DNA from: Desulfobacca acetoxidans
GTDB taxonomy: Bacteria > Desulfobacterota > Desulfobaccia > Desulfobaccales > 0-14-0-80-60-11
Length of the DNA stretch: 59,490 nucleotides
NCBI GenBank assembly: GCA_020722205.1
Contig: DYLF01000005.1
Span: 1-59,490 of the forward strand
Direction of reading: 5' to 3'
The translations under genes and the position numbers were made by a program. The notes beneath the pieces were generated by a model that searched no databases, had not been told where the DNA came from, and worked only from the letters and a program-made list of their open reading frames with translations. Shown in pieces: positions 1-59,490 of the stretch (positions are counted from its first letter, which is position 1; every line of letters starts with the position of its first letter).

Positions 1-73
1 TCCCCAACCGGATTTGAACCGGTGTTGCCGGCGTGAAAGGCCGGTGTCCTGGACCAGGCTAGACGATGGGGAC
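1..73 (-). tRNA. tRNA-Glu (anticodon UUC), 3' end cut by window edge
   Basis: Reverse complement reads GTCCCCATCGTCTAGCCTGGTCCAGGACACCGGCCTTTCACGCCGGCAACACCGGTTCAAATCCGGTTGGGGA. It has an anticodon loop CTTTCAC and T-loop TTCAAAT. The last acceptor base and CCA fall outside the window. Confidence 0.85.
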
Positions 74-107
74 CTTTTGGTTGGTGCCTGAAGTGGCTGC
101 TCTCGGC

Positions 108-183
108 TGGTGGGCCGTGTTGGATTCGAACCAACGACTCTCTGCTTAAAAGGCAGATACTCTACCGACTGAGTTAACGGCCC
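108..183 (-). tRNA. tRNA-Lys (anticodon UUU)
   Basis: Reverse complement reads GGGCCGTTAACTCAGTCGGTAGAGTATCTGCCTTTTAAGCAGAGAGTCGTTGGTTCGAATCCAACACGGCCCACCA. The acceptor stem is GGGCCGT/ACGGCCC, the anticodon loop is CTTTTAA, and CCA is encoded. Confidence 0.9.
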
Positions 184-197
184 GCCTGAACACGCTA

Positions 198-226
198 AAT
201 TTAACCTCCTGCCGGCTGCTTGTCAA
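198..226 (-). promoter_or_regulatory. sigma70-type promoter candidate for the tRNA-Lys/tRNA-Glu unit
   Basis: On the minus strand: TTGACA (226-221), a 17-nt spacer, then TAAATT (203-198). The -10 element ends about 14 nt upstream of the tRNA-Lys 5' end at 183. Confidence 0.45.
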
Positions 227-452
227 GGCTATCCTGAGCGTTTAAGTCTGGACAGACTGTGCTTTTCGGCCATGGCTCATGCCAAAGGCTGGCCCGTGAC
301 CAACAGCGGGGCAGCAGACATGCATCCCTTCAATTTCTGCCTTAAGCGGCTTCATCAAAAAACCGCGAAGTCCTGACAGCCTCTCCGCCGCTTGCCGCAG
401 AAAAGAGGTGGGCGCGCTGGCCATGGCTTAAAAAACCACCAGGACTGCAAAG

Positions 453-1076
453 CTAACAGGATTTTCCCCTATCAGAACTTAGTGCGGTCAAGGTTTTCTG
501 AAGAATCGCGGCGTGAATTTCCTCCCGCGGCAAGGCGGCGTCCAGCCAATGGAAGTGCGGTCCGCGCATGGTCTGGTAAATGGCCGCCACCCGGGTAAGA
601 TAGTCCAAAGTCTCAGTCTGCTGCTGAACTGGGCCTGACTTTTTCCCGCGGCGGGCCAGTCCCAAGGCCGGCGGCAGGTCCAGGATGAAGACCAGATCAG
701 GAACCGGCGCCTCCCCCTCATTTTGCGCCAGTATCCAGACGGAATCCAGACCTGCGGCGCCTTGGTAGGCTGCCGAGGAATAAAAATAGCGATCGGTGAT
801 GACTATCCGTCCCCTTTCCAGGGCCGGCCTGATCACCCGGGCTACGTGCTCCCGCCGGTCAGCCATAAAGAGTTCCAACTCTTCGGCCGCCTTCAGGCGA
901 GGTCCTCCACCTGTGAGATAGGCGCGCAGTTTACGGCCCCTCGGCCCGTCGCTGGGTTCCCGGGTAAGAACCACCTCATAGCCCCTGGCCTTAAGAGCAT
1001 CGAACAACCGGTGCGCCTGGGTGCTTTTGCCGGCCCCGTCAATGCCCTCCAAGGCGATGAGAAAACCCTTTGCCAT
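453..1076 (-). CDS. tmk: thymidylate kinase
   Basis: MAKGFLIALEGIDGAGKSTQ P-loop and dTMP-kinase-like sequence. I chose the internal ATG at 1076 because homologs start about there; the ORF track start at 1127 adds 17 poorly fitting residues. Confidence 0.85.
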   Translation of the reverse strand: MAKGFLIALEGIDGAGKSTQAHRLFDALKARGYEVVLTREPSDGPRGRKLRAYLTGGGPRLKAAEELELFMADRREHVARVIRPALERGRIVITDRYFYSSAAYQGAAGLDSVWILAQNEGEAPVPDLVFILDLPPALGLARRGKKSGPVQQQTETLDYLTRVAAIYQTMRGPHFHWLDAALPREEIHAAILQKTLTALSSDRGKSC

Positions 1077-1286
1077 ACGCCGGTGGGTTACCAGGCTGGG
1101 GGGAAAGCAGCTTGATGGTAATGGCAAACCATCTTGTCTTAGTGGCCGAGATGAATTTTCAGCTTTTTGGCTCGAAAATCCTCCTGAGCAATGGCAGGTC
1201 GGCTCAGGCCTTTGAGTTCGGCTTCCATAATATCCCCTCTCTTATCAGTCCTGTCCAAGACAGTTGGCGGCCGAGGGTTGCCAGCC

Positions 1287-1640
1287 CTAATCTTTTAGGT
1301 ATCGTTTCACCGCATTCCGTAAGTCGTCCAGATCCGAGGACTTCACTAAATATTCGTCTGAAGCCCAGGTGGCGAAATCCTGGCGGTATTCTCCATAGGC
1401 CGTGCTCAAAAGCACCGGCAGGTCAGGACGGCGTTCTTTGATCTGGCGCAGGGTCTCAATGCCGTCCATCTCCGGCATCTTGATGTCCAGGATGACCAGG
1501 TCCACCGGCACGGTGGCCATTATTTCCAGGGCTTCCCGGCCGTTGGCAGCGGTATAGACTTCGTATCCTTCTTCTTTAAGTTCTTCACTGTAAAGGAGGC
1601 GAATGCTCATTTCATCATCGGCTACCAGAATTTTCTTCAT
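1287..1640 (-). CDS. single-domain response regulator (CheY-like receiver)
   Basis: 117 aa. MKKILVADDE...DLVILDIKMPEMDG...K gives the receiver acidic pocket and phospho-Asp context. An AGGAGG-like SD lies upstream, and the gene sits directly downstream of the histidine kinase. Confidence 0.85.
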   Translation of the reverse strand: MKKILVADDEMSIRLLYSEELKEEGYEVYTAANGREALEIMATVPVDLVILDIKMPEMDGIETLRQIKERRPDLPVLLSTAYGEYRQDFATWASDEYLVKSSDLDDLRNAVKRYLKD

Positions 1641-1776
1641 CGCCTTCCTCCTGTTCTGAAAAGTCTAAAGTCCAAGGTCAAAGGGAACCGGGACTTTTTA
1701 TAATTTTGTCTGGGTCGCCGGCCCGTGAGGGAACCACATAGAAAAGTGTTACGGACTGAATACCGGGAGCTATAGT

Positions 1777-4128
1777 TCATATTTGAATGGCGCTGGCCGG
1801 AGCAGAGCCTTGGCCGGCTTCTTTCACCAGGCAGTATTTGGCGATGGGCAGGGTTACCACAAAGGTCACGCCTTTGCCCAGTTCATTGTTGACGGTTATC
1901 TCCCCGTAATGACGAGAAACAATGCGCTGGGCGATGGACAAGCCCAAACCGGTGCCATAGTCCTTGGTGGAAAAAAAGGGGTTGAAGATGTTATGGAGCA
2001 CATCCATGGGGATGCCTCCGCCGGTATCGGAGACGGCGGCGGCGGCATACAGACCATCCTCCTTCTCCACCGGATAGGTGCGGATGGTGAGGGTGCCGCC
2101 GTTCAGCATAGCTTGGCGGGCATTTTGAAAAAGGTTGTAAAAGACCTGCTTGAGCTGGCGGTCGTCGCAGTGCAGCAAGGGCAACTGGGCCAGTTGCTTG
2201 ACCACCTTGATATTCTGGGCATCCAGATCGCGCTGCACCAGAAGAAGGGTGTCTTCAATAAGCTGATCCAGGTCGTGGTTGCCGAAATAGCTAAGGTTTT
2301 CCCCGGTGAAGTCCAGGATTTCCCGGAGCAGCTTCTCCAAGCGGCTTACTTCTTCCTGAATTACCTCCACGTAACCTTTAAGCGGCGACTCCGGCTCCAC
2401 CAGCTTCTGGATGCGGCGGGCGAAACCACCGATGGACACCAGAGGGTTGCGGATTTCGTGAGCCATGCCGGAGGCCAGACTGCTGAGGGCGGCCAGACGA
2501 TCGCTCTCCAGCATACGCTCCCGAATCAGTCCCAGCTCCCGGCTGTTGGCTTCAATAGTGGCATAAAGATGGGAGTTTTCCAGCAATAGGGCGGCCTGGG
2601 TGGTTAGCATCTGCAAGGCATGCAAAGGTTCCTCCTCCAGGGGGCGGGCCGACGTCTGGTTGTCCACCACGATGACCCCCGTAACCTGATCTTTGACCAC
2701 CAAAGGAGCAGCAAAGAGTTCTCCGGCGGTTAGTCTGACCTTTTCTGGCAGCTCGCCTCCCAGAACCTGGGGCTCCCGGAGGTGAACCGCGCGCCGGTTG
2801 AGGACAGCCGAGGCCAGAGGACCCTGGTCGTTCCGGAGGGGAATTTCCCAGTCGGCCAGGTCCAGTTCCCTAGCTAGCGGCAGAAACAGCGCGGTGGCCA
2901 AAGGGGCCGGCCCCCCCTGCGCAAGGCGCTCTGCCCCTTTGCGGCCCCGTAGAGTTTGCCCGGCCTCATCCACCATGAACACCAGGGCCCGGTCAAAGCC
3001 CAGCCCCTGCTCCTGGGTTAGTCCCTGGAGCAGGATTTCCAGGAGACGATCCTCCTGGACGGTGGTGAGCAAGGCCTGGGAAATCTCCTGCAAGGCTGTG
3101 AGATTTCTCACCATCCGTTGGTTTTTCTCGGCCAGGTCTTCCACCTGTTGATAGGTGATGGCGTTCTCCAGCGTGTTGGCGATCAACCCGGCCATGGTAA
3201 AGAGAAGCTGCCGGTTCTCATGGTCAAAGGGTTCATAGCCGCCGCTGGCGGTAATCTTGTCGAACACACACAAAGCGCCCTGCAAGGAGCTCTTGAAAGT
3301 GAGAGGCACAGCCAGGTGGTAGTGCAGGCTGCCGTCCGCCGCCACCTCCTCCCCTTGCAGGTAAGGGATGTCGGCCAAAGTGCCGCCAGTGGGTAGGACG
3401 CCTAAAATAGGGGGGCATTTAAAGGGGGCCGGGATATAACCGTAGCGGGAGGAGACCCGGGTCTCACCGGTTTGACGGTCCACAATCTGCAAGCCCGCCC
3501 CCCGGGCGGTGATCACCTTGGCTGTGGTGGTTACAATGCGCTCCAGCAGTTCGTCCAGTTCCACCGTGGAACTCAGGGCCTTGCCGACTTCAAAGAGTAC
3601 CGCCAGTTCGGCAATACGTTTTTTGGCTTCCTCCTGCACCATAGCCTGGCGCAGCGCCCCGGCCAGCATCAAGGTGGCCGAACGGATGATCTGGCGTTCC
3701 GCCTGGGAATAGGAACGGTCTTTGCCGTCCACCAACAGCAACACGCCGTACAGAAAGTTGTCGTCGGCCACCGGAAAAGCAGCCAGGGTGTGGAAGGCGG
3801 GGTGCAGCTTTTCCAACAGTGCATTGGCCGGCATGACTCCGGCGTGATGGCGATGGACGACCTTTTCCTGCCGGCTCTTGGCCACTTCCCCCACCACTCC
3901 CTGACCACAGGCAAATTCCAGACGCTGATGTGGGGACAGCACCCCCTTGCTGGTGAGTTGCAGAGTGAGCAGTTCTTTGCCCTTATCCAATCCGAAGTAT
4001 AAAGACAGATCGACCTTTAGGTAGCGACCCAGAAGATGAACCATGTTTTTGAGGCGCTCCTCAAAACTTATCGTGGAGGTAAGCACCTCTACCATTTGGG
4101 ATAAGAATGAGAGGCGGTCCGCAGCCAT
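1777..4128 (-). CDS. sensor histidine kinase with multiple GAF-like domains
   Basis: 783 aa. H-box MAHEIRNPL, ATPase G-boxes VSDTGGGIP and GTGLGLSIA, and a long N-terminal GAF-like region. No TM segments are obvious. Confidence 0.85.
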   Translation of the reverse strand: MAADRLSFLSQMVEVLTSTISFEERLKNMVHLLGRYLKVDLSLYFGLDKGKELLTLQLTSKGVLSPHQRLEFACGQGVVGEVAKSRQEKVVHRHHAGVMPANALLEKLHPAFHTLAAFPVADDNFLYGVLLLVDGKDRSYSQAERQIIRSATLMLAGALRQAMVQEEAKKRIAELAVLFEVGKALSSTVELDELLERIVTTTAKVITARGAGLQIVDRQTGETRVSSRYGYIPAPFKCPPILGVLPTGGTLADIPYLQGEEVAADGSLHYHLAVPLTFKSSLQGALCVFDKITASGGYEPFDHENRQLLFTMAGLIANTLENAITYQQVEDLAEKNQRMVRNLTALQEISQALLTTVQEDRLLEILLQGLTQEQGLGFDRALVFMVDEAGQTLRGRKGAERLAQGGPAPLATALFLPLARELDLADWEIPLRNDQGPLASAVLNRRAVHLREPQVLGGELPEKVRLTAGELFAAPLVVKDQVTGVIVVDNQTSARPLEEEPLHALQMLTTQAALLLENSHLYATIEANSRELGLIRERMLESDRLAALSSLASGMAHEIRNPLVSIGGFARRIQKLVEPESPLKGYVEVIQEEVSRLEKLLREILDFTGENLSYFGNHDLDQLIEDTLLLVQRDLDAQNIKVVKQLAQLPLLHCDDRQLKQVFYNLFQNARQAMLNGGTLTIRTYPVEKEDGLYAAAAVSDTGGGIPMDVLHNIFNPFFSTKDYGTGLGLSIAQRIVSRHYGEITVNNELGKGVTFVVTLPIAKYCLVKEAGQGSAPASAIQI

Positions 4129-4130
4129 AT

Positions 4131-4172
4131 GTTTGGGTTTTTGGGTTCTCGGTTTTGGGTTATGAGGTTATC
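4131..4172. repeat. degenerate 7-nt tandem array (plus strand GTTTGGG TTTTTGG GTTCTCG GTTTTGG GTTATGA GGTTATC)
   Basis: GGG/CGG/AGG followed by TT recurs at 4135, 4143, 4150, 4157 and 4164. On the minus strand this is the A/C-rich 5' leader (AACCCAAAACCGAGAACCCAAAAACCCAAACAT-ATG) of the kinase gene. Confidence 0.55.
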
Positions 4173-4268
4173 TGGGATGCCGACAACCGGCATTTAGCCC
4201 TCACTGGCACGATGAGTGAATCTCACTATTTCCCTCTGGCTTCTCGTTTCTAATCTCCGGACTATAAC

Positions 4269-5744
4269 TTATAGTCTGTTTCCTAATGCCTGTCGCCTGG
4301 CCTCGATGGCACGCTGGTATAGTGCAACGTATTTAGGGGCCACGGCATCCCAGGAGAAATCCAGGGTCATGTTTCGTTTCACCAGGGCCTGCCAGGCAGG
4401 GGGGTCATTATATAGACTCAGGGCCCGGTGCACCGCCGCCAACAGCTCTGCCGGGGTGTAGCTGCTGAATTTGAAGCCGTTGCCGCCACCGGTGTCCGGC
4501 TGATACTCCTGGATGGTTTCATCAAGTCCGCCCGTCGCCCGGACGATGGGCACAGTGCCGTAGCGCAGGCAATAAAGTTGGTCCAGGCCACAGGGTTCAT
4601 AGCGAGAGGGCATGAGGTAGAAGTCGGCCCCGGCGATCAACTGGTGAGCCAGCTCTTCGCTGTACCCCAGGGCCAAACCGATGCAACCCGGGTATTTCAG
4701 GGCGATTTCCTGCAGCAGGTATTGATGCCGTTCTTCGCCGGTGCCTTGCAGGACAAAGCCCACCTGAAGCTGCATCATGTCCTCCAAAATGTTTTCCACC
4801 AGATCAATGCCTTTGCGCTCCACCAGACGGGTGGTCATGCCCACCAACGGGCGCGCCGGAGGCAGATCCATTCCAAAGCGCCGCAACAAATCAATCTTGC
4901 AGGACCGTTTGCCTTCCAGGTTGTCTATGGAATAAGGGCTGGCCAAGAAGGGATCGCGAGCTGGGTCCCAGCGCTCATAGTTGACCCCTTCCAAGATACC
5001 CACCAGCTCTGCCGCCCGCTCCTGAAAGACTCCCTCCAGACCGAAACCGAATTCCGGCTTCATGATTTCTTCCCGGTATTTGGTGCTGACCGTGCTGAGC
5101 AGGTCGGCAAACACCAAGCCCCCTTTCATCAGGTTGATCTTGCCGTAAAATTCCAGGGCCTTGGGCGACAGCAACTCCCATCCCAGGCCGGTAAGAGGCA
5201 GGTCATAGGCAGAGAAGATGCCTTGGTAACCGACGTTATGCACGGTATAGACTACCGGCAGGCGTTGCAGGCGAGGCCGCTCATGGTACAGAGTGCGAAA
5301 ATACACCGGCACCAAGCCGCTCTGCCACTCCTGGCAATGGCAGACGTCCAGGTCAAGTTCCAGGGCCTCAATCATTTCCACCACGGCCCGGCTGAAAAAA
5401 ATAAAGCGTTCGGCATTATCTTCAAAATCACCGTAGAGCGTACCATACAGACCCTCCCGGTTATACAGGGAGTCCTGGCCGACGAAAAAAAACTCCACTC
5501 CGGAGGCCATCTCGGCCCGGTAGATTTCCGCCGGCAGATTTTTCAAGGACAACGGGATGGTCAAAGTAACGCCGGTAGAACATAGAGGCGTTCCCGCCTC
5601 CCTTACCTGCCGGTACAGCGGCAGCACCACCTTGATGTCGTGCCCCAATTTTACCAGCGTTTCGGCCAAATCAGAAATCACTTCCGCCAGCCCACCGGTG
5701 CGGGCGAAAGGATTGGCCTCCGGGGTTACAATCAGAACGCGCAT
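4269..5744 (-). CDS. glgA: glycogen synthase (ADP-glucose type)
   Basis: MRVLIVTPEANPFARTGGLAEV N-terminus (K/RTGGL motif) and GT5-like length. The ATG at 5744 has an AAGGA 8 nt upstream. The ORF track GTG at 5768 is the alternative start. Confidence 0.9.
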   Translation of the reverse strand: MRVLIVTPEANPFARTGGLAEVISDLAETLVKLGHDIKVVLPLYRQVREAGTPLCSTGVTLTIPLSLKNLPAEIYRAEMASGVEFFFVGQDSLYNREGLYGTLYGDFEDNAERFIFFSRAVVEMIEALELDLDVCHCQEWQSGLVPVYFRTLYHERPRLQRLPVVYTVHNVGYQGIFSAYDLPLTGLGWELLSPKALEFYGKINLMKGGLVFADLLSTVSTKYREEIMKPEFGFGLEGVFQERAAELVGILEGVNYERWDPARDPFLASPYSIDNLEGKRSCKIDLLRRFGMDLPPARPLVGMTTRLVERKGIDLVENILEDMMQLQVGFVLQGTGEERHQYLLQEIALKYPGCIGLALGYSEELAHQLIAGADFYLMPSRYEPCGLDQLYCLRYGTVPIVRATGGLDETIQEYQPDTGGGNGFKFSSYTPAELLAAVHRALSLYNDPPAWQALVKRNMTLDFSWDAVAPKYVALYQRAIEARRQALGNRL

Positions 5745-5805
5745 AAAAGGAATCCTTTCCAGACTCACCTCATAGTCCTAAGTCACCTGCTCCAGGTTTC
5801 AGCGC

Positions 5806-6834
5806 TCAAGCTTGATTAGTCGGCTCACGGCTCGCATCCAGTTGCACTTCCCGCAGAAATTGGGCGGCGTCTTCCGGGGGGGTGGGATTGATGTAAAAGC
5901 CCGACCCCCACTCAAAGCCGGCCACCAAGGTGAGCTTTGGCATAATTTCAAAATGCCAGTGATAATAGGGCATCTCTGGCTCCCGAATGGGAGCCGTGTG
6001 CAAAATGAAGTTGTACGGCGCCTTCCCCAGGGATTTCTCCAGCCTCTTCAGAGTTTCGGAAAAGATCTCGGCCAATCGATAGTAGGACTCTGCCTTGAGG
6101 TCGATATAAGAAGAATAATGGGCTTTGGGGAGAATCCACACTTCAAAAGGCGAGCGCGGGGCAAAGGGGCAGATAGCTACAAATTCCTGGTTCTCCAACA
6201 CCACCCGCACCTGCTGTTGCAGTTCCTGCCGTATCATGTCGCAGAAAACGCAGCGCTCCTTCCAGTTGTAATAAAACTTGCTGCCATTGAGTTCTTCCAT
6301 GACCAGCTCCGGCACGATGGGCAAACCGATAAGCTGGCTATGGCTGTGCTCCAAAGAAGCGCCGGCCGACCGCCCCTGGTTTTTAAAAACCAGCACGTAA
6401 CGGAACCGGGGGTCTTCCGCCAGCGCGCGGATGCGGTCGCCATAAGCCCTGAGCACCTCATGAAAACCTTCCAGGGAAATGCTGGCCAGGGTGACATGAT
6501 GATCAGGATTCTCAATGATCACCTCATGAGTGCCGATGCCGTTCATCTTGTCGAACATGCCCTCACCCATGCGATCCGGGTCTCCCTGGAGCACCAAAGC
6601 CGGGAACTTGTTGTTCACCACCCTCAGGCGCCAGCCCGGGCTGTTGGGAGCAGTTCCCGGTTCCCGGTAGGCCAGTATCTCCGGCGGCGTGGTATGTTCG
6701 TTGCCGGGACAAAAAGGGCAGAACCCTCCCCTGGTCACTTCCTCCTCAATCACAAAATCATGGGGCCGCTTGCCCCGTTCCGTGGCAATGATCACCCAGC
6801 GGCCGATGATGGGATCCTTCCGCAACTCCGGCAT
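5806..6834 (-). CDS. galT: GalT-type (HIT superfamily) hexose-1-phosphate nucleotidyltransferase
   Basis: 342 aa with the zinc motif CPFCPGNE and the active-site HSHSQL (HxHxQ) typical of galactose-1-phosphate uridylyltransferase-like enzymes. Confidence 0.8.
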   Translation of the reverse strand: MPELRKDPIIGRWVIIATERGKRPHDFVIEEEVTRGGFCPFCPGNEHTTPPEILAYREPGTAPNSPGWRLRVVNNKFPALVLQGDPDRMGEGMFDKMNGIGTHEVIIENPDHHVTLASISLEGFHEVLRAYGDRIRALAEDPRFRYVLVFKNQGRSAGASLEHSHSQLIGLPIVPELVMEELNGSKFYYNWKERCVFCDMIRQELQQQVRVVLENQEFVAICPFAPRSPFEVWILPKAHYSSYIDLKAESYYRLAEIFSETLKRLEKSLGKAPYNFILHTAPIREPEMPYYHWHFEIMPKLTLVAGFEWGSGFYINPTPPEDAAQFLREVQLDASREPTNQA

Positions 6835-7066
6835 CTACCGTCCCTCGCTCTGATCTGTCAGTTAAATCTTCACCGTGCGATTCTCCGCAGCCGGCTTTTT
6901 GTAAAATTTCTTCCTGCTCTAGAGGAAGAGCCGCAACCTCCCGATTTTCACCAGTATACTTCTCAAGAGAAATTGTGCAAGTAATTTGGCTGACATGGCC
7001 AACAGGTAAGAGCAGGCTCTCCCCCCACCCCCCAAGATGTCCCCCGAGGGTTAAGACCCTCCGATA

Positions 7067-7279
7067 TCAGCGGCGGAACAGGGTAAAAAGCAAAGTTAAT
7101 ACCACACTGAGCACTATACAGGTGCCCAAGGGAAAATAGAAAGTGAAGCGCCCCCGCTGCCAGCTGATGTCTCCAGGCAATTTGCCCAACCAGGGGATCT
7201 TCGGGCCCAGCCACAGGAGCACTCCCAGGCCGACCAAAATCAAACCCATGATCACCAAGAAACGCCCCATCTCAGACAT
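7067..7279 (-). CDS. small membrane protein, DUF2905-like
   Basis: 70 aa with two hydrophobic segments. The PWLGKLPGDISWQRGRFTFYFPL motif is recognised from memory as the DUF2905 family. Confidence 0.6.
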   Translation of the reverse strand: MSEMGRFLVIMGLILVGLGVLLWLGPKIPWLGKLPGDISWQRGRFTFYFPLGTCIVLSVVLTLLFTLFRR

Positions 7280-7408
7280 ACTGCCACCACCTCAAAAAGT
7301 TGTTGCCTACCTTCAATTTAGTGATAATCCGACAGTTTTTCAAGATATTTCCCTACCCCCGGGGCACCTCCCCCCACCCAATTCTTTGACTCAGGCAATT
7401 GTGGATAT

Positions 7409-7475
7409 CCCCTCCGCCGCCAGCAAAGGGCGGGGCAAAATTCTCCTTCTCTGTTGGCGGGGAGGGCGGGGGAGG
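7409..7475. repeat. GC-rich hairpin element (C-rich arm / G-rich arm / GGGGGAGGAAAAAAG tail)
   Basis: CCCCTCCGCCGCCA (7409-7422) is near-complementary to TGGCGGGGAGGG (7455-7466). The tail CGGGGGAGGAAAAAAG resembles the tail of the element at 54552. Confidence 0.4.
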
Positions 7476-7535
7476 AAAAAAGTATTCTTTTACAGGGCCA
7501 CCAATAAGTTAGTCTAAACCTCCAATTGTTATCAG

Positions 7536-8253
7536 TTAATCCTCGGGCTTTAAAGGTTTGACTCCTTGGGGACGGGCGCCGAAAATGGCCGTTCCCACCC
7601 GGATAAGGGTGGCCCCCTCCTGCACGGCCACTTCGAAGTCGGCTGTCATCCCCATGGACAACTCTACGGCGTCGGCCGGCAGGACACCCTGAGCGCGGAG
7701 CTGATCCCTAAGCTCCCGCAAAGCCCGAAAATAAGGGCGCACCTCTTCCGGGGGCAGCCACGGCGGCATGGTCATCAGACCCCGGACCCGGAGATGGGAC
7801 ATCTGAGCAATTTCCTTCAGCAACGTCGGCACTTCAGCCGGGGGGGCCCCGGACTTGGTGTCCTCGGGGGACATCATCACCTGGATAAGGATGTCCTGGA
7901 TTTTCCCCCGCCGGGCGGCGGCGGCCTCCAGGGCCTGAGCCAGTCTGAGGCGGTCCACGCTGTGGATGAGGTGGAAGAGTTCCACCACGGCCTTGGCTTT
8001 TTTGGACTGCAAGTGTCCGATGAAATGCCACCTCAGGTCCGGCCCCAGGGCGACGATCTTGGGCTGGGCTTCTTGGAGATAATTTTCCCCGAACTGACGC
8101 TGGCCGGCAGCCACGGCCTCCCTGAGTCGCTCCACCGGGACAGTTTTGCTCACCGCCACCAGCTGGACACTCTCGGGGTCTCGCCCCACCCGGCGGAGGC
8201 CCAGCCGTCATCCTATGCTTTATGTCCGCAAGGTTTTCAGCCACCTGGCTCAT
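7536..8253 (-). pseudogene. yggS: YggS-family PLP-binding protein with an apparent 1-nt frame disruption near codon 17
   Basis: The frame from ATG 8253 gives MSQVAENLADIKHRMTAG, a YggS N-terminus. The rest (GRDPESVQLVAVSKT...FGENYLQE...) is in another frame, open from GTG 8189 to 7536. Deleting one G/C around 8199-8203 gives a continuous MTAGLRRVGRDPESV. Confidence 0.6.
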
Positions 8254-8286
8254 AAGGCTATTCCATTCTGGTGCGCAGCACGAACC

Positions 8287-9120
8287 TTAAATTGATTTTA
8301 GGCTGCTGACCAATAAGTTATCTCTTATATTGTCTTTTCCCGGTTGACCCTTGCCCACCAGATTGAAGGCCGACAGGGTATTGCCATAGGTCCGATGGGC
8401 AACCTCTTCCAGACTGAGGCCGTGCAGTTTGGCCAGGGTCTGGGCGGTGGCCGTCACATAGGCCGGTTCGTTGCGCTTGCCGCGCCAGGGCTGAGGGGCC
8501 AGATAGGGACAATCCGTCTCCATGAGCACCCTGTCCAAGGGGAGTTGACGGGCTACCTGTCGCAAGGGCTCGGCAGGAGGATAGGTGAGGACGCCGGAGA
8601 AGGACAGATAGAAGCCCAAATCCAGAAAATGGTAAGCTTCCTCAAGGCTGCCGGAAAAACAGTGCATGACCCCGCCGACCAGACGGCTGCTGTAATCCCT
8701 GAGAATCTGCAAGGTGTCGGCCGTGGCCTCCCGGGTGTGCACCACCACCGCCTTTTTGAGGCTGACGGCCCACTCCAGAAACTGCCGGAACCAATAACGC
8801 TGCTCCTCCTCCGGGGAGCGGCGCCGGTAAAAATCCAAGCCGATTTCGCCGATGGCCACCACCCGCTCGTCCAGGGCCACGGGGGCCAGAGCTTCCAGGT
8901 CCCTCGCGGTCAGGGCGGCGACCGCATGGGGGTGCACCCCCACCGCGGCGAAGACTTCGTGATATCTGTGGGCCGTTTCCACTACCTGGTGGGAGTTCTG
9001 AAGGCCGATCCCGATATTAATAATAAGCCCGACCCCGGCCTCTCGGGCACGGTTCACCACTTCCTCCTGATCGGGGCGTAGTTCTGGCTCATCCAAATGA
9101 GCGTGGGAATCAGCCAACAT
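8287..9120 (-). CDS. tatD: TatD-family metal-dependent hydrolase/DNase
   Basis: MLADSHAHLDEPE start (HxH metal site), later HTREA and ETDCPYL motifs, 277 aa. Confidence 0.85.
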   Translation of the reverse strand: MLADSHAHLDEPELRPDQEEVVNRAREAGVGLIINIGIGLQNSHQVVETAHRYHEVFAAVGVHPHAVAALTARDLEALAPVALDERVVAIGEIGLDFYRRRSPEEEQRYWFRQFLEWAVSLKKAVVVHTREATADTLQILRDYSSRLVGGVMHCFSGSLEEAYHFLDLGFYLSFSGVLTYPPAEPLRQVARQLPLDRVLMETDCPYLAPQPWRGKRNEPAYVTATAQTLAKLHGLSLEEVAHRTYGNTLSAFNLVGKGQPGKDNIRDNLLVSSLKSI

Positions 9121-9282
9121 AGGACGTGAGCTGTGGGCGGTAAGCCGCTAAAGATATCTTATTGCTTATATGGATTGGTGGTTATTTCTTCCAATTCGCC
9201 TCTGAGTCAGGGTAATTAAAATGATTTCCTCTTGACCAGAAAGATTTGGGAAATAAACTGTCTGTATAAATATACCCCAAAT

Positions 9283-9310
9283 CACTGACCACTGGCCACT
9301 GATTACTAAC
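9283..9310. repeat. 7-nt tandem array CACTGAC CACTGGC CACTGAT TACTAAC
   Basis: CACTG/TACTA starts at 9283, 9290, 9297 and 9304, an exact period of 7, in the divergent tatD / 9378 intergenic region. Confidence 0.7.
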
Positions 9311-9377
9311 TTCTCTGGACGGATCAAGTCCTGCATGGTAAAATACCGGAAATTTCGCCAACCTGCAAGGAGCGGCG

Positions 9378-10211
9378 GTGAACGCCTGGATGATTAATGT
9401 TCTTTTAGGATTCTGCGTTCTTTGCTGGCCTGCTACTGGAGCCGCAGAGGGTTGGAGACACAGCGCTCCCCAGTGGCATACCTTGAGCAGGGGTCTTAGT
9501 TTTACTGAAACTCAGGTCTGGTTAAATGAAGAGCCGGTGGAACAGCTGGCTGTGGTCAAGATCGACCCCCACGCCAATTACTTTCGGGTGTTTCACCATG
9601 CTCCTCAGAGCATCGTTGACTGGCAGAAAGAACTGGGAGCAACGGTGGTGTTTAATGCCAGTTATTTCTGCCCAGGTGGCAAGCCATGCGGTCTGATCAT
9701 TGCCGACGGCCGGCCGCTGGGCCCACTGAAAAACCCACAGATGCGAGGGATGTTCGTAGCGGAGCCCAAGGGAATGTCGCCGGACCTGCCCCGGGCCACC
9801 ATCCTGGATCTGCGCCTCAACCCTGTAACCTTAAGCAATTTTCCCTGGAACCAGGGGGTGCAGTCCTATCCGCTGCTCCTGGATTATAAAGGCCGCATCC
9901 GGGTGGCCAGCAGCCGGAAGACGGCCCAGCGCACCGTGGTTGCCGCCGACCGCAACAGCAATATCCTGGTGTTCAACACCAGACAGTCTTATTTCACCCT
10001 CTACCAATTGGCCCGTTTTCTCAAGACCAGCGCTTTTGAGATCGACAGCGCCCTCAATCTGGACGGCGGCACCGAAGCTCAGCTTTTTATCAAGAGCGGC
10101 GAGTTCGAATATTTTTCTCCGCCGGGCTGGCACTCAGCCATGTATGATTTGCTTACACATCAAAAATTTTGGCTGACCACCGTTATTGGCGTGTTTCCCC
10201 GGCAGGAATAA
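9378..10211 (+). CDS. secreted phosphodiester glycosidase-like protein (DUF2233-like)
   Basis: N-terminal signal peptide (VLLGFCVLCWPATGAAEG). NASYF...GLIIADGR...QSYPLLL...RTVVAADRN...ALNLDGG pattern recalled as DUF2233/NAGPA-like. GTG start; an alternative ATG is at 9390. Confidence 0.55.
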   Translation: MNAWMINVLLGFCVLCWPATGAAEGWRHSAPQWHTLSRGLSFTETQVWLNEEPVEQLAVVKIDPHANYFRVFHHAPQSIVDWQKELGATVVFNASYFCPGGKPCGLIIADGRPLGPLKNPQMRGMFVAEPKGMSPDLPRATILDLRLNPVTLSNFPWNQGVQSYPLLLDYKGRIRVASSRKTAQRTVVAADRNSNILVFNTRQSYFTLYQLARFLKTSAFEIDSALNLDGGTEAQLFIKSGEFEYFSPPGWHSAMYDLLTHQKFWLTTVIGVFPRQE

Positions 10212-10219
10212 AAAAAAGG

Positions 10220-10247
10220 CGAAAATCAACGGGCAAGAGGCAAAAAA
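10220..10247. repeat. 7-nt tandem array CGAAAAT CAACGGG CAAGAGG CAAAAAA
   Basis: C followed by A-rich units at 10220, 10227, 10234 and 10241, directly after the stop codon at 10211. Confidence 0.6.
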
Positions 10248-10364
10248 TTTAAATTCTGCCATTTGGGGTTGCCATCCTTGGTAAAGATAAGTCAGCGACA
10301 AATGTTCCGTCAACTCTACGGCAGGATCCTTTAAGCTAAAATTCAGACGGAAAACCGAAGATCA

Positions 10365-11066
10365 TTGGTTTATCTCATTTTGGGGGCAGGAAAGTTTGGT
10401 CGGTTGGCTCTCAAGCGTTTGGCCTGGAAAGAGGCCGCCGCCAAATTTGTGGTAGTGGACCAGGAGGCTCGGGCTCTCAAGGAAGCCCAGGCGTTAAACC
10501 CTGAATCCGCTACCTGGATAGAGGCTGAGGCCGTCGCCTATCTGGCGGAGAATCTAAGCGCTCCCCCGCCGTGGAGCTGGGTACTTCCCATGGTGCCGGT
10601 GCATGTGGCCTATGCCTGGCTGCGGCGCACCGCCGCGGTGGGCCCCGATTGGCAGACACTGCCCGTGCCGTCAGCTTTGGAGGCCGTGGTACCGGTCTCT
10701 TTCAGGGGTCAGGAAGGACAACTTTATCTCAGCCGGGCTCGTCATCTCTGCCCGGACGATTGTCCCGAACCCCCAGAGGGCTGCCCGGTGAGCGGGATAA
10801 GGTGGGAAAGGCCTTTGTTTGAGGAATTACAGCGCATGTCTCTTCCGGGCTGGCGGGTGCTGGTGATCCCCAGCGAACAACTGGCGCCCGGTATCGGCGG
10901 CTATCGGCCCGAGCTGCTGCAGACTCTGGCCGAGGAGGTGGCGCAGGCTGACCCTCCGGCCTTTTTCTTAATCGTCACCGCCTGCCGCTGCCATGGGGTG
11001 GTGCATGCCTTGGGGCATGGGCAGCGAGCCCTAAGCCGTGAACCGCATGCTGAGGGCAGGGAGTAG
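10365..11066 (+). CDS. hypothetical protein with an N-terminal GxGxxG Rossmann-like motif and a Cys-rich CPDDCPEPPEGC segment
   Basis: 233-aa ORF with a TTG start. MVYLILGAGKFGRLAL dinucleotide-binding-like motif, plus HLCPDDCPEPPEGCPVSG and TACRCHG cysteine clusters. I do not recognise a family name. Confidence 0.5.
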   Translation: MVYLILGAGKFGRLALKRLAWKEAAAKFVVVDQEARALKEAQALNPESATWIEAEAVAYLAENLSAPPPWSWVLPMVPVHVAYAWLRRTAAVGPDWQTLPVPSALEAVVPVSFRGQEGQLYLSRARHLCPDDCPEPPEGCPVSGIRWERPLFEELQRMSLPGWRVLVIPSEQLAPGIGGYRPELLQTLAEEVAQADPPAFFLIVTACRCHGVVHALGHGQRALSREPHAEGRE

Positions 11067-11150
11067 CAATCTCAGCCAGCAGCGCTGGCGGCCGCTTCCT
11101 AACGATTGCGACTCAGAAAGATATCAAGGAATGGTTATTGCCGATAACTG

Positions 11151-12119
11151 ATGCCTGTCTCAAGGAGGAGCAGCGGGTTGAGTTTTTTCTTTCCTGGGAT
11201 AATGGGGACTTCGGCGTGCATGCAGGAGGTACAGCACCTCTTGGAGGTGGTGGCGCCCTCCGACGCCACCGTCTTACTGCTAGGGGAAACGGGCACCGGC
11301 AAGGAACTGGCGGCTCAGGCCTTGCACCTGAACAGCTTGCGCAGCCAAGGGGCCTTTGTGGTCGTAAACTGCGCCGCCCTGCCGGAGACCCTGTTGGAAA
11401 GTGAGCTCTTCGGCCATGAACGGGGAGCCTTCACTGGCGCCACCCATCGCAAGGACGGCCGCTTCCTACTGGCCCATAAAGGCACCATCTTCCTCGACGA
11501 GATCGGCGAAATGCAACTGACCACCCAAGCCAAGATCTTGCGGGTCCTGCAGACCAAAGAATTCGAACCCCTGGGCGGTACCAGAACTGCCAAGGTGGAC
11601 GTGCGCATCATTGCCGCCACCAACCGGCCTTTGGAGGAAATGGTGCGGGTGGGCAGTTTCCGCGAAGATCTCTATTACCGTTTGCACGTTTTCCCCATTA
11701 CCTTGCCGCCCCTCCGGGAGCGCCTGGACGATCTGCCGTTGCTGGTGGAGTATTTTCTCAAAAGATACCGGGAGAAATATCATAAAAGAGTACAAAGCCT
11801 GGCCCCGGAAGTCTTAACGGCCTTCCGCCGCTTCGACTGGCCGGGAAATATCCGGGAACTGGAAAACGTCTTGGAAAGGGGCGTTATTCTGTCCACCTCT
11901 GAAACCCTCACTGTTGATAATCTGCCTCCCTATATCCAGAGAGAGGCCCATAGACTTTGGAATGGGGACACAGAGCCCAGTTGGTCGGAGCAGGAGCGGG
12001 AATTCATCATCCGCACCTTAGAAAAACTGGCCAAAAACCGTCAGAAGGCCTCGGAAGTCCTAGAAATTTCCCTCGAAGAATTAAATTACAAGCTTAGGGC
12101 CTATGGGTTGGAGCATTAG
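11151..12119 (+). CDS. sigma54-dependent transcriptional activator lacking an N-terminal sensory/receiver domain
   Basis: Walker [15 protein letters not shown] signature (ERGAFTGA), Walker B FLDEIGE, and a C-terminal Fis-type HTH ([26 protein letters not shown]). An in-frame TAA two codons upstream of 11151 blocks any longer N-terminus. Confidence 0.85.
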
Positions 12120-12122
12120 ACG

Positions 12123-12794
12123 ATGATCTTTCCCCCTCTCATCTTTCTGGTCATGGTCGTGTTTTTCGTCATGGCCTTTATTATGCTGCCCTTTCTCTTG
12201 GTGGGTCTCATCGGGGGGGCTTTTATCAAATTGGGCCTGTCACCTCACATGATGTTTTGGCTGCTGATCCTGACCCTGTTGGGCAGCCTGGTAAACATCC
12301 CCATTCATACCCTGGAGACCACGGAGGTGATGGGGGGGCAGGTCATCTCCTATTTCGGCATGCGCGTGCGGCTGCCGGCCGCCCCTCGCACCCGCCGCAC
12401 GGTGTTGGCCCTGAATGTGGGCGGCGCAGTGATCCCGGCCTTTCTATCTCTGTATTTGTGGAGCCGCATGCCCTTTACTTTGGCCCTGCCGATATTGCTA
12501 AGCGGCATGATCGTTATCATGTATCACGTGGCGCGACCGGTAAAGGGGTTGGGCATCGCCGTCCCCGGCCTGATTCCGCCCGTTTTGGCCGCCCTGGGCG
12601 CTTGGCTGCTTTGCCCTGAGGAGCTTAGGGCACCCATCGCCTATATCGCCAGCACCATGGGCACCCTCATCGGCGCCGATCTCCTGAAGCTGCGGGAAAT
12701 CAACCATTTGGGAGCGCCGGTGGCCTCCATCGGCGGGGCCGGCACCTTTGACGCCATCTTCCTCAGTGGTATAATTGCCGTATTGCTCAGTTAA
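12123..12794 (+). CDS. polytopic membrane protein (DUF1614-like)
   Basis: 223 aa with several hydrophobic helices. The FIKLGLSP...LLGSLVNIPI motif is recalled as DUF1614. The gene starts 3 nt after the activator stop. Confidence 0.5.
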   Translation: MIFPPLIFLVMVVFFVMAFIMLPFLLVGLIGGAFIKLGLSPHMMFWLLILTLLGSLVNIPIHTLETTEVMGGQVISYFGMRVRLPAAPRTRRTVLALNVGGAVIPAFLSLYLWSRMPFTLALPILLSGMIVIMYHVARPVKGLGIAVPGLIPPVLAALGAWLLCPEELRAPIAYIASTMGTLIGADLLKLREINHLGAPVASIGGAGTFDAIFLSGIIAVLLS

Positions 12795-12884
12795 GCCATA
12801 TTTCAAAACGCCAAGTTGGCAGGAAAAAATTGGTGGGCACAGCCCACCCGATCTGCTAGTCAGGTCAGAAGGAGGCACAGGCAC

Positions 12885-13349
12885 ATGACAAACCAACAGC
12901 CAAGTTTAGGGAGGAGAAGGCACAATTGCCGGTCAGAACGTGGCTTGGCGCCGTTTTTGCTGATAGCTTTGGGCGTCCTGATCGTTGCCGGCTGGCGGGC
13001 GTTGAGCGGTGAAGGCATCAATCCCCGCTATGTGGCCAGAATCATAGACGGTAAGACCACCAAGCACGAAATCCTGCTATGGTTCGGAGAACCCCAGGAC
13101 GTGGATCGTTCTGCGGCCGGCGTGGTGTTCACTTACCATGGCTATGCGGATCCCCCTGCACAGATGAGTTCCAAACTTTACCACGAACCGCAGCCCCAGT
13201 CCACCACGCCTTTTTTTATCGACGAAAACAAAAACATCCAAAGGAAGACGGTAAAAAAAGAAGGCAAAATATTGAAGAACATCCTGACGGTGCGTTTCGC
13301 TCCAGGCAGCGACATCGTCTCCAGCCATGAGTTCAAGGAAAATCAATGA
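12885..13349 (+). CDS. hypothetical membrane-anchored protein
   Basis: The ATG at 12885 is preceded by GAAGGAGG (12867-12874). One TM segment (LAPFLLIALGVLIVAGW). The stop overlaps the folC start (ATGA). The ORF track start at 12816 is less likely. Confidence 0.55.
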   Translation: MTNQQPSLGRRRHNCRSERGLAPFLLIALGVLIVAGWRALSGEGINPRYVARIIDGKTTKHEILLWFGEPQDVDRSAAGVVFTYHGYADPPAQMSSKLYHEPQPQSTTPFFIDENKNIQRKTVKKEGKILKNILTVRFAPGSDIVSSHEFKENQ

Positions 13350-14647
13350 AAGGCTTTTCAGACCTAGGCCAGGCCACGGCCTGGGTTTTTAATTTACAAA
13401 AATACGGCATCAAATTCGGCCTCTCCTCCACTTACAATCTCTTGCAGCGCCTGGGTCTGCCGTATGAGCAAGGGCGCTACCTGCATATCGCCGGCACCAA
13501 CGGCAAAGGGTCGGTGGCAGCCATGTTGTCCGCCGTTTATACCCAGGCCGGGTATCCGGTCGGCCTCTTCACTTCCCCTCACCTGGTGCATTTCAGCGAG
13601 CGTTACCGCCTGAAGGAGCAGGAGGTATCACCGCTCCGCCTATTGCAGCTGATAAACCGGGTTCGGGAGGCGGTGGTCGAGGAGGAGCCACCCACCTTTT
13701 TTGAATTCGCCACGGCCATGGCCTTCCTCTACTTCCTTGAGGAACAAGCCTCTCCCATAATTCTGGAGACCGGCATGGGGGGAAGGCTCGACGCCACTAA
13801 CATCATCCATCCTGAAGTGAGCGTCATCACCAATATCTCACTGGATCACCAGGAATTCCTGGGCCGCACCCTGATGGCCATCGCCCGGGAAAAGGCGGGC
13901 ATTATCAAGCCCGGCGCTCCGGTGGTCACCGGGGTTCATCAGAAACGCCTGCTCGCCATGTATCGGCAACTCTGCCGGGAGGCAGCGACCCCGCTATATG
14001 TCAAAGGAGTCCACTTCCAAAGCCGCGGCCAGGGACAGGGGTGCTTCTCTTACCACGGGTTGGAACACCAGTTCCGCGGTCTCACCGTCAGTCTCGCCGG
14101 AAGGCACCAGTTCGCCAACGCCGCCTTGGCCCTGGCGGTTTTAGAGGTCATGCAACCGCGGGGGTTCCCGGTCGCGGAGACAGAAATTCGGGAGGGGTTG
14201 CGAAAGGCCCGCTGGCCGGGCCGCTTGGAGCAGGTGAGATCCGACCCCCGGGTCTGGCTGGATGGGGCCCACAACCCGGCCGCCGCTCAGGTGCTGGCCC
14301 AGAGGGTAAAAGAAAGCCGCGCCAACGGCCGGCTCATCATGGTCTTGGGGATGATGGCCGATAAGGACACGGCCGGCATCCTGGGACGCCTCCTGCCTCT
14401 GGCACATACCGTGATTTTTACCCGCCCCCGCTACGCCCGCGCCGCCGCCCCCGAGAGGCTGGCGCTCCAAGCCGAATCTTATAAAATCCAAACCTTGACC
14501 GAACCTCAGGTGCACCTGGCCATCCGACGGGCTCAGACTCTGGCCGGGCCACAAGACCGCATCCTCGTCACCGGCTCTTTATATACTGTCGGCGAAGCCA
14601 AGGAATACTTTGACCAGGTCAGAGTGGAAGGACACGGCGATTATTGA
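13346..14647 (+). CDS. folC: folylpolyglutamate synthase / dihydrofolate synthase
   Basis: 433 aa with the Mur-ligase P-loop HIAGTNGKGS and FolC-like overall pattern. Confidence 0.88.
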   Translation: MKGFSDLGQATAWVFNLQKYGIKFGLSSTYNLLQRLGLPYEQGRYLHIAGTNGKGSVAAMLSAVYTQAGYPVGLFTSPHLVHFSERYRLKEQEVSPLRLLQLINRVREAVVEEEPPTFFEFATAMAFLYFLEEQASPIILETGMGGRLDATNIIHPEVSVITNISLDHQEFLGRTLMAIAREKAGIIKPGAPVVTGVHQKRLLAMYRQLCREAATPLYVKGVHFQSRGQGQGCFSYHGLEHQFRGLTVSLAGRHQFANAALALAVLEVMQPRGFPVAETEIREGLRKARWPGRLEQVRSDPRVWLDGAHNPAAAQVLAQRVKESRANGRLIMVLGMMADKDTAGILGRLLPLAHTVIFTRPRYARAAAPERLALQAESYKIQTLTEPQVHLAIRRAQTLAGPQDRILVTGSLYTVGEAKEYFDQVRVEGHGDY

Positions 14648-14765
14648 TCTCTTGACCAAGATTAATCCACAGATTTCACAGGTTATTGTTTTCTGCTCTG
14701 AGCAATCTGCGGCTGCTGACTCTTAATCTGCTTAATCTATGAAAAAAATCAAGGATGGATATTAA

Positions 14766-15707
14766 ATGCGCCTATTAGTCTCGGGCTCGCTAGCCTATGA
14801 CCGGATCATGGATTTCCCCGGCCGTTTTGCGGACCACATCCTCCCGGAGAAAATTCATATCCTGAACGTTTGTTTCATGGTGAACGGTCTTTCCGAGAGA
14901 TTCGGGGGCACGGCTGGCAATATCGCTTACAACCTGACTCTTTTGGGGGAAAAGCCCTTGATTCTGGCGACGGGGGGCCGGGATTTCGGCCCCTACCGCC
15001 AGTGGTTGGAGCAGCTGGGTCTTTCCTTGGACGGCATCCGCCTCATCCCGGAAGAATTCACCGCCGGCGCCTATATTACCACCGACCTGGCCGACAACCA
15101 GATCACCGGCTTCAACCCCGGCGCCATGAAGCATCCGTCGCAATACTGTTTTGACGGCCTGGAGCCAGCAGCTTCCCTGGCTATCATTTCCCCGGGAAAT
15201 TTGGAGGATATGCTGACCTATTCTCGTCTCTATAAGTCCATGGGGCTGCCCTATATTTTCGACCCGGGGCAGTCCATCCCGGCCTGGCAGGGAACTGACT
15301 TGTTGGAGATGGCAGGAGGAGCCCTGGCCCTCATCGTCAACGACTATGAACTGGAGATGTTCCGGAATAAAACCGGTTTGGACCATGCCGGCTTACAGCA
15401 ATACACCCCGGTCATCATCACCACCCGGGGCGAGGAAGGCTCGGAAATTATCACCCCTGATGGCCGGGAGCTGATCCCAGCCGTACCTGCACGCCAGATC
15501 AAGGACCCCACCGGTGCCGGCGACGCTTACCGCGCCGGCCTCCTCAAAGGCCTGACCCTGAAACTGCCCTGGGGTAAGGCGGCCCGCTTGGGTGCGGTGC
15601 TGGCCAGCTTTGCCGTGGAACAGGCCGGCACCCAGGAACACCGTCTATCCCTGGCAGAGTTCCGGGAGCGCTTCCAGGAAAACTTCGGAGCGCCGCCACC
15701 CTGCTGA
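14766..15707 (+). CDS. PfkB-family carbohydrate/nucleoside kinase
   Basis: 313 aa. GGTAGNIAYNL N-terminal motif and the C-terminal PfkB signature DPTGAGDAYRAG. Confidence 0.8.
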   Translation: MRLLVSGSLAYDRIMDFPGRFADHILPEKIHILNVCFMVNGLSERFGGTAGNIAYNLTLLGEKPLILATGGRDFGPYRQWLEQLGLSLDGIRLIPEEFTAGAYITTDLADNQITGFNPGAMKHPSQYCFDGLEPAASLAIISPGNLEDMLTYSRLYKSMGLPYIFDPGQSIPAWQGTDLLEMAGGALALIVNDYELEMFRNKTGLDHAGLQQYTPVIITTRGEEGSEIITPDGRELIPAVPARQIKDPTGAGDAYRAGLLKGLTLKLPWGKAARLGAVLASFAVEQAGTQEHRLSLAEFRERFQENFGAPPPC

Positions 15708-16063
15708 GCACGGAATCTTTTTAACCTAAAGCTGACTTCTTGCCTCGCTGACGTCTGGCTTCCAACTGAAATCGGCGTCCAAAAATTTTCTTGGTGATCA
15801 AGTCTTAAAACCTCCGCAATTTTTCTTAACTTCGCCCCTGCTCCCTCTCATCAAGGGTATATCTTTCAAGTTTCAGAAAAAATTTTCCGAATAGGTAGTT
15901 CAAGTGATTACAAGCACACATGTAATTTTTGGAGAGAACCGCCTCCGGAAAAATTTCATCCCTTTTTGACTACAAAAGACCATAAAGTATGCAAAACATC
16001 TTATAATCCAGGTAGTTAACTACAACGGCCAAACCCTTTAGAACCAAACTCAAAAGTCAACCC

Positions 16064-17164
16064 ATGGTATTCGGACTTTTTACTCCAAACCTGGAAAAAA
16101 TTAAAAAAACCCGCAACATTCCCAAACTGCTCGGGTATCTGCACCATCCCAAATGGGAAGTCCGAAAAGGTGCTGCCCAAGTGTTGGCTGACATGAGAGC
16201 TGTGCAGGCCGTGGATATCCTGATCGAGTTGCTTCTGCGGGATTGGTGCGCCGAGGTCAGAGGCAGCGCCGCTCTGGCTCTGGGTGCAATACAGGATACC
16301 AGAGCCATCGCACCCCTGATTCAGAGTCTGACTGAGGTCATCATCAATATCAAAAAAAATGCCGCCCAGGCCCTGGTCCAGATGGGTGAGGCGGCCATTC
16401 CTGCCCTGACTGCAGCTCTCTCCCACAGAGATCCGGAAGTGCGCCAACAGATAGTCTGGGTCCTAGGAGAAATGGGAGATATGCAGACGCTCAAGCCGCT
16501 CCTTCGGGCTCTCCGGGACGATCACTGGACGGTGCGACAAGCCGCATTGAACGCCCTTAACAAATTAGACCAGCAGAGACCAGCCTGTCTCCAGGAGGTG
16601 TCAATCGTTCCCCATCTCCTCGCTGCCCTTTCCAAGAAGGAACTCAGAGATTGGGCGGTCCGTCTCCTGATCAGAATTGGGCGGCCAGCCGTGCCTACTC
16701 TGACAAAATTTGTCCAGGATGCCAAGCAGGAGAATCAGCCCTATATCGCGTGGATTCTGGGAGAGATCAGAGACCAGGAGGCCTTGCCGGGATTGTTGGC
16801 GGCTTTGATGTCCGACCAGGAGGATACGGTCGTGGCCGCCGCCGCTGCTTTGGAAAAGCTCGACCCCAACTGGCGACTGCGTCAGGAAGCCAGAAAATTT
16901 ATCTCCACGCTCCTTCAGGCTTTGCATGATCCCCAAGCAGAGAAACGCCGGCAAGCCGCCAAGGCTTTGCAATTCTTCAGAGAACCCACCGCTATTCCGG
17001 CCCTCCTTGATAGCTTAGCAGATCCTGAAGCGGCAGTGCAGACTGCCGCCGCTGCCGCCCTAGATGCCATCACCGGTAAATCCTACGGCAAAGATTTGAG
17101 CAGGTGGAATAAATGGTGGCGAGTGCACCAGGGGGATTATTCGACGTGCAACAGTTGTCCTTAA
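16064..17164 (+). CDS. HEAT-repeat (PBS-lyase-like) protein
   Basis: 366 aa made of repeated approx. 30-aa units (WxVRxxAAxALGxxxDxxAxxxLxxAL), for example DPEVRQQIVWVLGEMGD and DHWTVRQAALNAL. Confidence 0.75.
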   Translation: MVFGLFTPNLEKIKKTRNIPKLLGYLHHPKWEVRKGAAQVLADMRAVQAVDILIELLLRDWCAEVRGSAALALGAIQDTRAIAPLIQSLTEVIINIKKNAAQALVQMGEAAIPALTAALSHRDPEVRQQIVWVLGEMGDMQTLKPLLRALRDDHWTVRQAALNALNKLDQQRPACLQEVSIVPHLLAALSKKELRDWAVRLLIRIGRPAVPTLTKFVQDAKQENQPYIAWILGEIRDQEALPGLLAALMSDQEDTVVAAAAALEKLDPNWRLRQEARKFISTLLQALHDPQAEKRRQAAKALQFFREPTAIPALLDSLADPEAAVQTAAAAALDAITGKSYGKDLSRWNKWWRVHQGDYSTCNSCP

Positions 17165-17428
17165 AGATTTTGGCCAACCTCGCCCAATCGGGTATCTCTG
17201 GGACCTCGGAACCCCTTATAGAATGCACCTCAGCATAATCTTCTAAAACGGCTGTTTTTATCCCCTCACTCTAAGGGTTTCTGGGGGTTGGTTCCTTGGC
17301 CATATTGAGTATGTTCATGCGCCAAAAAGTAATCATCAATCTGCTGAAACCGTGTCTCCCATAAGTCCTACCTTTAAAAACAGAAGCCGTTCCGTTGGGA
17401 AACGCCAATAATCATATGCTTGGGAAAA

Positions 17429-17457
17429 TTGACACTATCACTATTAGAAGATAAGAT
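17429..17457 (+). promoter_or_regulatory. sigma70-type promoter candidate
   Basis: TTGACA (17429-17434), a 17-nt spacer, then TAAGAT (17452-17457), about 105 nt upstream of the 17562 start. Confidence 0.35.
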
Positions 17458-17561
17458 AACCGCTGAAGAAAAGTATCTTAAAGATGGAGTTAAAATCTTT
17501 CTTACCACTGCTCAGATAAGAATGAATTGGGTACCATGGGATTCCGCGTGGGGATAAGGCC

Positions 17562-18464
17562 ATGATCACCAAAAAAGTCAAGATTGTCGTCTCTCTCCTC
17601 ATCTTGTCGGGTGTTATCTTGGGAGTGGGGATTTTTTACTTTTGGTGGCCGAACATTACCAGATTTTTTGCCCCTGGCCAACGCTACGTCACCTATTTTG
17701 ACCAATCGGTGCAAGGTTTGAGAGAGGGTGCCGAAGTTCGATATCGGGGAGTGATGGTAGGCTGGGTGACGGCGGTCAAGGTGGCTCCGGACCAGAAACT
17801 GATCTGCGTCTATATGAAAATCAACCTGCCCGGAGACCTGAGGGAAAAGATGGTCGCCCAGCTGATGGTGACCAGCGTCAGCGCGCCGATATTTATTGAT
17901 TTACAGCCGCGGGACCCCAAGGCCAAGGACAAAACCCCTGAGATAAGTTTTAAACCGCCATTCCCGGTCATACCTTCCCAACCCACGGATATTGATAAGA
18001 TGCTGTCCGGCGTCAATATCATGGTGGAAAAAATCAGTGAGATTGACACCCGGGGAGTGGTGGATCAATTAAAATCCACGGCGGCAGAGATCGAGGTCTT
18101 TTTCCGGGGCAAACGCATGGAAGCCATCCTGACCAAGATTGAAAAAACCCTGGAAAATACCATGAACATCACCGCCCGAGTGGACAAGCTGCTGGCCGCC
18201 GGGCGGGTAGAAGACGTGCTGGTGGAGGCCAAAAACACCCTCCAGACCAGCCGCGGCCTTTTGGACAAGGTGCATAGCGATCTGGGAGAAATCAACTTCA
18301 AGGAGATGGTGGGCAAAACCTCCAGCATTGCCAGCGAGGTAAAAGCCGCCACTGAGAATGCCCGCCAGGCCACCGAAACCATGGGGGCCCTGTTGGACCG
18401 ACTCTATGACCGGCCACCTGACCTGCTCTTCGGTCAGCCCCCCAAAAAACGGTGGAATGAATGA
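17562..18464 (+). CDS. MlaD/MCE-domain protein
   Basis: 300 aa with an N-terminal TM segment (IVVSLLILSGVILGVGIFYFWW), an MCE-like core (GLREGAEVRYRGVMVGWV) and a helical C-terminus. Confidence 0.7.
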   Translation: MITKKVKIVVSLLILSGVILGVGIFYFWWPNITRFFAPGQRYVTYFDQSVQGLREGAEVRYRGVMVGWVTAVKVAPDQKLICVYMKINLPGDLREKMVAQLMVTSVSAPIFIDLQPRDPKAKDKTPEISFKPPFPVIPSQPTDIDKMLSGVNIMVEKISEIDTRGVVDQLKSTAAEIEVFFRGKRMEAILTKIEKTLENTMNITARVDKLLAAGRVEDVLVEAKNTLQTSRGLLDKVHSDLGEINFKEMVGKTSSIASEVKAATENARQATETMGALLDRLYDRPPDLLFGQPPKKRWNE

Positions 18465-18644
18465 AACTATTTTCCGGTTTCTGTCCGAGGTTTTGAATCA
18501 AAAATTAGCTTGTTGTTTAGGTGACGGCGGTTCATCCAGAATTGCCAGTAGGGTGCACTAGCGGTGCCCATAATTTCCGTCCAAATTTAATCTTTATTAA
18601 ATTTAACGGTGTGCCCGGCACACCTCTTGTCGGTAGGGGGAAAA

Positions 18645-19307
18645 ATGCCGCATCCGATCTATTTTTATCGGCTCTGGATAAGTAGAAATATGATGATGGT
18701 CATCCTGGTTCAGGTGTTTGCCCTGGTGGGCCTGCTTGGCTGCGGCCATCCGCCGGCACTGGTGTATAAATATATCCTGGAATATCCCCCGCCCACCCTT
18801 AGGGGTCTGCCCCCCTTGGAGGACAGTCTCAAGGTGCAGCAGTTTTTGGTGGCCCAGGAATTTAACAGCACCGCCATGGTTTATCGCCCCACCCCGTATA
18901 AAAGTGAAACCTACACCTACCATCGCTGGCGGGTCAGCCCCGGCTATCTGGTGACCGACTACCTCCTACGCGACCTCAGAAGCGCCGGCCTTTTTAAGGC
19001 CGTTTTCCCGGGCGACAGCAGCAGTAAGAGCCGCTATCTGCTGGAAGGGGGAGTGGAGGAGATTCAGGAAATCGACAACCCTGCCGGCTGGAACGCCTCT
19101 CTTAAGCTGACGGTCACCCTACTGGATCAGGAAGAACCAGAAATCACCAAAAGAGTCCTCTTCCAGAAAAACTTTCAGACCCTGGAACCTATGTTGGATA
19201 AAACCCCTCAGGGATTGGCCGAGGCTGTCAGCCGGGCGATGCAGAGACTCTCGGAGCAGATTTGCTTGGCGGTTTATCAGGCTGCCCGGAAAGTCAGCGC
19301 CAAGTGA
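18645..19307 (+). CDS. PqiC/DUF330-like ABC-transport auxiliary lipoprotein
   Basis: Lipobox LLGC after a hydrophobic segment, and a YHRWRVSPGYLVTDYLLRDL motif typical of the DUF330/PqiC family. The ATG at 18645 follows a GGGGGA SD. Alternative starts are 18609 (GTG) and 18690. Confidence 0.65.
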   Translation: MPHPIYFYRLWISRNMMMVILVQVFALVGLLGCGHPPALVYKYILEYPPPTLRGLPPLEDSLKVQQFLVAQEFNSTAMVYRPTPYKSETYTYHRWRVSPGYLVTDYLLRDLRSAGLFKAVFPGDSSSKSRYLLEGGVEEIQEIDNPAGWNASLKLTVTLLDQEEPEITKRVLFQKNFQTLEPMLDKTPQGLAEAVSRAMQRLSEQICLAVYQAARKVSAK

Positions 19308-19453
19308 GCCAAAGATCTGAAACTCGCCGGCCAGCCTGATGGCATCGCCGAAACGCCCATGAAAGATGAATCTCCCTTGCAATCAGGTTACACTTTTTAT
19401 AAATTTCTTGGCGGCCGACCAGGAACCTGCTCTTTTTTGTCAAAAAAAATTTA

Positions 19454-19482
19454 TTGACATTGAATTTGAGATTACTATATAT
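19454..19482 (+). promoter_or_regulatory. strong sigma70-type promoter candidate for the tRNA-tuf transcription unit
   Basis: An A-tract (CAAAAAAAATTTA) is followed by TTGACA (19454-19459), a 16-17 nt spacer, and TATATA/ATATAT (19476-19482). This is an AT-rich island about 50 nt upstream of tRNA-Thr. Confidence 0.5.
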
Positions 19483-19530
19483 TTATAAAGTTATATTTTG
19501 CCCCCTTGGTGCGCCCGGTCGGGGCCGTTG

Positions 19531-19605
19531 GCTGGCGTAGCTCAATGGCAGAGCGGCTGATTTGTAATCAGCAGGTTGCGGGTTCGACTCCCATCGCCAG
19601 CTCCA
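19531..19605 (+). tRNA. tRNA-Thr (anticodon UGU)
   Basis: GCTGGCGTAGCTCAATGGCAGAGCGGCTGATTTGTAATCAGCAGGTTGCGGGTTCGACTCCCATCGCCAGCTCCA. Anticodon loop TTTGTAA. There is one C-A mismatch in the T stem. Confidence 0.85.
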
Positions 19606-19701
19606 TTACTCTGTCTTGGGTGAGGATAGAGAGTATTGGCTCTTGCTCCTTCTGACTTGGCCATTAATGGGTAGCTTGTTATTTAAATGGAAACCCCTCA
19701 G

Positions 19702-19726
19702 CCCCCCTTTTAAACGGGGGGATTTT
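19702..19726 (+). terminator. terminator-like hairpin inside the tRNA cluster
   Basis: CCCCCC (19702-07), an 8-nt loop, GGGGGG (19716-21), then ATTTT (19722-26). Confidence 0.3.
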
Positions 19727-19784
19727 AGGCTGTAGCAAAGTCCAGGCTAATTTTAATTTGTCCGGCAAACATTATACCAGGATG

Positions 19785-19869
19785 GGAGAGGTTCCCGAGT
19801 GGCCAAAGGGGGCAGACTGTAAATCTGCTGGCACCGCCTTCGGAGGTTCGAATCCTCCCCTCTCCACCA
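19785..19869 (+). tRNA. tRNA-Tyr (anticodon GUA)
   Basis: GGAGAGGTTCCCGAGTGGCCAAAGGGGGCAGACTGTAAATCTGC...GGAGGTTCGAATCCTCCCCTCTCCACCA. It has a long variable arm and anticodon loop CTGTAAA. Confidence 0.9.
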
Positions 19870-19916
19870 GAGCAAGCACTAAGGGCTGGGGTATCAAAGC
19901 GCTTCCTGGATTAGTG

Positions 19917-19993
19917 GCGGGAATAGCTCAATTGGCCAGAGCATCAGCCTTCCAAGCTGAGGGTTGCGGGTTCGAGCCCCGTTTCCCGCTCCA
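19917..19993 (+). tRNA. tRNA-Gly (anticodon UCC)
   Basis: GCGGGAATAGCTCAATTGGCCAGAGCATCAGCCTTCCAAGCTGAGGGTTGCGGGTTCGAGCCCCGTTTCCCGCTCCA. Anticodon loop CTTCCAA. Confidence 0.9.
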
Positions 19994-19996
19994 AGG

Positions 19997-20073
19997 GCCC
20001 ACGTAGCTCAGTAGGTAGAGCACTTCCTTGGTAAGGAAGAGGTTCACCGGTTCAATCCCGGTCGTGGGCTCCA
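19997..20073 (+). tRNA. tRNA-Thr (anticodon GGU)
   Basis: GCCCACGTAGCTCAGTAGGTAGAGCACTTCCTTGGTAAGGAAGAGGTTCACCGGTTCAATCCCGGTCGTGGGCTCCA. Anticodon loop TTGGTAA. Confidence 0.9.
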
Positions 20074-20367
20074 TTAAATGAATACAGGCAAGGGGCGAGA
20101 AACAAGAGAGTTCCAATACAATAATGGAAAATTGTGGCCGCGGTTGGCGGCGGCCAGTTGGTCAGGGGACCAGTAAAGAAAACAGCTAACATTGCTGCGG
20201 GGCGTTTTCGGACGTACTGAGGGGAATTTCTTGAGGGACCACAGCACCTCAAATGGTACGTTGCTTAGTGCACGCCGCACCAGCTAATGATAAGCGGAAA
20301 ATAGAAAAGAAATTACTTGCTTAGCCCGGGAGCCGGATTCCGTGGACAAAAAAACACCGGAGAAGAG

Positions 20368-21563
20368 AGATGGCCAAGAAAAAGTTTGAGAGGACCAAGC
20401 CGCATGTGAACGTGGGGACGATCGGTCACATCGATCATGGCAAGACGACCCTGACTTCGGCCATTACCAAACACTTGGCCAAGAAGGGCATGGCTGCTTA
20501 TATTCCCTTTGACCAGATCGACAAGGCGCCGGAAGAGAAAGAGCGGGGGATTACCATTGCCTTGGCACACGTCGAATATGAGACCCCCCATCGCCACTAT
20601 GCCCACGTGGACTGCCCGGGCCATGCGGACTACATCAAGAATATGATTACCGGTGCGGCCCAGATGGACGGGGCCATTTTGGTGGTGGGGGCCGATGACG
20701 GTCCCATGCCCCAGACCCGGGAGCACATTTTGTTGGCCCGCCAGGTAGGGGTGCCCTATATTGTGGTGTTCCTGAACAAGGTGGACATGGTGGATGACCC
20801 GGAGCTTATCGAGTTGGTGGAGCTGGAACTCCGGGAGTTGCTGTCCAAGTATGATTTTCCGGGCGATGACATTCCCATCATCAAGGGTTCAGCCTTGAAG
20901 GCCTTGGAGGCGGACGATTTCAACGCCCCGGAGGTGAAACCCATCTTTGAGCTCATAGAGGCCCTGGACCACTATATTCCGGAGCCGCTGCGGGCAGTGG
21001 ACAAGCCTTTCCTGATGCCCATCGAGGATGTGTTCAGCATCTCCGGCCGGGGCACGGTGGTGACCGGCCGGGTGGAGCGCGGGCAGATCAAGGTGGGGGA
21101 CGAAGTGGAGATAGTGGGCTTTGCCCCCACCCAGAAGACGGTGGTTACCGGGGTGGAGATGTTCCGTAAGACGCTGGACTATGGCCAGGCGGGAGACAAC
21201 GTGGGCCTGCTGCTGCGCGGCATCAAGAAGGATGAGGTGGAGCGGGGTCAGGTGGTGGCCAAACCGGGCTCCATCACGCCCCACACTAAGTTCAAGGCCG
21301 AGGTCTATGTGCTCACCAAAGAGGAAGGTGGGCGCCATACCCCGTTTTTTGCCGGCTATCGCCCCCAGTTTTATCTGCGCACCACTGACGTCACCGGGGT
21401 GGTGACGCTGCCCGCAGGTGTAGAGATGGTGATGCCGGGTGACAATGTCTCCCTTGAGGTGCACCTCATCACTCCGGTGGCACTGGAGAAAGAACTGCGC
21501 TTCGCCATCCGGGAGGGCGGTCGCACCGTCGGCGCCGGCGTGGTAAGCGATATCATCGAGTAG
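20368..21563. repeat. 1196-bp exact duplicate (tuf copy 1) of 36852-38047
   Basis: The EF-Tu translations are identical, and so are the shadow ORFs in other frames and on the other strand (20889-21464 vs 37373-37948, 21121-21405 vs 37605-37889, 20756-20956 vs 37240-37440). Flanking sequence diverges 2 nt before the ATG and right after the TAG. Confidence 0.9.
20370..21563 (+). CDS. tuf: elongation factor Tu (copy 1, tufB-like context)
   Basis: 397 aa. [18 protein letters not shown] and NKVD GTPase motifs. The gene follows the Thr-Tyr-Gly-Thr tRNA cluster. Confidence 0.98.
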
Positions 21564-21566
21564 ATT

Positions 21567-21716
21567 ATGAGAGAAATCGTCACCTTATCCTGCACAACCT
21601 GTAAACGTCGCAACTATACGACCACCAAAAACAAGAGACGGACGCCCGACCGCTTGAATTTCAAGAAATACTGTTCTTTCTGTCGGAGCCACACCCTCCA
21701 TCGAGAGACCAAGTAG
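21567..21716 (+). CDS. rpmG: 50S ribosomal protein L33
   Basis: Not in the ORF track because it is under 60 aa. [49 protein letters not shown], a zinc-ribbon (CxxC...CxxC) L33. It starts 3 nt after the tuf stop. Confidence 0.9.
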
Positions 21717-21724
21717 AGAAATGC

Positions 21725-21801
21725 AGGCCAGTAGCTCGAACGGCTAGAGCACCGGTCTCCAAAACCGGGGGATGGGGGTTCGAATCCCTCCTGGCCTGCC
21801 A
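21725..21801 (+). tRNA. tRNA-Trp (anticodon CCA)
   Basis: AGGCCAGTAGCTCGAACGGCTAGAGCACCGGTCTCCAAAACCGGGGGATGGGGGTTCGAATCCCTCCTGGCCTGCCA. Anticodon loop CTCCAAA. Confidence 0.9.
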
Positions 21802-21996
21802 AAGGAATGGCAACCGCGACGTCAACGTCAGGACCTATCAGGTTAGGGCCACTTGCCTGGAAAAACTCTCCTTGATATCAATGGATTTTGGCACTTGGCG
21901 TAACCACAGGTTGGGGATACCTCTTGCCGAGGCGACCAAGACGGCCTGCTGGAGGCGGTTTTCCGCCGGCGAAGGAGGAGAGGCGAGCGAGGTAAG

Positions 21997-22317
21997 ATGA
22001 GCAAGAATAGAGGGAAGGCCAAGCGTCCCCCCAAAGAGGGGGGGACAGGTTCTGCCAAAGGCCAGATCATAAAACTAAGGCCTGGGAAAGCCAAGGATTC
22101 CTGGCTGAAAAAACTGGCTGTAGTGAAAGACTGGCTGATCAGCGGTCGGCAATTTGTCCGGGAGGCGATACAGGAGCTGAGGAAAGTCACCTGGCCGGGC
22201 CGCAAGGAAACCTTGGGAGCCACAGCCGTGGTGCTGTTCTTGGTCCTCGTAGTGTCAGTCTTTCTAGGTCTGGTGGATTTTGGCCTCTCCCGCTTGGTAC
22301 GGCAGGTCATACGTTAG
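21997..22317 (+). CDS. secE: preprotein translocase subunit SecE
   Basis: 106 aa. ELRKVTWPGRKE motif followed by a single C-terminal TM segment. It sits in the canonical position upstream of nusG, with a GAGGT SD 4 nt upstream. Confidence 0.85.
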   Translation: MSKNRGKAKRPPKEGGTGSAKGQIIKLRPGKAKDSWLKKLAVVKDWLISGRQFVREAIQELRKVTWPGRKETLGATAVVLFLVLVVSVFLGLVDFGLSRLVRQVIR

Positions 22318-22332
22318 TCAAAGGTATAAACC

Positions 22333-22863
22333 ATGGCTCAGAAGTGGTACATCATCCATACCTACTCCGGGTTTGAACAGAAAGTAAAAAATTCCATTCT
22401 GGATCGAGCCAAATCCATGGGCATGGAGCATCTGATCAGCGAAGTGTTGGTTCCCACAGAGACCGTGGAGGAGATGGTCAAAGGGGAGCGCAAACTTTCG
22501 GCTCGCAAGTTCTATCCTGGCTATGTTCTGGTGCGCATGGAATTGACCGACGAATCCTGGCATTTGGTGAAAGATACCCCAAAAGTGACGGGGTTTGTGG
22601 GGAGTAAAACCGAACCGGTGGCGATCCCCGAGGCGGAGGCAGAAAAAATCATCACTCAGATACAGGAGGGCATCCTGAAGCCCAAACCCAAGATCAGATT
22701 TGAGCCCGGAGATAAGGTTCAGGTTATGGATGGGCCCTTCACCAATTTCACCGGCGTGGTGGATGAAGTCAGGGCGGACCGGGGTCGGGTCAAGGTGATG
22801 ATCAGCGTCTTTGGCCGCCCTACACCCGTGGAGCTGGAGTTTACGCAGTTGGAAAGAATCTAG
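22333..22863 (+). CDS. nusG: transcription termination/antitermination factor NusG
   Basis: [21 protein letters not shown] start and a C-terminal KOW ([18 protein letters not shown]). 176 aa. Confidence 0.97.
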
Positions 22864-22872
22864 GAGCTGAGA

Positions 22873-23301
22873 ATGGCCAAAAAAGTAGTAGCCCAGATAA
22901 AGTTACAATTGCCGGCGGGCCAAGCCACCCCCTCACCGCCGGTGGGTCCGGCCTTGGGACAGCACGGTGTCAACATCATGGAATTTGTCAAAAGTTATAA
23001 TGCCCGCACCGCCGGCCAGGAGGGCACCGTCATCCCGGTGGTGATCACAGTATATGCCGACCGCTCTTTTACATTCGTCACCAAAACGCCGCCGGCTCCG
23101 GTATTGCTTCGTCAGGCAGCACAGTTGGCCAAAGGCTCTAAGGAGGCCGGTCGGGAAAAGGCAGGTCAAATTACCAAGGCCCAACTCATGGAAATTGCCC
23201 GGCAGAAACTGCCGGACCTCAATACCACCGACCTGGCCATGGCCATGAAAACTATCGCCGGGACCGCCCGCAGTATGGGGATTGAGATTGTCGAACAGTA
23301 G
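22873..23301 (+). CDS. rplK: 50S ribosomal protein L11
   Basis: [38 protein letters not shown] is the conserved L11 N-terminus. Confidence 0.98.
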
Positions 23302-23361
23302 TAAGACGTGAAGTGGGAGCGTTCTGCTCACGGCTCATGACTTAGTTTTAGGGAGTAAAAG

Positions 23362-24072
23362 ATGGCCAACAGAGGCAAGAGATATCGTCAGGTAGCCGAA
23401 AAGGTGGCACCCGGCCGCCGATATAATTTTTCTGAGGCAGTGGGCCTGGCGCTGGAAACCTCTAACGTTAAGTTTGACGAAACGCTGGACATTGCCGTCT
23501 GCCTGGGGGTCAATCCCCGTCATGCGGACCAGATGGTGCGTGGCGCCGTGGTTCTGCCCCAAGGCACTGGCAAGAGTGTCCGGGTGCTGGTATTTGCCAA
23601 AGGAGAGAAGGAAAGAGAAGCCCTGGATGCCGGGGCTGACGTGGTGGGGGCCGAAGACCTCATCAGCCGCATTCAAGGAGGGTGGCTGGAGTTTGACAAG
23701 GCCGTGGCCACACCGGACCTCATGGGCCAAGTGGGGCGGTTGGGCAAGATCCTGGGCCCCCGGGGGTTAATGCCCAATGTCAAGGTGGGGACAGTGACTT
23801 TTGATGTGGCTAAGGCCGTCAAAGAACTAAAAGGCGGTAAAGTGGAATTCCGGGTCGACCGAGCTGGAGTGGTTCACGCCCCCGTAGGTAAGGTGTCTTT
23901 TGGCACAGACCGGCTGTTACACAATCTGGCGGCTTTCTTGGACATGCTGGTGCGTCTCAAGCCCACCACCAGCAAAGGCACTTATCTGAAGAGCATCCAT
24001 CTCTCCACCACCATGGGGCCGGGAATTCCGGTAGATGTTGCCGACGTCAAAAATCTGGTGCGGCTCCTGTAA
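23362..24072 (+). CDS. rplA: 50S ribosomal protein L1
   Basis: 236 aa. MANRGKRY...[24 protein letters not shown] is an L1 pattern, and the gene follows rplK. Confidence 0.98.
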
Positions 24073-24088
24073 AAGAAGGAGGCTGGCG

Positions 24089-24634
24089 TTGTTGAAGCCA
24101 CAAATAGAGAAGAAAAACAAGATCGTGCAAGAGTTGGCAACCATGGCCACTCAAGCTCACATCGGTATCCTGGCCGACTTCACCGGACTAACGGTGAGGT
24201 CCATGGGCCAGCTCCGGAGAATGGTGAAAGAAGCCTCAGGTGAAGTGAAGGTGGTGAAAAACACCTTACTCACCCGGGCCGCCGCCGCGCCGGGCTCGCT
24301 TTTGGCACCGCTGACCTCCCAGTTTACCGGCCCCAATGCTCTGACCTTGGGATATGCCGACCCGGTGGCGTTGGCCAAGATCCTGGTCAAGTTTGCTCAG
24401 GAGCAACCCTTGCTGAAGATCAAAGGTGGAGCCTTGGGAGGCCAAGTCCTGAGTGTCCAGGATATTGAAGCCCTCTCCAAGCTGCCTGGACGGGAGGTGC
24501 TCCTGGCGCAACTCCTGGGCCTCTTGCAAGGAGTACCGACCGCTCTCGTGATGGTATTGGCGGGAGTCATCCGGAAGCTTCTCCACGTGCTGGAGGCAAT
24601 TAAAGCTCAAAAAGAAAAAGCTGTCAGCAATTAG
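24089..24634 (+). CDS. rplJ: 50S ribosomal protein L10
   Basis: A TTG at 24089 (or 24092) lies 6-9 nt after AGGAGG (24077-82). The product KPQIEKKNKIVQEL... is L10-like. The ORF track start at 24035 lies inside rplA and I rejected it. Confidence 0.93.
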   Translation: MLKPQIEKKNKIVQELATMATQAHIGILADFTGLTVRSMGQLRRMVKEASGEVKVVKNTLLTRAAAAPGSLLAPLTSQFTGPNALTLGYADPVALAKILVKFAQEQPLLKIKGGALGGQVLSVQDIEALSKLPGREVLLAQLLGLLQGVPTALVMVLAGVIRKLLHVLEAIKAQKEKAVSN

Positions 24635-24709
24635 CCAATAGTTTAATGGACACCTAGCCGTTGGCAATGGGTCGTTGAAAATTGGCTAAGATTAAGGAGG
24701 AACAAAATA

Positions 24710-25093
24710 ATGCCTATCGACCGAGCCGAATTAGTGGATTTCCTGGCCAACATGACGGTGTTGGAACTTTCTCAGCTCATTAAGGAGTTGGAAGAAAAGT
24801 TTGGCGTCTCCGCGGCGGCGCCGATGGCGGTGGCGCCAGCAGCCGCCCCGGCCGCCGCTGCAGCCCCGGTGGAAGAGGAAAAAACCGAATTCGACGTGGT
24901 TTTGACCGCCTGCGGCCCTAATAAGATTCAAGTCATTAAAGAAGTCAGGACTATCACCAGCCTGGGATTGAAAGAAGCCAAAGAGGCGGTGGAAAACGTC
25001 CCTACGGTCTTGAAGGAAGCTGTTTCCAAAGCTGAGGCCGAAGAAATCAAAAAGAAACTGGTTGACCAAGGAGCCACCGTCGAAATTAAATAA
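24710..25093 (+). CDS. rplL: 50S ribosomal protein L7/L12
   Basis: 127 aa with an Ala/Pro hinge ([19 protein letters not shown]) and a conserved C-terminal domain ending GATVEIK. Confidence 0.98.
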
Positions 25094-25094
25094 G

Positions 25095-25115
25095 GACCGG
25101 AGACCGGAGACCGGG
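25095..25115. repeat. 7-nt tandem repeat GACCGGA GACCGGA GACCGGG
   Basis: Three units starting 2 nt after the rplL stop, in the 65-nt rplL-rpoB spacer. Confidence 0.7.
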
Positions 25116-25158
25116 GTCACCAGCCCTGCCCCCCCGTCCCCACTCTCCTGTCCGGGGA

Positions 25159-28100
25159 GTGCCCATGGCGCAAGTACTATCGCCCTTAAGACTTTATCGC
25201 AAGGGTTTCGGCAAAATTGAACGGATAGTGGACATCTCTAATCTCATTGAGATGCAGAAAGAGTCCTATAACCGTTTCCTGCAGAAAGATCAGCCCCCCT
25301 CCGAGCGACAGAATTACGGACTCCAGGGTGTCTTTAAGAGCGTCTTTCCCATCCAGGATTTCAGCGGCTCCTGTTCACTGGAGTTTGTGGATTACAACCT
25401 GGGGGATCCAAAGTATGAAGTGGATGAATGTCTACAGCGGGGCATGACTTATGAAGTGCCCATGAAGCTCAGGGTGCGCCTGGTCGTCTATGAGATCGGG
25501 CTGGACTCCAAACCGCAAGCCATCCGTGATATCAAAGAGCAGGAGATTTATTTCGGTACCCTGCCGTTAATGACGGAACACGGCACTTTTATCATCAACG
25601 GCACGGAGAGGGTGGTGGTCAGTCAACTGCACCGCTCTCCTGGGCTCTTCATCGATCACGATCGGGCGAAAATCCATTCCAGCGGCAAGATCATTTATTC
25701 GGCGCGGTTGATTCCGCTGCGGGGGTCGTGGATTGATTTTGAATTTGACCCTAAGGACGTCCTTTATGTCCGCATTGACCGTCGGCGCAAGTTCCATGCC
25801 ACTATTCTCCTTAAGGCTCTGGGATACAGCACTGAACAATTGCTCAACTTCTTCTACACCACGGAAAAGATCTATCTGGACGAAGAATCGATCCGCCGCC
25901 GCCTAATCCCCCAATTGCTTCTGGACCGCATTGCCCCCACCGATATCCAGGCCCCAAAAACCAGGGAAGTTCTGGTAAAAAAGGGAAAGAGAGTGACCCA
26001 GGCGGCTCTCCAAAAGATGGAGAAGGCAGGTGTGGAGTTCCTGCCGATTTCGGCGGCGGAGCTGGTGGGCCGGGTGGTGGCCCATGACATTCTTGACCCG
26101 GAGTCCGGTGAACCACTGGCCCTGTGCAACGAAATGCTCTCTGAGGAGAAGGTGAAATTTCTGCAAAGCCGCGGGGTTAGAGAACTGGACCTCCTTTACA
26201 TTGACGGCGTCAATGTAAGCCCCTGCTTGCGCAACACTTTGTCAGCGGACAAGGTCAGCAACCCGAAGGAAGCCATCCTGGAGATTTACCGCCGACTGCG
26301 TCCCAGCAATCGGCCTAACGAAGAAGTAGCACTGCTCTTCTTCCAGAACCTGTTTTTTAACCCCGAACACTATGATCTTTCCCCGGTGGGGCGGCTCAAA
26401 CTTGATCTGAGACTGAGGCGGCCGGAGGAACGCCTCCCCCTCTCTCATACCACACTTACACGGGAAGATATCCTGCTGGCGGTAAGGGAACTGATCAATC
26501 AGAAAGACCGGGAAGGACCGGTGGATGACATCGACCATTTAGGCAACCGGCGAGTCCGGACCGTGGGCGAACTGCTGGAGAATCAGTTCCGGGTGGGGTT
26601 GGTGCGCATGGAACGGGCCATCAAAGAACGGATGGCCATTCAGGACCTGGATACCCTGATGCCTCACGACCTGATCAATGCCAAGCCTGTGCAGGCCGTC
26701 ATCAAAGAGTTTTTTGGCACCAGCCAGTTATCCCAGTTCATGGATCAAACCAACCCCGTGTCTGAAATTACTCACAAACGCCGACTCTCTGCCCTGGGGC
26801 CGGGGGGGTTAACCCGCGAACGGGCCGGTTTTGAAGTGCGGGATGTGCATCCCACGCACTATGGTCGTATCTGTCCCATTGAGACCCCGGAAGGTCCCAA
26901 CATCGGACTCATCGTCTCTTTAAGCACCTACGCCAGGGTCAATGAGTTCGGATTCATTGAAACCCCCTACCGGGTGGTGGAAAAACACAAAGTCAACAAC
27001 AAAATTGTGGCTCGGGTGACTCGAGAAGTTCAATATCTGACTGCCCTCCAGGAAGAGGACAAGGTCATTGCGCAGGCCAATGCCAGCCTAGATGAGGAGG
27101 GCCGGTTCACCACGGATCTGGTGCAGGCCCGCCAAGGGGGACAATACGTCATGGTCACCCCTGATAAGGTTGACTATATGGACGTCTCTCCCAGCCAATT
27201 GGTATCGGTGGCAGCTTCTCTCATCCCCTTTCTGGAACACGACGATGCCAACCGGGCTCTCATGGGGTCCAACATGCAACGTCAGGCGGTGCCCTTGCTC
27301 ACCAGCAGCTCCCCCCTTATCGGCACCGGCATGGAAGCAGTGGTGGCTCGTGACTCCGGGGTGACATTGGTGGCCCGGCGCAGCGGCTATGTGGAAGACG
27401 TGGATGCTACCCGGGTGGTCGTCCGCGCCGCCGATTCAGGCAACGGCGCCAATGACTCACCGGTGGATATCTACAAGCTGGTGAAATTTCAACGTACCAA
27501 TCAGAATACCTGCTTTAACCAGCGTCCCATCGTCCGCCGCGGCGACTGGGTAGAAAAGGGCCAGATCATCGCCGACGGGCCGGCGACGGAAATGGGAGAA
27601 CTGGCCCTGGGGAAAAATGTCATGGTGGCCTTCATGCCCTGGGGCGGTTATAACTTTGAAGACTCCATCCTGGTTAGTGAGCGTCTGGTGCGGGATGACG
27701 TTTTTACCTCAATCCATATTGAGGAATTTGAGGTCATGGCCCGTGACACCAAGCTGGGGAAGGAAGAAATAACCCGTGATATCCCCAACGTCGGAGAAGA
27801 CGCCCTGCGCAATCTGGATGAGAGCGGCATTATCCGCATCGGCGCCGAAGTCCGACCCGGTGACATCCTGGTGGGGAAAATTACTCCCAAAGGGGAAACC
27901 CAACTGACTCCGGAAGAAAAATTGCTGCGGGCCATCTTTGGCGAAAAGGCCGGCGATGTCAAAGACACCTCCTTGCGGGTGCCGCCGGGCATCGAAGGAG
28001 TAGTCATTGATGCCCGCGTCTTTTCCCGCAAAGGCGTGGAAAAAGACGACCGCAGCCGTTCCATTGAAGACGAAGCCGTGGCCAAACTGCAGAAAGATCA

Positions 28101-29316
28101 AGCCGACGAAATCGCCATCATCACCCAAAGCCATCGCCAGAAATTGGCGCAGCTGGTGGCAGGCCAAAAATTAGCTGACGCCCTCTATGATGACCGGCAA
28201 GAGACGGTCATTCTGGAAAAGGGCGCGGTTGTCAAGGAGGAGCTGGTCCTTACCCGCCCCTTGGAGTTTTGGCGCCACGTTTCTTTCGTGGAACCCGGTC
28301 TGGAAGATCAGGTGGACGAACTCTTGGAACGCTACCAAGAGCAAGTCCACTGGGTCACCATGATGTTTGAAGCCAGACTCTCCCGTCTCAGGAAGGTGGA
28401 TGAACTGCCCCCAGGAGTCATCAAGAAGGTCAAGGTCTTCGTGGCTATGAAACGCAAACTGGCTGTCGGCGATAAAATGGCTGGCCGCCACGGCAACAAA
28501 GGGGTAGTCTCTCGCATCTTACCGGAAGAGGACATGCCCTATTTTGAAGACGGCACACCCGTGGACATCGTCCTCAACCCTCTGGGAGTGCCGTCCCGCA
28601 TGAACGTCGGTCAAGTAATGGAAACCCATCTGGGCTGGGCTTCTTATGCTTTGGGCCGGCAGATCGGCGAGATGATCGACCGCTATTACAGTCTGGATAA
28701 TATTAAAAACCGCCTGAAACGCATCTGGAAAAACCAGACGCTGGCACAGGAGCTGGACAAACTCACCTACGAGGAGTTGCGGGAAATCTGGCTGAAACAT
28801 TATAAGAACGGGCTCCATATAGCCTCTCCGGTGTTTGACGGCGCCACCGAAGAGGAAGTGCGGACCTTCCTGAAGGAAGCCGGCTTACCAATAGGCGGCC
28901 AGACCAGATTGATCGACGGCCGCAGCGGCGAGCCGTTCGACCGGGAAGTGACCGTGGGCGTGATGTACATGATGAAGCTTCATCACCTGGTAGCCGATAA
29001 AATCCATGCCAGGTCCATCGGCCCTTACTCCCTGGTGACCCAACAACCCCTGGGTGGCAAAGCCCAATTCGGCGGGCAACGTCTGGGTGAAATGGAAGTC
29101 TGGGCCCTCGAAGCCTATGGCGCGGCTTATACCCTTCAGGAATTTCTAACAGTCAAGTCCGATGATGTGGCCGGTCGTACCCGGATGTATGAAAAGATTT
29201 TCAAAGGTGAGTACGATTTGGAAGCCGGCCTGCCGGAGTCCTTTAATGTCTTGGTGCGGGAACTTAAAAGTCTGGCGCTCAATATTGAGTTGGTAAAAAA
29301 GCAGTCAAACAGCTAA
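25159..29316 (+). CDS. rpoB: DNA-directed RNA polymerase subunit beta
   Basis: 1385 aa with canonical beta motifs (for example [28 protein letters not shown]). GTG at 25159; the ATG at 25165 (MAQV...) with GGGGAG upstream is an equally plausible start. Confidence 0.98.
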
Positions 29317-29396
29317 TGAGACCATGCCGCCAGTGACCACTGGCCGGCAATGGCGGCTGGCGGTTATTGGCTGTCGCCTTCTACAGGATACAAGAT

Positions 29397-32300
29397 ATGG
29401 AAAAACCTCAGGATGTAAAATTAGAGGATTTGAATAGCCTGTTCGCCCGGCCTGAAGATCCTCTCACCATAGAAGCGGTGCGGCTGTCCTTGGCTTCGCC
29501 GGACATGATCCGCTCCTGGTCTTATGGAGAGGTGAAAAAGCCTGAGACTATCAATTACCGCACCTTCAAGCCGGAGCGGGACGGTCTGTTCTGCGCCAAA
29601 ATCTTTGGCCCCGCCAAAGATTATGAGTGCAACTGCGGCAAATACAAACGCATGAAACATCGCGGCATCACCTGCGAAAAGTGTGGTGTGGAGGTGATTC
29701 AGTCCAAGGTTAGACGGGAAAGGATGGGCCACATCGAACTGGCTTCTCCGGTGGTACACATCTGGTTTTTGAAAAGCCTGCCCAGCAAAATCGGCAACCT
29801 GCTGGACCTGACCCTCAAAGAGCTCGAGAGAATCCTTTACTTCGAAGCCTACGTAGTCGTTGACCAGGGAGACACCAACGACCCGGACCTGGAGCCCGGC
29901 AAACTCCTATCTGAAGAAAAATACCGTCAGAAGCGGGAGGAATATGGTGACCGCTTCCAGGCCGGAATGGGGGCGGAGGTTGTCCGGGAGATGCTGAGAA
30001 AGCTTGATTTGGATAACCTGTCCCAGACGGTGCGCGCCGAGATGGCCCGCACCCACTCCGATGCCAAACGCAAAAAATTGGGCAAGCGCCTGAAAATCAT
30101 CGACTCTTTTCGTGAATCCGGGCAACGCCCCGAGTGGATGGTCTTGGAAGTCATCCCGGTTCTGCCGCCTGACTTGCGGCCTTTGGTCCATCTGGATGGC
30201 GGCCGCTTTGCCACCTCTGACCTCAACGACCTTTACCGCCGGGTCATCAACCGCAACAACCGCCTGAAGCGCCTGTTGGAGCTGAACGCGCCAGACATCA
30301 TCATCCGTAACGAGAAACGCATGCTTCAGGAGGCCGTGGACGTTCTTTTTGAAAACGGACGGCGCGGCCGCACCATCACCGGACCTAACAAAAGACCGCT
30401 GAAATCTCTGAGTGACATGCTCAAGGGCAAACAGGGACGGTTCCGCCAGAACCTCCTGGGCAAACGTGTTGATTACTCCGGCAGATCGGTCATCGTCATC
30501 GGCCCGGAACTGCGGTTACATCAGTGCGGCCTGCCCAAGCAGATGGCCCTGGAGCTTTTCAAGCCTTTCATTTTCCATAAGTTGGTGACCAGAGGCTACG
30601 CTACTACCATCAAAGTGGCTAAAAAACTGGTGGAGCGGGAAACTCCCGAAGTCTGGGACATCCTCGAAGAGGTGGTGCGGGAACATGCCGTCCTGCTCAA
30701 TCGGGCGCCCACCCTCCACCGCTTGGGCATCCAAGCATTTGAACCCATCCTGATCGAAGGTAAAGCCATTCAGCTTCACCCTCTGGTCTGCACCGCCTTC
30801 AACGCCGACTTCGACGGCGACCAAATGGCCGTCCATGTGCCGTTGTCCATCGAAGCCCAGATTGAAGCCCGGACCTTGATGATGTCCACCAACAACATCC
30901 TCTCACCGGCCAACGGCGACCCCATCATTATCCCCACCCAAGATATCGTCTTGGGACTCTACTATCTCACCAGAGAACGACCTTTTGCCCGAGGAGAACG
31001 GGTTGCTGCCAACGGCCGTAAACCGGTACCTTTCGCCTCACCTGAGGAGGTCCGGATTGCTTTCGACCAAGGCCAGGTCGACTTGCAGGCCCGCATTCCG
31101 GTGCGGATTGGGGGACGCCTTTACCAGACCACCGTGGGTCGAGTGTTGCTTTATGAAATTTTCCCCCCCGCCTTATCTTTTGATCTGGTCAACACCACCA
31201 TGACCAAAAAGGAAATCCGCAAGATCATCGCCGTGGCCTATCGTAAGGTCGGCATCAAACAGACCGTCATTTTGGCCGACCGCCTCAAAGACCTGGGCTA
31301 TAAGTATGCCACCCAGGCCGGCCTGTCCATCGGCATCAACGACATGGTCATTCCCCAGCGCAAGGCGGAAATCCTGGAACGAGCCCGAGCTGAGGTGGAC
31401 CAGGTCGAAGAACAATACCAGGAAGGCCTGATCACGGAAGGGGAAAAATATAATAAGGTAGTGGACATCTGGGCCAAGGCCACGGACGAAGTGGCGGCGG
31501 AAATGATGGCCGAAATGGCCTCCGAAAAGGTCACCGTGGAGGAGAAGGACCACACCACCGGCCAAACCATCGTCCACCAAGAGGAAATCACCAGTTTCAA
31601 CCCCATCTTTATGATGGCCGATTCCGGCGCCCGGGGCAGCAAAGACCAAATGCGCCAGTTGGCCGGCATGCGGGGTCTGATGGCCAAACCTTCCGGGGAA
31701 ATCATCGAAACCCCCATAAAAGCCAATTTCCGGGAAGGACTGACTGTTTTGGAATACTTCATTTCCACCCACGGTGCCCGCAAAGGTCTGGCTGACACCG
31801 CTTTGAAGACCGCCAACTCCGGCTACCTGACCCGCCGACTGGTGGATGTCGCCCAAGATGCCGTAATCAATGAAATTGACTGCGGCACCATCGACGGCAT
31901 CTATGTTACTTCCCTGGTGGAAGGCGGAGAGATCATCGAACGCGTGAAAGATCGCGTACTCGGACGCACCGCACTCTATGATATCGTCGACCCGCATACC
32001 GGCGAAGTGCTGGTCAGGGCCAACGAGGAAATCGATGAAGAAGCGGCGGAGCGTATCGAAGAGGCCGGGCTGGAAAAAGTCGAAATCCGCTCAGTGCTCA
32101 CCTGCCAAACCAAACGAGGCGTCTGCGCCAAATGCTACGGCCGGGATTTGGCCCATGGCACCCCGGTCAACATCGGAGAGGCCATCGGCATTCTGGCCGC
32201 TCAATCCATCGGCGAGCCAGGCACCCAGCTCACCATGCGCACCTTCCACATCGGCGGCACCGCTTCCCGTCGGGCCGAGCAGAGCTTTCATACCGCCCGG

Positions 32301-33635
32301 GTTAAAGGCCGGGTGCGCTTTGATAACGTCAAGTACGTCGAAGACCGCTTCGGAGAGCTGGTCAACCTGAGCCGCTCAGCCGATTTGGTGCTTCTCAGTG
32401 AGAAAGGCATCGAGCGTGAGCGCTACCCGCTTGCCTACGGAGCACACATTAAAGTACGAGAGGGCCAGGAAGTCCAGGCCAACCAGTTACTGGCCGAATG
32501 GGACCCCTTTACCAACCCCATGCTCACCGAAGTGGGTGGGATCATAAAATTTGGGGATATTATTGAAAATGTGACCATGCAGGAACGCGTCGACGAGACT
32601 ACCAAGAAGGTCTATCGGTTCATTATCGATAGCCGCGACCAGGAATTGCGCCCGCGCATCTCCGTCAAAGATGAATTCGGCCAAACCGCCCGCATTCCCG
32701 GCTCCCCGGCCTCGGCCCGATATTTTATGCCGGTGGGGGCTATCCTCATGGTCAATGAAGGCGATCAGGTCTTCCCGGGTGACGTCATCGCCAAAATCCC
32801 ACGGGAGACCATGAAAACCAAGGATATTACCGGCGGGCTGCCGCGGGTGGCGGAACTCTTTGAGGTCAGAAAACCCAAGGAAACTGCTATCATCAGCGAA
32901 ATCAGCGGAGTGGTCTCCTTCGGCCGCCATATCAAAGGGAAACGCAAAATCATCGTTACCCCCGATGTGGGCAAACCCAAAGAGTACTTGATTCCCAAAG
33001 GCAAGCACGTGGCCGTCCAGGAAGGCGACTATGTCAGGGCCGGCGAATCCTTGATGGACGGCTCCGCCAACCCTCATGACATCCTTAACATCAGCGGTTT
33101 GAAAGACCTGGCCCGCTATCTGGTGGACGAGGTCCAGGAAGTTTACCGCCTCCAGGGAGTGAAGATCAACGACAAACACATCGAGGTCATCGTCCGCCAG
33201 ATGTTGAGAAGAGTCAGGGTGGTGGACCCTGGCGACACCGACTTCCTAATCGGAGAGCAGGTGGAAAAATGGGTGTTCGAGGAAAAAAACGATCAAGCTG
33301 TAGCTCAAGGGAAGCGGCCGGCCACCGGTGAACCCCTCCTGCTGGGCATCACTAAAGCCTCTCTAACCACAGAGAGCTGGATTTCAGCAGCCTCTTTCCA
33401 AGAGACCACCAAGGTCTTGGCGGACGCCGCGGTGCAGGGAAAAATCGACCACCTCTATGGCTTAAAAGAAAACGTCATCATGGGACGCCTCATCCCAGCC
33501 GGTACCGGCTTGGAAGAATATCGCAATCTGAACATTAAACTGGACAAGGAGGCGGAACTTCCTCTCCACCCATCGGAAGCTGAAGTGGCCCCGGCACTCG
33601 AGATGGCTGTCGGCGGAGAAGAAGCGACCATTTAG
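29397..33635 (+). CDS. rpoC: DNA-directed RNA polymerase subunit beta'
   Basis: Zinc motif [20 protein letters not shown] and catalytic NADFDGD. I chose the ATG at 29397 (MEKPQDV...) by alignment of the N-terminal length to known RpoC. The ORF track TTG at 29367 is the alternative. Confidence 0.97.
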
Positions 33636-33683
33636 CTAAATGATCTCTGGTCTTGAACAATTAACTATCTGGCTACAAAGAGA

Positions 33684-33719
33684 TTGACAACGGAGATAAT
33701 TTTCTATAAAAGATATAAT
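33684..33719 (+). promoter_or_regulatory. promoter candidate for the str operon (rpsL)
   Basis: AT-rich island containing TTGACA (33684-89), a 15-nt spacer and TATAAA (33705-10), plus a TATAAT at 33714-19. It lies 45-80 nt upstream of rpsL. The spacing is not ideal. Confidence 0.35.
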
Positions 33720-33764
33720 TTTTAGTGGCCTCGGTCATTTAGGCGCCAAAAAGTAGGAGAACCT

Positions 33765-34136
33765 ATGCCGACCATCAACCAACTGGTGCGCAAGGGACGG
33801 GAAAAGATAAAAAAACGCACTGCCTCCCCGGCCTTGCAAAGCTGTCCCCAGAAACGGGGAGTCTGTGTCAGGGTTTATACCACGACTCCTAAAAAGCCCA
33901 ATTCAGCCTTGCGTAAAGTGGCCCGGGTAAGACTTACCAATGGTATCGAAGTGACCACCTATATCCCGGGGGTGGGCCACAATCTGCAGGAACACTCCGT
34001 AGTCATGATCCGGGGGGGCCGTGTCAAAGACCTGCCCGGGGTACGTTACCATGTGGTGCGGGGCACACTGGACGCCTCAGGAGTCCAGGACCGGCGGCGA
34101 GGCCGATCCAAGTACGGCGCCAAAAGGCCAAAGTAA
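33765..34136 (+). CDS. rpsL: 30S ribosomal protein S12
   Basis: [14 protein letters not shown]...[16 protein letters not shown] is the S12 signature. Confidence 0.98.
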
Positions 34137-34153
34137 GGATTGTCGGTTGCGGA

Positions 34154-34202
34154 CTGGGAATTGGTGCTTTCCAACTCCCAACTCCCGATTCTCAATTCCC
34201 AG
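34154..34202 (+). promoter_or_regulatory. intercistronic hairpin in the rpsL-rpsG spacer (possible S7 autoregulatory site)
   Basis: A perfect 10-bp inverted repeat, CTGGGAATTG (34154-63) / CAATTCCCAG (34193-202), encloses the heptamer array CCAACTC CCAACTC CCGATTC TCAATTC (34171-98). It ends 19 nt before the rpsG ATG. Confidence 0.35.
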
Positions 34203-34221
34203 AGAAAAAAAAGAGGTTGTA

Positions 34222-34692
34222 ATGCCCAGGAAAGGTGGCGTAATAAAACGGGTCATTCTTCCCGACCTGAAATATCAGGATCCCTTGGTCAGCCGGTTTA
34301 TCAATGGCTTGATGCGCCGGGGGAAAAAGAGTGTCGCACAACGCATCTTTTATCATGCCCTGGACATCATCGCCCAACGCACCAAGGATGATCCCCTCAA
34401 AGTGTTCCACCTAGCCATGGATAATGTTAAACCTCTGATTGAGGTGAAATCCCGGCGAGTCGGCGGGGCTACCTATCAGGTGCCGGTGGAAGTGCGACAC
34501 GATCGCCGCACCTCCTTGGCCATTCGCTGGATCATTGGGTTTTCCAAGACCCGGGGCGAGAAGTCCATGGAAACCAAGCTGGCCGGAGAATTGATGGACG
34601 CCGCCCAGAACAAGGGAGGCTCTATTAAAAAACGGGAAGACACTCATAGGATGGCGGAAGCCAACAAGGCCTTTGCCCATTATCGTTGGTAA
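34222..34692 (+). CDS. rpsG: 30S ribosomal protein S7
   Basis: [28 protein letters not shown]... ending in HYRW. The ATG at 34222 follows AAGAGG. The ORF track start at 34021 overlaps rpsL and I rejected it. Confidence 0.97.
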
Positions 34693-34698
34693 AAGGCG

Positions 34699-36777
34699 GT
34701 GCCGCGACAAATTCCCTTACAACGGGTTCGGAACATTGGTTTTATGGCCCACATAGACGCCGGAAAGACCACGACCACTGAACGTATCCTCTTCTATACG
34801 GGAGTGACTCACCGCATGGGAGAGGTGCATGATGGGGAAGCCGTGATGGATTGGATGATCCAGGAACAGGAACGGGGGATTACCATCACCTCCGCCGCTA
34901 CCACCTGTTTCTGGAAAGACCACCGTATCAATATTATCGATACCCCCGGTCATGTTGATTTCACCATCGAAGTCGAAAGGGCTTTGCGGGTGCTTGACGG
35001 CGTGGTGGCAGTATTTGACGCCGTGGCCGGAGTGGAGCCACAAACCGAGACCGTATGGAGACAAGCGGAACGCTACGGCGTTCCCATATTGGCCTTCGTC
35101 AATAAAATGGACCGCATGGGGGCCGATCTGTTCCGCTGCCAAGAGATGATGAAGGAAAGGCTTAATGCCAACCCGGTGCTCGTACAACTTCCAATGGGCG
35201 AAGAAGAACGATTTCAGGGGGTGATTGACCTTATTACCTCACGCGCCATAGCCTATGAAAGCACCGGCCCAGGAGTGGACTTTACCGTCGCCGATATCCC
35301 GGCAGATTACCGGGAACTGGCCCACACCCAAAGGCTTAAGCTCATCGAAGCCCTGGCGGAAATTGACGATACCATCATGGAGCGCTACCTGGCCGACGAA
35401 CCGGTGGCACCCGAACTGATTAAACAGGCCCTGCGCCAGGGCACCATCCGCTCCCAACTGGTGCCGGTGCTCTGTGGCTCCGCCTTTAAGAATAAAGGAG
35501 TCCAACCATTATTGGACGCGGTGGTGGATTTCCTCCCCTCACCCCTTGATAAACCACCGGTACATGGTCTGGACCCCAAAGGTAACTTGATCGTTCGGCC
35601 GGCTGCGGACGATGCCCCCTTGGCAGCCCTGGCTTTCAAGTTGCTTTCTGACCCCTTTGTCGGTCACCTGACCTTCATCCGGGTCTATGCGGGCATCCTC
35701 AAATCCGGCAGCACCGTGTGGAACGCCACCAAAGGCGTCAAAGAACGCATCGGCCGTTTGCTCAAGATGCACGCCAACAAGCGGGAGGAGATCGATGCTG
35801 CCTATGCCGGCGATATCGTGGCCGCCGTGGGGTTGCGGCACGCTACTACCGGGGACACCCTGGCAGACGAACGGGCCCCTCTGACTCTGGAAAGCTTGTG
35901 GATTCCCCAACCGGTGATCGATATCGCCATTGAGCCCAAAACTAAGGTGGACCAAGACAAACTGGGCCAAGCCCTGCATCGCATCGCCGCCGAAGACCCC
36001 TCATTTCGAGTGCACCAGGACACCGAGACCGGACAAACTATCATCTCCGGGATGGGGGAGTTACATTTGGAGATCATCACCGATCGCCTGACCCGCGAAT
36101 TCAAGGTGGATGCCAGAGTCGGACGTCCTCAGGTCTCCTATCGGGAAACCATCACCGAACCAGCCTCTGCCGAAGGTCGCTTCGTCCGCCAAACCGGCGG
36201 CCGGGGTCAATACGGACATGTCTTCCTGACGGTCACCCCTTTGCCGACGGGGAGCGGTATCGTTTTCGAGAACAAGATTGTCGGCGGCTCCATCCCCCGG
36301 GAATATATTCCCGCCGTGGAAAAGGGCATCCGAGACGCAGCCGCCACCGGTATCATGGGCTACCCTATGTTAGATTTGGCAGTTGCCTTGCTGGATGGCT
36401 CCTATCACGAAGTGGACTCCTCTGAACGGGCCTTCCAAATAGCTGCCTCTATGGGCTTTAAAGAAGCCGTCAGAAAGGCCCGACCGGTCCTGTTGGAACC
36501 CATTATGTCCCTGGAAGTCGTTACCCCAGAGGATTTTGTGGGCGAAGTCCTGGGCGAAATTAATGCCCGCCGGGGCCGGATTCTGGGCATGGAGAGCCGC
36601 GGCGCGGTGAAGACCATCCAGACCCACGTGCCACTGGCCACTATGTTCGGCTATGCCACCACCTTAAGAAGCGTCACCCAGGGACGGGCTACCTTTTCCA
36701 TGCAATTCGATCACTATGAGCCGGTTTCCGCCCACTTGGCGGAAGAAATCTTGGGGCGGCGAAAGTTGAGCGCCTGA
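34699..36777 (+). CDS. fusA: elongation factor G
   Basis: 692 aa. [22 protein letters not shown]1 motif, [16 protein letters not shown] start. Confidence 0.98.
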
Positions 36778-36851
36778 CCCCGGGGCTAGGTGAGCACGCC
36801 TGCCCCATTAACGGTGCCCAAAATGCACCTTATATTTTGGGAGGAACTTCC

Positions 36852-38047
36852 AGATGGCCAAGAAAAAGTTTGAGAGGACCAAGCCGCATGTGAACGTGGG
36901 GACGATCGGTCACATCGATCATGGCAAGACGACCCTGACTTCGGCCATTACCAAACACTTGGCCAAGAAGGGCATGGCTGCTTATATTCCCTTTGACCAG
37001 ATCGACAAGGCGCCGGAAGAGAAAGAGCGGGGGATTACCATTGCCTTGGCACACGTCGAATATGAGACCCCCCATCGCCACTATGCCCACGTGGACTGCC
37101 CGGGCCATGCGGACTACATCAAGAATATGATTACCGGTGCGGCCCAGATGGACGGGGCCATTTTGGTGGTGGGGGCCGATGACGGTCCCATGCCCCAGAC
37201 CCGGGAGCACATTTTGTTGGCCCGCCAGGTAGGGGTGCCCTATATTGTGGTGTTCCTGAACAAGGTGGACATGGTGGATGACCCGGAGCTTATCGAGTTG
37301 GTGGAGCTGGAACTCCGGGAGTTGCTGTCCAAGTATGATTTTCCGGGCGATGACATTCCCATCATCAAGGGTTCAGCCTTGAAGGCCTTGGAGGCGGACG
37401 ATTTCAACGCCCCGGAGGTGAAACCCATCTTTGAGCTCATAGAGGCCCTGGACCACTATATTCCGGAGCCGCTGCGGGCAGTGGACAAGCCTTTCCTGAT
37501 GCCCATCGAGGATGTGTTCAGCATCTCCGGCCGGGGCACGGTGGTGACCGGCCGGGTGGAGCGCGGGCAGATCAAGGTGGGGGACGAAGTGGAGATAGTG
37601 GGCTTTGCCCCCACCCAGAAGACGGTGGTTACCGGGGTGGAGATGTTCCGTAAGACGCTGGACTATGGCCAGGCGGGAGACAACGTGGGCCTGCTGCTGC
37701 GCGGCATCAAGAAGGATGAGGTGGAGCGGGGTCAGGTGGTGGCCAAACCGGGCTCCATCACGCCCCACACTAAGTTCAAGGCCGAGGTCTATGTGCTCAC
37801 CAAAGAGGAAGGTGGGCGCCATACCCCGTTTTTTGCCGGCTATCGCCCCCAGTTTTATCTGCGCACCACTGACGTCACCGGGGTGGTGACGCTGCCCGCA
37901 GGTGTAGAGATGGTGATGCCGGGTGACAATGTCTCCCTTGAGGTGCACCTCATCACTCCGGTGGCACTGGAGAAAGAACTGCGCTTCGCCATCCGGGAGG
38001 GCGGTCGCACCGTCGGCGCCGGCGTGGTAAGCGATATCATCGAGTAG
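36852..38047. repeat. 1196-bp exact duplicate (tuf copy 2) of 20368-21563
   Basis: See the partner entry at 20368. The offset between copies is 16484 nt. Confidence 0.9.
36854..38047 (+). CDS. tuf: elongation factor Tu (copy 2, tufA-like context after fusA)
   Basis: The protein is identical to copy 1. GGGAGG SD at 36839-44. Confidence 0.98.
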
Positions 38048-38058
38048 GCTGAAAAAGT

Positions 38059-38367
38059 ATGCTCACCTCCAAGATTCGTATTCGTTTGCGTTCTTATGAC
38101 CATAAGCTGTTGGACAAGTCCGTGCAGGAGATTGTGGAGACAGCCAGGAGTACTGGCGCCCGGGTTGCCGGCCCTATTCCATTGCCTACGGAAATTAACA
38201 AATTCTGTGTGCTGCGTTCTCCGCACATCGACAAAAAATCCCGGGAGCAGTTCGAAATCCGGACGTATAAACGACTCCTGGATATCATGGAACCTACCCA
38301 ACAGACCATGGACGCCATCAGTAAACTGGATCTGGCGGCAGGTGTGGATGTGGAAATCAGAGTCTAG
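38059..38367 (+). CDS. rpsJ: 30S ribosomal protein S10
   Basis: [21 protein letters not shown]... is the S10 pattern. The gene starts 11 nt after the tuf stop. Confidence 0.98.
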
Positions 38368-38394
38368 GTTTTCGTTTCTATTTTTCGGTTTTCA
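38367..38394. repeat. T-rich degenerate 7-nt array GGTTTTC GTTTCTA TTTTTCG GTTTTCA
   Basis: Begins at the last base of the rpsJ stop codon. It is an imperfect reverse complement of the CAGAAAA array at 38438. Confidence 0.6.
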
Positions 38395-38437
38395 GTCGAA
38401 TATGAAGACACCACGGCTTGCTTCCCTCACTGAAATG

Positions 38438-38465
38438 CAGAAAACAGAAAACAGAAAACAGAAAA
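38438..38465. repeat. perfect tandem repeat (CAGAAAA)x4
   Basis: CAG starts at 38438, 38445, 38452 and 38459. The array is followed by CCGGAG (the rplC SD) and the ATG at 38478. Confidence 0.9.
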
Positions 38466-38477
38466 CCGGAGTATAGA

Positions 38478-39104
38478 ATGCCTGGCGGAATAATCGGCAA
38501 AAAAATCGGTATGACCCGCATCTTCGATGAAGATGGGGTGATTGTCCCTGTCACCGTCATCGAAGCAGGGCCATGCTTTGTAGTACAAAAGAAAACCCAA
38601 CACACCGACGGCTACGAGGCCTTGCAACTCGGATTTATCCGCAAGCCTTTGGTGAAATGCAACCGGCCCCTCAAAGGACATCTGGAAAAACACGGCAGCA
38701 AGAGCGGCTTTCAGTACCTGAAGGAGTTTCGGGTGGGAGGAGCCGAGAATTATTTGCCGGGCCAGGAGATTACCGTGGAACAGTTCGCCATCGGTGATCG
38801 CCTGGATGTCATCGGCGTCAGCAAGGGCAAAGGCTTTGCCGGCACCGTGAAACGCTGGCACTTCCACCGCGGCCCCATGACCCATGGCTCCATGTCACAC
38901 CGGGCCCCAGGCTCCATCGGCGCCAGTGCCTACCCCTCCCGGGTCTTTAAAGGCAAGAGACTACCCGGCCACATGGGTAACGTCCGGGTTACCGTCAAAA
39001 ATCTGGAAGTCATTGATGTGCGCCCGGAAGACAACCTGCTGTTGGTTAAAGGCGCCGTCCCCGGGCCTCGACAGGGTCTGCTCCTCATCAAAAAGGCGGG
39101 CTGA
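38478..39104 (+). CDS. rplC: 50S ribosomal protein L3
   Basis: [20 protein letters not shown]... is the L3 N-terminus, with a GGAG 6 nt upstream. The ORF track start at 38418 runs through the repeat array and I rejected it. Confidence 0.97.
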
Positions 39105-39108
39105 TATT

Positions 39109-39732
39109 ATGCCGATGGTAGATATCTATAATATCAAGCGGGAAAAAGTGGGGGAACTCGAACTCAAAGACGAGATCTTTGGGGTAGAGATCAAGACCCC
39201 GGTGCTGCACGAGGTGGTCACCTGGCAACGAGCCAAACGCCGGGCCGGCACAGCCTCTACCAGAACCCGGGGCGAAGTCAGCGGCGGCGGCCGCAAACCC
39301 TGGCGTCAAAAGGGCACCGGCCGGGCCCGCGCCGGCTCCATACGCTCCCCTCTCTGGCGGGGTGGCGGCATCGTCTTCGGCCCCAAACCCCGGAGTTACG
39401 ACTATCCTCTGCCTAAGAAAATTAGACGCTTGGCCATGAAAATGGCCCTGAGCAGCAAGCTCCAAAACGGCCAACTGGTGGTGCTGGATGATTACCCCCA
39501 AACTACCCCCAAAACCAAAGATTTCGTGGCCGTCCTAAAAAACTTTGATATCGGCAAGGCACTCATCGTCACCTCTGGGGCGCACCAAACCCTGGAATTG
39601 TCCGCCCGCAACGTCCCGCAAGTGCATGTCCTGCCAACCGCTGGCTTAAATGTCTATGACATTCTGCGCTACGAGCACTTGCTCCTGTTGGCCCCGGCAG
39701 TCCCCCAGATCGAAGCGAGGTTGACCCCATGA
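39109..39732 (+). CDS. rplD: 50S ribosomal protein L4
   Basis: MPMVDIYNIKREKVGELEL...GGGRKPWRQKGTGRARAGSIRSPLWRGGG is the L4 signature. Confidence 0.97.
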   Translation: MPMVDIYNIKREKVGELELKDEIFGVEIKTPVLHEVVTWQRAKRRAGTASTRTRGEVSGGGRKPWRQKGTGRARAGSIRSPLWRGGGIVFGPKPRSYDYPLPKKIRRLAMKMALSSKLQNGQLVVLDDYPQTTPKTKDFVAVLKNFDIGKALIVTSGAHQTLELSARNVPQVHVLPTAGLNVYDILRYEHLLLLAPAVPQIEARLTP

Positions 39733-40019
39733 AGCCCCCTCATCACCTCATCAAAGGACCGATTATCACCGAAAAGACTCACAGCCTTAAAGGAATGGGC
39801 AATAAGGTGGCTTTTAGGGTGGACGTTAAGGCCAATAAGATAGAAATCCGCAAAATCGTGGAAGAGGTCTTCAAGGCAAAAGTCCTGGCTGTCAACACCG
39901 TGAAAATGAAAGGCAAGAAGAAACGTCTCGGACGGAGTGAAGGAATCCGGCCGGACTGGAAAAAGGCCATAGTCACCCTGGCCCCTGGCGAAAAATTAAG
40001 CGGCTTTGAAGCAATCTAG
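39729..40019 (+). CDS. rplW: 50S ribosomal protein L23
   Basis: 96 aa with an L23-like sequence (ITEKT...FRVD..ANK.EI...VE..F). ATGA overlap with the rplD stop. Confidence 0.96.
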   Translation: MKPPHHLIKGPIITEKTHSLKGMGNKVAFRVDVKANKIEIRKIVEEVFKAKVLAVNTVKMKGKKKRLGRSEGIRPDWKKAIVTLAPGEKLSGFEAI

Positions 40020-40071
40020 AATAACCTGTGGAAAACTTTGTAATCTGTTGATAAATCATTAAGGGAAGAAT

Positions 40072-40890
40072 ATGGCCATTATTCCTCGAAAACCCACCTC
40101 ACCAGGACGACGCTTTCAAACGGCCTCGGACTTTGCTGAGATTACCCGCACCTCCCCTGAGAAGAGCCTACTGCGGCCTCTCCGCAAATCCGGCGGTCGT
40201 AACAACGTTGGCCGCCTGACGGCACGCCACCGCGGCGGGGGACATAAGCGCCTCTACCGGCTTATTGATTTCAAGCGCGACAAAATCGATATCCCGGCCA
40301 GAGTCGCCTCCATTGAGTACGACCCTAACCGCAGCGCCCTGATTGCTCTCCTCTCGTACCGCGATGGCGATAAGCGCTACATTCTGGCCCCTCTGGGTCT
40401 GCAGGTGGGAGACGAAGTCATCGCTAGCCACGATGCTGATATCAAGCCGGGCAATTCCCTCCCCCTGCAAAATATTCCCGCCGGCACCTTGGTACACAAT
40501 GTCGAATTGAAACCTAGAAAGGGCGGCCAATTGGCCCGAGCTGCAGGAGCCGCAGCCCAGTTAATGGCCAAGGAGGGGAACTATGCCCATCTTAAGCTGC
40601 CCTCCGGCGAAGTGCGCATGGTGCACCTAAATTGCCGAGCCACCATCGGCCAACTCAGTAATGTGGAACATGAAAATATCTCTTTGGGGAAATCCGGCCG
40701 TCAACGCTGGCTGGGAAGGCGACCTCATACCCGCGGGGTCGCCATGAACCCGGTTGACCACCCCCTGGGGGGCGGCGAAGGCAAGTCCTCCGGCGGCCGC
40801 CATCCTTGCTCGCCCTGGGGCGTGCCTACTAAGGGTTTTAAAACCCGTAAACCCAAAGAAAGTGACCGTTGTATCATCAAGCGGCGCTGA
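40072..40890 (+). CDS. rplB: 50S ribosomal protein L2
   Basis: 272 aa with [23 protein letters not shown] and HPLGGGEGK motifs. Confidence 0.98.
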
Positions 40891-40961
40891 TAATTTCGCC
40901 TTTTGGTTCAACGACGGCATTCTGCTTTGACACAGCTGACAATATTTAACTACATCAAAAA

Positions 40962-40984
40962 CAGAGAAACAGAGAACAGAATAA
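40962..40984. repeat. A-rich tandem units CAGAGAAA CAGAGAA CAGAATA
   Basis: CAG at 40962, 40970 and 40977 in the 104-nt rplB-rpsS spacer. Confidence 0.55.
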
Positions 40985-40994
40985 GGATATTCCC

Positions 40995-41279
40995 GTGGCC
41001 CGCTCTTTAAAAAAAGGTCCTTACGTTCAGGACAGTTTACTGGCCAAAGTGCTCAAGGCCAAAGAAGCTCAGGATCGCCGGGTGATCAAAACCTGGTCCC
41101 GACGCTCCACCATCACCCCCGATTTTATCGGCTTGACCTTGGCCGTGCACAACGGCAAGAAGTTCATTCCGGTTTATATCACCGAAAATATGGTGGGACA
41201 CAAGTTGGGTGAGTTCTCTCCCACCCGCCATTTCGGCGGCCATGCCGGCGACCGTAAAACCAAGGTGGGTAAGAGGTAG
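40995..41279 (+). CDS. rpsS: 30S ribosomal protein S19
   Basis: [11 protein letters not shown]...[30 protein letters not shown] start. Confidence 0.98.
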
Positions 41280-41281
41280 CT

Positions 41282-41635
41282 ATGGAAATCAAGGCGCGCG
41301 CCCAACACCTGCGCATTTCCCCCTTTAAAATGCGTCTGCTGGTCCGTCCCCTGAAAGGTAAAAAGGTTGAAGAGGCCCTGAACCTCCTCGCCTTTATGCC
41401 CCAGAGAGGCGCCAGGTTAATGCGTAAAGTGGTGGAAGCCGCAGTGGCCAACGCCGAGGGCCGACCCCAGGTGGACGTCGATAACCTGTTTATTAAAAAG
41501 GTCTGGGTGGACGGCGGCCCTGTTCTTAAACGTTTTCAGCCCCGCGCCATGGGACGCGTCAATCGCATCCTCAAACGTAGCAGCCATGTCACCGTTATCC
41601 TGGACGAGAAAATTGGCAAAGGATCCCCCAAATGA
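41282..41635 (+). CDS. rplV: 50S ribosomal protein L22
   Basis: 117 aa. MEIKARAQHLRISPFKMRLLV... is L22-like. Confidence 0.97.
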   Translation: MEIKARAQHLRISPFKMRLLVRPLKGKKVEEALNLLAFMPQRGARLMRKVVEAAVANAEGRPQVDVDNLFIKKVWVDGGPVLKRFQPRAMGRVNRILKRSSHVTVILDEKIGKGSPK

Positions 41636-41669
41636 CCATCGGCTGCTTGGCTAAACAAGGAGACAGATT

Positions 41670-42323
41670 TTGGGTCAAAAAGTCCACCCTATAGGTTTTC
41701 GCCTGGGAATCTACCGCAAGTGGGACTCCGTCTGGTTCGCCAACCGTGAGTTCCCCTCCCTGGTTCTGGAAGACAAAAAGATACGTGACTTCATTAAAAA
41801 CGACCCCGACCTAAAGGGGTCAGGCATCGCTGGTTTGGACATTAAACGGGCCGCCAACAAACTCACTATTAAGATCCATACTTCCCGGCCCGGCATGGTC
41901 ATCGGCCAAAAGGGCAAAAAGATCGAAGAGCTGCGTCGCCGCCTGGAAAAACTGGTGGGGCGCGACCTGATCATCGATGTCCACGAGGTCCGCAAACCCG
42001 AGATCAATGCCCAGCTCGTGGCCGAAAATATCGCCATGCAACTTGAGCGCCGTGTCTCCTTTCGACGTGCCATGAAAAAGGCCGTCAGTTCCGCTCTCAA
42101 ATTCGGAGCCAAAGGCATCAAAATCCGGGTCAAAGGCCGACTGGCCGGTGCCGAAATCGCCCGACAGGAATGGTATCGGGAGGGCCGTGTCCCTTTGCAC
42201 ACCCTGCGGGCCTTCATCGACTACGGATTTGCCGAAGCCATGACTACTTACGGCGTCATCGGCATCAAAACCTGGATCTTCCACGGCGAAATCTTGGGAC
42301 ACGAAGAGAGAGTCACTTTTTAA
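41670..42323 (+). CDS. rpsC: 30S ribosomal protein S3
   Basis: [20 protein letters not shown]... with a KH domain. TTG start. Confidence 0.98.
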
Positions 42324-42408
42324 GAAGCGAGTTTTTAAAGGGCCGGCGCCGTAAAGGAAATGATCTTGTCATAATACCGAAAAAACAGAAAACAGCAATC
42401 GGATAGCT

Positions 42409-42836
<428 letters not shown>

Positions 42837-42840
<4 letters not shown>

Positions 42841-43034
42841 AAGCCGCTGACCTACGTGAACTTACCCCGGATGAACTGGCAGCCAAATTGAAAGAAGTCT
42901 CGGAAGAAATCTTTAACCTGCAATTTCAAAAGGCCACCAATCAGTTGGACAACACGGCCCGGCTGCAAATTGTTAAAAAAGACCTGGCCCGTCTGAAAAC
43001 AGTGTTGCGTCAAAAAACCGGCCAAAACTGGTAG
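42837..43034 (+). CDS. rpmC: 50S ribosomal protein L29
   Basis: 65 aa. [28 protein letters not shown]. It overlaps the rplP stop. Confidence 0.96.
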
Positions 43035-43054
43035 CCGGCATCTGAAGGATAACT

Positions 43055-43315
43055 ATGGAAACGCAACGTGGCGTGCGTAAAACCAGAATCGGCGTGGTGG
43101 TGAGCGATAAAATGGACAAAACCGTGGTGGTGGAAGTCAAACGACTGCTGGCTCACCCCCTTTATAAGAAAATTGTCCGCCGACGGAAAAAATTCAAGGT
43201 CCATGACCCCAACAACTCCTGCCAGGTGGGCGATAAAGTCCTCATCGAGGAATCCCGTCCCCTCAGCCGGGATAAACGCTGGCGGGTCAAACAGATCCTG
43301 GAAAAAGCCGAGTAG
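43055..43315 (+). CDS. rpsQ: 30S ribosomal protein S17
   Basis: 86 aa. [18 protein letters not shown]...[15 protein letters not shown]. Confidence 0.97.
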
Positions 43316-43336
43316 CACCGGTTAAAGGATAAGATC

Positions 43337-43705
43337 ATGATCCAGGTCCACACTCAACTTACCGTGGCGGATAATTCCGGCGCCAAAAGGGTGTTCTGCA
43401 TCCGGGTGCTGGGAGGCACCAAACGACGCTACGCCAAGGTGGGAGATATCATCGTCGTGGCTGTCAAAGAAGCCCTGCCCCACTCCAAAGTGAAAAAGGG
43501 CGACGTCATGAGAGCCGTGGTGGTGCGCACTGTCAAAGAAACCCGTCGCCCCGACGGCTCCTATATCAAGTTTGACGAAAACTCCGCAGTGCTCATCAAC
43601 CCCCAGGGAGACCCCATCGGCACCCGCATCTTCGGGCCGGTGGCACGGGAACTCAGAGCCAAAAAGTTCATGAAAATCATCTCCCTGGCCCCGGAGGTCC
43701 TCTGA
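43337..43705 (+). CDS. rplN: 50S ribosomal protein L14
   Basis: [27 protein letters not shown]... Confidence 0.98.
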
Positions 43706-43706
43706 C

Positions 43707-44066
43707 ATGGCTTGGGGAAAAATACCTAAAAAGAAACCGGAGCCACAGCGCATCCGCCTGAAAAAGAACGACATCGTCGAGGTCATCGCCGGCAAGGACA
43801 AAGGTAAAACCGGCAAGATCCTCAAAGTCCTCCGGGACAAAAACCAGGTGGTGGTGGAAAAGATCAACCTGATAAAACGACACACCCGGCCTAGCCCCAC
43901 CACCGGACAAGGCGGCATCGTCGAAAAAGAGGCCCCCCTCCAGGTTTCCAAGGTGATGCTGGTCTGTCCTAAATGCACCAAAACCTCCCGCTTCCGTCTC
44001 ACTGTTACTGCCGATGGGAAAAAGGCCAGGGTCTGCGGCAAGTGCAAGGAATTGATTGACGGCTAA
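43707..44066 (+). CDS. rplX: 50S ribosomal protein L24
   Basis: 119 aa with a KOW motif ([23 protein letters not shown]). Confidence 0.96.
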
Positions 44067-44157
44067 GGGGACGAACAGCAGAAGAATATAATATTATGGA
44101 CGTAAGCTCATTTAAAACCAAGGACGCACCCAAAAATAGCAGGAAAAGAGGCTGCCC

Positions 44158-44754
44158 TTGAAACCGAAAACCGAAAGCCCAAAAAGCAAAAACGAAAATG
44201 GCGCGGCAAAGGTCACCCCGCGTTTGAAGCAATATTACCACCAGGAAGTGGTCCCCCGCTTGATGCAGGAGTTTCGCTACCAGAGCCCCATGCAGGCTCC
44301 TCGCCTGGAAAAAATTGTCATTAACTTGGGGCTGGGGGAGGCCATCCAGAACATCAAACTCCTGGAGTCCGCCGCCCAGGAACTGAGCCTCATCTCCGGT
44401 CAGAAGGCGGTGGTCACCCGGGCCCGGCAGTCCATCGCCGCTTTCAAACTGCGGGAAGGCATGCCCATCGGATGCATGGTCACTCTGCGCCGATACCGTA
44501 TGTATGATTTCTATGACAAGTTGGTGAACGTCGTCCTGCCGCGCGTGCGGGACTTCCGGGGCGTTACCGACCGCTCCTTCGACGGCCGGGGCAATTATAC
44601 CCTGGGTATTAAAGAACAGATTATCTTCCCGGAAATTGATTACGACAAGGTCGATAAAATTAAAGGCATGAACATTACCATTGTAACCACCGCCCCCACG
44701 GATGAGGAGGGCAAACGCTTACTCTCCCTTTTAGGGATGCCCTTCAGGAGATAG
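44158..44754 (+). CDS. rplE: 50S ribosomal protein L5
   Basis: The core [40 protein letters not shown] is L5. The TTG at 44158 has a GAGG SD 6 nt upstream, but its first 14 codons are a heptamer array. The in-frame TTG at 44224 would give a canonical-length (176-aa) L5. Confidence 0.9.
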
Positions 44755-44756
44755 GG

Positions 44757-44942
44757 ATGGCCAAAAAATCTCTCATTGCTAAAGCCAAACGCAAACCAAA
44801 ATTTTCGGTGCGTAAATACAATCGCTGCCCCATCTGTGGACGTCCCCGTGCTTTCCTGCGCCACTTCGGCATCTGCCGCCTATGTTTCCGCTCCATGGCG
44901 CTCAAGGGCGAAATCCCGGGTGTAGTTAAATCCAGCTGGTAG
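44757..44942 (+). CDS. rpsN: 30S ribosomal protein S14 type Z (zinc-binding)
   Basis: 61 aa with [22 protein letters not shown] (CxxC...CxxC). Confidence 0.97.
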
Positions 44943-44961
44943 GTTCCTGTGAGGGTGACTC

Positions 44962-45360
44962 ATGAGTATGACCGACCCCATCGCTGATATGTTAACCCGC
45001 ATCCGGAATGCCGGCACAGCCGGGTTTGACAAAGTGGACATCCCTTCCTCGCGCCTGAAGGTCAGCTTGGCCAAGATTTTCAAAGAAGAAGGGTATATCA
45101 AGAATTTTAAAGTCATCAAAGACAATCGTCAGGGTATCCTGAGAGTCTACCTCAGATTCGATGAACACCGCCAACCGCTCATCCAAGGCTTGCAGCGGAT
45201 CAGTAAGCCTGGTCGCCGGGTTTATGTGGGCCATGAGGAACTGCCGCGCGTCCAGGGGGGCTTGGGAGTGGCGGTGATCTCCACTTCCAGAGGGGTTGTC
45301 ACCGACCGCTTGGCCCGCCAGCTCAAAGTCGGCGGCGAAGTTTTATGTCAGATCTGGTAG
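44962..45360 (+). CDS. rpsH: 30S ribosomal protein S8
   Basis: [17 protein letters not shown]... is the S8 signature. Confidence 0.98.
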
Positions 45361-45369
45361 GGACTTGCT

Positions 45370-45909
45370 ATGTCGCGTATCGGAAAAAAACCTATCCCTC
45401 TTCCTCCCGGTGTCAAAACCAGGTGGGAAGAACGAACCCTCACGGTCGACGGCCCCCTCGGTACTCTATCCCGGGTGCTTCCCCAAGGTGTGGACCTCGT
45501 GCTTACTGACAAAGAAATTACTATCCAACCCCGGGATAGTTCCCGTCCAAACCGAGCCTCCTGGGGTCTTAGCCGCACCCTGGTAGCCAACATGGTTACC
45601 GGAGTGAGTCAGGGCTTTTCCCGTTCTCTGGAATTGCTGGGCACTGGCTATAAGGTGGAACTCAAAGGCCAAACCCTCGTCTTCAGCCTCGGCTATTCCT
45701 CCCCGGTGGAATTCTCCCTGCCGGCTGGCATCACTGCCCAAGTGGATAAGGGCAACAAAATCGAAATCAAGGGCAAGGATAAAGAACAATTGGGACAAAC
45801 TGCCGCCAACCTCAGGCGGCTCAGACCACCGGACGCCTATAAGGGGAAAGGCGTCAGATTTGTGGGCGAGAAGCTGCGCCGAAAGGTGGGGAAGGCTGGC
45901 GGCCGCTAA
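45370..45909 (+). CDS. rplF: 50S ribosomal protein L6
   Basis: MSRIGKKPIPLPPGVK... 179 aa. Confidence 0.98.
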   Translation: MSRIGKKPIPLPPGVKTRWEERTLTVDGPLGTLSRVLPQGVDLVLTDKEITIQPRDSSRPNRASWGLSRTLVANMVTGVSQGFSRSLELLGTGYKVELKGQTLVFSLGYSSPVEFSLPAGITAQVDKGNKIEIKGKDKEQLGQTAANLRRLRPPDAYKGKGVRFVGEKLRRKVGKAGGR

Positions 45910-46005
45910 CTTACAGGGAGCTATCAGGAAATAAAGCGGTTTTTGCGGTTGATCCTGATGACCACCAACAACCTGACTGGTGCTTGTTCTAATAAGGACT
46001 GAATT

Positions 46006-46374
46006 ATGGGTAAATTAAATCCCCGAGTGGCGATGCGCCTGAAACGTAAACGGCGAATCCGCAAAAAAATCAGCGGCACTGCCGACTGCCCGCGCCTCTC
46101 GGTGTTTCGCAGCGCTAAACACATTTACGCTCAGATCATTGATGATCTCCAGGGACATACCTTGGCTGCAGCAGGCACTTTGAGCCCTGAACTCCGGGAC
46201 CGTTTGACCGGCCTGAAAAAGACTGAAGCAGCACGCCAAGTGGGGGAGCTCCTGGCCCAGAAGGCAAAAACCAAGGGCATCGTCAAAGTCGTCTTTGACC
46301 GCAACGGCTTTCTCTATCATGGCCGGATCAAAAGCCTGGCCGATGGCTGCCGGGAACATGGATTATCATTTTAA
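46006..46374 (+). CDS. rplR: 50S ribosomal protein L18
   Basis: 122 aa. [18 protein letters not shown]...[27 protein letters not shown]. Confidence 0.97.
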
Positions 46375-46382
46375 GAAAGCTG

Positions 46383-46454
46383 TCAGTTATCAGCCGTCAG
46401 CTATCAGCTTACACTTTCTTTGTTAGCGCTGATTACTGAAAACTGACGGCTGAT
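46383..46454. repeat. inverted pair of 7-nt arrays, (TCAGNNN)x4 and (NNNCTGA)x4, forming a long hairpin
   Basis: TCAG at 46383, 46390, 46397 and 46404. CTGA at 46429, 46436, 46443 and 46450. A perfect 12-bp stem, ATCAGCCGTCAG (46389-400) / CTGACGGCTGAT (46443-454), plus an inner ATCAGC/GCTGAT stem. Confidence 0.85.
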
Positions 46455-46474
46455 CGCCAAAATCGGAGGTAAGC

Positions 46475-46975
46475 TTGTTCGACACTGAGGAGCCGGAAGT
46501 TCAGTTAATTGACAAAGTGGTGAGCATTAATCGCGTTGCCAAGGTGGTAAAAGGCGGCCGCCGCTTTCGCTTCAGCGCCATCGCCGTGGTGGGCGATGGG
46601 GCCGGCAGGGTGGGAGCCGGACTGGGCAAAGCACATGAAGTGCCCGAGGCCATTCGCAAGGCCATGGAGAAAGCCAAGAAAGCCATGATTCAGATCCCCC
46701 TGATAGATAACACTATCCCCTACGCCGTCCAGGGTGAGTTCGGCTCCGGCAAGGTCCTCCTCCGCCCAGCGGCCGAGGGCACCGGCGTTATTGCCGGCGG
46801 ACCCGTACGGGCGGTGGTGGAAGTGGCAGGCATTAAAAACGTCCTCACCAAGTGCCTGGGCTCTCATAACCCACACAATGCCGTCAAGGCCACCATGGCG
46901 GCTCTGAAACAACTGGCCAGCCCCGAAGCCGTGGCCCAGAGACGCCAACGCCCTCTGGCGGAGCTGGTGGGCTAG
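46475..46975 (+). CDS. rpsE: 30S ribosomal protein S5
   Basis: TTG start 5 nt after [32 protein letters not shown] is the S5 signature. Confidence 0.97.
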
Positions 46976-47034
46976 CAACCATTGGAAGCGGTTACTAATC
47001 CCGCCCAAACAATAGAAAGCTGGAAGTGATAACC

Positions 47035-47241
47035 ATGATTCTGGAAATCACCCTGACCAAAAGCCCGGCCGGACGGGTGCCTAAGCATCGCCGCACCATC
47101 CAGGCCCTGGGCCTCACCCGTCTCAATAAAACCGTGCGGCTCCCTGACAACCCGGCGATCCGGGGTATGCTGCGTCAGGTGGGTTACTTGCTCACCATCC
47201 GGTCAGTCCCCGCAGGAGATACTGGACATGTCTCTCGATAA
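47035..47241 (+). CDS. rpmD: 50S ribosomal protein L30
   Basis: MILEITLTKSPAGRVPKHRRTIQALGLTRLNKTV...NPAIRGML. The ATG at 47035 lies 8 nt after GGAAG. The ORF track GTG at 47026 is the alternative. The 3' end overlaps rplO. Confidence 0.92.
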   Translation: MILEITLTKSPAGRVPKHRRTIQALGLTRLNKTVRLPDNPAIRGMLRQVGYLLTIRSVPAGDTGHVSR

Positions 47242-47671
47242 CCTCTTCCCTCATCCGGGTTCTCGCCGCCAAGCCCGACGCCTTGGCCGGGGGCCTGGCT
47301 CCGGCTCCGGCAAAACCGCCGCCCGGGGCCATAAAGGACAGAAATCCCGTGCCGGCGGCGGGGTCAAACCGGGATTCGAAGGAGGGCAGATGCCCCTCAC
47401 TCGACGCCTCCCCAAACGCGGCTTCACCAATAAAGTGTTTAAAAAAGAGTGGCTCATCGTCAATCTGAGAGATCTGCACCGATTTCCCGCTGACAGTGTG
47501 GTGGACGAGAAAGCTCTGCGACAAGCCGGACTGGTGAAAGGGCAAGTTAAAAATATCAAACTCTTGGGCCTGGGTGAAGTTACCAACGCCTTGACCGTGC
47601 GCCTGCCAGCCGTCAGTGCACAGGCCAGAAAACGTTTGGAGGCCGCCGGCGGCCGCGTGGAGGTCCTCTAA
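47228..47671 (+). CDS. rplO: 50S ribosomal protein L15
   Basis: MSLDNL.PHPGSRRQARRLGRGPGSGSGKTAARGHKGQKSR. Confidence 0.97.
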   Translation: MSLDNLFPHPGSRRQARRLGRGPGSGSGKTAARGHKGQKSRAGGGVKPGFEGGQMPLTRRLPKRGFTNKVFKKEWLIVNLRDLHRFPADSVVDEKALRQAGLVKGQVKNIKLLGLGEVTNALTVRLPAVSAQARKRLEAAGGRVEVL

Positions 47672-48982
<1,311 letters not shown>

Positions 48983-49119
48983 CAAAATGAGTTTTGGCTT
49001 CCGGGTTATAAAAATATTTCGGCTGGCAACCGGCCTGGTTAACTGACTGCGCGTGGCTGTGTCTTGGAGGACCACCTGCCACAAATGGTTTGCAGAAGAT
49101 TCCTTTAGCAAATTGATAG

Positions 49120-49161
49120 CTGAAACCTGAAACTTGCAAGATCAAACCGAAAATCTAAAAC
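49120..49161. repeat. 7-nt tandem array CTGAAAC CTGAAAC TTGCAAG ATCAAAC CGAAAAT CTAAAAC
   Basis: Six consecutive units in the 197-nt secY-adk spacer, ending 6 nt before the GAGGAGG SD of adk. Confidence 0.75.
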
Positions 49162-49179
49162 CCACTTGAGGAGGCTGCT

Positions 49180-49830
49180 ATGAACCTGATCCTGTTGGGT
49201 GGTCCCGGAGCCGGCAAAGGCACCCAGGCAAAAAAACTTATCGACAAGTACCAAATCCCTCAAATTTCCACCGGCGATATCCTCCGGGCGGCAGTGAAAG
49301 AGGGCACTCCCATGGGCAAAAAAGCCAAGGAATTCATGGATGCCGGTAAACTGGTGCCCGATGAGGTGGTCATCGGCATCATCAAAGACCGCTTGGCGCA
49401 ACCGGACTGCAAAAAGGGCTTCATCCTGGACGGCTTCCCCCGCACCGTCCCACAGGCCGAAGCCCTGGACAAGGTCCTCGCCGGTCTGGGCACCAAACTC
49501 GATCATGTCGTGAGCATCGACGTCCCTGAGGAAGACCTGGTGACCCGCCTTTGCGGACGCCGCACCTGTAAAAACCCCGACTGCGGCCAGATGTATCATA
49601 TTAAATACACCCCGCCCAAAAAAGAGGGCATCTGCGACAAATGCGGCTCCGAACTCTATCAGCGGGATGACGACAACGAAACCACGGTGCGCTCTCGCTT
49701 GGCCACTTACAACCAGGCCACCCGGCCTCTTATTGACTACTATCGCGCCAAAGGTCTGGTGCGCCCCATCGCCGGAGTAGGCAGCATCGATAACATCTTC
49801 AACAAAATCGTAGGAATCTTGGGGAATTGA
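49180..49830 (+). CDS. adk: adenylate kinase (zinc-lid type)
   Basis: GGPGAGKGTQ P-loop and lid cysteines CGRRTCKNPDCG...CDKCG. Confidence 0.97.
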   Translation: MNLILLGGPGAGKGTQAKKLIDKYQIPQISTGDILRAAVKEGTPMGKKAKEFMDAGKLVPDEVVIGIIKDRLAQPDCKKGFILDGFPRTVPQAEALDKVLAGLGTKLDHVVSIDVPEEDLVTRLCGRRTCKNPDCGQMYHIKYTPPKKEGICDKCGSELYQRDDDNETTVRSRLATYNQATRPLIDYYRAKGLVRPIAGVGSIDNIFNKIVGILGN

Positions 49831-49837
49831 ACCAACC

Positions 49838-49898
49838 TCAGCTATCAGCCCGCAGTCTCAGCAAAACCGCTGACTGCTAAAGGCTGATAGCTGACTGC
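49838..49898. repeat. inverted 7-nt arrays (CAG-phased / GCT-phased) forming a compound hairpin
   Basis: CAG at 49839, 49846 and 49853. GCT at 49869, 49876, 49883 and 49890 (GCC at 49897). A 13-bp stem, TCAGCTATCAGCC (49838-50) / GGCTGATAGCTGA (49882-94), with inner GCAGT/ACTGC and CAGC/GCTG pairs and loop AAAACC. Confidence 0.85.
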
Positions 49899-49903
49899 CA
49901 AAT

Positions 49904-50650
49904 ATGATTTTACTTAAATCCCCCCAGGAAATCGCCAAGATGGAAAAGGCCAACCGTTATGTGGCGGAAATCCTGGCGGAAATTAAAGAAAGAATTCGAC
50001 CCGGAATGGAGACCCGGGAACTGGACGTCATAGCCGAAGAGGGGTGCCGTCGCCGACAGGTAAAACCAGCCTTCAAGGGCTACCGCAATTTTCCTGCCTG
50101 CATCTGTGTATCCGTGAATGAGGAAGTGGTCCACGGCATCCCAGGCCACCGCCGACTCAAAGAGGGCGATCTGGTCAGCCTGGATTTTGGAGTGCAATGC
50201 GACGGCTTCTTTGGGGACGCCGCCATCACCGTGGCCGTGGGAGAAGTCAGCTCACAGGCCCGACGGCTGATGCGGGCTACTGAAGAATCACTCTATGCCG
50301 CCATCAATCAGGTAAAAGCAGGCGAGCGGCTGTCCAACCTCTCTCATGCCACCCAAAAAGTGGTGGAGGATTACGGGTTTGCCGTCATCCGACAATTCGT
50401 GGGGCACGGCATCGGCCGCTCCCTCCATGAGGACCCACAGTTGCCCAATTTCGGCCCCCCCGGTCGGGGACCCATCATGCAAGTGGGCCTCACCTTGGCC
50501 ATCGAACCCATGACCAGTGCCGGCTCCTGGCAGGTGCGCATCCTCAAGGACGGCTGGACCGCAGTAACCAAAGACGGCAGCTTGTCAGCACACTTTGAAC
50601 ACACTGTCGCCTTAACTGAGAAGGGTGTCTTGATTTTATCTAAATTATAA
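49904..50650 (+). CDS. map: type I methionine aminopeptidase
   Basis: 248 aa with metal-ligand contexts (DLVSLDFG, FVGHGIG, LAIEPM, FEHTV). Confidence 0.96.
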   Translation: MILLKSPQEIAKMEKANRYVAEILAEIKERIRPGMETRELDVIAEEGCRRRQVKPAFKGYRNFPACICVSVNEEVVHGIPGHRRLKEGDLVSLDFGVQCDGFFGDAAITVAVGEVSSQARRLMRATEESLYAAINQVKAGERLSNLSHATQKVVEDYGFAVIRQFVGHGIGRSLHEDPQLPNFGPPGRGPIMQVGLTLAIEPMTSAGSWQVRILKDGWTAVTKDGSLSAHFEHTVALTEKGVLILSKL

Positions 50651-50824
50651 ATTATCATAAAAGTTTAAAGAAAAGGATTTTCATGCCCTACCAGCTCCTA
50701 AATATTGCTGCTTTGTTTCGTTTGATTAATCCAGTTTCTCGCCTTACCCCCGGGACACTATCATCTCCTGGGGAATTACCCTCTTTTCACGGTCAACAGC
50801 TCAAGGATCACCACTACAGACCGA

Positions 50825-51043
50825 ATGCCTAAAGAAGACGCCATAGAAATGGAAGGGAGGGTCATCGAACCTCTCCCCAACGCCATGTTCCGGGTGGAAC
50901 TGAACAGCGGCCACAGGGTCCTGGCTCACATCTCCGGTAAGATGCGTATGCACTACATCAAAATCCTGCCCGGAGACAAGGTCATCGTGGCTCTTTCTCC
51001 CTACGATCTCAGCCGAGGACGCATCATTTACCGCATCAAGTAG
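50825..51043 (+). CDS. infA: translation initiation factor IF-1
   Basis: 72 aa. [49 protein letters not shown]. Confidence 0.97.
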
Positions 51044-51051
51044 GTGCTGTT

Positions 51052-51165
51052 ATGAAAGTACGACCATCTGTCAAGCGCATCTGTGCCAAGTGTAAGATTA
51101 TCCGCCGCAAAGGCGTAGTGCGGGTAATCTGTGAAAATCCCAAGCATAAACAAAGACAGGGTTAA
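51052..51165 (+). CDS. rpmJ: 50S ribosomal protein L36
   Basis: Not in the ORF track (37 aa). [37 protein letters not shown]. Confidence 0.93.
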
Positions 51166-51183
51166 CTACGGAGGACTTTTAGA

Positions 51184-51558
51184 TTGGCCAGGATCGCCGG
51201 CATTGATTTGCCACGTCAAAAGCGCATCGACATCGCTCTTACCTATATCTACGGTATAGGCCGCAGCAGCGCCGCCAAGCTCCTGCAAGAGGCCGGGGTG
51301 GAGGGCGGCATCAAAACCGCCGACCTCACCGATGCTCAAATTACCAGCATCCGCCAGGTCATCGACTCCCATTACAAGGTGGAAGGGGACCTCAGGCGGG
51401 AAATCTCCATGAACATCAAACGCCTGATGGACCTCGGGTGCTATCGCGGCCTGAGACACCGGCGCGGCCTGCCGGTACGCGGCCAACGCACCCACACCAA
51501 CGCCCGCACCCGCAAAGGCCCCCGGCGCTCCGCCGTCGGCAGACGCAAAAAGTCCTAA
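51184..51558 (+). CDS. rpsM: 30S ribosomal protein S13
   Basis: TTG start. [26 protein letters not shown]. Confidence 0.97.
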
Positions 51559-51564
51559 GGAGGA

Positions 51565-51960
51565 ATGATGGCCAAGAGATCAACTGCTGGTAAAAAGAAA
51601 AAAGAACGCAAAAATATCCCCGTGGGCCTGGCCCATATCAAAGCCACTTTTAACAATACCCTGATCACTATCACCGACCCCGCCGGCAACGTCATCTCCT
51701 GGTCCTCGGCTGGTGTTCAGGGATTTAAAGGCTCCCGCAAAGGCACACCCTTCGCCGCCCAACTGGCGGCCCAGGATGCCGCTAAAAAAGCCATGGAACA
51801 CGGCGTCCGCAACATCGACGTTTATGTCAAAGGCCCCGGCGCCGGACGCGAGGCCGCTCTCCGCGCCCTCCAGGCCGCCGGCCTATCCGTCAACCTCATC
51901 CGGGATGTCAGCCCCATCCCTCACAATGGCTGTCGTCCCCCAAAAAGAAGACGCGTCTAA
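51565..51960 (+). CDS. rpsK: 30S ribosomal protein S11
   Basis: [30 protein letters not shown]. Tandem ATGs at 51565 and 51568 just after AAGGAGG. Confidence 0.97.
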
Positions 51961-51977
51961 CATAAAGGAGAATTACT

Positions 51978-52604
51978 GTGGCCAGATACACCGATGCCAG
52001 GTGCCGTCTTTGCCGCCGCGAAAAAACTGCTCTCTATCTGAAAGGCGACCGCTGTTATACCGATAAATGCGCCATGCAACGCCGCAGTTACCCACCAGGT
52101 CAACACGGCCAGGGGCGAAGTAAGATCTCTGATTACGGCTTGCAACTCCGCGAAAAACAACGCGTCAAGCGCATGTACGGCCTGCTGGAAAACCAATTCC
52201 GCAGCTACTTCCATCGGGCAGAACGGCAAAAAGGCGTCACCGGCACCAACCTCTTGACACTTCTGGAAAGACGGCTGGATAATGTGGTCTACCGCCTCGG
52301 GTTCGCCAACTCCCGCAACCAAGCCCGACAACTGGTGCGCCACAACCACATCCTGGTGGACGGACAGACAGTCAATCTGCCCTCCTTTCTGGTGAAAATC
52401 GGCCAAACTATTCAGGTCTCTGACAAAAGCAAAAACCTGCCCCTGATCCAGGATGCCCTGGAAGCCGCCGCTCGTCGTGGCTGCCCCCAGTGGCTCGAAC
52501 TAAACAAGGAAGAAGCCAAAGGACGGGTGGTCATGTCCCCCAGCCGCGACGACATCACCATGCCCATCCAGGAACACCTCATCGTCGAATTGTATTCCAA
52601 ATAG
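51978..52604 (+). CDS. rpsD: 30S ribosomal protein S4
   Basis: GTG start. [31 protein letters not shown] (zinc-type S4) and an S4 RNA-binding domain. Confidence 0.97.
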
Positions 52605-52722
52605 CTCGGAGGGTTATCAGCTTTTAATCATGATGATCTTTTCACCGTCATCTCCCTATACCTGAAAAGAATAAGCCTGATTCAAAGGAAAATATATCAC
52701 CGCTCGCCACAGCTTGTTATCT

Positions 52723-52777
52723 CCTCTCCCCCAACAGCCGGGCCTAGAGCCCCCGGGAGAGGGTTAGTTTGAGGGGG
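52723..52777. repeat. GC-rich hairpin element CCTCTCCC...GGGAGAGG + GTTAGTTTGAGGGGG tail
   Basis: An 8-bp stem at 52723-30 / 52755-62 with an inner GGGC/GCCC pair, and a G-rich tail to 52777. It lies in the 351-nt rpsD-rpoA spacer. Confidence 0.55.
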
Positions 52778-52915
52778 CCCTGGATTTTTATACAATTATC
52801 GATAATAAGCCATCCAATATGAGCTTTCGACCTGTCTGCAAGCTGAACCAATCTCAGCCGCAGACACCCCTGAGGGGGAAATATCAACCTCCTGACGGGA
52901 AAATAGAGCTTATCG

Positions 52916-52950
52916 CTTAATGCTCACACCTTAATGCTTACTAGCTTGAG
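52916..52950. repeat. 7-nt tandem array CTTAATG CTCACAC CTTAATG CTTACTA GCTTGAG
   Basis: CTTAATGCT recurs at 52916 and 52930 (14 nt apart). The array runs into the GAGGAG SD of rpoA. Confidence 0.6.
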
Positions 52951-52955
52951 GAGCC

Positions 52956-53969
52956 ATGATTCATAAAAACTGGACCGAAAAAATCAGACCTAAACGCCTG
53001 GAGGTGGACAGCGACACCCATAGCACGGTCTATGGCAAATTCTCCTGTGAGCCACTAGAACGCGGCTTCGGCACCACCCTGGGGAACGCCCTCCGACGCG
53101 TCTTGTTGTCCTCCCTCCGGGGGGCAGCCATCACCGGAGTGCGTATCAAAGACGTCTACCACGAATTTTCCGCCATCCCCGGCGTCCTCGAAGATGTCAC
53201 CGAAATTTTGCTCAACCTCAAGCAGGTTCGGCTGAAATTCCACACCGACGGAGTCAAGCAACTTTATCTCCAGGCCCAAGGAGAAGGCCAAGTCAAGGCC
53301 GGAGACCTCCAGACCGACGGCACCGTGGAAATTCTTAACCCCGAACACCATATCGCCACCCTTTCCCCCGACGGCCAGCTTGACATGGAGCTCCAAGCCA
53401 AGATGGGCAAAGGCTATGTGCCCGCGGAGTTCAATAAAGATGAAGATCAGCCGCTGGGCTTTATTCCCCTTGACGCCAGCTTCTCCCCTATCCGCAAAGT
53501 TAACTTCATCGTCACCCAGGCTCGCGTCGGTCAACGTACCGACTACGATAAACTAACCCTGGAAGTCTGGACCGACGGCAGCCTCAAGCCCGAAGACGCC
53601 ATCGCTTATGCCGCCAAAATCCTTAAAGACCAGCTGACCCTGTTCATCAATTTCGAAGAAGAACCGGAAAGGTTTGAAGAAAAGACCAGCGAAGAGCCCC
53701 ATCCCCTCAATGAAAACCTTTACCGCAGCGTCAATGATTTGGAACTGTCCGTCCGGGCCGCCAACTGCTTGAAAAATGCCAATATCCGCTACATCGGGGA
53801 ATTAGTCCAAAAAACCGAACAGGAAATGCTCAAAACCAAGAACTTCGGCCGCAAATCCTTGAATGAAATCAAAGAAATCCTTAATGAAATGGGACTCAAT
53901 CTGGGTATGAAACTGGACAACTTCGTCCCCCCTGAACAGCCCACAGATAAAAAGGAGGTAGTCGCATGA
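52956..53969 (+). CDS. rpoA: DNA-directed RNA polymerase subunit alpha
   Basis: 337 aa. [21 protein letters not shown] motif and a C-terminal domain [23 protein letters not shown]. Confidence 0.98.
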
Positions 53970-54370
53970 GACACCTCAAAGCCGGGCGGCGATTGGGCCG
54001 CACCACTGAACACCGCACCGCCATGCTGCGCAATCTGGTTACCTCACTCCTTGAGCACGAACGCCTCGAAACCACCCGTCCTAAGGCCAAGGAAGCCCGA
54101 CAACTGGCCGATGCCCTCATCACTTTGGCCAAACGCGGCGACCTCCATGCCCGCCGCCAGGCCTTGGCCATCGTGCGCACCAAAAAGGCCATGGCCAAAC
54201 TGTTCGGCGACTACCGGGAGCGCTACCAAAACCGCGCCGGCGGCTACACCCGAATCATTCCAGTGGGCCTCCGCCGGGGCGACGGCGCCGCCCTCTCCAT
54301 CCTTGAACTGGTCGACCACCCGGAAAAACTCCCCAAAGCCAAAAAGAAAAAGGCCGCTAGCACCGACTAA
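53966..54370 (+). CDS. rplQ: 50S ribosomal protein L17
   Basis: [32 protein letters not shown] overlap with the rpoA stop. Confidence 0.98.
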
Positions 54371-54403
54371 TTCCACCCCTTCCCTAATACCCAACCAAAC
54401 CCG

Positions 54404-54434
54404 GACGGGAGGATAACCCTCCCGTCTCTCTTCC
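54404..54434 (+). terminator. hairpin terminator candidate after rplQ
   Basis: GACGGGAGG (54404-12), loop ATAAC, CCTCCCGTC (54418-26), followed by a pyrimidine-rich TCTCTCTTCC tail rather than a clean U-run. Confidence 0.4.
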
Positions 54435-54551
54435 CAGGAGTATCTCTCCCCCCCTGGCGGGCCCGTTTACTCTGCCCCCAAATTTAAGCGCCAATTTCAA
54501 TCGCCTCTATACCTATTAACTTTATATTATTAACTTTGGAGCATCTCATCC

Positions 54552-54586
54552 CCTCTCCCCCCTCGGAGAGGACAAGGATAAGGGGG
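54552..54586. repeat. GC-rich hairpin element CCTCTCC...GGAGAGG + ACAAGGATAAGGGGG tail
   Basis: A 7-bp stem at 54552-58 / 54565-71 with loop CCCCTC. The tail resembles that of the element at 52723. It lies between the rplQ terminator and res. Confidence 0.55.
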
Positions 54587-54691
54587 AAAAAAGACTCTTG
54601 CAGAGTTCATCATATTTGACCTTTGATTCTCTTTCATCCTATAATGTGTTAAAAATCCTGGTCTTACACCAATCGTTTGCGGTGGCTATTG

Positions 54692-57600
54692 ATGCGACAG
54701 GTCATCATCGAAAACCCCGTCATAAACTCCCCCTTCGAGGAACCTCGCCGCCATTTCCGCTTCACCAATGAGGGGATTACCAATGAGATTGTCCCCCAGC
54801 GCCGGATAAGCTCCTACTTCATCCCCATCCCCAAGCCCAAAAAGAAGGGCAAACAGCTTTACTTCGACACCGAGTGGCTCCAGGAGCGCATTGAGGAAAA
54901 TAAATTCATCAACCGGGTGCGCCAACGCGTGGCTATGTGGCGGCAGGGCGGCTACCTGGGTATCACCAAAACCACGGCCCGTTTGCTGGCATACTGGCAA
55001 CGGCCAGACCGGGAGAAGAAGCTCTTTTTCTGCCAGATTGAAGCCCTGGAGACCGTCATCTACATCACCGAAGTGGCCAAAAAGTTTGGCGACGCCTGGA
55101 TTGAAAATGAGATCCGCCAGGGCAATCAGGGGGCCAACCCCCTCCTTTATCGTACCGCCGTAAAAATGGCCACCGGCAGCGGCAAGACCGTGGTCATGGC
55201 CATGCTCATTGCCTGGCACACCTTGAACAAGCTGGCCAACCCCCAGGATGCCCGCTTCACCGACACCTTCCTGGTGGTGACCCCCGGCATCACCATCCGA
55301 GACCGGCTCCGGGTGCTCCTCCCCCATCTCCCCGACAATTACTATCACAAGTGGGACTTGGTGCCCCCTGACCTGAAGCCGGAACTGGTCAAGGCCAAGA
55401 TTCTCATCACCAATTACCATGCCTTCCTACTTCGGGAGAAGGCGGCCGCCGGGAAGCTAACCAAGACCATCCTGGCCAAAGGGGAGGCCAGCCCCTTCAC
55501 CGAGACCCCCGACGAGATGGTGCGCCGGGTGTGCCGGGCGTTGGGCACCAAGAAAAACATCGTGGTCATTAATGATGAAGCCCACCATTGCTATCGCCGC
55601 AAGCCCGACGGGGTGGAGGAGAAGCTCACCGGCGACGAGCGGAAAGAAGCCCAAAAGCGGGAAGAAGCCGCCAGGGTCTGGATTTCCGGCCTGGAAGCCA
55701 TTCAGGCCAAGCTAGGCATCAAGGTGGTCTACGACCTCTCCGCTACCCCCTTTTTCCTGCGAGGCTCCGGCTATCCCGAAGGCACCCTCTTCCCCTGGGT
55801 GGTCTCCGACTTCTCACTTATCGACGCCATCGAGTCCGGTATCGTCAAGGTGCCCAGGGTGCCCGTGGCCGACGACTCCATGGTAGGAGAGCAGCCCACC
55901 TATCGAGACCTTTGGCTCCGTATCCGGGAGAACCTCCCCAAGAAGGGACGCAAGACCGAAGCCGTAAGCGGCGAACCCAAGCTCCCCGCCGAACTTCAGG
56001 GGGCGCTCCTGAGCCTCTACGGCAACTATGAAAAATATTACCGTCAGTGGGAGCAGAACGCCGAGGCCCAGGCCAAGGGTCAGACCCCGCCGGTCTTCAT
56101 CGTGGTCTGCAACAATACCAATGTCTCCAAGCTCGTCTTCGATTTCATCTCCGGGTGGGAGAAACACCTACCAGACGGTTCCAGCGTGGTCGTCCCCGGC
56201 CAACTCCCCATCTTCAGTAATGTCAGAGACGGGAAATGGGTGGTAAGGCCCAACTCCATCCTCATCGACAGCGAGCAGTTGGAATCCGGCGAGGCCATGA
56301 GCGACGAGTTCAAGAAGCTGGCCGCCCGTGAAATCGAGGAGTTTAAGACCGAATACCGCCTCCGCTTCCCTGGCCGCAACGTGGAGCAGATCACCGACGA
56401 AGACCTCCTTCGCGAGGTGATGAACACCATCGGCAAGCCCGGCAAGCTGGGAGAGCAGGTCAAATGCGTGGTCTCCGTCTCCATGCTCACCGAAGGCTGG
56501 GACGCCAATACCGTGACCCACATTTTGGGAGTTCGGGCCTTTGGCACCCAACTGCTCTGCGAGCAGGTGGTGGGCCGGGGTCTGCGCCGTCGGGGCTTCG
56601 CTATTGAATCTCGCAGCTTCACCGTCAACGGCCAGGAAGTCGCTCTGGAGGCGTTTCCGGTGGAATATGCCGAGGTCTACGGCGTGCCCTTCTCCTTTAT
56701 CCCCTGTGCCGGGTCAGGTGGAACTCCCAAGCCCGGCCCCATCCCCACCCGGGTGCGGGCGCTCCCGGAGCGCCTTGCCTGCGAAATCACTTTTCCTCGG
56801 CTTATCGGCTACCGCTATGACCTGGCCGGGGAGACCCTCACCGCCAAGTTCACCGACGACTCCAAGTATGACCTCTCCACCGCCGACATTCCCACCTGGA
56901 CGGAAAACGCCCCCATTGTGGGGGAGTCCAGCATCCAGACCCTGGACGACCTGAAGCGCCGCCGGGAGCAGGAAGTGGTTTTCCTCCTGGCCAAACTGGT
57001 CTTGGAAAAATATTTTCGCCAGGACGGCGAGAAGCTCAAAGACCGCCCAGCGGAGCACCATTTTGACGCCGACGTGCAGGCGTGGCTCTTTCCCCAGATT
57101 TTGCAGATCACCCGGCGCTGGCTCAAGGAGTGCGTCATCCTCAAGGACAACACCTTCCCCCAGATGCTTCTCTTGATTGAGTTCGCCCACAACGCTGCCG
57201 ACCGTATCTATCAGGCCATCGTCTCCTCCACCACCGGCAAGAAGACCCTCAAACCTATCCTGCGGCCCTACGACACCATCGGCTCCACCCGCTTTGTGGA
57301 CTTCGACACCACCCGGCCCGTGTATGAGACCCGCCCGGATAAGTGCCACATCTCCCATGTGGTGGCCGACACCGAGTCCTGGGAGCAGAAAATGGCCCAG
57401 ACCCTGGAGGAGATGGACGAGGTCGTCTGCTATGCCAAGAACCACAACCTGGGCTTCGCCATCCCCTACACCATCGACGGCGAAGAGAAGAACTATTATC
57501 CTGACTTCCTGGTGCGCCTGAAGATTGATGGGCAGGAAGAACCGCTGAATCTCATTATTGAGGTCACCGGCGAGAAGAAAAAAGAGAAGGCCGCCAAGGT

Positions 57601-57751
57601 GACCACGGCCCGGATGCTGTGGGTGCCTGCCGTCAACAACCACGGCGGCTTTGGCCGCTGGGCCTTCCTGGAAATCGCTGACCCCTGGGACGCCCAGAAG
57701 CTCATCCGGGGCTTCCTGGCCACCATTCCCCAGCCGGAAAGCCGTTCATGA
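54692..57751 (+). CDS. res: Type III restriction enzyme Res-like subunit (SF2 helicase + PD-ExK-like nuclease)
   Basis: MRQVIIENPVINSPFEEP start. Walker A MATGSGKT, DEAH box NDEAHH, LSATPF, TEGWDANTV, QVVGRGLRR, and C-terminal YYPDFLV...IIEVTGEKK. I prefer the ATG at 54692 over the ORF track TTG at 54677. Confidence 0.85.
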   Translation: MRQVIIENPVINSPFEEPRRHFRFTNEGITNEIVPQRRISSYFIPIPKPKKKGKQLYFDTEWLQERIEENKFINRVRQRVAMWRQGGYLGITKTTARLLAYWQRPDREKKLFFCQIEALETVIYITEVAKKFGDAWIENEIRQGNQGANPLLYRTAVKMATGSGKTVVMAMLIAWHTLNKLANPQDARFTDTFLVVTPGITIRDRLRVLLPHLPDNYYHKWDLVPPDLKPELVKAKILITNYHAFLLREKAAAGKLTKTILAKGEASPFTETPDEMVRRVCRALGTKKNIVVINDEAHHCYRRKPDGVEEKLTGDERKEAQKREEAARVWISGLEAIQAKLGIKVVYDLSATPFFLRGSGYPEGTLFPWVVSDFSLIDAIESGIVKVPRVPVADDSMVGEQPTYRDLWLRIRENLPKKGRKTEAVSGEPKLPAELQGALLSLYGNYEKYYRQWEQNAEAQAKGQTPPVFIVVCNNTNVSKLVFDFISGWEKHLPDGSSVVVPGQLPIFSNVRDGKWVVRPNSILIDSEQLESGEAMSDEFKKLAAREIEEFKTEYRLRFPGRNVEQITDEDLLREVMNTIGKPGKLGEQVKCVVSVSMLTEGWDANTVTHILGVRAFGTQLLCEQVVGRGLRRRGFAIESRSFTVNGQEVALEAFPVEYAEVYGVPFSFIPCAGSGGTPKPGPIPTRVRALPERLACEITFPRLIGYRYDLAGETLTAKFTDDSKYDLSTADIPTWTENAPIVGESSIQTLDDLKRRREQEVVFLLAKLVLEKYFRQDGEKLKDRPAEHHFDADVQAWLFPQILQITRRWLKECVILKDNTFPQMLLLIEFAHNAADRIYQAIVSSTTGKKTLKPILRPYDTIGSTRFVDFDTTRPVYETRPDKCHISHVVADTESWEQKMAQTLEEMDEVVCYAKNHNLGFAIPYTIDGEEKNYYPDFLVRLKIDGQEEPLNLIIEVTGEKKKEKAAKVTTARMLWVPAVNNHGGFGRWAFLEIADPWDAQKLIRGFLATIPQPESRS

Positions 57752-58005
57752 GCCGGAAAAACCTCCTCCACAAACTGGCCCAGGGGCACCTGCAAAATGT
57801 GGCGTTCAAGGAGTTCGTCAACCTGGTGGAGGGCTTCGGGTTCAAACTCCTGCGCACCAGCGGCAGCCACCACATCTTCGGTCACCCAGACATCCCGGAA
57901 CTGGTCAATCTCCAGGATGTCGGGGGCCGGGCCAAACCCTAGCAAATCCGCCACTTCCTTCGCTTGGTGGAAAGGTATAATATTAAGTTGTTGGAGGACA
58001 GGTGA
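57748..58005 (+). pseudogene. hicA: HicA-family toxin interrupted by an in-frame TAG (open part 57748-57942)
   Basis: ...LRTSGSHHIFGHPDIPELVNLQDVGGRAKP-TAG-QIRHFLRLVERYNIKLLEDR-TGA. The frame continues 20 codons past the TAG and its TGA overlaps the next ATG (TGATG at 58003-07). Its ATG overlaps the res stop (ATGA). Confidence 0.65.
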
Positions 58006-58226
58006 TGGGCGACTACCACATCAATATCATTTACAGTGACGAAGACGGCGGCTACATCGCCGATATTCCCGACCTGGATTCCTGTTCTGCCTTCGGCCAA
58101 ACCCCGCAGCAGGCCCTGGCCGAAGTGGAGCAGGCGAAAAAGGCGTGGTTGGCCGCGGCGGCTCAGGCAGGCAAGCCCATTCCGCCGCCCCGCTATCGCC
58201 CGGTGATTTACCAGGTTTCCCGGTAA
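58005..58226 (+). CDS. hicB: HicB-family antitoxin (short form, no DNA-binding domain)
   Basis: MGDYHINIIYSDEDGGYIADIPDLDSCSAFGQTPQQALAEVEQAKKAWL...GKPIPPPRYRP is a HicB N-terminal fold pattern. The GTG at 58002 is the alternative start. Confidence 0.75.
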   Translation: MGDYHINIIYSDEDGGYIADIPDLDSCSAFGQTPQQALAEVEQAKKAWLAAAAQAGKPIPPPRYRPVIYQVSR

Positions 58227-58257
58227 GGGAACAGCAACAGCCCCTTGAGGAGGTTTC

Positions 58258-58476
58258 ATGAAGCTATTTACCGCTTATGTGGAATGGGACCCGGAGACCC
58301 AACTCTATGTGGGTTTGGTGCCCGGCATCCCCGGCGCGCACACCCAGGCGGCGACCCTGGATGAACTGCAACTCAATCTTAAAGAAGTCCTGGAACTGTG
58401 CCTGGAAGAATACCCCCTGCCTCCGGAGGAACTGCCAAGATTTGTCGGTTTGCAACAGATTGAGGTGAACGCGTGA
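58258..58476 (+). CDS. hicB: HicB/UPF0150-family antitoxin (short form)
   Basis: 72 aa. MKLFTAYVEWDPETQLYVGLVPGIPGAHTQAATLDELQLNLKEVLELCLEE. GAGGAGG SD upstream. Confidence 0.7.
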   Translation: MKLFTAYVEWDPETQLYVGLVPGIPGAHTQAATLDELQLNLKEVLELCLEEYPLPPEELPRFVGLQQIEVNA

Positions 58477-58706
58477 CCCGGCTGCCCATCGTGGATTGCC
58501 GCACCATGGAAAAGGTTCTGTTTAGTTTAGGCTTTAAATCGGTCCGGCAAAAGGGCAGCCATGTCTTTTACCGCCACCCGGATGGCCGCACCACCACCGT
58601 GCCGCACCATCCGGGCCGGAATCTGGCCCGGCCCCTGACCCGGGAAATCCTCCGGGAAATCGAGGTGTCCCCGGATCAGTTTCAGGAAGTTTTGCAAAGC
58701 CTGTAG
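58473..58706 (+). CDS. hicA: HicA-family toxin (mRNA interferase)
   Basis: 77 aa. RLPIVDCRTMEKVLFSLGFKSVRQKGSHVFYRHPDGRTTTVPHHPGRNL. The GTG start overlaps the hicB stop (GTGA). Confidence 0.75.
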   Translation: MTRLPIVDCRTMEKVLFSLGFKSVRQKGSHVFYRHPDGRTTTVPHHPGRNLARPLTREILREIEVSPDQFQEVLQSL

Positions 58707-58759
58707 GGTGCGCCCTGCGCACCATTTAACTTACCCCCACTTTACAGGAAGGCACCACC

Positions 58760-59490
58760 ATGGCCGGTAAGAAAGGCGATACCCCCACCCCCATCTTCGA
58801 TTTCAAGTATAAAGATAAGCGCCGGAACATTCCCACCAGGGAACTGCGGGATTTTGCGGAGGAGATGGAGAAAAAGCCTCCGTCCCTGCGCTATCCCCGA
58901 GACCCGTCCCTGGACCCGCAACTGGTCTGGAAGGGGAAGGACGAACAGGACGCCCGGCCCCTGGAAGTCCCGGTGGTGCCCATCTATATCCAGGAAAAAA
59001 TTCTCCCCCAGGCCATCATCGAAGAGGTGCGGGCCCAGGCTAAAGGCGAGCGGCCTGAGGGCCAGAAATCCCTCTTTGATGATTTCAACGGCCTGGATGA
59101 CTTTGAAAAGAAGGTGGAGTTCTATCAACATGAGCAGAACTGGACGAACCGCCTCATCCTGGGGGACTCCCTCCTGGTGATGACCTCCCTGGCCGAAAAG
59201 GAGGGCTTGCAGGGCCAGGTGCAGATGATCTACCTCGACCCGCCCTACGGCATCAAGTTCGGCTCCAACTGGCAGGTCTCCACCCGCAAGCGGGAAGTAA
59301 AGGACGGCAAGGCCGAAGACCTCACCCGCCAGCCTGAACAAATCCGGGCCTACCGGGACACCTGGAAACTGGGCATCCATTCCTATCTGACCTACCTGCG
59401 GGACCGCCTAACGGTGGCCAGGGAGTTGCTCACCGAAACCGGCAGTATCTTTGTTCAGATCGGCGATGAGAATGTGCATCTGGTGCGGTG
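58760..59490 (+). CDS. mod: beta-class N6-adenine DNA methyltransferase (Type III Mod-like), 3' end outside window
   Basis: An open frame from ATG 58760 to the window end, 243 codons with no stop, so it is absent from the ORF track. NRLILGDSLLVMTSL...VQMIYLDPPYGIKFGSNWQ (DPPY motif IV). Confidence 0.85.
   Translation, partial: MAGKKGDTPTPIFDFKYKDKRRNIPTRELRDFAEEMEKKPPSLRYPRDPSLDPQLVWKGKDEQDARPLEVPVVPIYIQEKILPQAIIEEVRAQAKGERPEGQKSLFDDFNGLDDFEKKVEFYQHEQNWTNRLILGDSLLVMTSLAEKEGLQGQVQMIYLDPPYGIKFGSNWQVSTRKREVKDGKAEDLTRQPEQIRAYRDTWKLGIHSYLTYLRDRLTVARELLTETGSIFVQIGDENVHLVR

Follow-up and report, generated by a model that had tools for sequence, protein, structure and literature searches.

Heptanucleotide tandem arrays in the intergenic spacers of a Desulfobaccales-like ribosomal-protein region

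Tandem arrays of seven-base units form a known class of bacterial repeats, earlier described from cyanobacteria, Geobacter, Xanthomonas and Beggiatoa. In Geobacter, GGACCGG elements and pairs of MTYCTGA heptamer elements were reported (Aklujkar, 2009; PMC2700814), and a further precedent of the same kind is available (PMC4692102). TAACTGA heptamer repeats occur 5´ of fusA, L3, S4 and S1 inside ribosomal-protein operons (MacGregor, 2015; PMC4679880), which contradicts the original prediction for the present DNA, where no description of such arrays in these operons was known. The idea that heptamer arrays change by replication slippage is due to Mrazek (2007), as relayed in passages of PMC4679880 and PMC4692102. 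In Nostoc, heptamer repeats are reported to affect expression (Pradhan, 2022).

Here, we analyse a stretch of 59,490 nucleotides (the window), that is, 59 kb of the source genome, and, in relatives, ribosomal-protein-operon loci only. The window, from a sulfate-reducer-like bacterium, is Desulfobaccales-like, with Desulfobaccales MAGs as its best relatives; its rpoC is unsplit, and a sigma-54 activator is encoded. The likeness of its arrays to cyanobacterial STRR repeats, noted at the outset, is thus found in a non-cyanobacterium.

Period-7 signal in the spacers

A period-7 excess far above chance and limited to non-coding DNA is present in the window. After curation of the gene map, 45 spacers of 30 nt or more remained, 6520 nt in total. 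Pooled, they have a self-match of 0.295 at lag 7; the value for 500 dinucleotide shuffles is 0.257 (z = 6.75). Elevation is also seen at lag 14 (z = 4.84), the remaining non-triplet lags all stay below |z| 2.3, and coding DNA has no signal at lag 7 (self-match 0.244). A lag-3 excess was also seen, and the spacer set therefore contains residual coding sequence. When the best 21-nt window of each spacer was compared with 400 shuffles, lag 7 was significant (p ≤ 0.01) in 12 of the 45 spacers (starting at 1641, 4129, 9121, 25094, 29317, 34137, 38368, 42324, 44067, 46375, 48983 and 49831) and any other lag in 0–2. TRF assigned period 7 to 10 of its 36 rows for the window, and the unannotated 11% of the window holds 14 of the 23 period-7 arrays counted window-wide. 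The arrays are thus real, non-random and mostly non-coding, as anticipated.

Table 1. Arrays and related stretches in the window (strand "." as reported)
Position	Strand	Feature and setting	Support
1660..1693	-	AAAGTCT AAAGTCC AAGGTCA AAGGGAA (+ strand letters), histidine kinase/response-regulator spacer; adjoins regulator's ribosome-binding site on its upstream side	spacer 1641-1776, lag-7 p=0.0025
4132..4164	-	TTTGGGT-type (mRNA sense CCCAAAA-type); directly 5´ of GAF histidine kinase start codon; lacks an inverted partner, unpaired in fold	TRF period 7, 4.1 copies; p=0.0025
9283..9314	.	CACTGAC CACTGGC CACTGAT TACTAAC; divergent spacer, tatD(-)/NAGPA-domain gene(+)	TRF; p=0.0025
10215..10247	+	Weak A-rich period-7-like stretch, GGCGAAA ATCAACG GGCAAGA GGCAAAA	p=0.11, not significant; absent from TRF output
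25094..25114	+	GGACCGG-type x3; begins at rplL stop codon	TRF 100%; p=0.005
29329..29371	+	rpoB-rpoC spacer hairpin, CCAGTGA/CCACTGG-type arms; period-7 signal extends to 29378	p=0.01
34137..34164	+	rpsL-rpsG spacer hairpin 5´ arm, GGATTGT CGGTTGC GGACTGG GAATTGG; directly past rpsL stop codon; pairs with 34171-34198	fold
34171..34201	+	rpsL-rpsG spacer 3´ arm, CCAACTC x4.4; stops 20 nt 5´ of rpsG start codon	TRF; p=0.0025
38368..38395	+	rpsJ-rplC spacer 5´ arm, GTTTTCG TTTCTAT TTTTCGG TTTTCAG; begins on first base past rpsJ stop codon	
38438..38466	+	rpsJ-rplC spacer 3´ arm, perfect (CAGAAAA)x4; stops 11 nt 5´ of rplC ATG (38478), immediately before GGAG	TRF 100%, score 58; 21/21 lag-7 matches
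40959..40980	+	AAACAGAG / AACAGAA repeat, period 8 to 7, 5´ of rpsS ribosome-binding site	TRF period 8; lag 7 not significant
42373..42398	+	CGAAAAA ACAGAAA ACAGCAA, upstream of rplP	p=0.0025
44161..44198	+	AAACCGA-type period-7 stretch, probably coding	TRF; in-frame ORF
46378..46409	+	rplR-rpsE hairpin 5´ arm, TCAGTTA TCAGCCG TCAGCTA TCAGC	TRF; inverted repeat I3
46429..46457	+	rplR-rpsE hairpin 3´ arm, CTGATTA CTGAAAA CTGACGG CTGATCG	
49114..49161	+	CTGAAAC-type, 5´ of adk ribosome-binding site	p=0.0025
49838..49863	+	adk-map hairpin 5´ arm, TCAGCTA TCAGCCC GCAGTCT CAGC	
49869..49896	+	adk-map hairpin 3´ arm, GCTGACT GCTAAAG GCTGATA GCTGACT	
52908..52942	+	Degenerate GCTTAnn x5, adjoins rpoA ribosome-binding site upstream	marginal, p=0.04

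Eleven examples had been listed in the original prediction. Nine of these belong to spacers that are significant on their own (4131, 9283, 25095, 34171, 38438, 44158, 46383, 49120 and 49869), the one at 10220 does not reach significance, and the one at 52916 is marginal and better read in the GCTTAnn register. Arrays absent from that list are located at 1660-1693, 29351-29378, 38368-38395, 42373-42398, 46429-46457 and 49838-49863. Many arrays abut the ribosome-binding site, as stated there.

The array at 44158 is a case apart. It lies in frame within an ORF that opens at TTG 44158, is preceded by AGGAAAAGAGG, and appears to extend ribosomal protein L5 at its N-terminus by a K/P/E-rich segment. 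At the same place, L5 of relatives is extended in frame by K/A/E-rich segments. Because it is in frame in this probable extension, the array is itself probably coding, and the argument that a period of 7 is incompatible with coding fails at this site. Along with the lag-3 excess and the weak cases at 10220 and 52916, it is among the points in favour of chance low-complexity or unrecognised coding sequence. For the whole set, this explanation is refuted by the shuffle tests, the specificity for period 7 and the arrays in relatives, and we consider its probability close to nil.

Inverted pairs and predicted folds

Two arrays of one unit family in opposite orientation make the spacer an imperfect palindrome. 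The expectation that such pairs form long hairpins is borne out for adk-map (RNA fold z = −8.29 against shuffled sequence), rplR-rpsE (z = −4.46) and rpoB-rpoC (z = −2.68). Full-length hairpins are also predicted for rpsL-rpsG (z = −1.1) and rpsJ-rplC (z = −1.0), but these are no better than shuffled sequence. The same applies to the GGACCGG array at 25094 (z = −0.57), which may have a C-rich degenerate partner at about 25136-25153, and several arrays in the window are partnerless. In relatives, fold z is −11.4 in locus L108 and −9.1 in L004. Of 582 spacers, 104 exceed the 95% shuffle level for hairpins, 50 of these with periodic arms.

The roles suggested in the original prediction (RNA processing or stability elements, A-rich translation enhancers, or sites for a repeat-binding protein) are candidates, and our tests gave no positive indication that pairing, or the RNA in general, is under selection. 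Mismatches in aligned stems are equally often G.T (118) and A.C (120), so a sense-strand G.U excess is absent, and variant units in one arm are not matched by the mirror variant in the other (Stouffer Z 1.09, n = 40). The word TCAGCTATCAGCCGTCAGC from the rplR-rpsE 5´ arm recurs in 12 loci, and the dispersed TCAGC-type word has 27 matches versus 0.45 expected, one of them in the adk-map 5´ arm; a single word of this type is spread over several orders. Its retention across orders at rplR-rpsE, where the hairpin with a shared 14-mer is kept in genomes with SecY only ~69% identical, argues for constraint beyond a purely neutral model.

This conserved hairpin could also be taken to speak for specific autoregulatory or attenuator RNAs, i.e., ribosomal-protein binding sites or terminators/antiterminators. 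The rpsL-rpsG and rplL-rpoB spacers of E. coli are known regulatory or processing regions and provide a precedent. As a general explanation, such RNAs are largely refuted by the Rfam, terminator and dispersal evidence and are highly improbable: the spacer structures match no Rfam family even at E ≤ 1, terminator-like sites are not in excess and no reported + strand site falls inside a heptamer hairpin, arrays also occur outside the operon (1660, 4132, 9283), the TCAGC-type word sits at different spacers in different genomes, and the insertions are mostly lineage-specific.

Gain in single lineages and origin of the elements

The period-7 excess is also present in relatives, where it is stronger (lag-7 z up to 12.6) and the architecture is cleaner. 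Their loci (2.2 Mb) hold 134 period-7 arrays, statistically non-independent as they come from related genomes, versus 4–23 at periods 5, 8, 10 and 11. As read from these loci, the full element runs from the stop codon through a 5´ array of 3–5 heptamers, a loop and a 3´ array of 3–5 reverse-complement heptamers to the Shine-Dalgarno site and the start codon. Stems are up to 31–38 bp long, the 5´ arrays begin 0–12 nt past the stop codon, and the 3´ arrays finish 11–23 nt ahead of the start. The rpsJ-rplC spacers of L001 and L002 share architecture and unit (GTTTTCC x4) with the window, and the L002 spacer and the array at 38438 share 97% identity over 38 nt.

Comparison of orthologous spacers further shows the elements to be lineage-specific gains in spacers otherwise 8–20 nt long. 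Inserts of 90–200 nt occur in single lineages in spacers that measure 8–20 nt in most relatives. The rplB-rpsS spacer is 104 nt in the window versus 5–11 nt in six relatives, the secY-adk spacer 197 nt versus 13–20 nt in six relatives, and the infA-rpmJ and rpmJ-rpsM spacers are long in L001 only. Arrays are missing from many close relatives that have this operon too, and no essential regulator of these genes can therefore need them.

Spacers that are tight unless they carry an element would fit non-autonomous mobile elements (foldback, MITE or REPIN-like) moved by an enzyme whose gene lies elsewhere in the genome, with heptamer subrepeats as terminal inverted repeats and stop-codon-proximal sites as targets. 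This would also suit the single unit family that fills 5–10 spacers per genome in L001, L003 and L108, the L001 copy with a gene (PF05635) between its arms, the weak likeness of the loops in two L001 copies, and the constant G-rich polarity of the 5´ arm in L108. We nevertheless find it rather unlikely. No target-site duplication, transposase or conserved termini beyond the repeats were found in any locus examined, most loops are unrelated, arm length and the order of units vary freely, which would not be expected of copies from a single master element, and partnerless single arrays are common.

The original prediction of one window-wide family gives way to several unit families (C-N-GAAAA, TCAGCnn/GCTGAnn, CCACTGG, GGACCGG, CCAACTC, GGGTTTT and GCTTAnn), with the period kept while the units differ, as it had proposed. 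Unrelated families coexist within one genome and even one operon. Sequence comparison also shows that families are common to different spacers of one genome and to orthologous spacers of different genomes: units are shared at a rate of 13.6% in the first case and 16.4% in the second, versus a background of 4.2% (permutation p ≤ 0.0005). For example, the CCACTGG family is common to 9283..9314, 29329..29371 and L004, L001 has GCTGAnn arrays in its adk-map spacer, and the array at 52908..52942 resembles the dominant family of L001.

Units combine a conserved core with variable positions (TCAG-NNN, GCTGA-NN), and mismatches cluster by position within the unit (z = 10.8). One possibility, to which we assign a minor share, is that the arrays are bound by an oligomeric protein that recognises DNA or RNA in steps of 7 nt per subunit, inverted pairs being two oppositely oriented site arrays and no hairpin. 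The protein could act on DNA (IHF/HU-like or another global regulator, as proposed for Geobacter) or on RNA, for which S1, a cold-shock protein or CsrA has been proposed in Beggiatoaceae and a ring protein similar to HutP would be a further candidate. HutP-like ring proteins read triplets at 7-nt spacing. Consistent with binding are the unit structure, unit sharing within genomes, the unmirrored arm variants expected if arms are read separately, and the TCAG/CTGA-anchored heptamer common to the orders studied here, Geobacter class 3 sites, Beggiatoaceae and cyanobacteria, as well as the Nostoc expression effects (Pradhan, 2022). However, slippage copying of variant units also yields clustering by position, the many unrelated families per genome or operon would need many binders, within the window, the arrays have no associated candidate protein, and close relatives lack arrays in the same operon.

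On balance, the elements are probably heptanucleotide SSRs of the STRR or "long SSR" kind: slippage-driven, dispersing palindromes, tolerated where they separate a stop codon from a ribosome-binding site, and present in the transcript as intercistronic stem-loops. Each element is a short tandem array of 3–5 seven-base units, very often paired with an array of the same family in opposite orientation. Replication slippage in 7-nt steps could lengthen, shorten and homogenise arrays, and copying through recombination or some mobility could spread them into new spacers. They would persist only where harmless, in the very gap that separates a stop codon from the ribosome-binding site after it. On transcription in the polycistronic mRNA, they would fold into stem-loops between cistrons and not cover the Shine-Dalgarno site. 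If they have an effect, it most likely concerns the processing or stabilisation of the mRNA, comparable to that of REP elements or the intercistronic sites of phage T7, because the 31–38 bp duplexes of the clean copies in relatives are long enough to serve as RNase III substrates or 3´-exonuclease blocks. The copies in the window are degenerate and look like old, decaying insertions, and the lone A-rich arrays beside a Shine-Dalgarno site (38438, 42373, 49114, 4132) may be surviving 3´ arms.

Comparison with known repeat systems

In conclusion, the arrays of the window are a new lineage of an already known class of heptamer repeats. They are the same in kind as cyanobacterial STRR, from which they differ in host, as the heptanucleotide "long SSRs", and as the Geobacter elements. 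The inverted arrays are of the same kind as the inverted GGGAATC pairs of Xanthomonas, and the location within ribosomal-protein operons is that of the TAACTGA repeats in Beggiatoaceae. The array at 25094..25114, which fits the pattern (GGACCGG)3 at 2 mismatches with 0 such matches expected, has the same unit as the Gmet_H4 elements of Geobacter metallireducens. The TCAG/CTGA anchor seen here across orders recurs in Geobacter class 3 sites and in the TAACTGA repeats of Beggiatoaceae and cyanobacteria.

Heptanucleotide arrays in the spacers of the window

The spacers of the window contain tandem arrays that belong to the class of heptanucleotide simple sequence repeats (STRR-like or long SSR), and the original prediction was right that they are real. 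A curated gene map including rpmG, rpmJ, the small toxin-antitoxin genes and a DUF2905 gene left 45 spacers with a length of 30 nt or more (6520 nt altogether). Their pooled self-match of bases 7 nt apart was 0.295, and 500 shuffles that preserve dinucleotides gave 0.257 (z=6.75). Lag 14 followed (z=4.84), these two being the only non-triplet peaks. Lag 3 was raised in the same set (z=4.8), so that the set still includes some small coding sequences that lack annotation, or starts that are misplaced, and the remaining lags were unremarkable. The window has several long unannotated stretches (see table). Coding sequence of the window gave the triplet series only, with lag 7 at background level. 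When spacers were scored one by one (best 21-nt window), 12 of the 45 reached p<=0.01 at lag 7 vs 0-2 at the other lags between 4 and 11. Chance and low complexity are thus ruled out by the shuffles, both pooled and per spacer. Of 36 rows from Tandem Repeats Finder, 10 have period 7, among them a perfect (CAGAAAA)x4 at 38438, and together with the lag peaks this gives a unit of exactly 7 nt with copies arranged head-to-tail. Across the whole window, 14 of 23 period-7 arrays fall in the 11% that is unannotated as genes. Nine of the eleven arrays originally listed lie in significant spacers; the one at 52916 is marginal, with a better register as GCTTAnn x5 from 52908, and the one at 10220 is not significant. 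Rather than the single family envisaged, several unit families are present.

Another of these arrays, at 44158, had been taken as non-coding. It is probably coding, because it is in frame within an ORF that starts at TTG 44158 and has a good ribosome-binding site, and because relatives carry a K/A/E-rich N-terminal extension of L5 exactly where the array sits. In L5 of this clade, an extension of this composition is variable and of low complexity, its length ranging between about 20 and over 100 residues. Relatives have it starting at the stop codon of rplX (MAEK...), and the version in the window is short. The rplX-rplE "spacer" of relatives, considered as non-coding, thus turned out to be coding; it was left out of the orientation test only and is still counted in the relatives' lag-7 z, array-position, unit-sharing and G.T/A.C mismatch sets below.

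SecY of the window is 85% identical to that of a "Deltaproteobacteria" MAG and 80-81% identical to those of Desulfobacca and Desulfobaccales MAGs. As SecY is closest to Desulfobaccales MAGs, the source is, on sequence affinity, a Desulfobaccales-like member of the Thermodesulfobacteriota and not a cyanobacterium. This affinity, the presence of a sigma-54 activator and the unsplit rpoC exclude STRR in the strict sense, which requires a (heterocystous) cyanobacterial host.

Other features of the window are listed in the table. The identity of the two tuf copies within unrelated flanks suggests gene conversion, or possibly assembly collapse. Sigma-70-like promoter matches number 21 in 36000-55000 vs 8.8 +/- 2.6 in shuffles, and include TTGACA-18-GATAAT within rpsD (52254) and others in the fusA-tuf and rpsD-rpoA spacers. 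The latter spacer is 351 nt long vs 29-140 nt in Desulfobaccales relatives.

Location and composition of features in the window and in loci of relatives (L numbers)
Feature	Location	Description
Miscellaneous genes	window 1-19.3 kb	thymidylate kinase, response regulator, GAF histidine kinase, glycogen synthase, galT, yggS, tatD, sigma-54 activator, others
Long unannotated stretches	window, including 7171-7535, 15708-16063, 17165-17561
tRNA cluster	window, between the 19.3-kb miscellaneous region and the tuf block
Contiguous block	window, 3' of the tRNA cluster, to rplQ at 54370	tuf-rpmG-secE-nusG-rplKAJL-rpoBC-rpsLG-fusA-tuf-S10-spc-alpha
tuf copies	window 20370-21563, 36854-38047	100% identity across 1194 nt; flanks unrelated
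GGACCGG units	window 25094-25114	3 units directly after rplL TAA
rpoB-rpoC arms		CCAGTGA / CCACTGG
rpsL-rpsG arms		GGATTGT-type, then CCAACTC
rpsJ-rplC arms		GTTTTCN x4 directly 3' of the stop codon; CAGAAAA x4 ending 11 nt 5' of the rplC start
rplR-rpsE arms		TCAGnnn x4, then nnnCTGA x4
adk-map arms		TCAGCnn, then GCTGAnn
Partnerless arrays	window 1660, 4132, 9283, 42373, 49114
L5 extension	window 44158-44754; rplX-rplE region of L002, L003, L004, L006, L009, L010, L012
rpsD-rpoA spacer	window 52605-52955	G+C-rich hairpin at ~52722-52768, besides a weak GCTTAnn array
1024-aa ORF and small gene pairs	window 54677-58706, immediately 3' of rplQ	ResIII helicase and RE_endonuc domains; 3' of it, within the same interval, two HicA/HicB-like small gene pairs, identified by translation only
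L108 palindrome operon	3578-15560 of metagenome contig JFJP01022119.1	spc/alpha operon
23S_rRNA_IVP gene	L001 2032-2479	PF05635, four-helix-bundle, Avd-like; between rplW and rplB
CGCAAAGG-like repeat	L003 192-279, 3281-3400, 6256-6362, 10040-10218; L009 2415-2513	period 8-9

Inverted pairs between stop codon and ribosome-binding site

Several window spacers consist of inverted pairs of heptamer arrays, alongside which the Shine-Dalgarno sites are kept, and further arrays have no partner. Predicted RNA folds are significantly better than those of shuffles for adk-map (z=-8.3), rplR-rpsE (z=-4.5) and rpoB-rpoC (z=-2.7). Full-length hairpins are also predicted for rpsL-rpsG and rpsJ-rplC, yet with z of about -1 they are at chance level, and the fold of rplL-rpoB is not significant against shuffles.

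For relatives, 80 loci were taken from genomes at secY and 80 from metagenomes at rplE, and the operon genes in them were modelled by tblastn; the gene models are approximate and the sample covers ribosomal-protein-operon neighbourhoods only. Many of them exceed the window in the lag-7 signal of operon spacers, with z of 12.6 (L001), 11.8 (L004), 10.2 (L002), 9.0 (L015), 8.2 (L048), 8.1 (L044), 7.3 (L016) and 6.9 (a Binatia MAG), and in some, e.g., L005, L008, L012 and L025, the operon spacers have no such excess. In 161 loci (2.2 Mb), where arrays of related genomes are not independent, 134 arrays of score >=10 have period 7, compared with 4, 23, 8 and 8 at periods 5, 8, 10 and 11, and with 63, 63 and 34 at periods 6, 9 and 12, which are compatible with coding.

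Heptamer elements often occur as inverted pairs placed exactly between stop codon and ribosome-binding site. In clean copies from relatives, the stop codon is followed by 3-5 heptamers, a short loop, 3-5 reverse-complement heptamers, a Shine-Dalgarno sequence and the start codon. The window and the 80 genome loci together have 95 arrays in operon spacers; most 5' arrays start 0-12 nt past the stop codon, and most 3' arrays end 11-23 nt ahead of the start codon. This architecture is found in ribosomal-protein-operon spacers of many Thermodesulfobacteriota (Desulfobacterota-type) MAGs and some Binatia MAGs. Very clean palindromes occur in L108, L004 and L001. In the L108 operon, at least 10 spacers hold palindromes of (AAGTGAG)n/(CTCACTT)n that are nearly perfect, one with a 31-bp perfect stem (z=-11.4), and the upstream stop codon often lies within the first heptamer unit. 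In L004, rpsE-rpmD forms a predicted 38-bp stem with three mismatches (z=-9.1).

Some further observations concern these loci. The L108 copy located 3' of rplQ is followed by a T-run and is terminator-like. In L001, a 23S_rRNA_IVP gene is flanked by inverted AAGCTTn heptamer arrays; such genes were rejected as general cargo, this being the one case in 81 sequences (80 genome loci and the window). Another dispersed spacer repeat, made of CGCAAAGG-like units, is present in several L003 spacers and in L009.

Gain, spread and possible role of the elements

Heptamer elements are gains that were added to a tight ancestral operon lineage by lineage, because orthologous spacers are 8-20 nt in most Desulfobaccales relatives; in single lineages the same spacers carry elements of 90-200 nt. 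Thus, rplB-rpsS and secY-adk are long in the window only, infA-rpmJ and rpmJ-rpsM in L001 only, and rpmC-rpsQ in L002-L004. Two other public contigs (L081 and L082) encode an Adk protein identical to that of the window. Both cover adk-map; of secY-adk, L082 has the whole spacer and L081 the last 70 nt. In these overlaps the spacers are identical to those of the window, so this strain comparison holds no copy-number information. A metagenome scan for closer relatives gave a best L5 identity of 87%.

Within genomes, unit families have spread. A unit is shared between spacers of one genome in 13.6% of cases vs 4.2% between genomes, an approximately 3-fold difference (permutation p<=0.0005), and in 16.4% at orthologous spacers. 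In each of L108, L001 and L003, one unit is found at 4-10 spacers; for the source of the window, dispersal is judged from 59 kb only. One of the main rival explanations is a foldback or MITE-like mobile element. The elements are inverted pairs that recur within a genome, and no transposase was found in the loci examined. The L001 copies align with each other in their arms and only weakly in their loops, and homology of whole elements among them was therefore rejected.

In our view, slippage in steps of 7 nt probably drives the turnover of the arrays, which may also be copied between spacers. They are probably transcribed and would then fold into intercistronic stem-loops and, by analogy, long clean stems might be RNase III substrates or exonuclease blocks. 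The window copies would be decayed versions. The other main rival is a protein stepping in 7-nt units that recognises the arrays. Mismatches cluster by position within units (z=10.8), but this is a hint only, because slippage that copies variant units yields the same pattern. The observation that fits a purely neutral slippage model least well is a conserved TCAGC word, TCAGCTATCAGCCGTCAGC, with 27 occurrences (<=3 mismatches) in 12 loci vs 0.45 expected. It is found at rplR-rpsE, rpsE-rpmD, adk-map and rplF-rplR, and its hosts are Desulfobaccales and Syntrophobacterales-like MAGs, the SecY of the latter being only about 69% identical.

The pairs were also analysed for traces of function at the RNA level. 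In stems aligned so that no mismatch type was favoured, G.T (118) and A.C (120) oppositions were equal, giving no sense-strand G.U tolerance, and RNA-level selection was rejected as far as it would appear in this asymmetry. A mirror test for compensated unit variants between arms was negative (Stouffer Z 1.09, 40 pairs). The arms behave as two independent arrays of one unit family that can pair in any register. Relative to transcription, TCAG-type and G-rich arrays tend to form the 5' arm and CTGA-type and C-rich arrays the 3' arm, with p=0.026 for the TCAG/CTGA order and p=0.0009 for keto-richness of the 5' arm; the orientation counts fall to 11 vs 5 when each unit family is counted once. This rule was discarded as evidence for RNA function, because an inverted pair is identical from either strand and its polarity therefore uninformative. 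Rfam at the gathering threshold gave only tRNAs, and at E<=1 no family in any spacer; known ribosomal-protein leaders and Rfam cis-regulatory RNAs are ruled out by the absence of covariance-model matches. Intrinsic terminators, defined by a G+C-rich stem and, on the sense strand, a T-run after it, were likewise rejected, as terminator-like sites are in no excess (33 vs 28.3 expected) and none of the + strand sites lies inside a heptamer hairpin.

One improbable alternative to slippage relics is that the arrays are the footprint of a dedicated machinery, common to many lineages, that produces or reads steps of 7 nt. This could be a conserved oligomeric binder, or an enzyme adding G/T-rich heptamers to 3' ends, in which case two arrays would meet head to head. 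Such machinery would account for the TCAG/CTGA-anchored unit common to Desulfobaccales, Syntrophobacterales-like MAGs, Geobacter, Beggiatoaceae and cyanobacteria, for the tendency of the G-rich arm to the 5' position on both strands, and for the way in which one unit family can sweep through the spacers of a single genome.

The window on its own adds little because its copies are degenerate, and the comparison with relatives is more useful. Because the flanking genes are universal and alignable, ribosomal-protein operons lend themselves, as a natural series, to the dating of gains and losses, to tests of slippage and to the search for a co-occurring protein. Desulfobacca acetoxidans is a cultured organism, which would make mapping of RNA ends feasible.

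Relation to described heptamer repeats

Bacterial heptamer repeats have been on record since 1990, and to our knowledge nobody can account for the period of 7 or for their role. STRR were first reported in Calothrix PCC 7601. The L044 unit TGACCAA is the reverse complement of STRR2, TTGGTCA. REP, BIME and REPIN elements and RNase III intercistronic hairpins may be regarded as functional analogues, being palindromes in co-transcribed spacers that form stem-loops in mRNA. REP elements confer stability on upstream mRNA, and RNase III acts on long duplexes. However, REP arms are not heptamer arrays, and REP or REPIN are recognised by association with a RAYT (Y1 transposase) gene and by conserved REP sequence heads.

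Heptanucleotides are the most abundant long simple repeats in prokaryotes, where they are the dominant non-triplet length, intergenic and phylogenetically patchy, and polymerase slippage has been suggested (Mrazek et al., 2007, as summarised in PMC4679880 and PMC4692102). The period spectrum is like that found here; the work, as summarised there, is statistical and without the palindromic stop-to-Shine-Dalgarno architecture. For STRR, three heptamers are described in Calothrix according to the same summaries. The predicted likeness to cyanobacterial STRR and Nostoc repeats was borne out: 7-nt units, several per genome, in tandem, mostly intergenic, in operons and near start codons. The function of the cyanobacterial repeats is not known; in Nostoc, reporter expression changes upon deletion of heptamer repeats, the binding partner not being known (Pradhan, 2022). 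In contrast to STRR, the arrays here are in a Desulfobaccales-like host, short (3-5 units) and degenerate, and mostly form inverted pairs filling the gap from stop codon to Shine-Dalgarno; paired repeats are reported as few in Nostoc (PMC4692102).

The original prediction knew of no such arrays in ribosomal-protein operons. This was wrong: among the heptamer repeats already reported from Beggiatoaceae, Geobacter, Xanthomonas and Nostoc, those of Beggiatoaceae are TAACTGA repeats immediately 5' of start codons, including in ribosomal-protein operons and upstream of L3 (MacGregor, 2015; PMC4679880). The position upstream of L3 is that of the window array at 38438, and units carry stop codons in both systems. 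The TAACTGA system (Beggiatoaceae, cyanobacteria and Bacteroidetes) differs in having one exact unit, arranged as direct repeats with a single indirect exception, and in usually standing in for the ribosome-binding site, which the window keeps (PMC4679880). (TAACTGA)3 with <=3 mismatches had no match on either strand of the window; a single TCAGTTA, at 46383, is the reverse complement of that unit. In Xanthomonas, 70-75 convergent inverted pairs of GGGAATC arrays per genome lie near ORF ends, intergenic, transcribed and capable of forming stem-loops, with the type kept between species while the length varies (Rehm, 2015; PMC4692102). The convergent order matches the polarity of the pairs described here, but Xanthomonas has one family of G-quadruplex-forming G-rich units, whereas window units are mostly not G-tracts.

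The closest host lineage is Geobacter. The described elements of Geobacter metallireducens comprise 49 Gmet_H4 copies of four GGACCGG heptamers, many of which begin at a stop codon and come in pairs of a (+) and then a (-) copy (Aklujkar, 2009; PMC2700814). All pairs examined from the table of that paper have this order, which is the polarity of the pairs described here. Its class 3 consists of paired sites of five MTYCTGA heptamers on opposite strands between cistrons, e.g., proB-proA, and thus of TCAG...CTGA-type inverted arrays as in the window. Those families are described there as highly uniform and read as sites of global regulators (IHF/HU) or as regulatory RNAs, whereas here there are many families with degenerate copies. 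Compared with the Gmet_H4 pattern of four tandem GGACCGG-like units after a stop codon with an A-rich tail, often in (+)/(-) pairs, the window has three units with two mismatches, without the A-rich tail, and with a degenerate partner arm and a fold that is not significant. Taken together, the window arrays are best filed as a new lineage of an already described class of repeats.

What the first reader, a model, noticed from the sequence alone, without database searches (positions are those of the whole stretch)
54692..59490. Type III-like R-M operon split by two mirrored HicAB modules, translationally coupled to res
Res (helicase motifs plus a PD-ExK-like C-terminus) and a DPPY Mod methyltransferase face the same way but are separated by 1.0 kb. 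That interval carries hicA-hicB then hicB-hicA, in mirrored order. The junctions are tight: res stop/hicA start ATGA (57748-51), hicA frame/hicB TGATG, hicB2/hicA2 GTGA. Only 31- and 53-nt gaps occur elsewhere; the latter holds a small GGTGCGC-CCT-GCGCACC hairpin at 58707-23. Both HicB proteins are short (73 and 72 aa) and lack the C-terminal RHH/HTH domain used for autoregulation, so their expression probably depends on the res transcript. This looks like an integrated restriction plus abortive-infection/addiction unit rather than chance neighbours. It starts right after the rplQ terminator with no integrase or transposase in view. It is the best candidate for an undescribed composite defence arrangement in this window, though the window ends inside mod and anything downstream is unseen.
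Basis: partly seen in the sequence, partly recalled or inferred. Interest (0 to 1): 0.65.

Follow-up and report, generated by a model that had tools for sequence, protein, structure and literature searches.

The report
Toxin-antitoxin cargo inside restriction operon
Two small toxin-antitoxin gene pairs, one with a dead toxin, sit in a slot between the two genes of a restriction-modification operon where relatives carry other guest genes, so this is one more example of a known habit of bacterial defence loci and not a new defence machine.

Summary
Res (54692-57751), hicA1, hicB1, hicB2, hicA2 and the start of mod (58760-) lie head to tail, with the reported ATGA, TGATG and GTGA overlaps and 31- and 53-nt gaps. 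One point was missed here: hicA1 carries an in-frame TAG (57940-42) where every relative has Tyr, so that toxin is truncated.

The window is a whole contig. Its end overlaps another contig, which gives a 963-aa Mod followed by a PDC-M04 candidate defence pair.

Res belongs to the NCBIfam BPTD_3080 family. In 122 distinct relatives with mod in view the order is always res then mod. Thirty-seven are adjacent. Eighty-five carry unrelated cargo in between, including GmrSD, ABC ATPases, the DUF5131 pair, Fic and other toxin-antitoxin pairs. This cargo is co-oriented and often overlaps the res stop.

Both HicAB types also stand alone elsewhere. The exact composite recurs in three metagenome contigs at about 84% nucleotide identity, starting at a conserved promoter, and is under purifying selection. 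One of those copies has both toxins intact; the other two have hicA2 frameshifted.

Verdict: a co-transcribed block that travels as a unit, but an instance of known "defence-system embedding". Functional integration with restriction is unproven.

The parts
54616..54645 (+). sigma70-like promoter of the operon (TTGACC, 18 nt, TATAAT)
   Evidence: It matches 11 of 12 consensus positions. The -35 TTGAC and -10 TATAAT are invariant in window, L100, L101, L004 and L078 while the flanks diverge. Nucleotide homology with L100/L101 starts exactly here.
54692..57751 (+). res, a 1019-aa Type III-like restriction subunit of the BPTD_3080 family
   Evidence: NCBIfam NF046055 scores 1184 bits against a cutoff of 800. 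Pfam finds ResIII and RE_endonuc. Motifs present: GSGKT at aa 162, DEAHH at 295, GRGLRR at 628, and YPDFLV...EVTGEKK at 936-963.
57748..58005 (+). hicA1, a toxin-first-type HicA gene broken by an in-frame stop (the open part is 57748-57942, 64 aa)
   Evidence: Pfam HicA_toxin. TAG at 57940-42 replaces TAT (Tyr65) of L100, L101 and L122. The lost 20 aa are nearly invariant in 12 homologues. They form the C-terminal helix 64-77 of the predicted HicA fold, pLDDT 92.7; the best fold match is B. pseudomallei HicA 6G26.
57940..57942 (+). premature TAG stop in hicA1
   Evidence: TAG is also the normal stop of hicA2 (58704-06), so recoding is unlikely.
58005..58226 (+). hicB1, an intact 73-aa single-domain HicB antitoxin
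   Evidence: Pfam HicB_lk_antitox E = 9e-6. More than 5400 homologues, many named HicB family antitoxin. dN/dS against L100 is 0.10.
58258..58476 (+). hicB2, an intact 72-aa single-domain HicB antitoxin unrelated in sequence to hicB1
   Evidence: Pfam UPF0150/HicB_lk. PDB 1WV8 (TTHA1013) E = 0.0015. No BLASTP match to HicB1. More than 4400 homologues across phyla.
58473..58706 (+). hicA2, an intact 77-aa HicA toxin (GTG start overlapping the hicB2 stop)
   Evidence: Pfam HicA_toxin scores 64.5 bits over profile positions 2-57 of 58. PDB 1WHZ E = 2.7e-7. The GSH motif is present.
58703..58725 (+). GTAG + GC-rich hairpin (CTGTAGGGTGCGCCCTGCGCACCAT); its TAG is the hicA2 stop codon
   Evidence: local fold -18.3 kcal/mol, z = -2.35. 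The same unit lies upstream of mod in L004 and L121 and is degenerate in L100 and L122. The T-tail is weak, so it is not a canonical terminator.
58760..59490 (+). mod, first 243 of 963 codons (beta-class N6-adenine methyltransferase, DPPY at 59237-48); it continues on contig C16
   Evidence: A 55-nt exact overlap of C106 with the reverse complement of C16 gives one open frame of 963 aa, colinear with the Mod of L100. PADLOC MTase_III PDLC03632 scores 942 bits. Pfam N6_N4_Mtase.

Best explanation
This is a Type III-like restriction-modification operon of the BPTD_3080 family, with gene order res then mod. Its res-mod junction serves as a cargo slot.

In this genome the slot holds two unrelated, promoter-less mini-HicAB toxin-antitoxin modules. 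One belongs to a family that is always toxin-first (hicA1-hicB1). The other belongs to a family that is always antitoxin-first (hicB2-hicA2). The mirrored order is therefore a by-product of stacking two module types.

All six genes are most likely read from one promoter upstream of res (54616-45) as a single mRNA, with translational coupling at the 4- to 5-nt overlaps (inferred). Res and Mod would act as an ordinary Type III enzyme (inferred from family).

HicA2, an RNase held in check by HicB2, is the only live toxin. hicA1 is knocked out by a Tyr65-to-stop change, which leaves HicB1 as an orphan antitoxin. The TA guests most plausibly act as addiction or hitch-hiking modules that stabilise and travel with the R-M block. 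Any role as a back-up abortive-infection trigger when expression of the operon is shut off is possible but untested.
For: Family and slot:
- Res matches NF046055 at 1184 bits. Mod matches PADLOC MTase_III.
- In every one of the 130 loci where both genes were in view, mod lies downstream of res on the same strand.
- After de-duplication, 37 of 122 alleles are empty and 85 carry cargo. Cargo class changes at least 58 times on the Res tree, against 70.3 +/- 2.7 when shuffled.
- Cargo includes GmrSD, ABC ATPases, DUF5131 with PDC-M41A, Fic, an IS200-like gene, HNH, PDC-M04 and other TA pairs.
- Among gap ORFs of at least 100 aa, 112 are co-oriented and 17 are not.
- The first cargo ORF overlaps the res stop in 20 of 43 loci and starts within 30 nt in 16 more.

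TA modules are independent:
- hicA1B1 stands free between holA and rpsT and in a BrnT islet.
- hicB2A2 stands free beside a cyclophilin-like gene.
- hicB2A2 also occurs with an RHH gene in the slot of another Res allele.

Block inheritance:
- L100, L101 and L122 carry the same six genes at 83-84% nucleotide identity, beginning at the promoter, with different flanks.
- dN/dS is 0.10-0.25 for all genes.
- The overlaps are conserved, and so is the promoter.

Toxin decay:
- The window has TAG in hicA1.
- L100 and L101 have a 1-nt deletion in hicA2.
- L122 has both toxins intact.
Against:
- Low dN/dS in both TA pairs and conservation of the composite in four contigs could also mean the host selects for the guests. 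This would fit a functional partnership with the R-M system.
- The TAG in hicA1 rests on one base of a metagenome-style assembly that I could not check against reads.
- The hairpin before mod could attenuate read-through into mod.
Confidence: 0.75

Rival explanations
1. One reading: a functionally integrated restriction plus abortive-infection unit. HicA toxins are expressed only from the res transcript and fire when a phage blocks or shuts down the R-M operon, much as PrrC backs up EcoprrI.
For: - There is a single conserved promoter and the overlaps are conserved.
- The short HicBs have no DNA-binding domain.
- The composite is kept in four contigs under purifying selection.
- HicA1B1-type pairs recur in the slot at several separate places on the Res tree (window clade, L082, L128/L130, L138).
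- Back-up roles of embedded systems are known for PrrC and BrxU.
Against: - 30% of family members have no cargo and most others have unrelated cargo.
- Both modules work as free-standing units elsewhere.
- The closest Res allele has a different TA pair.
- One toxin is dead in three of four composites.
- No evidence of physical or regulatory coupling exists.
Confidence: 0.17
2. The TA pairs are decaying junk in a 'genomic sink'. They were inserted because a defence locus tolerates insertions, and they have no present function beyond what remains of addiction.
For: - hicA1 carries a nonsense mutation here and hicA2 a frameshift in L100/L101.
- hicA genes are shortened or missing in free-standing copies: 58, 63, 64, 66 or 70 aa, or absent.
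- The own genome holds a gutted second mod/res remnant.
Against: dN/dS is 0.10-0.16 for hicA1, hicB1 and hicB2 over dS of 0.3-0.6. Both antitoxins and one toxin are intact in every copy, and L122 keeps all four genes.
Confidence: 0.06
3. Assembly artefact: the block, the join to contig C16 or the TAG is a mis-assembly or base-call error in a fragmented (180-contig) genome.
For: The genome is fragmented, and the window ends inside mod at a 55-nt k-mer overlap. The reads could not be inspected.
Against: The same gene order and junctions occur in three independent metagenome contigs. The joined Mod is one open 963-aa frame colinear with homologues. Only the single-base TAG remains unverifiable.
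Confidence: 0.02

Closest known systems
Genes embedded in multi-gene defence systems ('guilt-by-embedding'; Payne, Hughes, Fineran & Jackson, bioRxiv 10.1101/2024.01.29.577857)
   Same: Guest genes are nested between the genes of a defence system and almost always co-oriented (96.7% in that study). The guest repertoire also matches: GmrSD-like, ABC ATPases, and PDC-M04 and PDC-M41.
   Different: That study analysed Hma, BREX, DISARM and Type I R-M. The scaffold here is a two-gene Type III-like (BPTD_3080) operon with a single slot, often joined by a 4-nt overlap with the res stop. The guests here are plain TA pairs.
PrrC anticodon nuclease embedded in the EcoprrI Type I R-M locus
   Same: A latent RNase is lodged inside an R-M operon (as summarised).
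   Different: PrrC is held inactive by the R-M enzyme itself and released by a phage peptide. Here each HicA has its own antitoxin, and no link to Res/Mod is shown.
Classical Type III R-M (EcoP15I / EcoP1I, Mod2Res)
   Same: A beta-class DPPY Mod, and a Res with SF2 helicase motifs and a C-terminal PD-(D/E)xK-type nuclease.
   Different: The gene order is res then mod. Mod is 963 aa with a long C-terminal extension. Res matches the classical models only weakly: 24 bits to NF012027 and 30 bits to PADLOC REase_III.
HicAB type II toxin-antitoxin systems (B. pseudomallei HicAB 6G26; Y. pestis HicA3B3 4P78; T. thermophilus TTHA1013 1WV8 / 1WHZ)
   Same: The HicA fold and His-containing motif. The HicB N-terminal domain. 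Overlapping gene pairs.
   Different: Both HicBs are single-domain, like TTHA1013, and lack the RHH/HTH domain used for autoregulation. HicA1 has an extra N-terminal helix and is truncated here.

Membership tests
BPTD_3080 family restriction endonuclease (NCBIfam NF046055) | Full-length match above the curated cutoff (800 bits) | tested here: met
   1184 bits, residues 6-1005 on profile positions 1-966 of 970.
Type III restriction-modification | Res with SF2 helicase motifs and a C-terminal PD-(D/E)xK-type endonuclease domain | tested here: met
   Pfam ResIII and RE_endonuc. GSGKT, DEAHH, GRGLRR and YPDFLV...EVTGEKK are present. Matches to the classical Type III Res models are weak.
Type III restriction-modification | Beta-class N6-adenine Mod: motif IV (DPPY) before motif I (FxGxG), with the TRD between them | tested here: met
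   DPPY at aa 160 and DPTCGSGTT at aa 446. PADLOC MTase_III scores 942 bits.
Type III restriction-modification | Canonical operon order mod then res | tested here: not met
   In all 130 loci where both genes were in view, mod lies downstream of res on the same strand.
Type III restriction-modification | ATP-dependent cleavage needing two inversely oriented unmethylated sites, with hemimethylation by Mod | not testable with these tools
   Needs biochemistry and a methylome.
HicA toxin | Pfam HicA_toxin above the gathering score, and the HicA (dsRBD-like) fold | tested here: met
   HicA2 scores 64.5 bits and HicA1 30.4-31.7 bits, against a cutoff of 27. The model of the intact HicA1 allele matches 6G26 HicA with probability 1.00 and TM 0.77.
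HicA toxin | Intact reading frame | tested here: not met
   hicA1 is not intact: TAG at codon 65 removes helix 64-77. hicA2 is intact.
HicB antitoxin | HicB N-terminal (partial RNase H-like) domain encoded next to hicA | tested here: inconclusive
   Pfam HicB_lk_antitox/UPF0150 score 22-26 bits, just under the 27-bit cutoffs. The PDB profile hit to HicB3 has E = 0.09, and HicB2 hits TTHA1013 with E = 0.0015. Homologues are named HicB by NCBI. Both genes overlap a hicA gene.
HicB antitoxin | C-terminal RHH/HTH DNA-binding domain (present in the characterised autoregulating HicBs) | tested here: not met
   The proteins are 73 and 72 aa and cover only profile positions 2-58 of 123.
Embedded defence cargo (guilt-by-embedding) | Lies between genes of one multi-gene defence system, is co-oriented, and varies among homologous systems | tested here: met
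PDC-M04 candidate defence system (off window, after mod) | Both proteins match the PADLOC PDC-M04A and PDC-M04B models | tested here: met
   315 and 224 bits. The A protein is DUF3800.

The most novel reading that the evidence does not exclude
The res-mod junction of BPTD_3080-type operons may be a dedicated cassette-exchange site found across phyla. Promoter-less guests would be spliced in so that they are translationally coupled to res (NTGA overlap), and swapped between alleles by recombination in the conserved gene ends. On this reading, mini-HicAB modules without a DNA-binding domain use the operon's transcript as their only expression signal. A phage that shuts off or degrades the R-M message would then release HicA as a second line of defence. 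The reciprocal loss of one toxin per lineage would reflect a limit on toxin dosage.
Probability: 0.2. Interest if true: 0.55.

Novelty: new member of a known kind. Interest (0 to 1): 0.3.

Why it matters
It adds a two-gene Type III-like R-M family to the defence systems known to host embedded guests. About 70% of its alleles are occupied, and their contents mirror those of Hma, BREX and Type I systems. The slot could therefore be mined for further defence candidates.

The TA pairs are exchangeable guests, one already dead, and not parts of a new composite machine.

Tried and rejected
I could not check the TAG or the C106-C16 join against reads, nor look for a polycistronic transcript.
- An exact-sequence look-up of Res found no longer contig.
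- Stop-codon recoding of the hicA1 TAG is rejected, because hicA2 in the same operon ends in TAG.
- An empty-site comparison failed. rplQ and the yhaM-like gene that follows the island are unlinked in all 25 relatives searched, and no genome of the same genus is held.
- Rfam found nothing in 54300-59490.
- I tested whether the hairpin before mod is a general seam signal. GTAG-plus-hairpin units occur only in the window's close clade: 4 hits in 128 kb of slot sequence against 22 in 1.77 Mb elsewhere. That idea is dropped. The hairpin is also not conserved in L100 or L122.
- The two HicAB pairs are not a duplication or an inverted repeat. HicB1 and HicB2 share no detectable similarity.
- A PDB sequence search with Res gave no hit. 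The HicB1 profile against PDB gave only weak hits.
- The literature search for 'BPTD_3080' found nothing.
Full report
**Observation.** ORF listing and the raw sequence confirm every coordinate in the finding.
- res runs 54692-57751. The hicA1 ATG at 57748 overlaps the res TGA (ATGA).
- The hicA1 frame ends in a TGA that overlaps the hicB1 ATG at 58005 (TGATG).
- hicB1 ends at 58226. After 31 nt, hicB2 runs 58258-58476.
- The hicA2 GTG at 58473 overlaps the hicB2 TGA (GTGA). hicA2 ends at 58706.
- A 53-nt spacer with the 7-bp hairpin at 58707-23 precedes the mod ATG at 58760.

Pfam identifies the following:
- ResIII plus a C-terminal endonuclease domain in Res.
- HicA_toxin in both toxins.
- The HicB N-terminal domain in both 72-73-aa antitoxins, slightly under the cutoffs.
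- N6_N4_Mtase in Mod.

One point is missing from this finding. The hicA1 frame carries TAG at 57940-42, so the toxin ORF is 64 aa and not 85.

**Beyond the window.** The window is the whole contig C106 of a 180-contig genome. Its last 55 nt match the end of contig C16 in reverse complement. The join gives one open 963-aa Mod. This is followed after 24 nt by a DUF3800 protein and an overlapping 162-aa protein. These two proteins are the PADLOC candidate system PDC-M04A/B. A tRNA-Ala gene on the opposite strand follows about 1.2 kb later. The join is supported by colinearity of the 963-aa Mod with homologues.

**What the R-M system is.** Res is a full-length member of NCBIfam NF046055, 'BPTD_3080 family restriction endonuclease' (1184 bits, cutoff 800). 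It has the SF2 helicase motifs and a PD...ExK-like C-terminus. Mod matches PADLOC MTase_III at 942 bits and has DPPY before the FxGxG motif. It is therefore Type III-like, but the gene order res then mod is the reverse of EcoP15I.

**The slot.** I fetched 80 loci from species genomes and 80 from metagenomes that encode Res relatives of 66-92% identity from many phyla. Results:
- Wherever both genes were in view (130 loci), mod lies downstream of res on the same strand.
- After removing duplicates, 122 alleles remain. In 37 the two genes are adjacent (the aligned parts lie at most 123 nt apart, and many overlap). In 85 they are separated by 0.15-4 kb.
- The inserts are unrelated to each other. 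They include a DUF5131 protein with PDC-M41A (16-19 loci), ABC/AAA_15-21 ATPases (12), GmrSD (11) and Fic (4).
- Rarer inserts include an IS200-like Y1 transposase, PDDEXK_3, HNH, the PDC-M04 pair, DUF2283-type TA pairs and HicAB.
- On a Res tree the cargo class changes at least 58 times. Label shuffles give 70.3 +/- 2.7, so turnover is close to saturation.
- Cargo ORFs of at least 100 aa are co-oriented 112 to 17, and several of the 17 are antisense artefacts.
- In the 43 cargo-bearing genome loci, the first cargo ORF overlaps the res stop in 20, mostly as NTGA, and starts within 30 nt in 16 more.

**The two HicAB modules are independent mobile units.** HicB1 and HicB2 share no detectable similarity, so the pair is not a duplication.

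The HicB1 family has more than 5400 members, mostly from Desulfobaccales-like genomes.
- hicA-hicB pairs with 92-95% identical HicB stand free between holA and rpsT, and in an islet with BrnT.
- The order is always toxin-first.

The HicB2 family has more than 4400 members across phyla.
- It stands free, always antitoxin-first, beside a cyclophilin-like gene.
- It also occurs as RHH-hicB2-hicA2 in the slot of another Res allele of 84% identity.

The mirrored order is therefore what results when a toxin-first and an antitoxin-first module are stacked. In the free-standing copies the toxin gene is often shortened or missing, which is the usual decay of TA loci.

**The composite as a block.** Three metagenome contigs from different samples carry exactly res-hicA1-hicB1-hicB2-hicA2-mod (L100, L101 = L123, L122). 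They are 83-84% identical to the window in nucleotides.
- Homology begins at window position 54616, the -35 box of a sigma70-like promoter (TTGACC, 18 nt, TATAAT).
- The two promoter hexamers are invariant in five loci while the flanks diverge.
- The flanks differ. In L100, a tRNA and glyQS follow mod, and there is no PDC-M04.
- The ATGA, TGATG and GTGA overlaps are conserved. The hairpin before mod is not.
- dN/dS between the window and L100 is 0.10 (res), 0.15 (hicA1), 0.10 (hicB1), 0.16 (hicB2) and 0.25 (mod).
- dS is lower for hicB2A2 (about 0.3) than for res (0.77). This suggests that module was added or exchanged later.

Within the local Res clade the slot reads as follows:
- A1B1 only: L004.
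- A1B1 + B2A2: window, L100, L101, L122.
- RHH + B2A2: L110-113.
- A DUF4258/DUF2283-like pair: L121, the closest Res at 92%.
- Other genes: L078, L020.

**Toxin status.** Codon 65 of hicA1 is TAT (Tyr) in L100, L101 and L122, and Tyr in L004 and L082. It is TAG in the window.
- The 20 lost residues (YQIRQFLRLVERYN...) are nearly invariant in 12 homologues.
- They form the C-terminal helix of a confidently predicted HicA fold (pLDDT 92.7). The best structural match is B. pseudomallei HicA.
- The window's HicA1 is therefore very probably inactive, and HicB1 is an orphan antitoxin.

L100 and L101 instead have a 1-nt deletion in an A-run of hicA2, just before the GSH motif. L122 keeps both toxins. 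hicA2 in the window is intact, with a full-length Pfam match and similarity to PDB 1WHZ.

**How it most likely works.**

Shown:
- A compact co-oriented gene block.
- One conserved promoter.
- Conserved overlaps.
- Single-domain HicBs.
- One dead and one intact toxin.
- Cargo turnover in the family.

Inferred:
- One mRNA runs from about 54650 through mod, and perhaps through PDC-M04.
- Res and Mod act as a Type III enzyme.
- HicB2 neutralises the HicA2 RNase.
- Since the HicBs cannot bind DNA, the modules depend on upstream transcription. This also seems true of their free-standing copies, which sit 20-190 nt behind co-oriented genes.
- The guests stabilise the block and travel with it.

A back-up abortive-infection role is possible but has no support here beyond analogy with PrrC and BrxU.

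**Comparison with what is known.** Embedding of guest genes in Hma, BREX, DISARM and Type I R-M systems is described by Payne et al. (bioRxiv 10.1101/2024.01.29.577857). That work reports 96.7% co-orientation and the same guest families (GmrSD-like, ABC ATPases, PDCs). It did not analyse Type III-like systems. No paper in the library mentions BPTD_3080.

Earlier notes of this scan report the same habit in other genomes and the same TAG. These are leads, not evidence, but my independent tests agree with them.

**Verdict.** It is nevertheless one more instance of a known phenomenon, built from known families, and not an undescribed composite system. The organism is probably a member of the Thermodesulfobacteriota (Desulfobaccales-like). 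This is judged only from the record titles of its closest relatives.

Noticed in passing
L003:2592-3784 (contig C16, minus strand; directly after mod, beyond the window): A DUF3800 protein (236 aa) and an overlapping 162-aa protein match PADLOC candidate system PDC-M04A/B. The same pair follows mod in L004 and sits inside the res-mod slot in L051.
   Followed up: partly
window 58703-58725; L004 ~5362; L121 ~9744-9795; own genome contig C56: The hairpin before mod is a 'GTAG + GC-rich palindrome' unit of REP-like form. Two or three such units stand in tandem before mod in L110, L121 and L122. The own genome has about 29 GTAG-plus-hairpin sites, five of them on a 3.6-kb contig around an IS110-like transposase. 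It is not a general feature of the slot.
   Followed up: partly
joined sequence 59511-60041 (Mod aa ~251-427, mostly beyond the window): The target-recognition region of Mod has no nucleotide match between the window and L100, although both flanks are 84-86% identical. The two alleles probably recognise different sequences.
   Followed up: no
own genome contig C43:20214-23517 and C43:1022-1437; C142:335-753; C1:1221-1477: There is a gutted second mod/res remnant (fragments only, 43-58% identity). At least three further hicB-hicA pairs occur elsewhere in the genome.
   Followed up: no
L003:2059-2134 (+) and ~L003:2415-2455: tRNA-Ala(GGC) lies on the opposite strand about 1.2 kb after the island, and a tRNA-like 3' fragment lies about 300 nt nearer to it. 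L100 has a tRNA right after mod and L078 a tRNA-Ser right before res. No integrase is in view.
   Followed up: partly
L110:3678-3932 (and L111-L113): An 84-aa RHH (CopG-type) gene overlaps the start of hicB2 in the res-mod slot of a related Res allele. It may supply in trans the DNA-binding function that the short HicB2 lacks. It is absent from the window.
   Followed up: no
L020:12576-13010; L110/L111 res 5' end; G038:C40: Several close Res alleles are split by frameshifts. This points to frequent decay of the restriction gene itself, or to assembly errors.
   Followed up: no
window 54430-54616: The 260 nt between the rplQ terminator and the res promoter hold a CCTCTCC/GGAGAGG hairpin (about 54552) that another first-stage note lists as a dispersed repeat. 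Homology with the other composites starts only at 54616.
   Followed up: no
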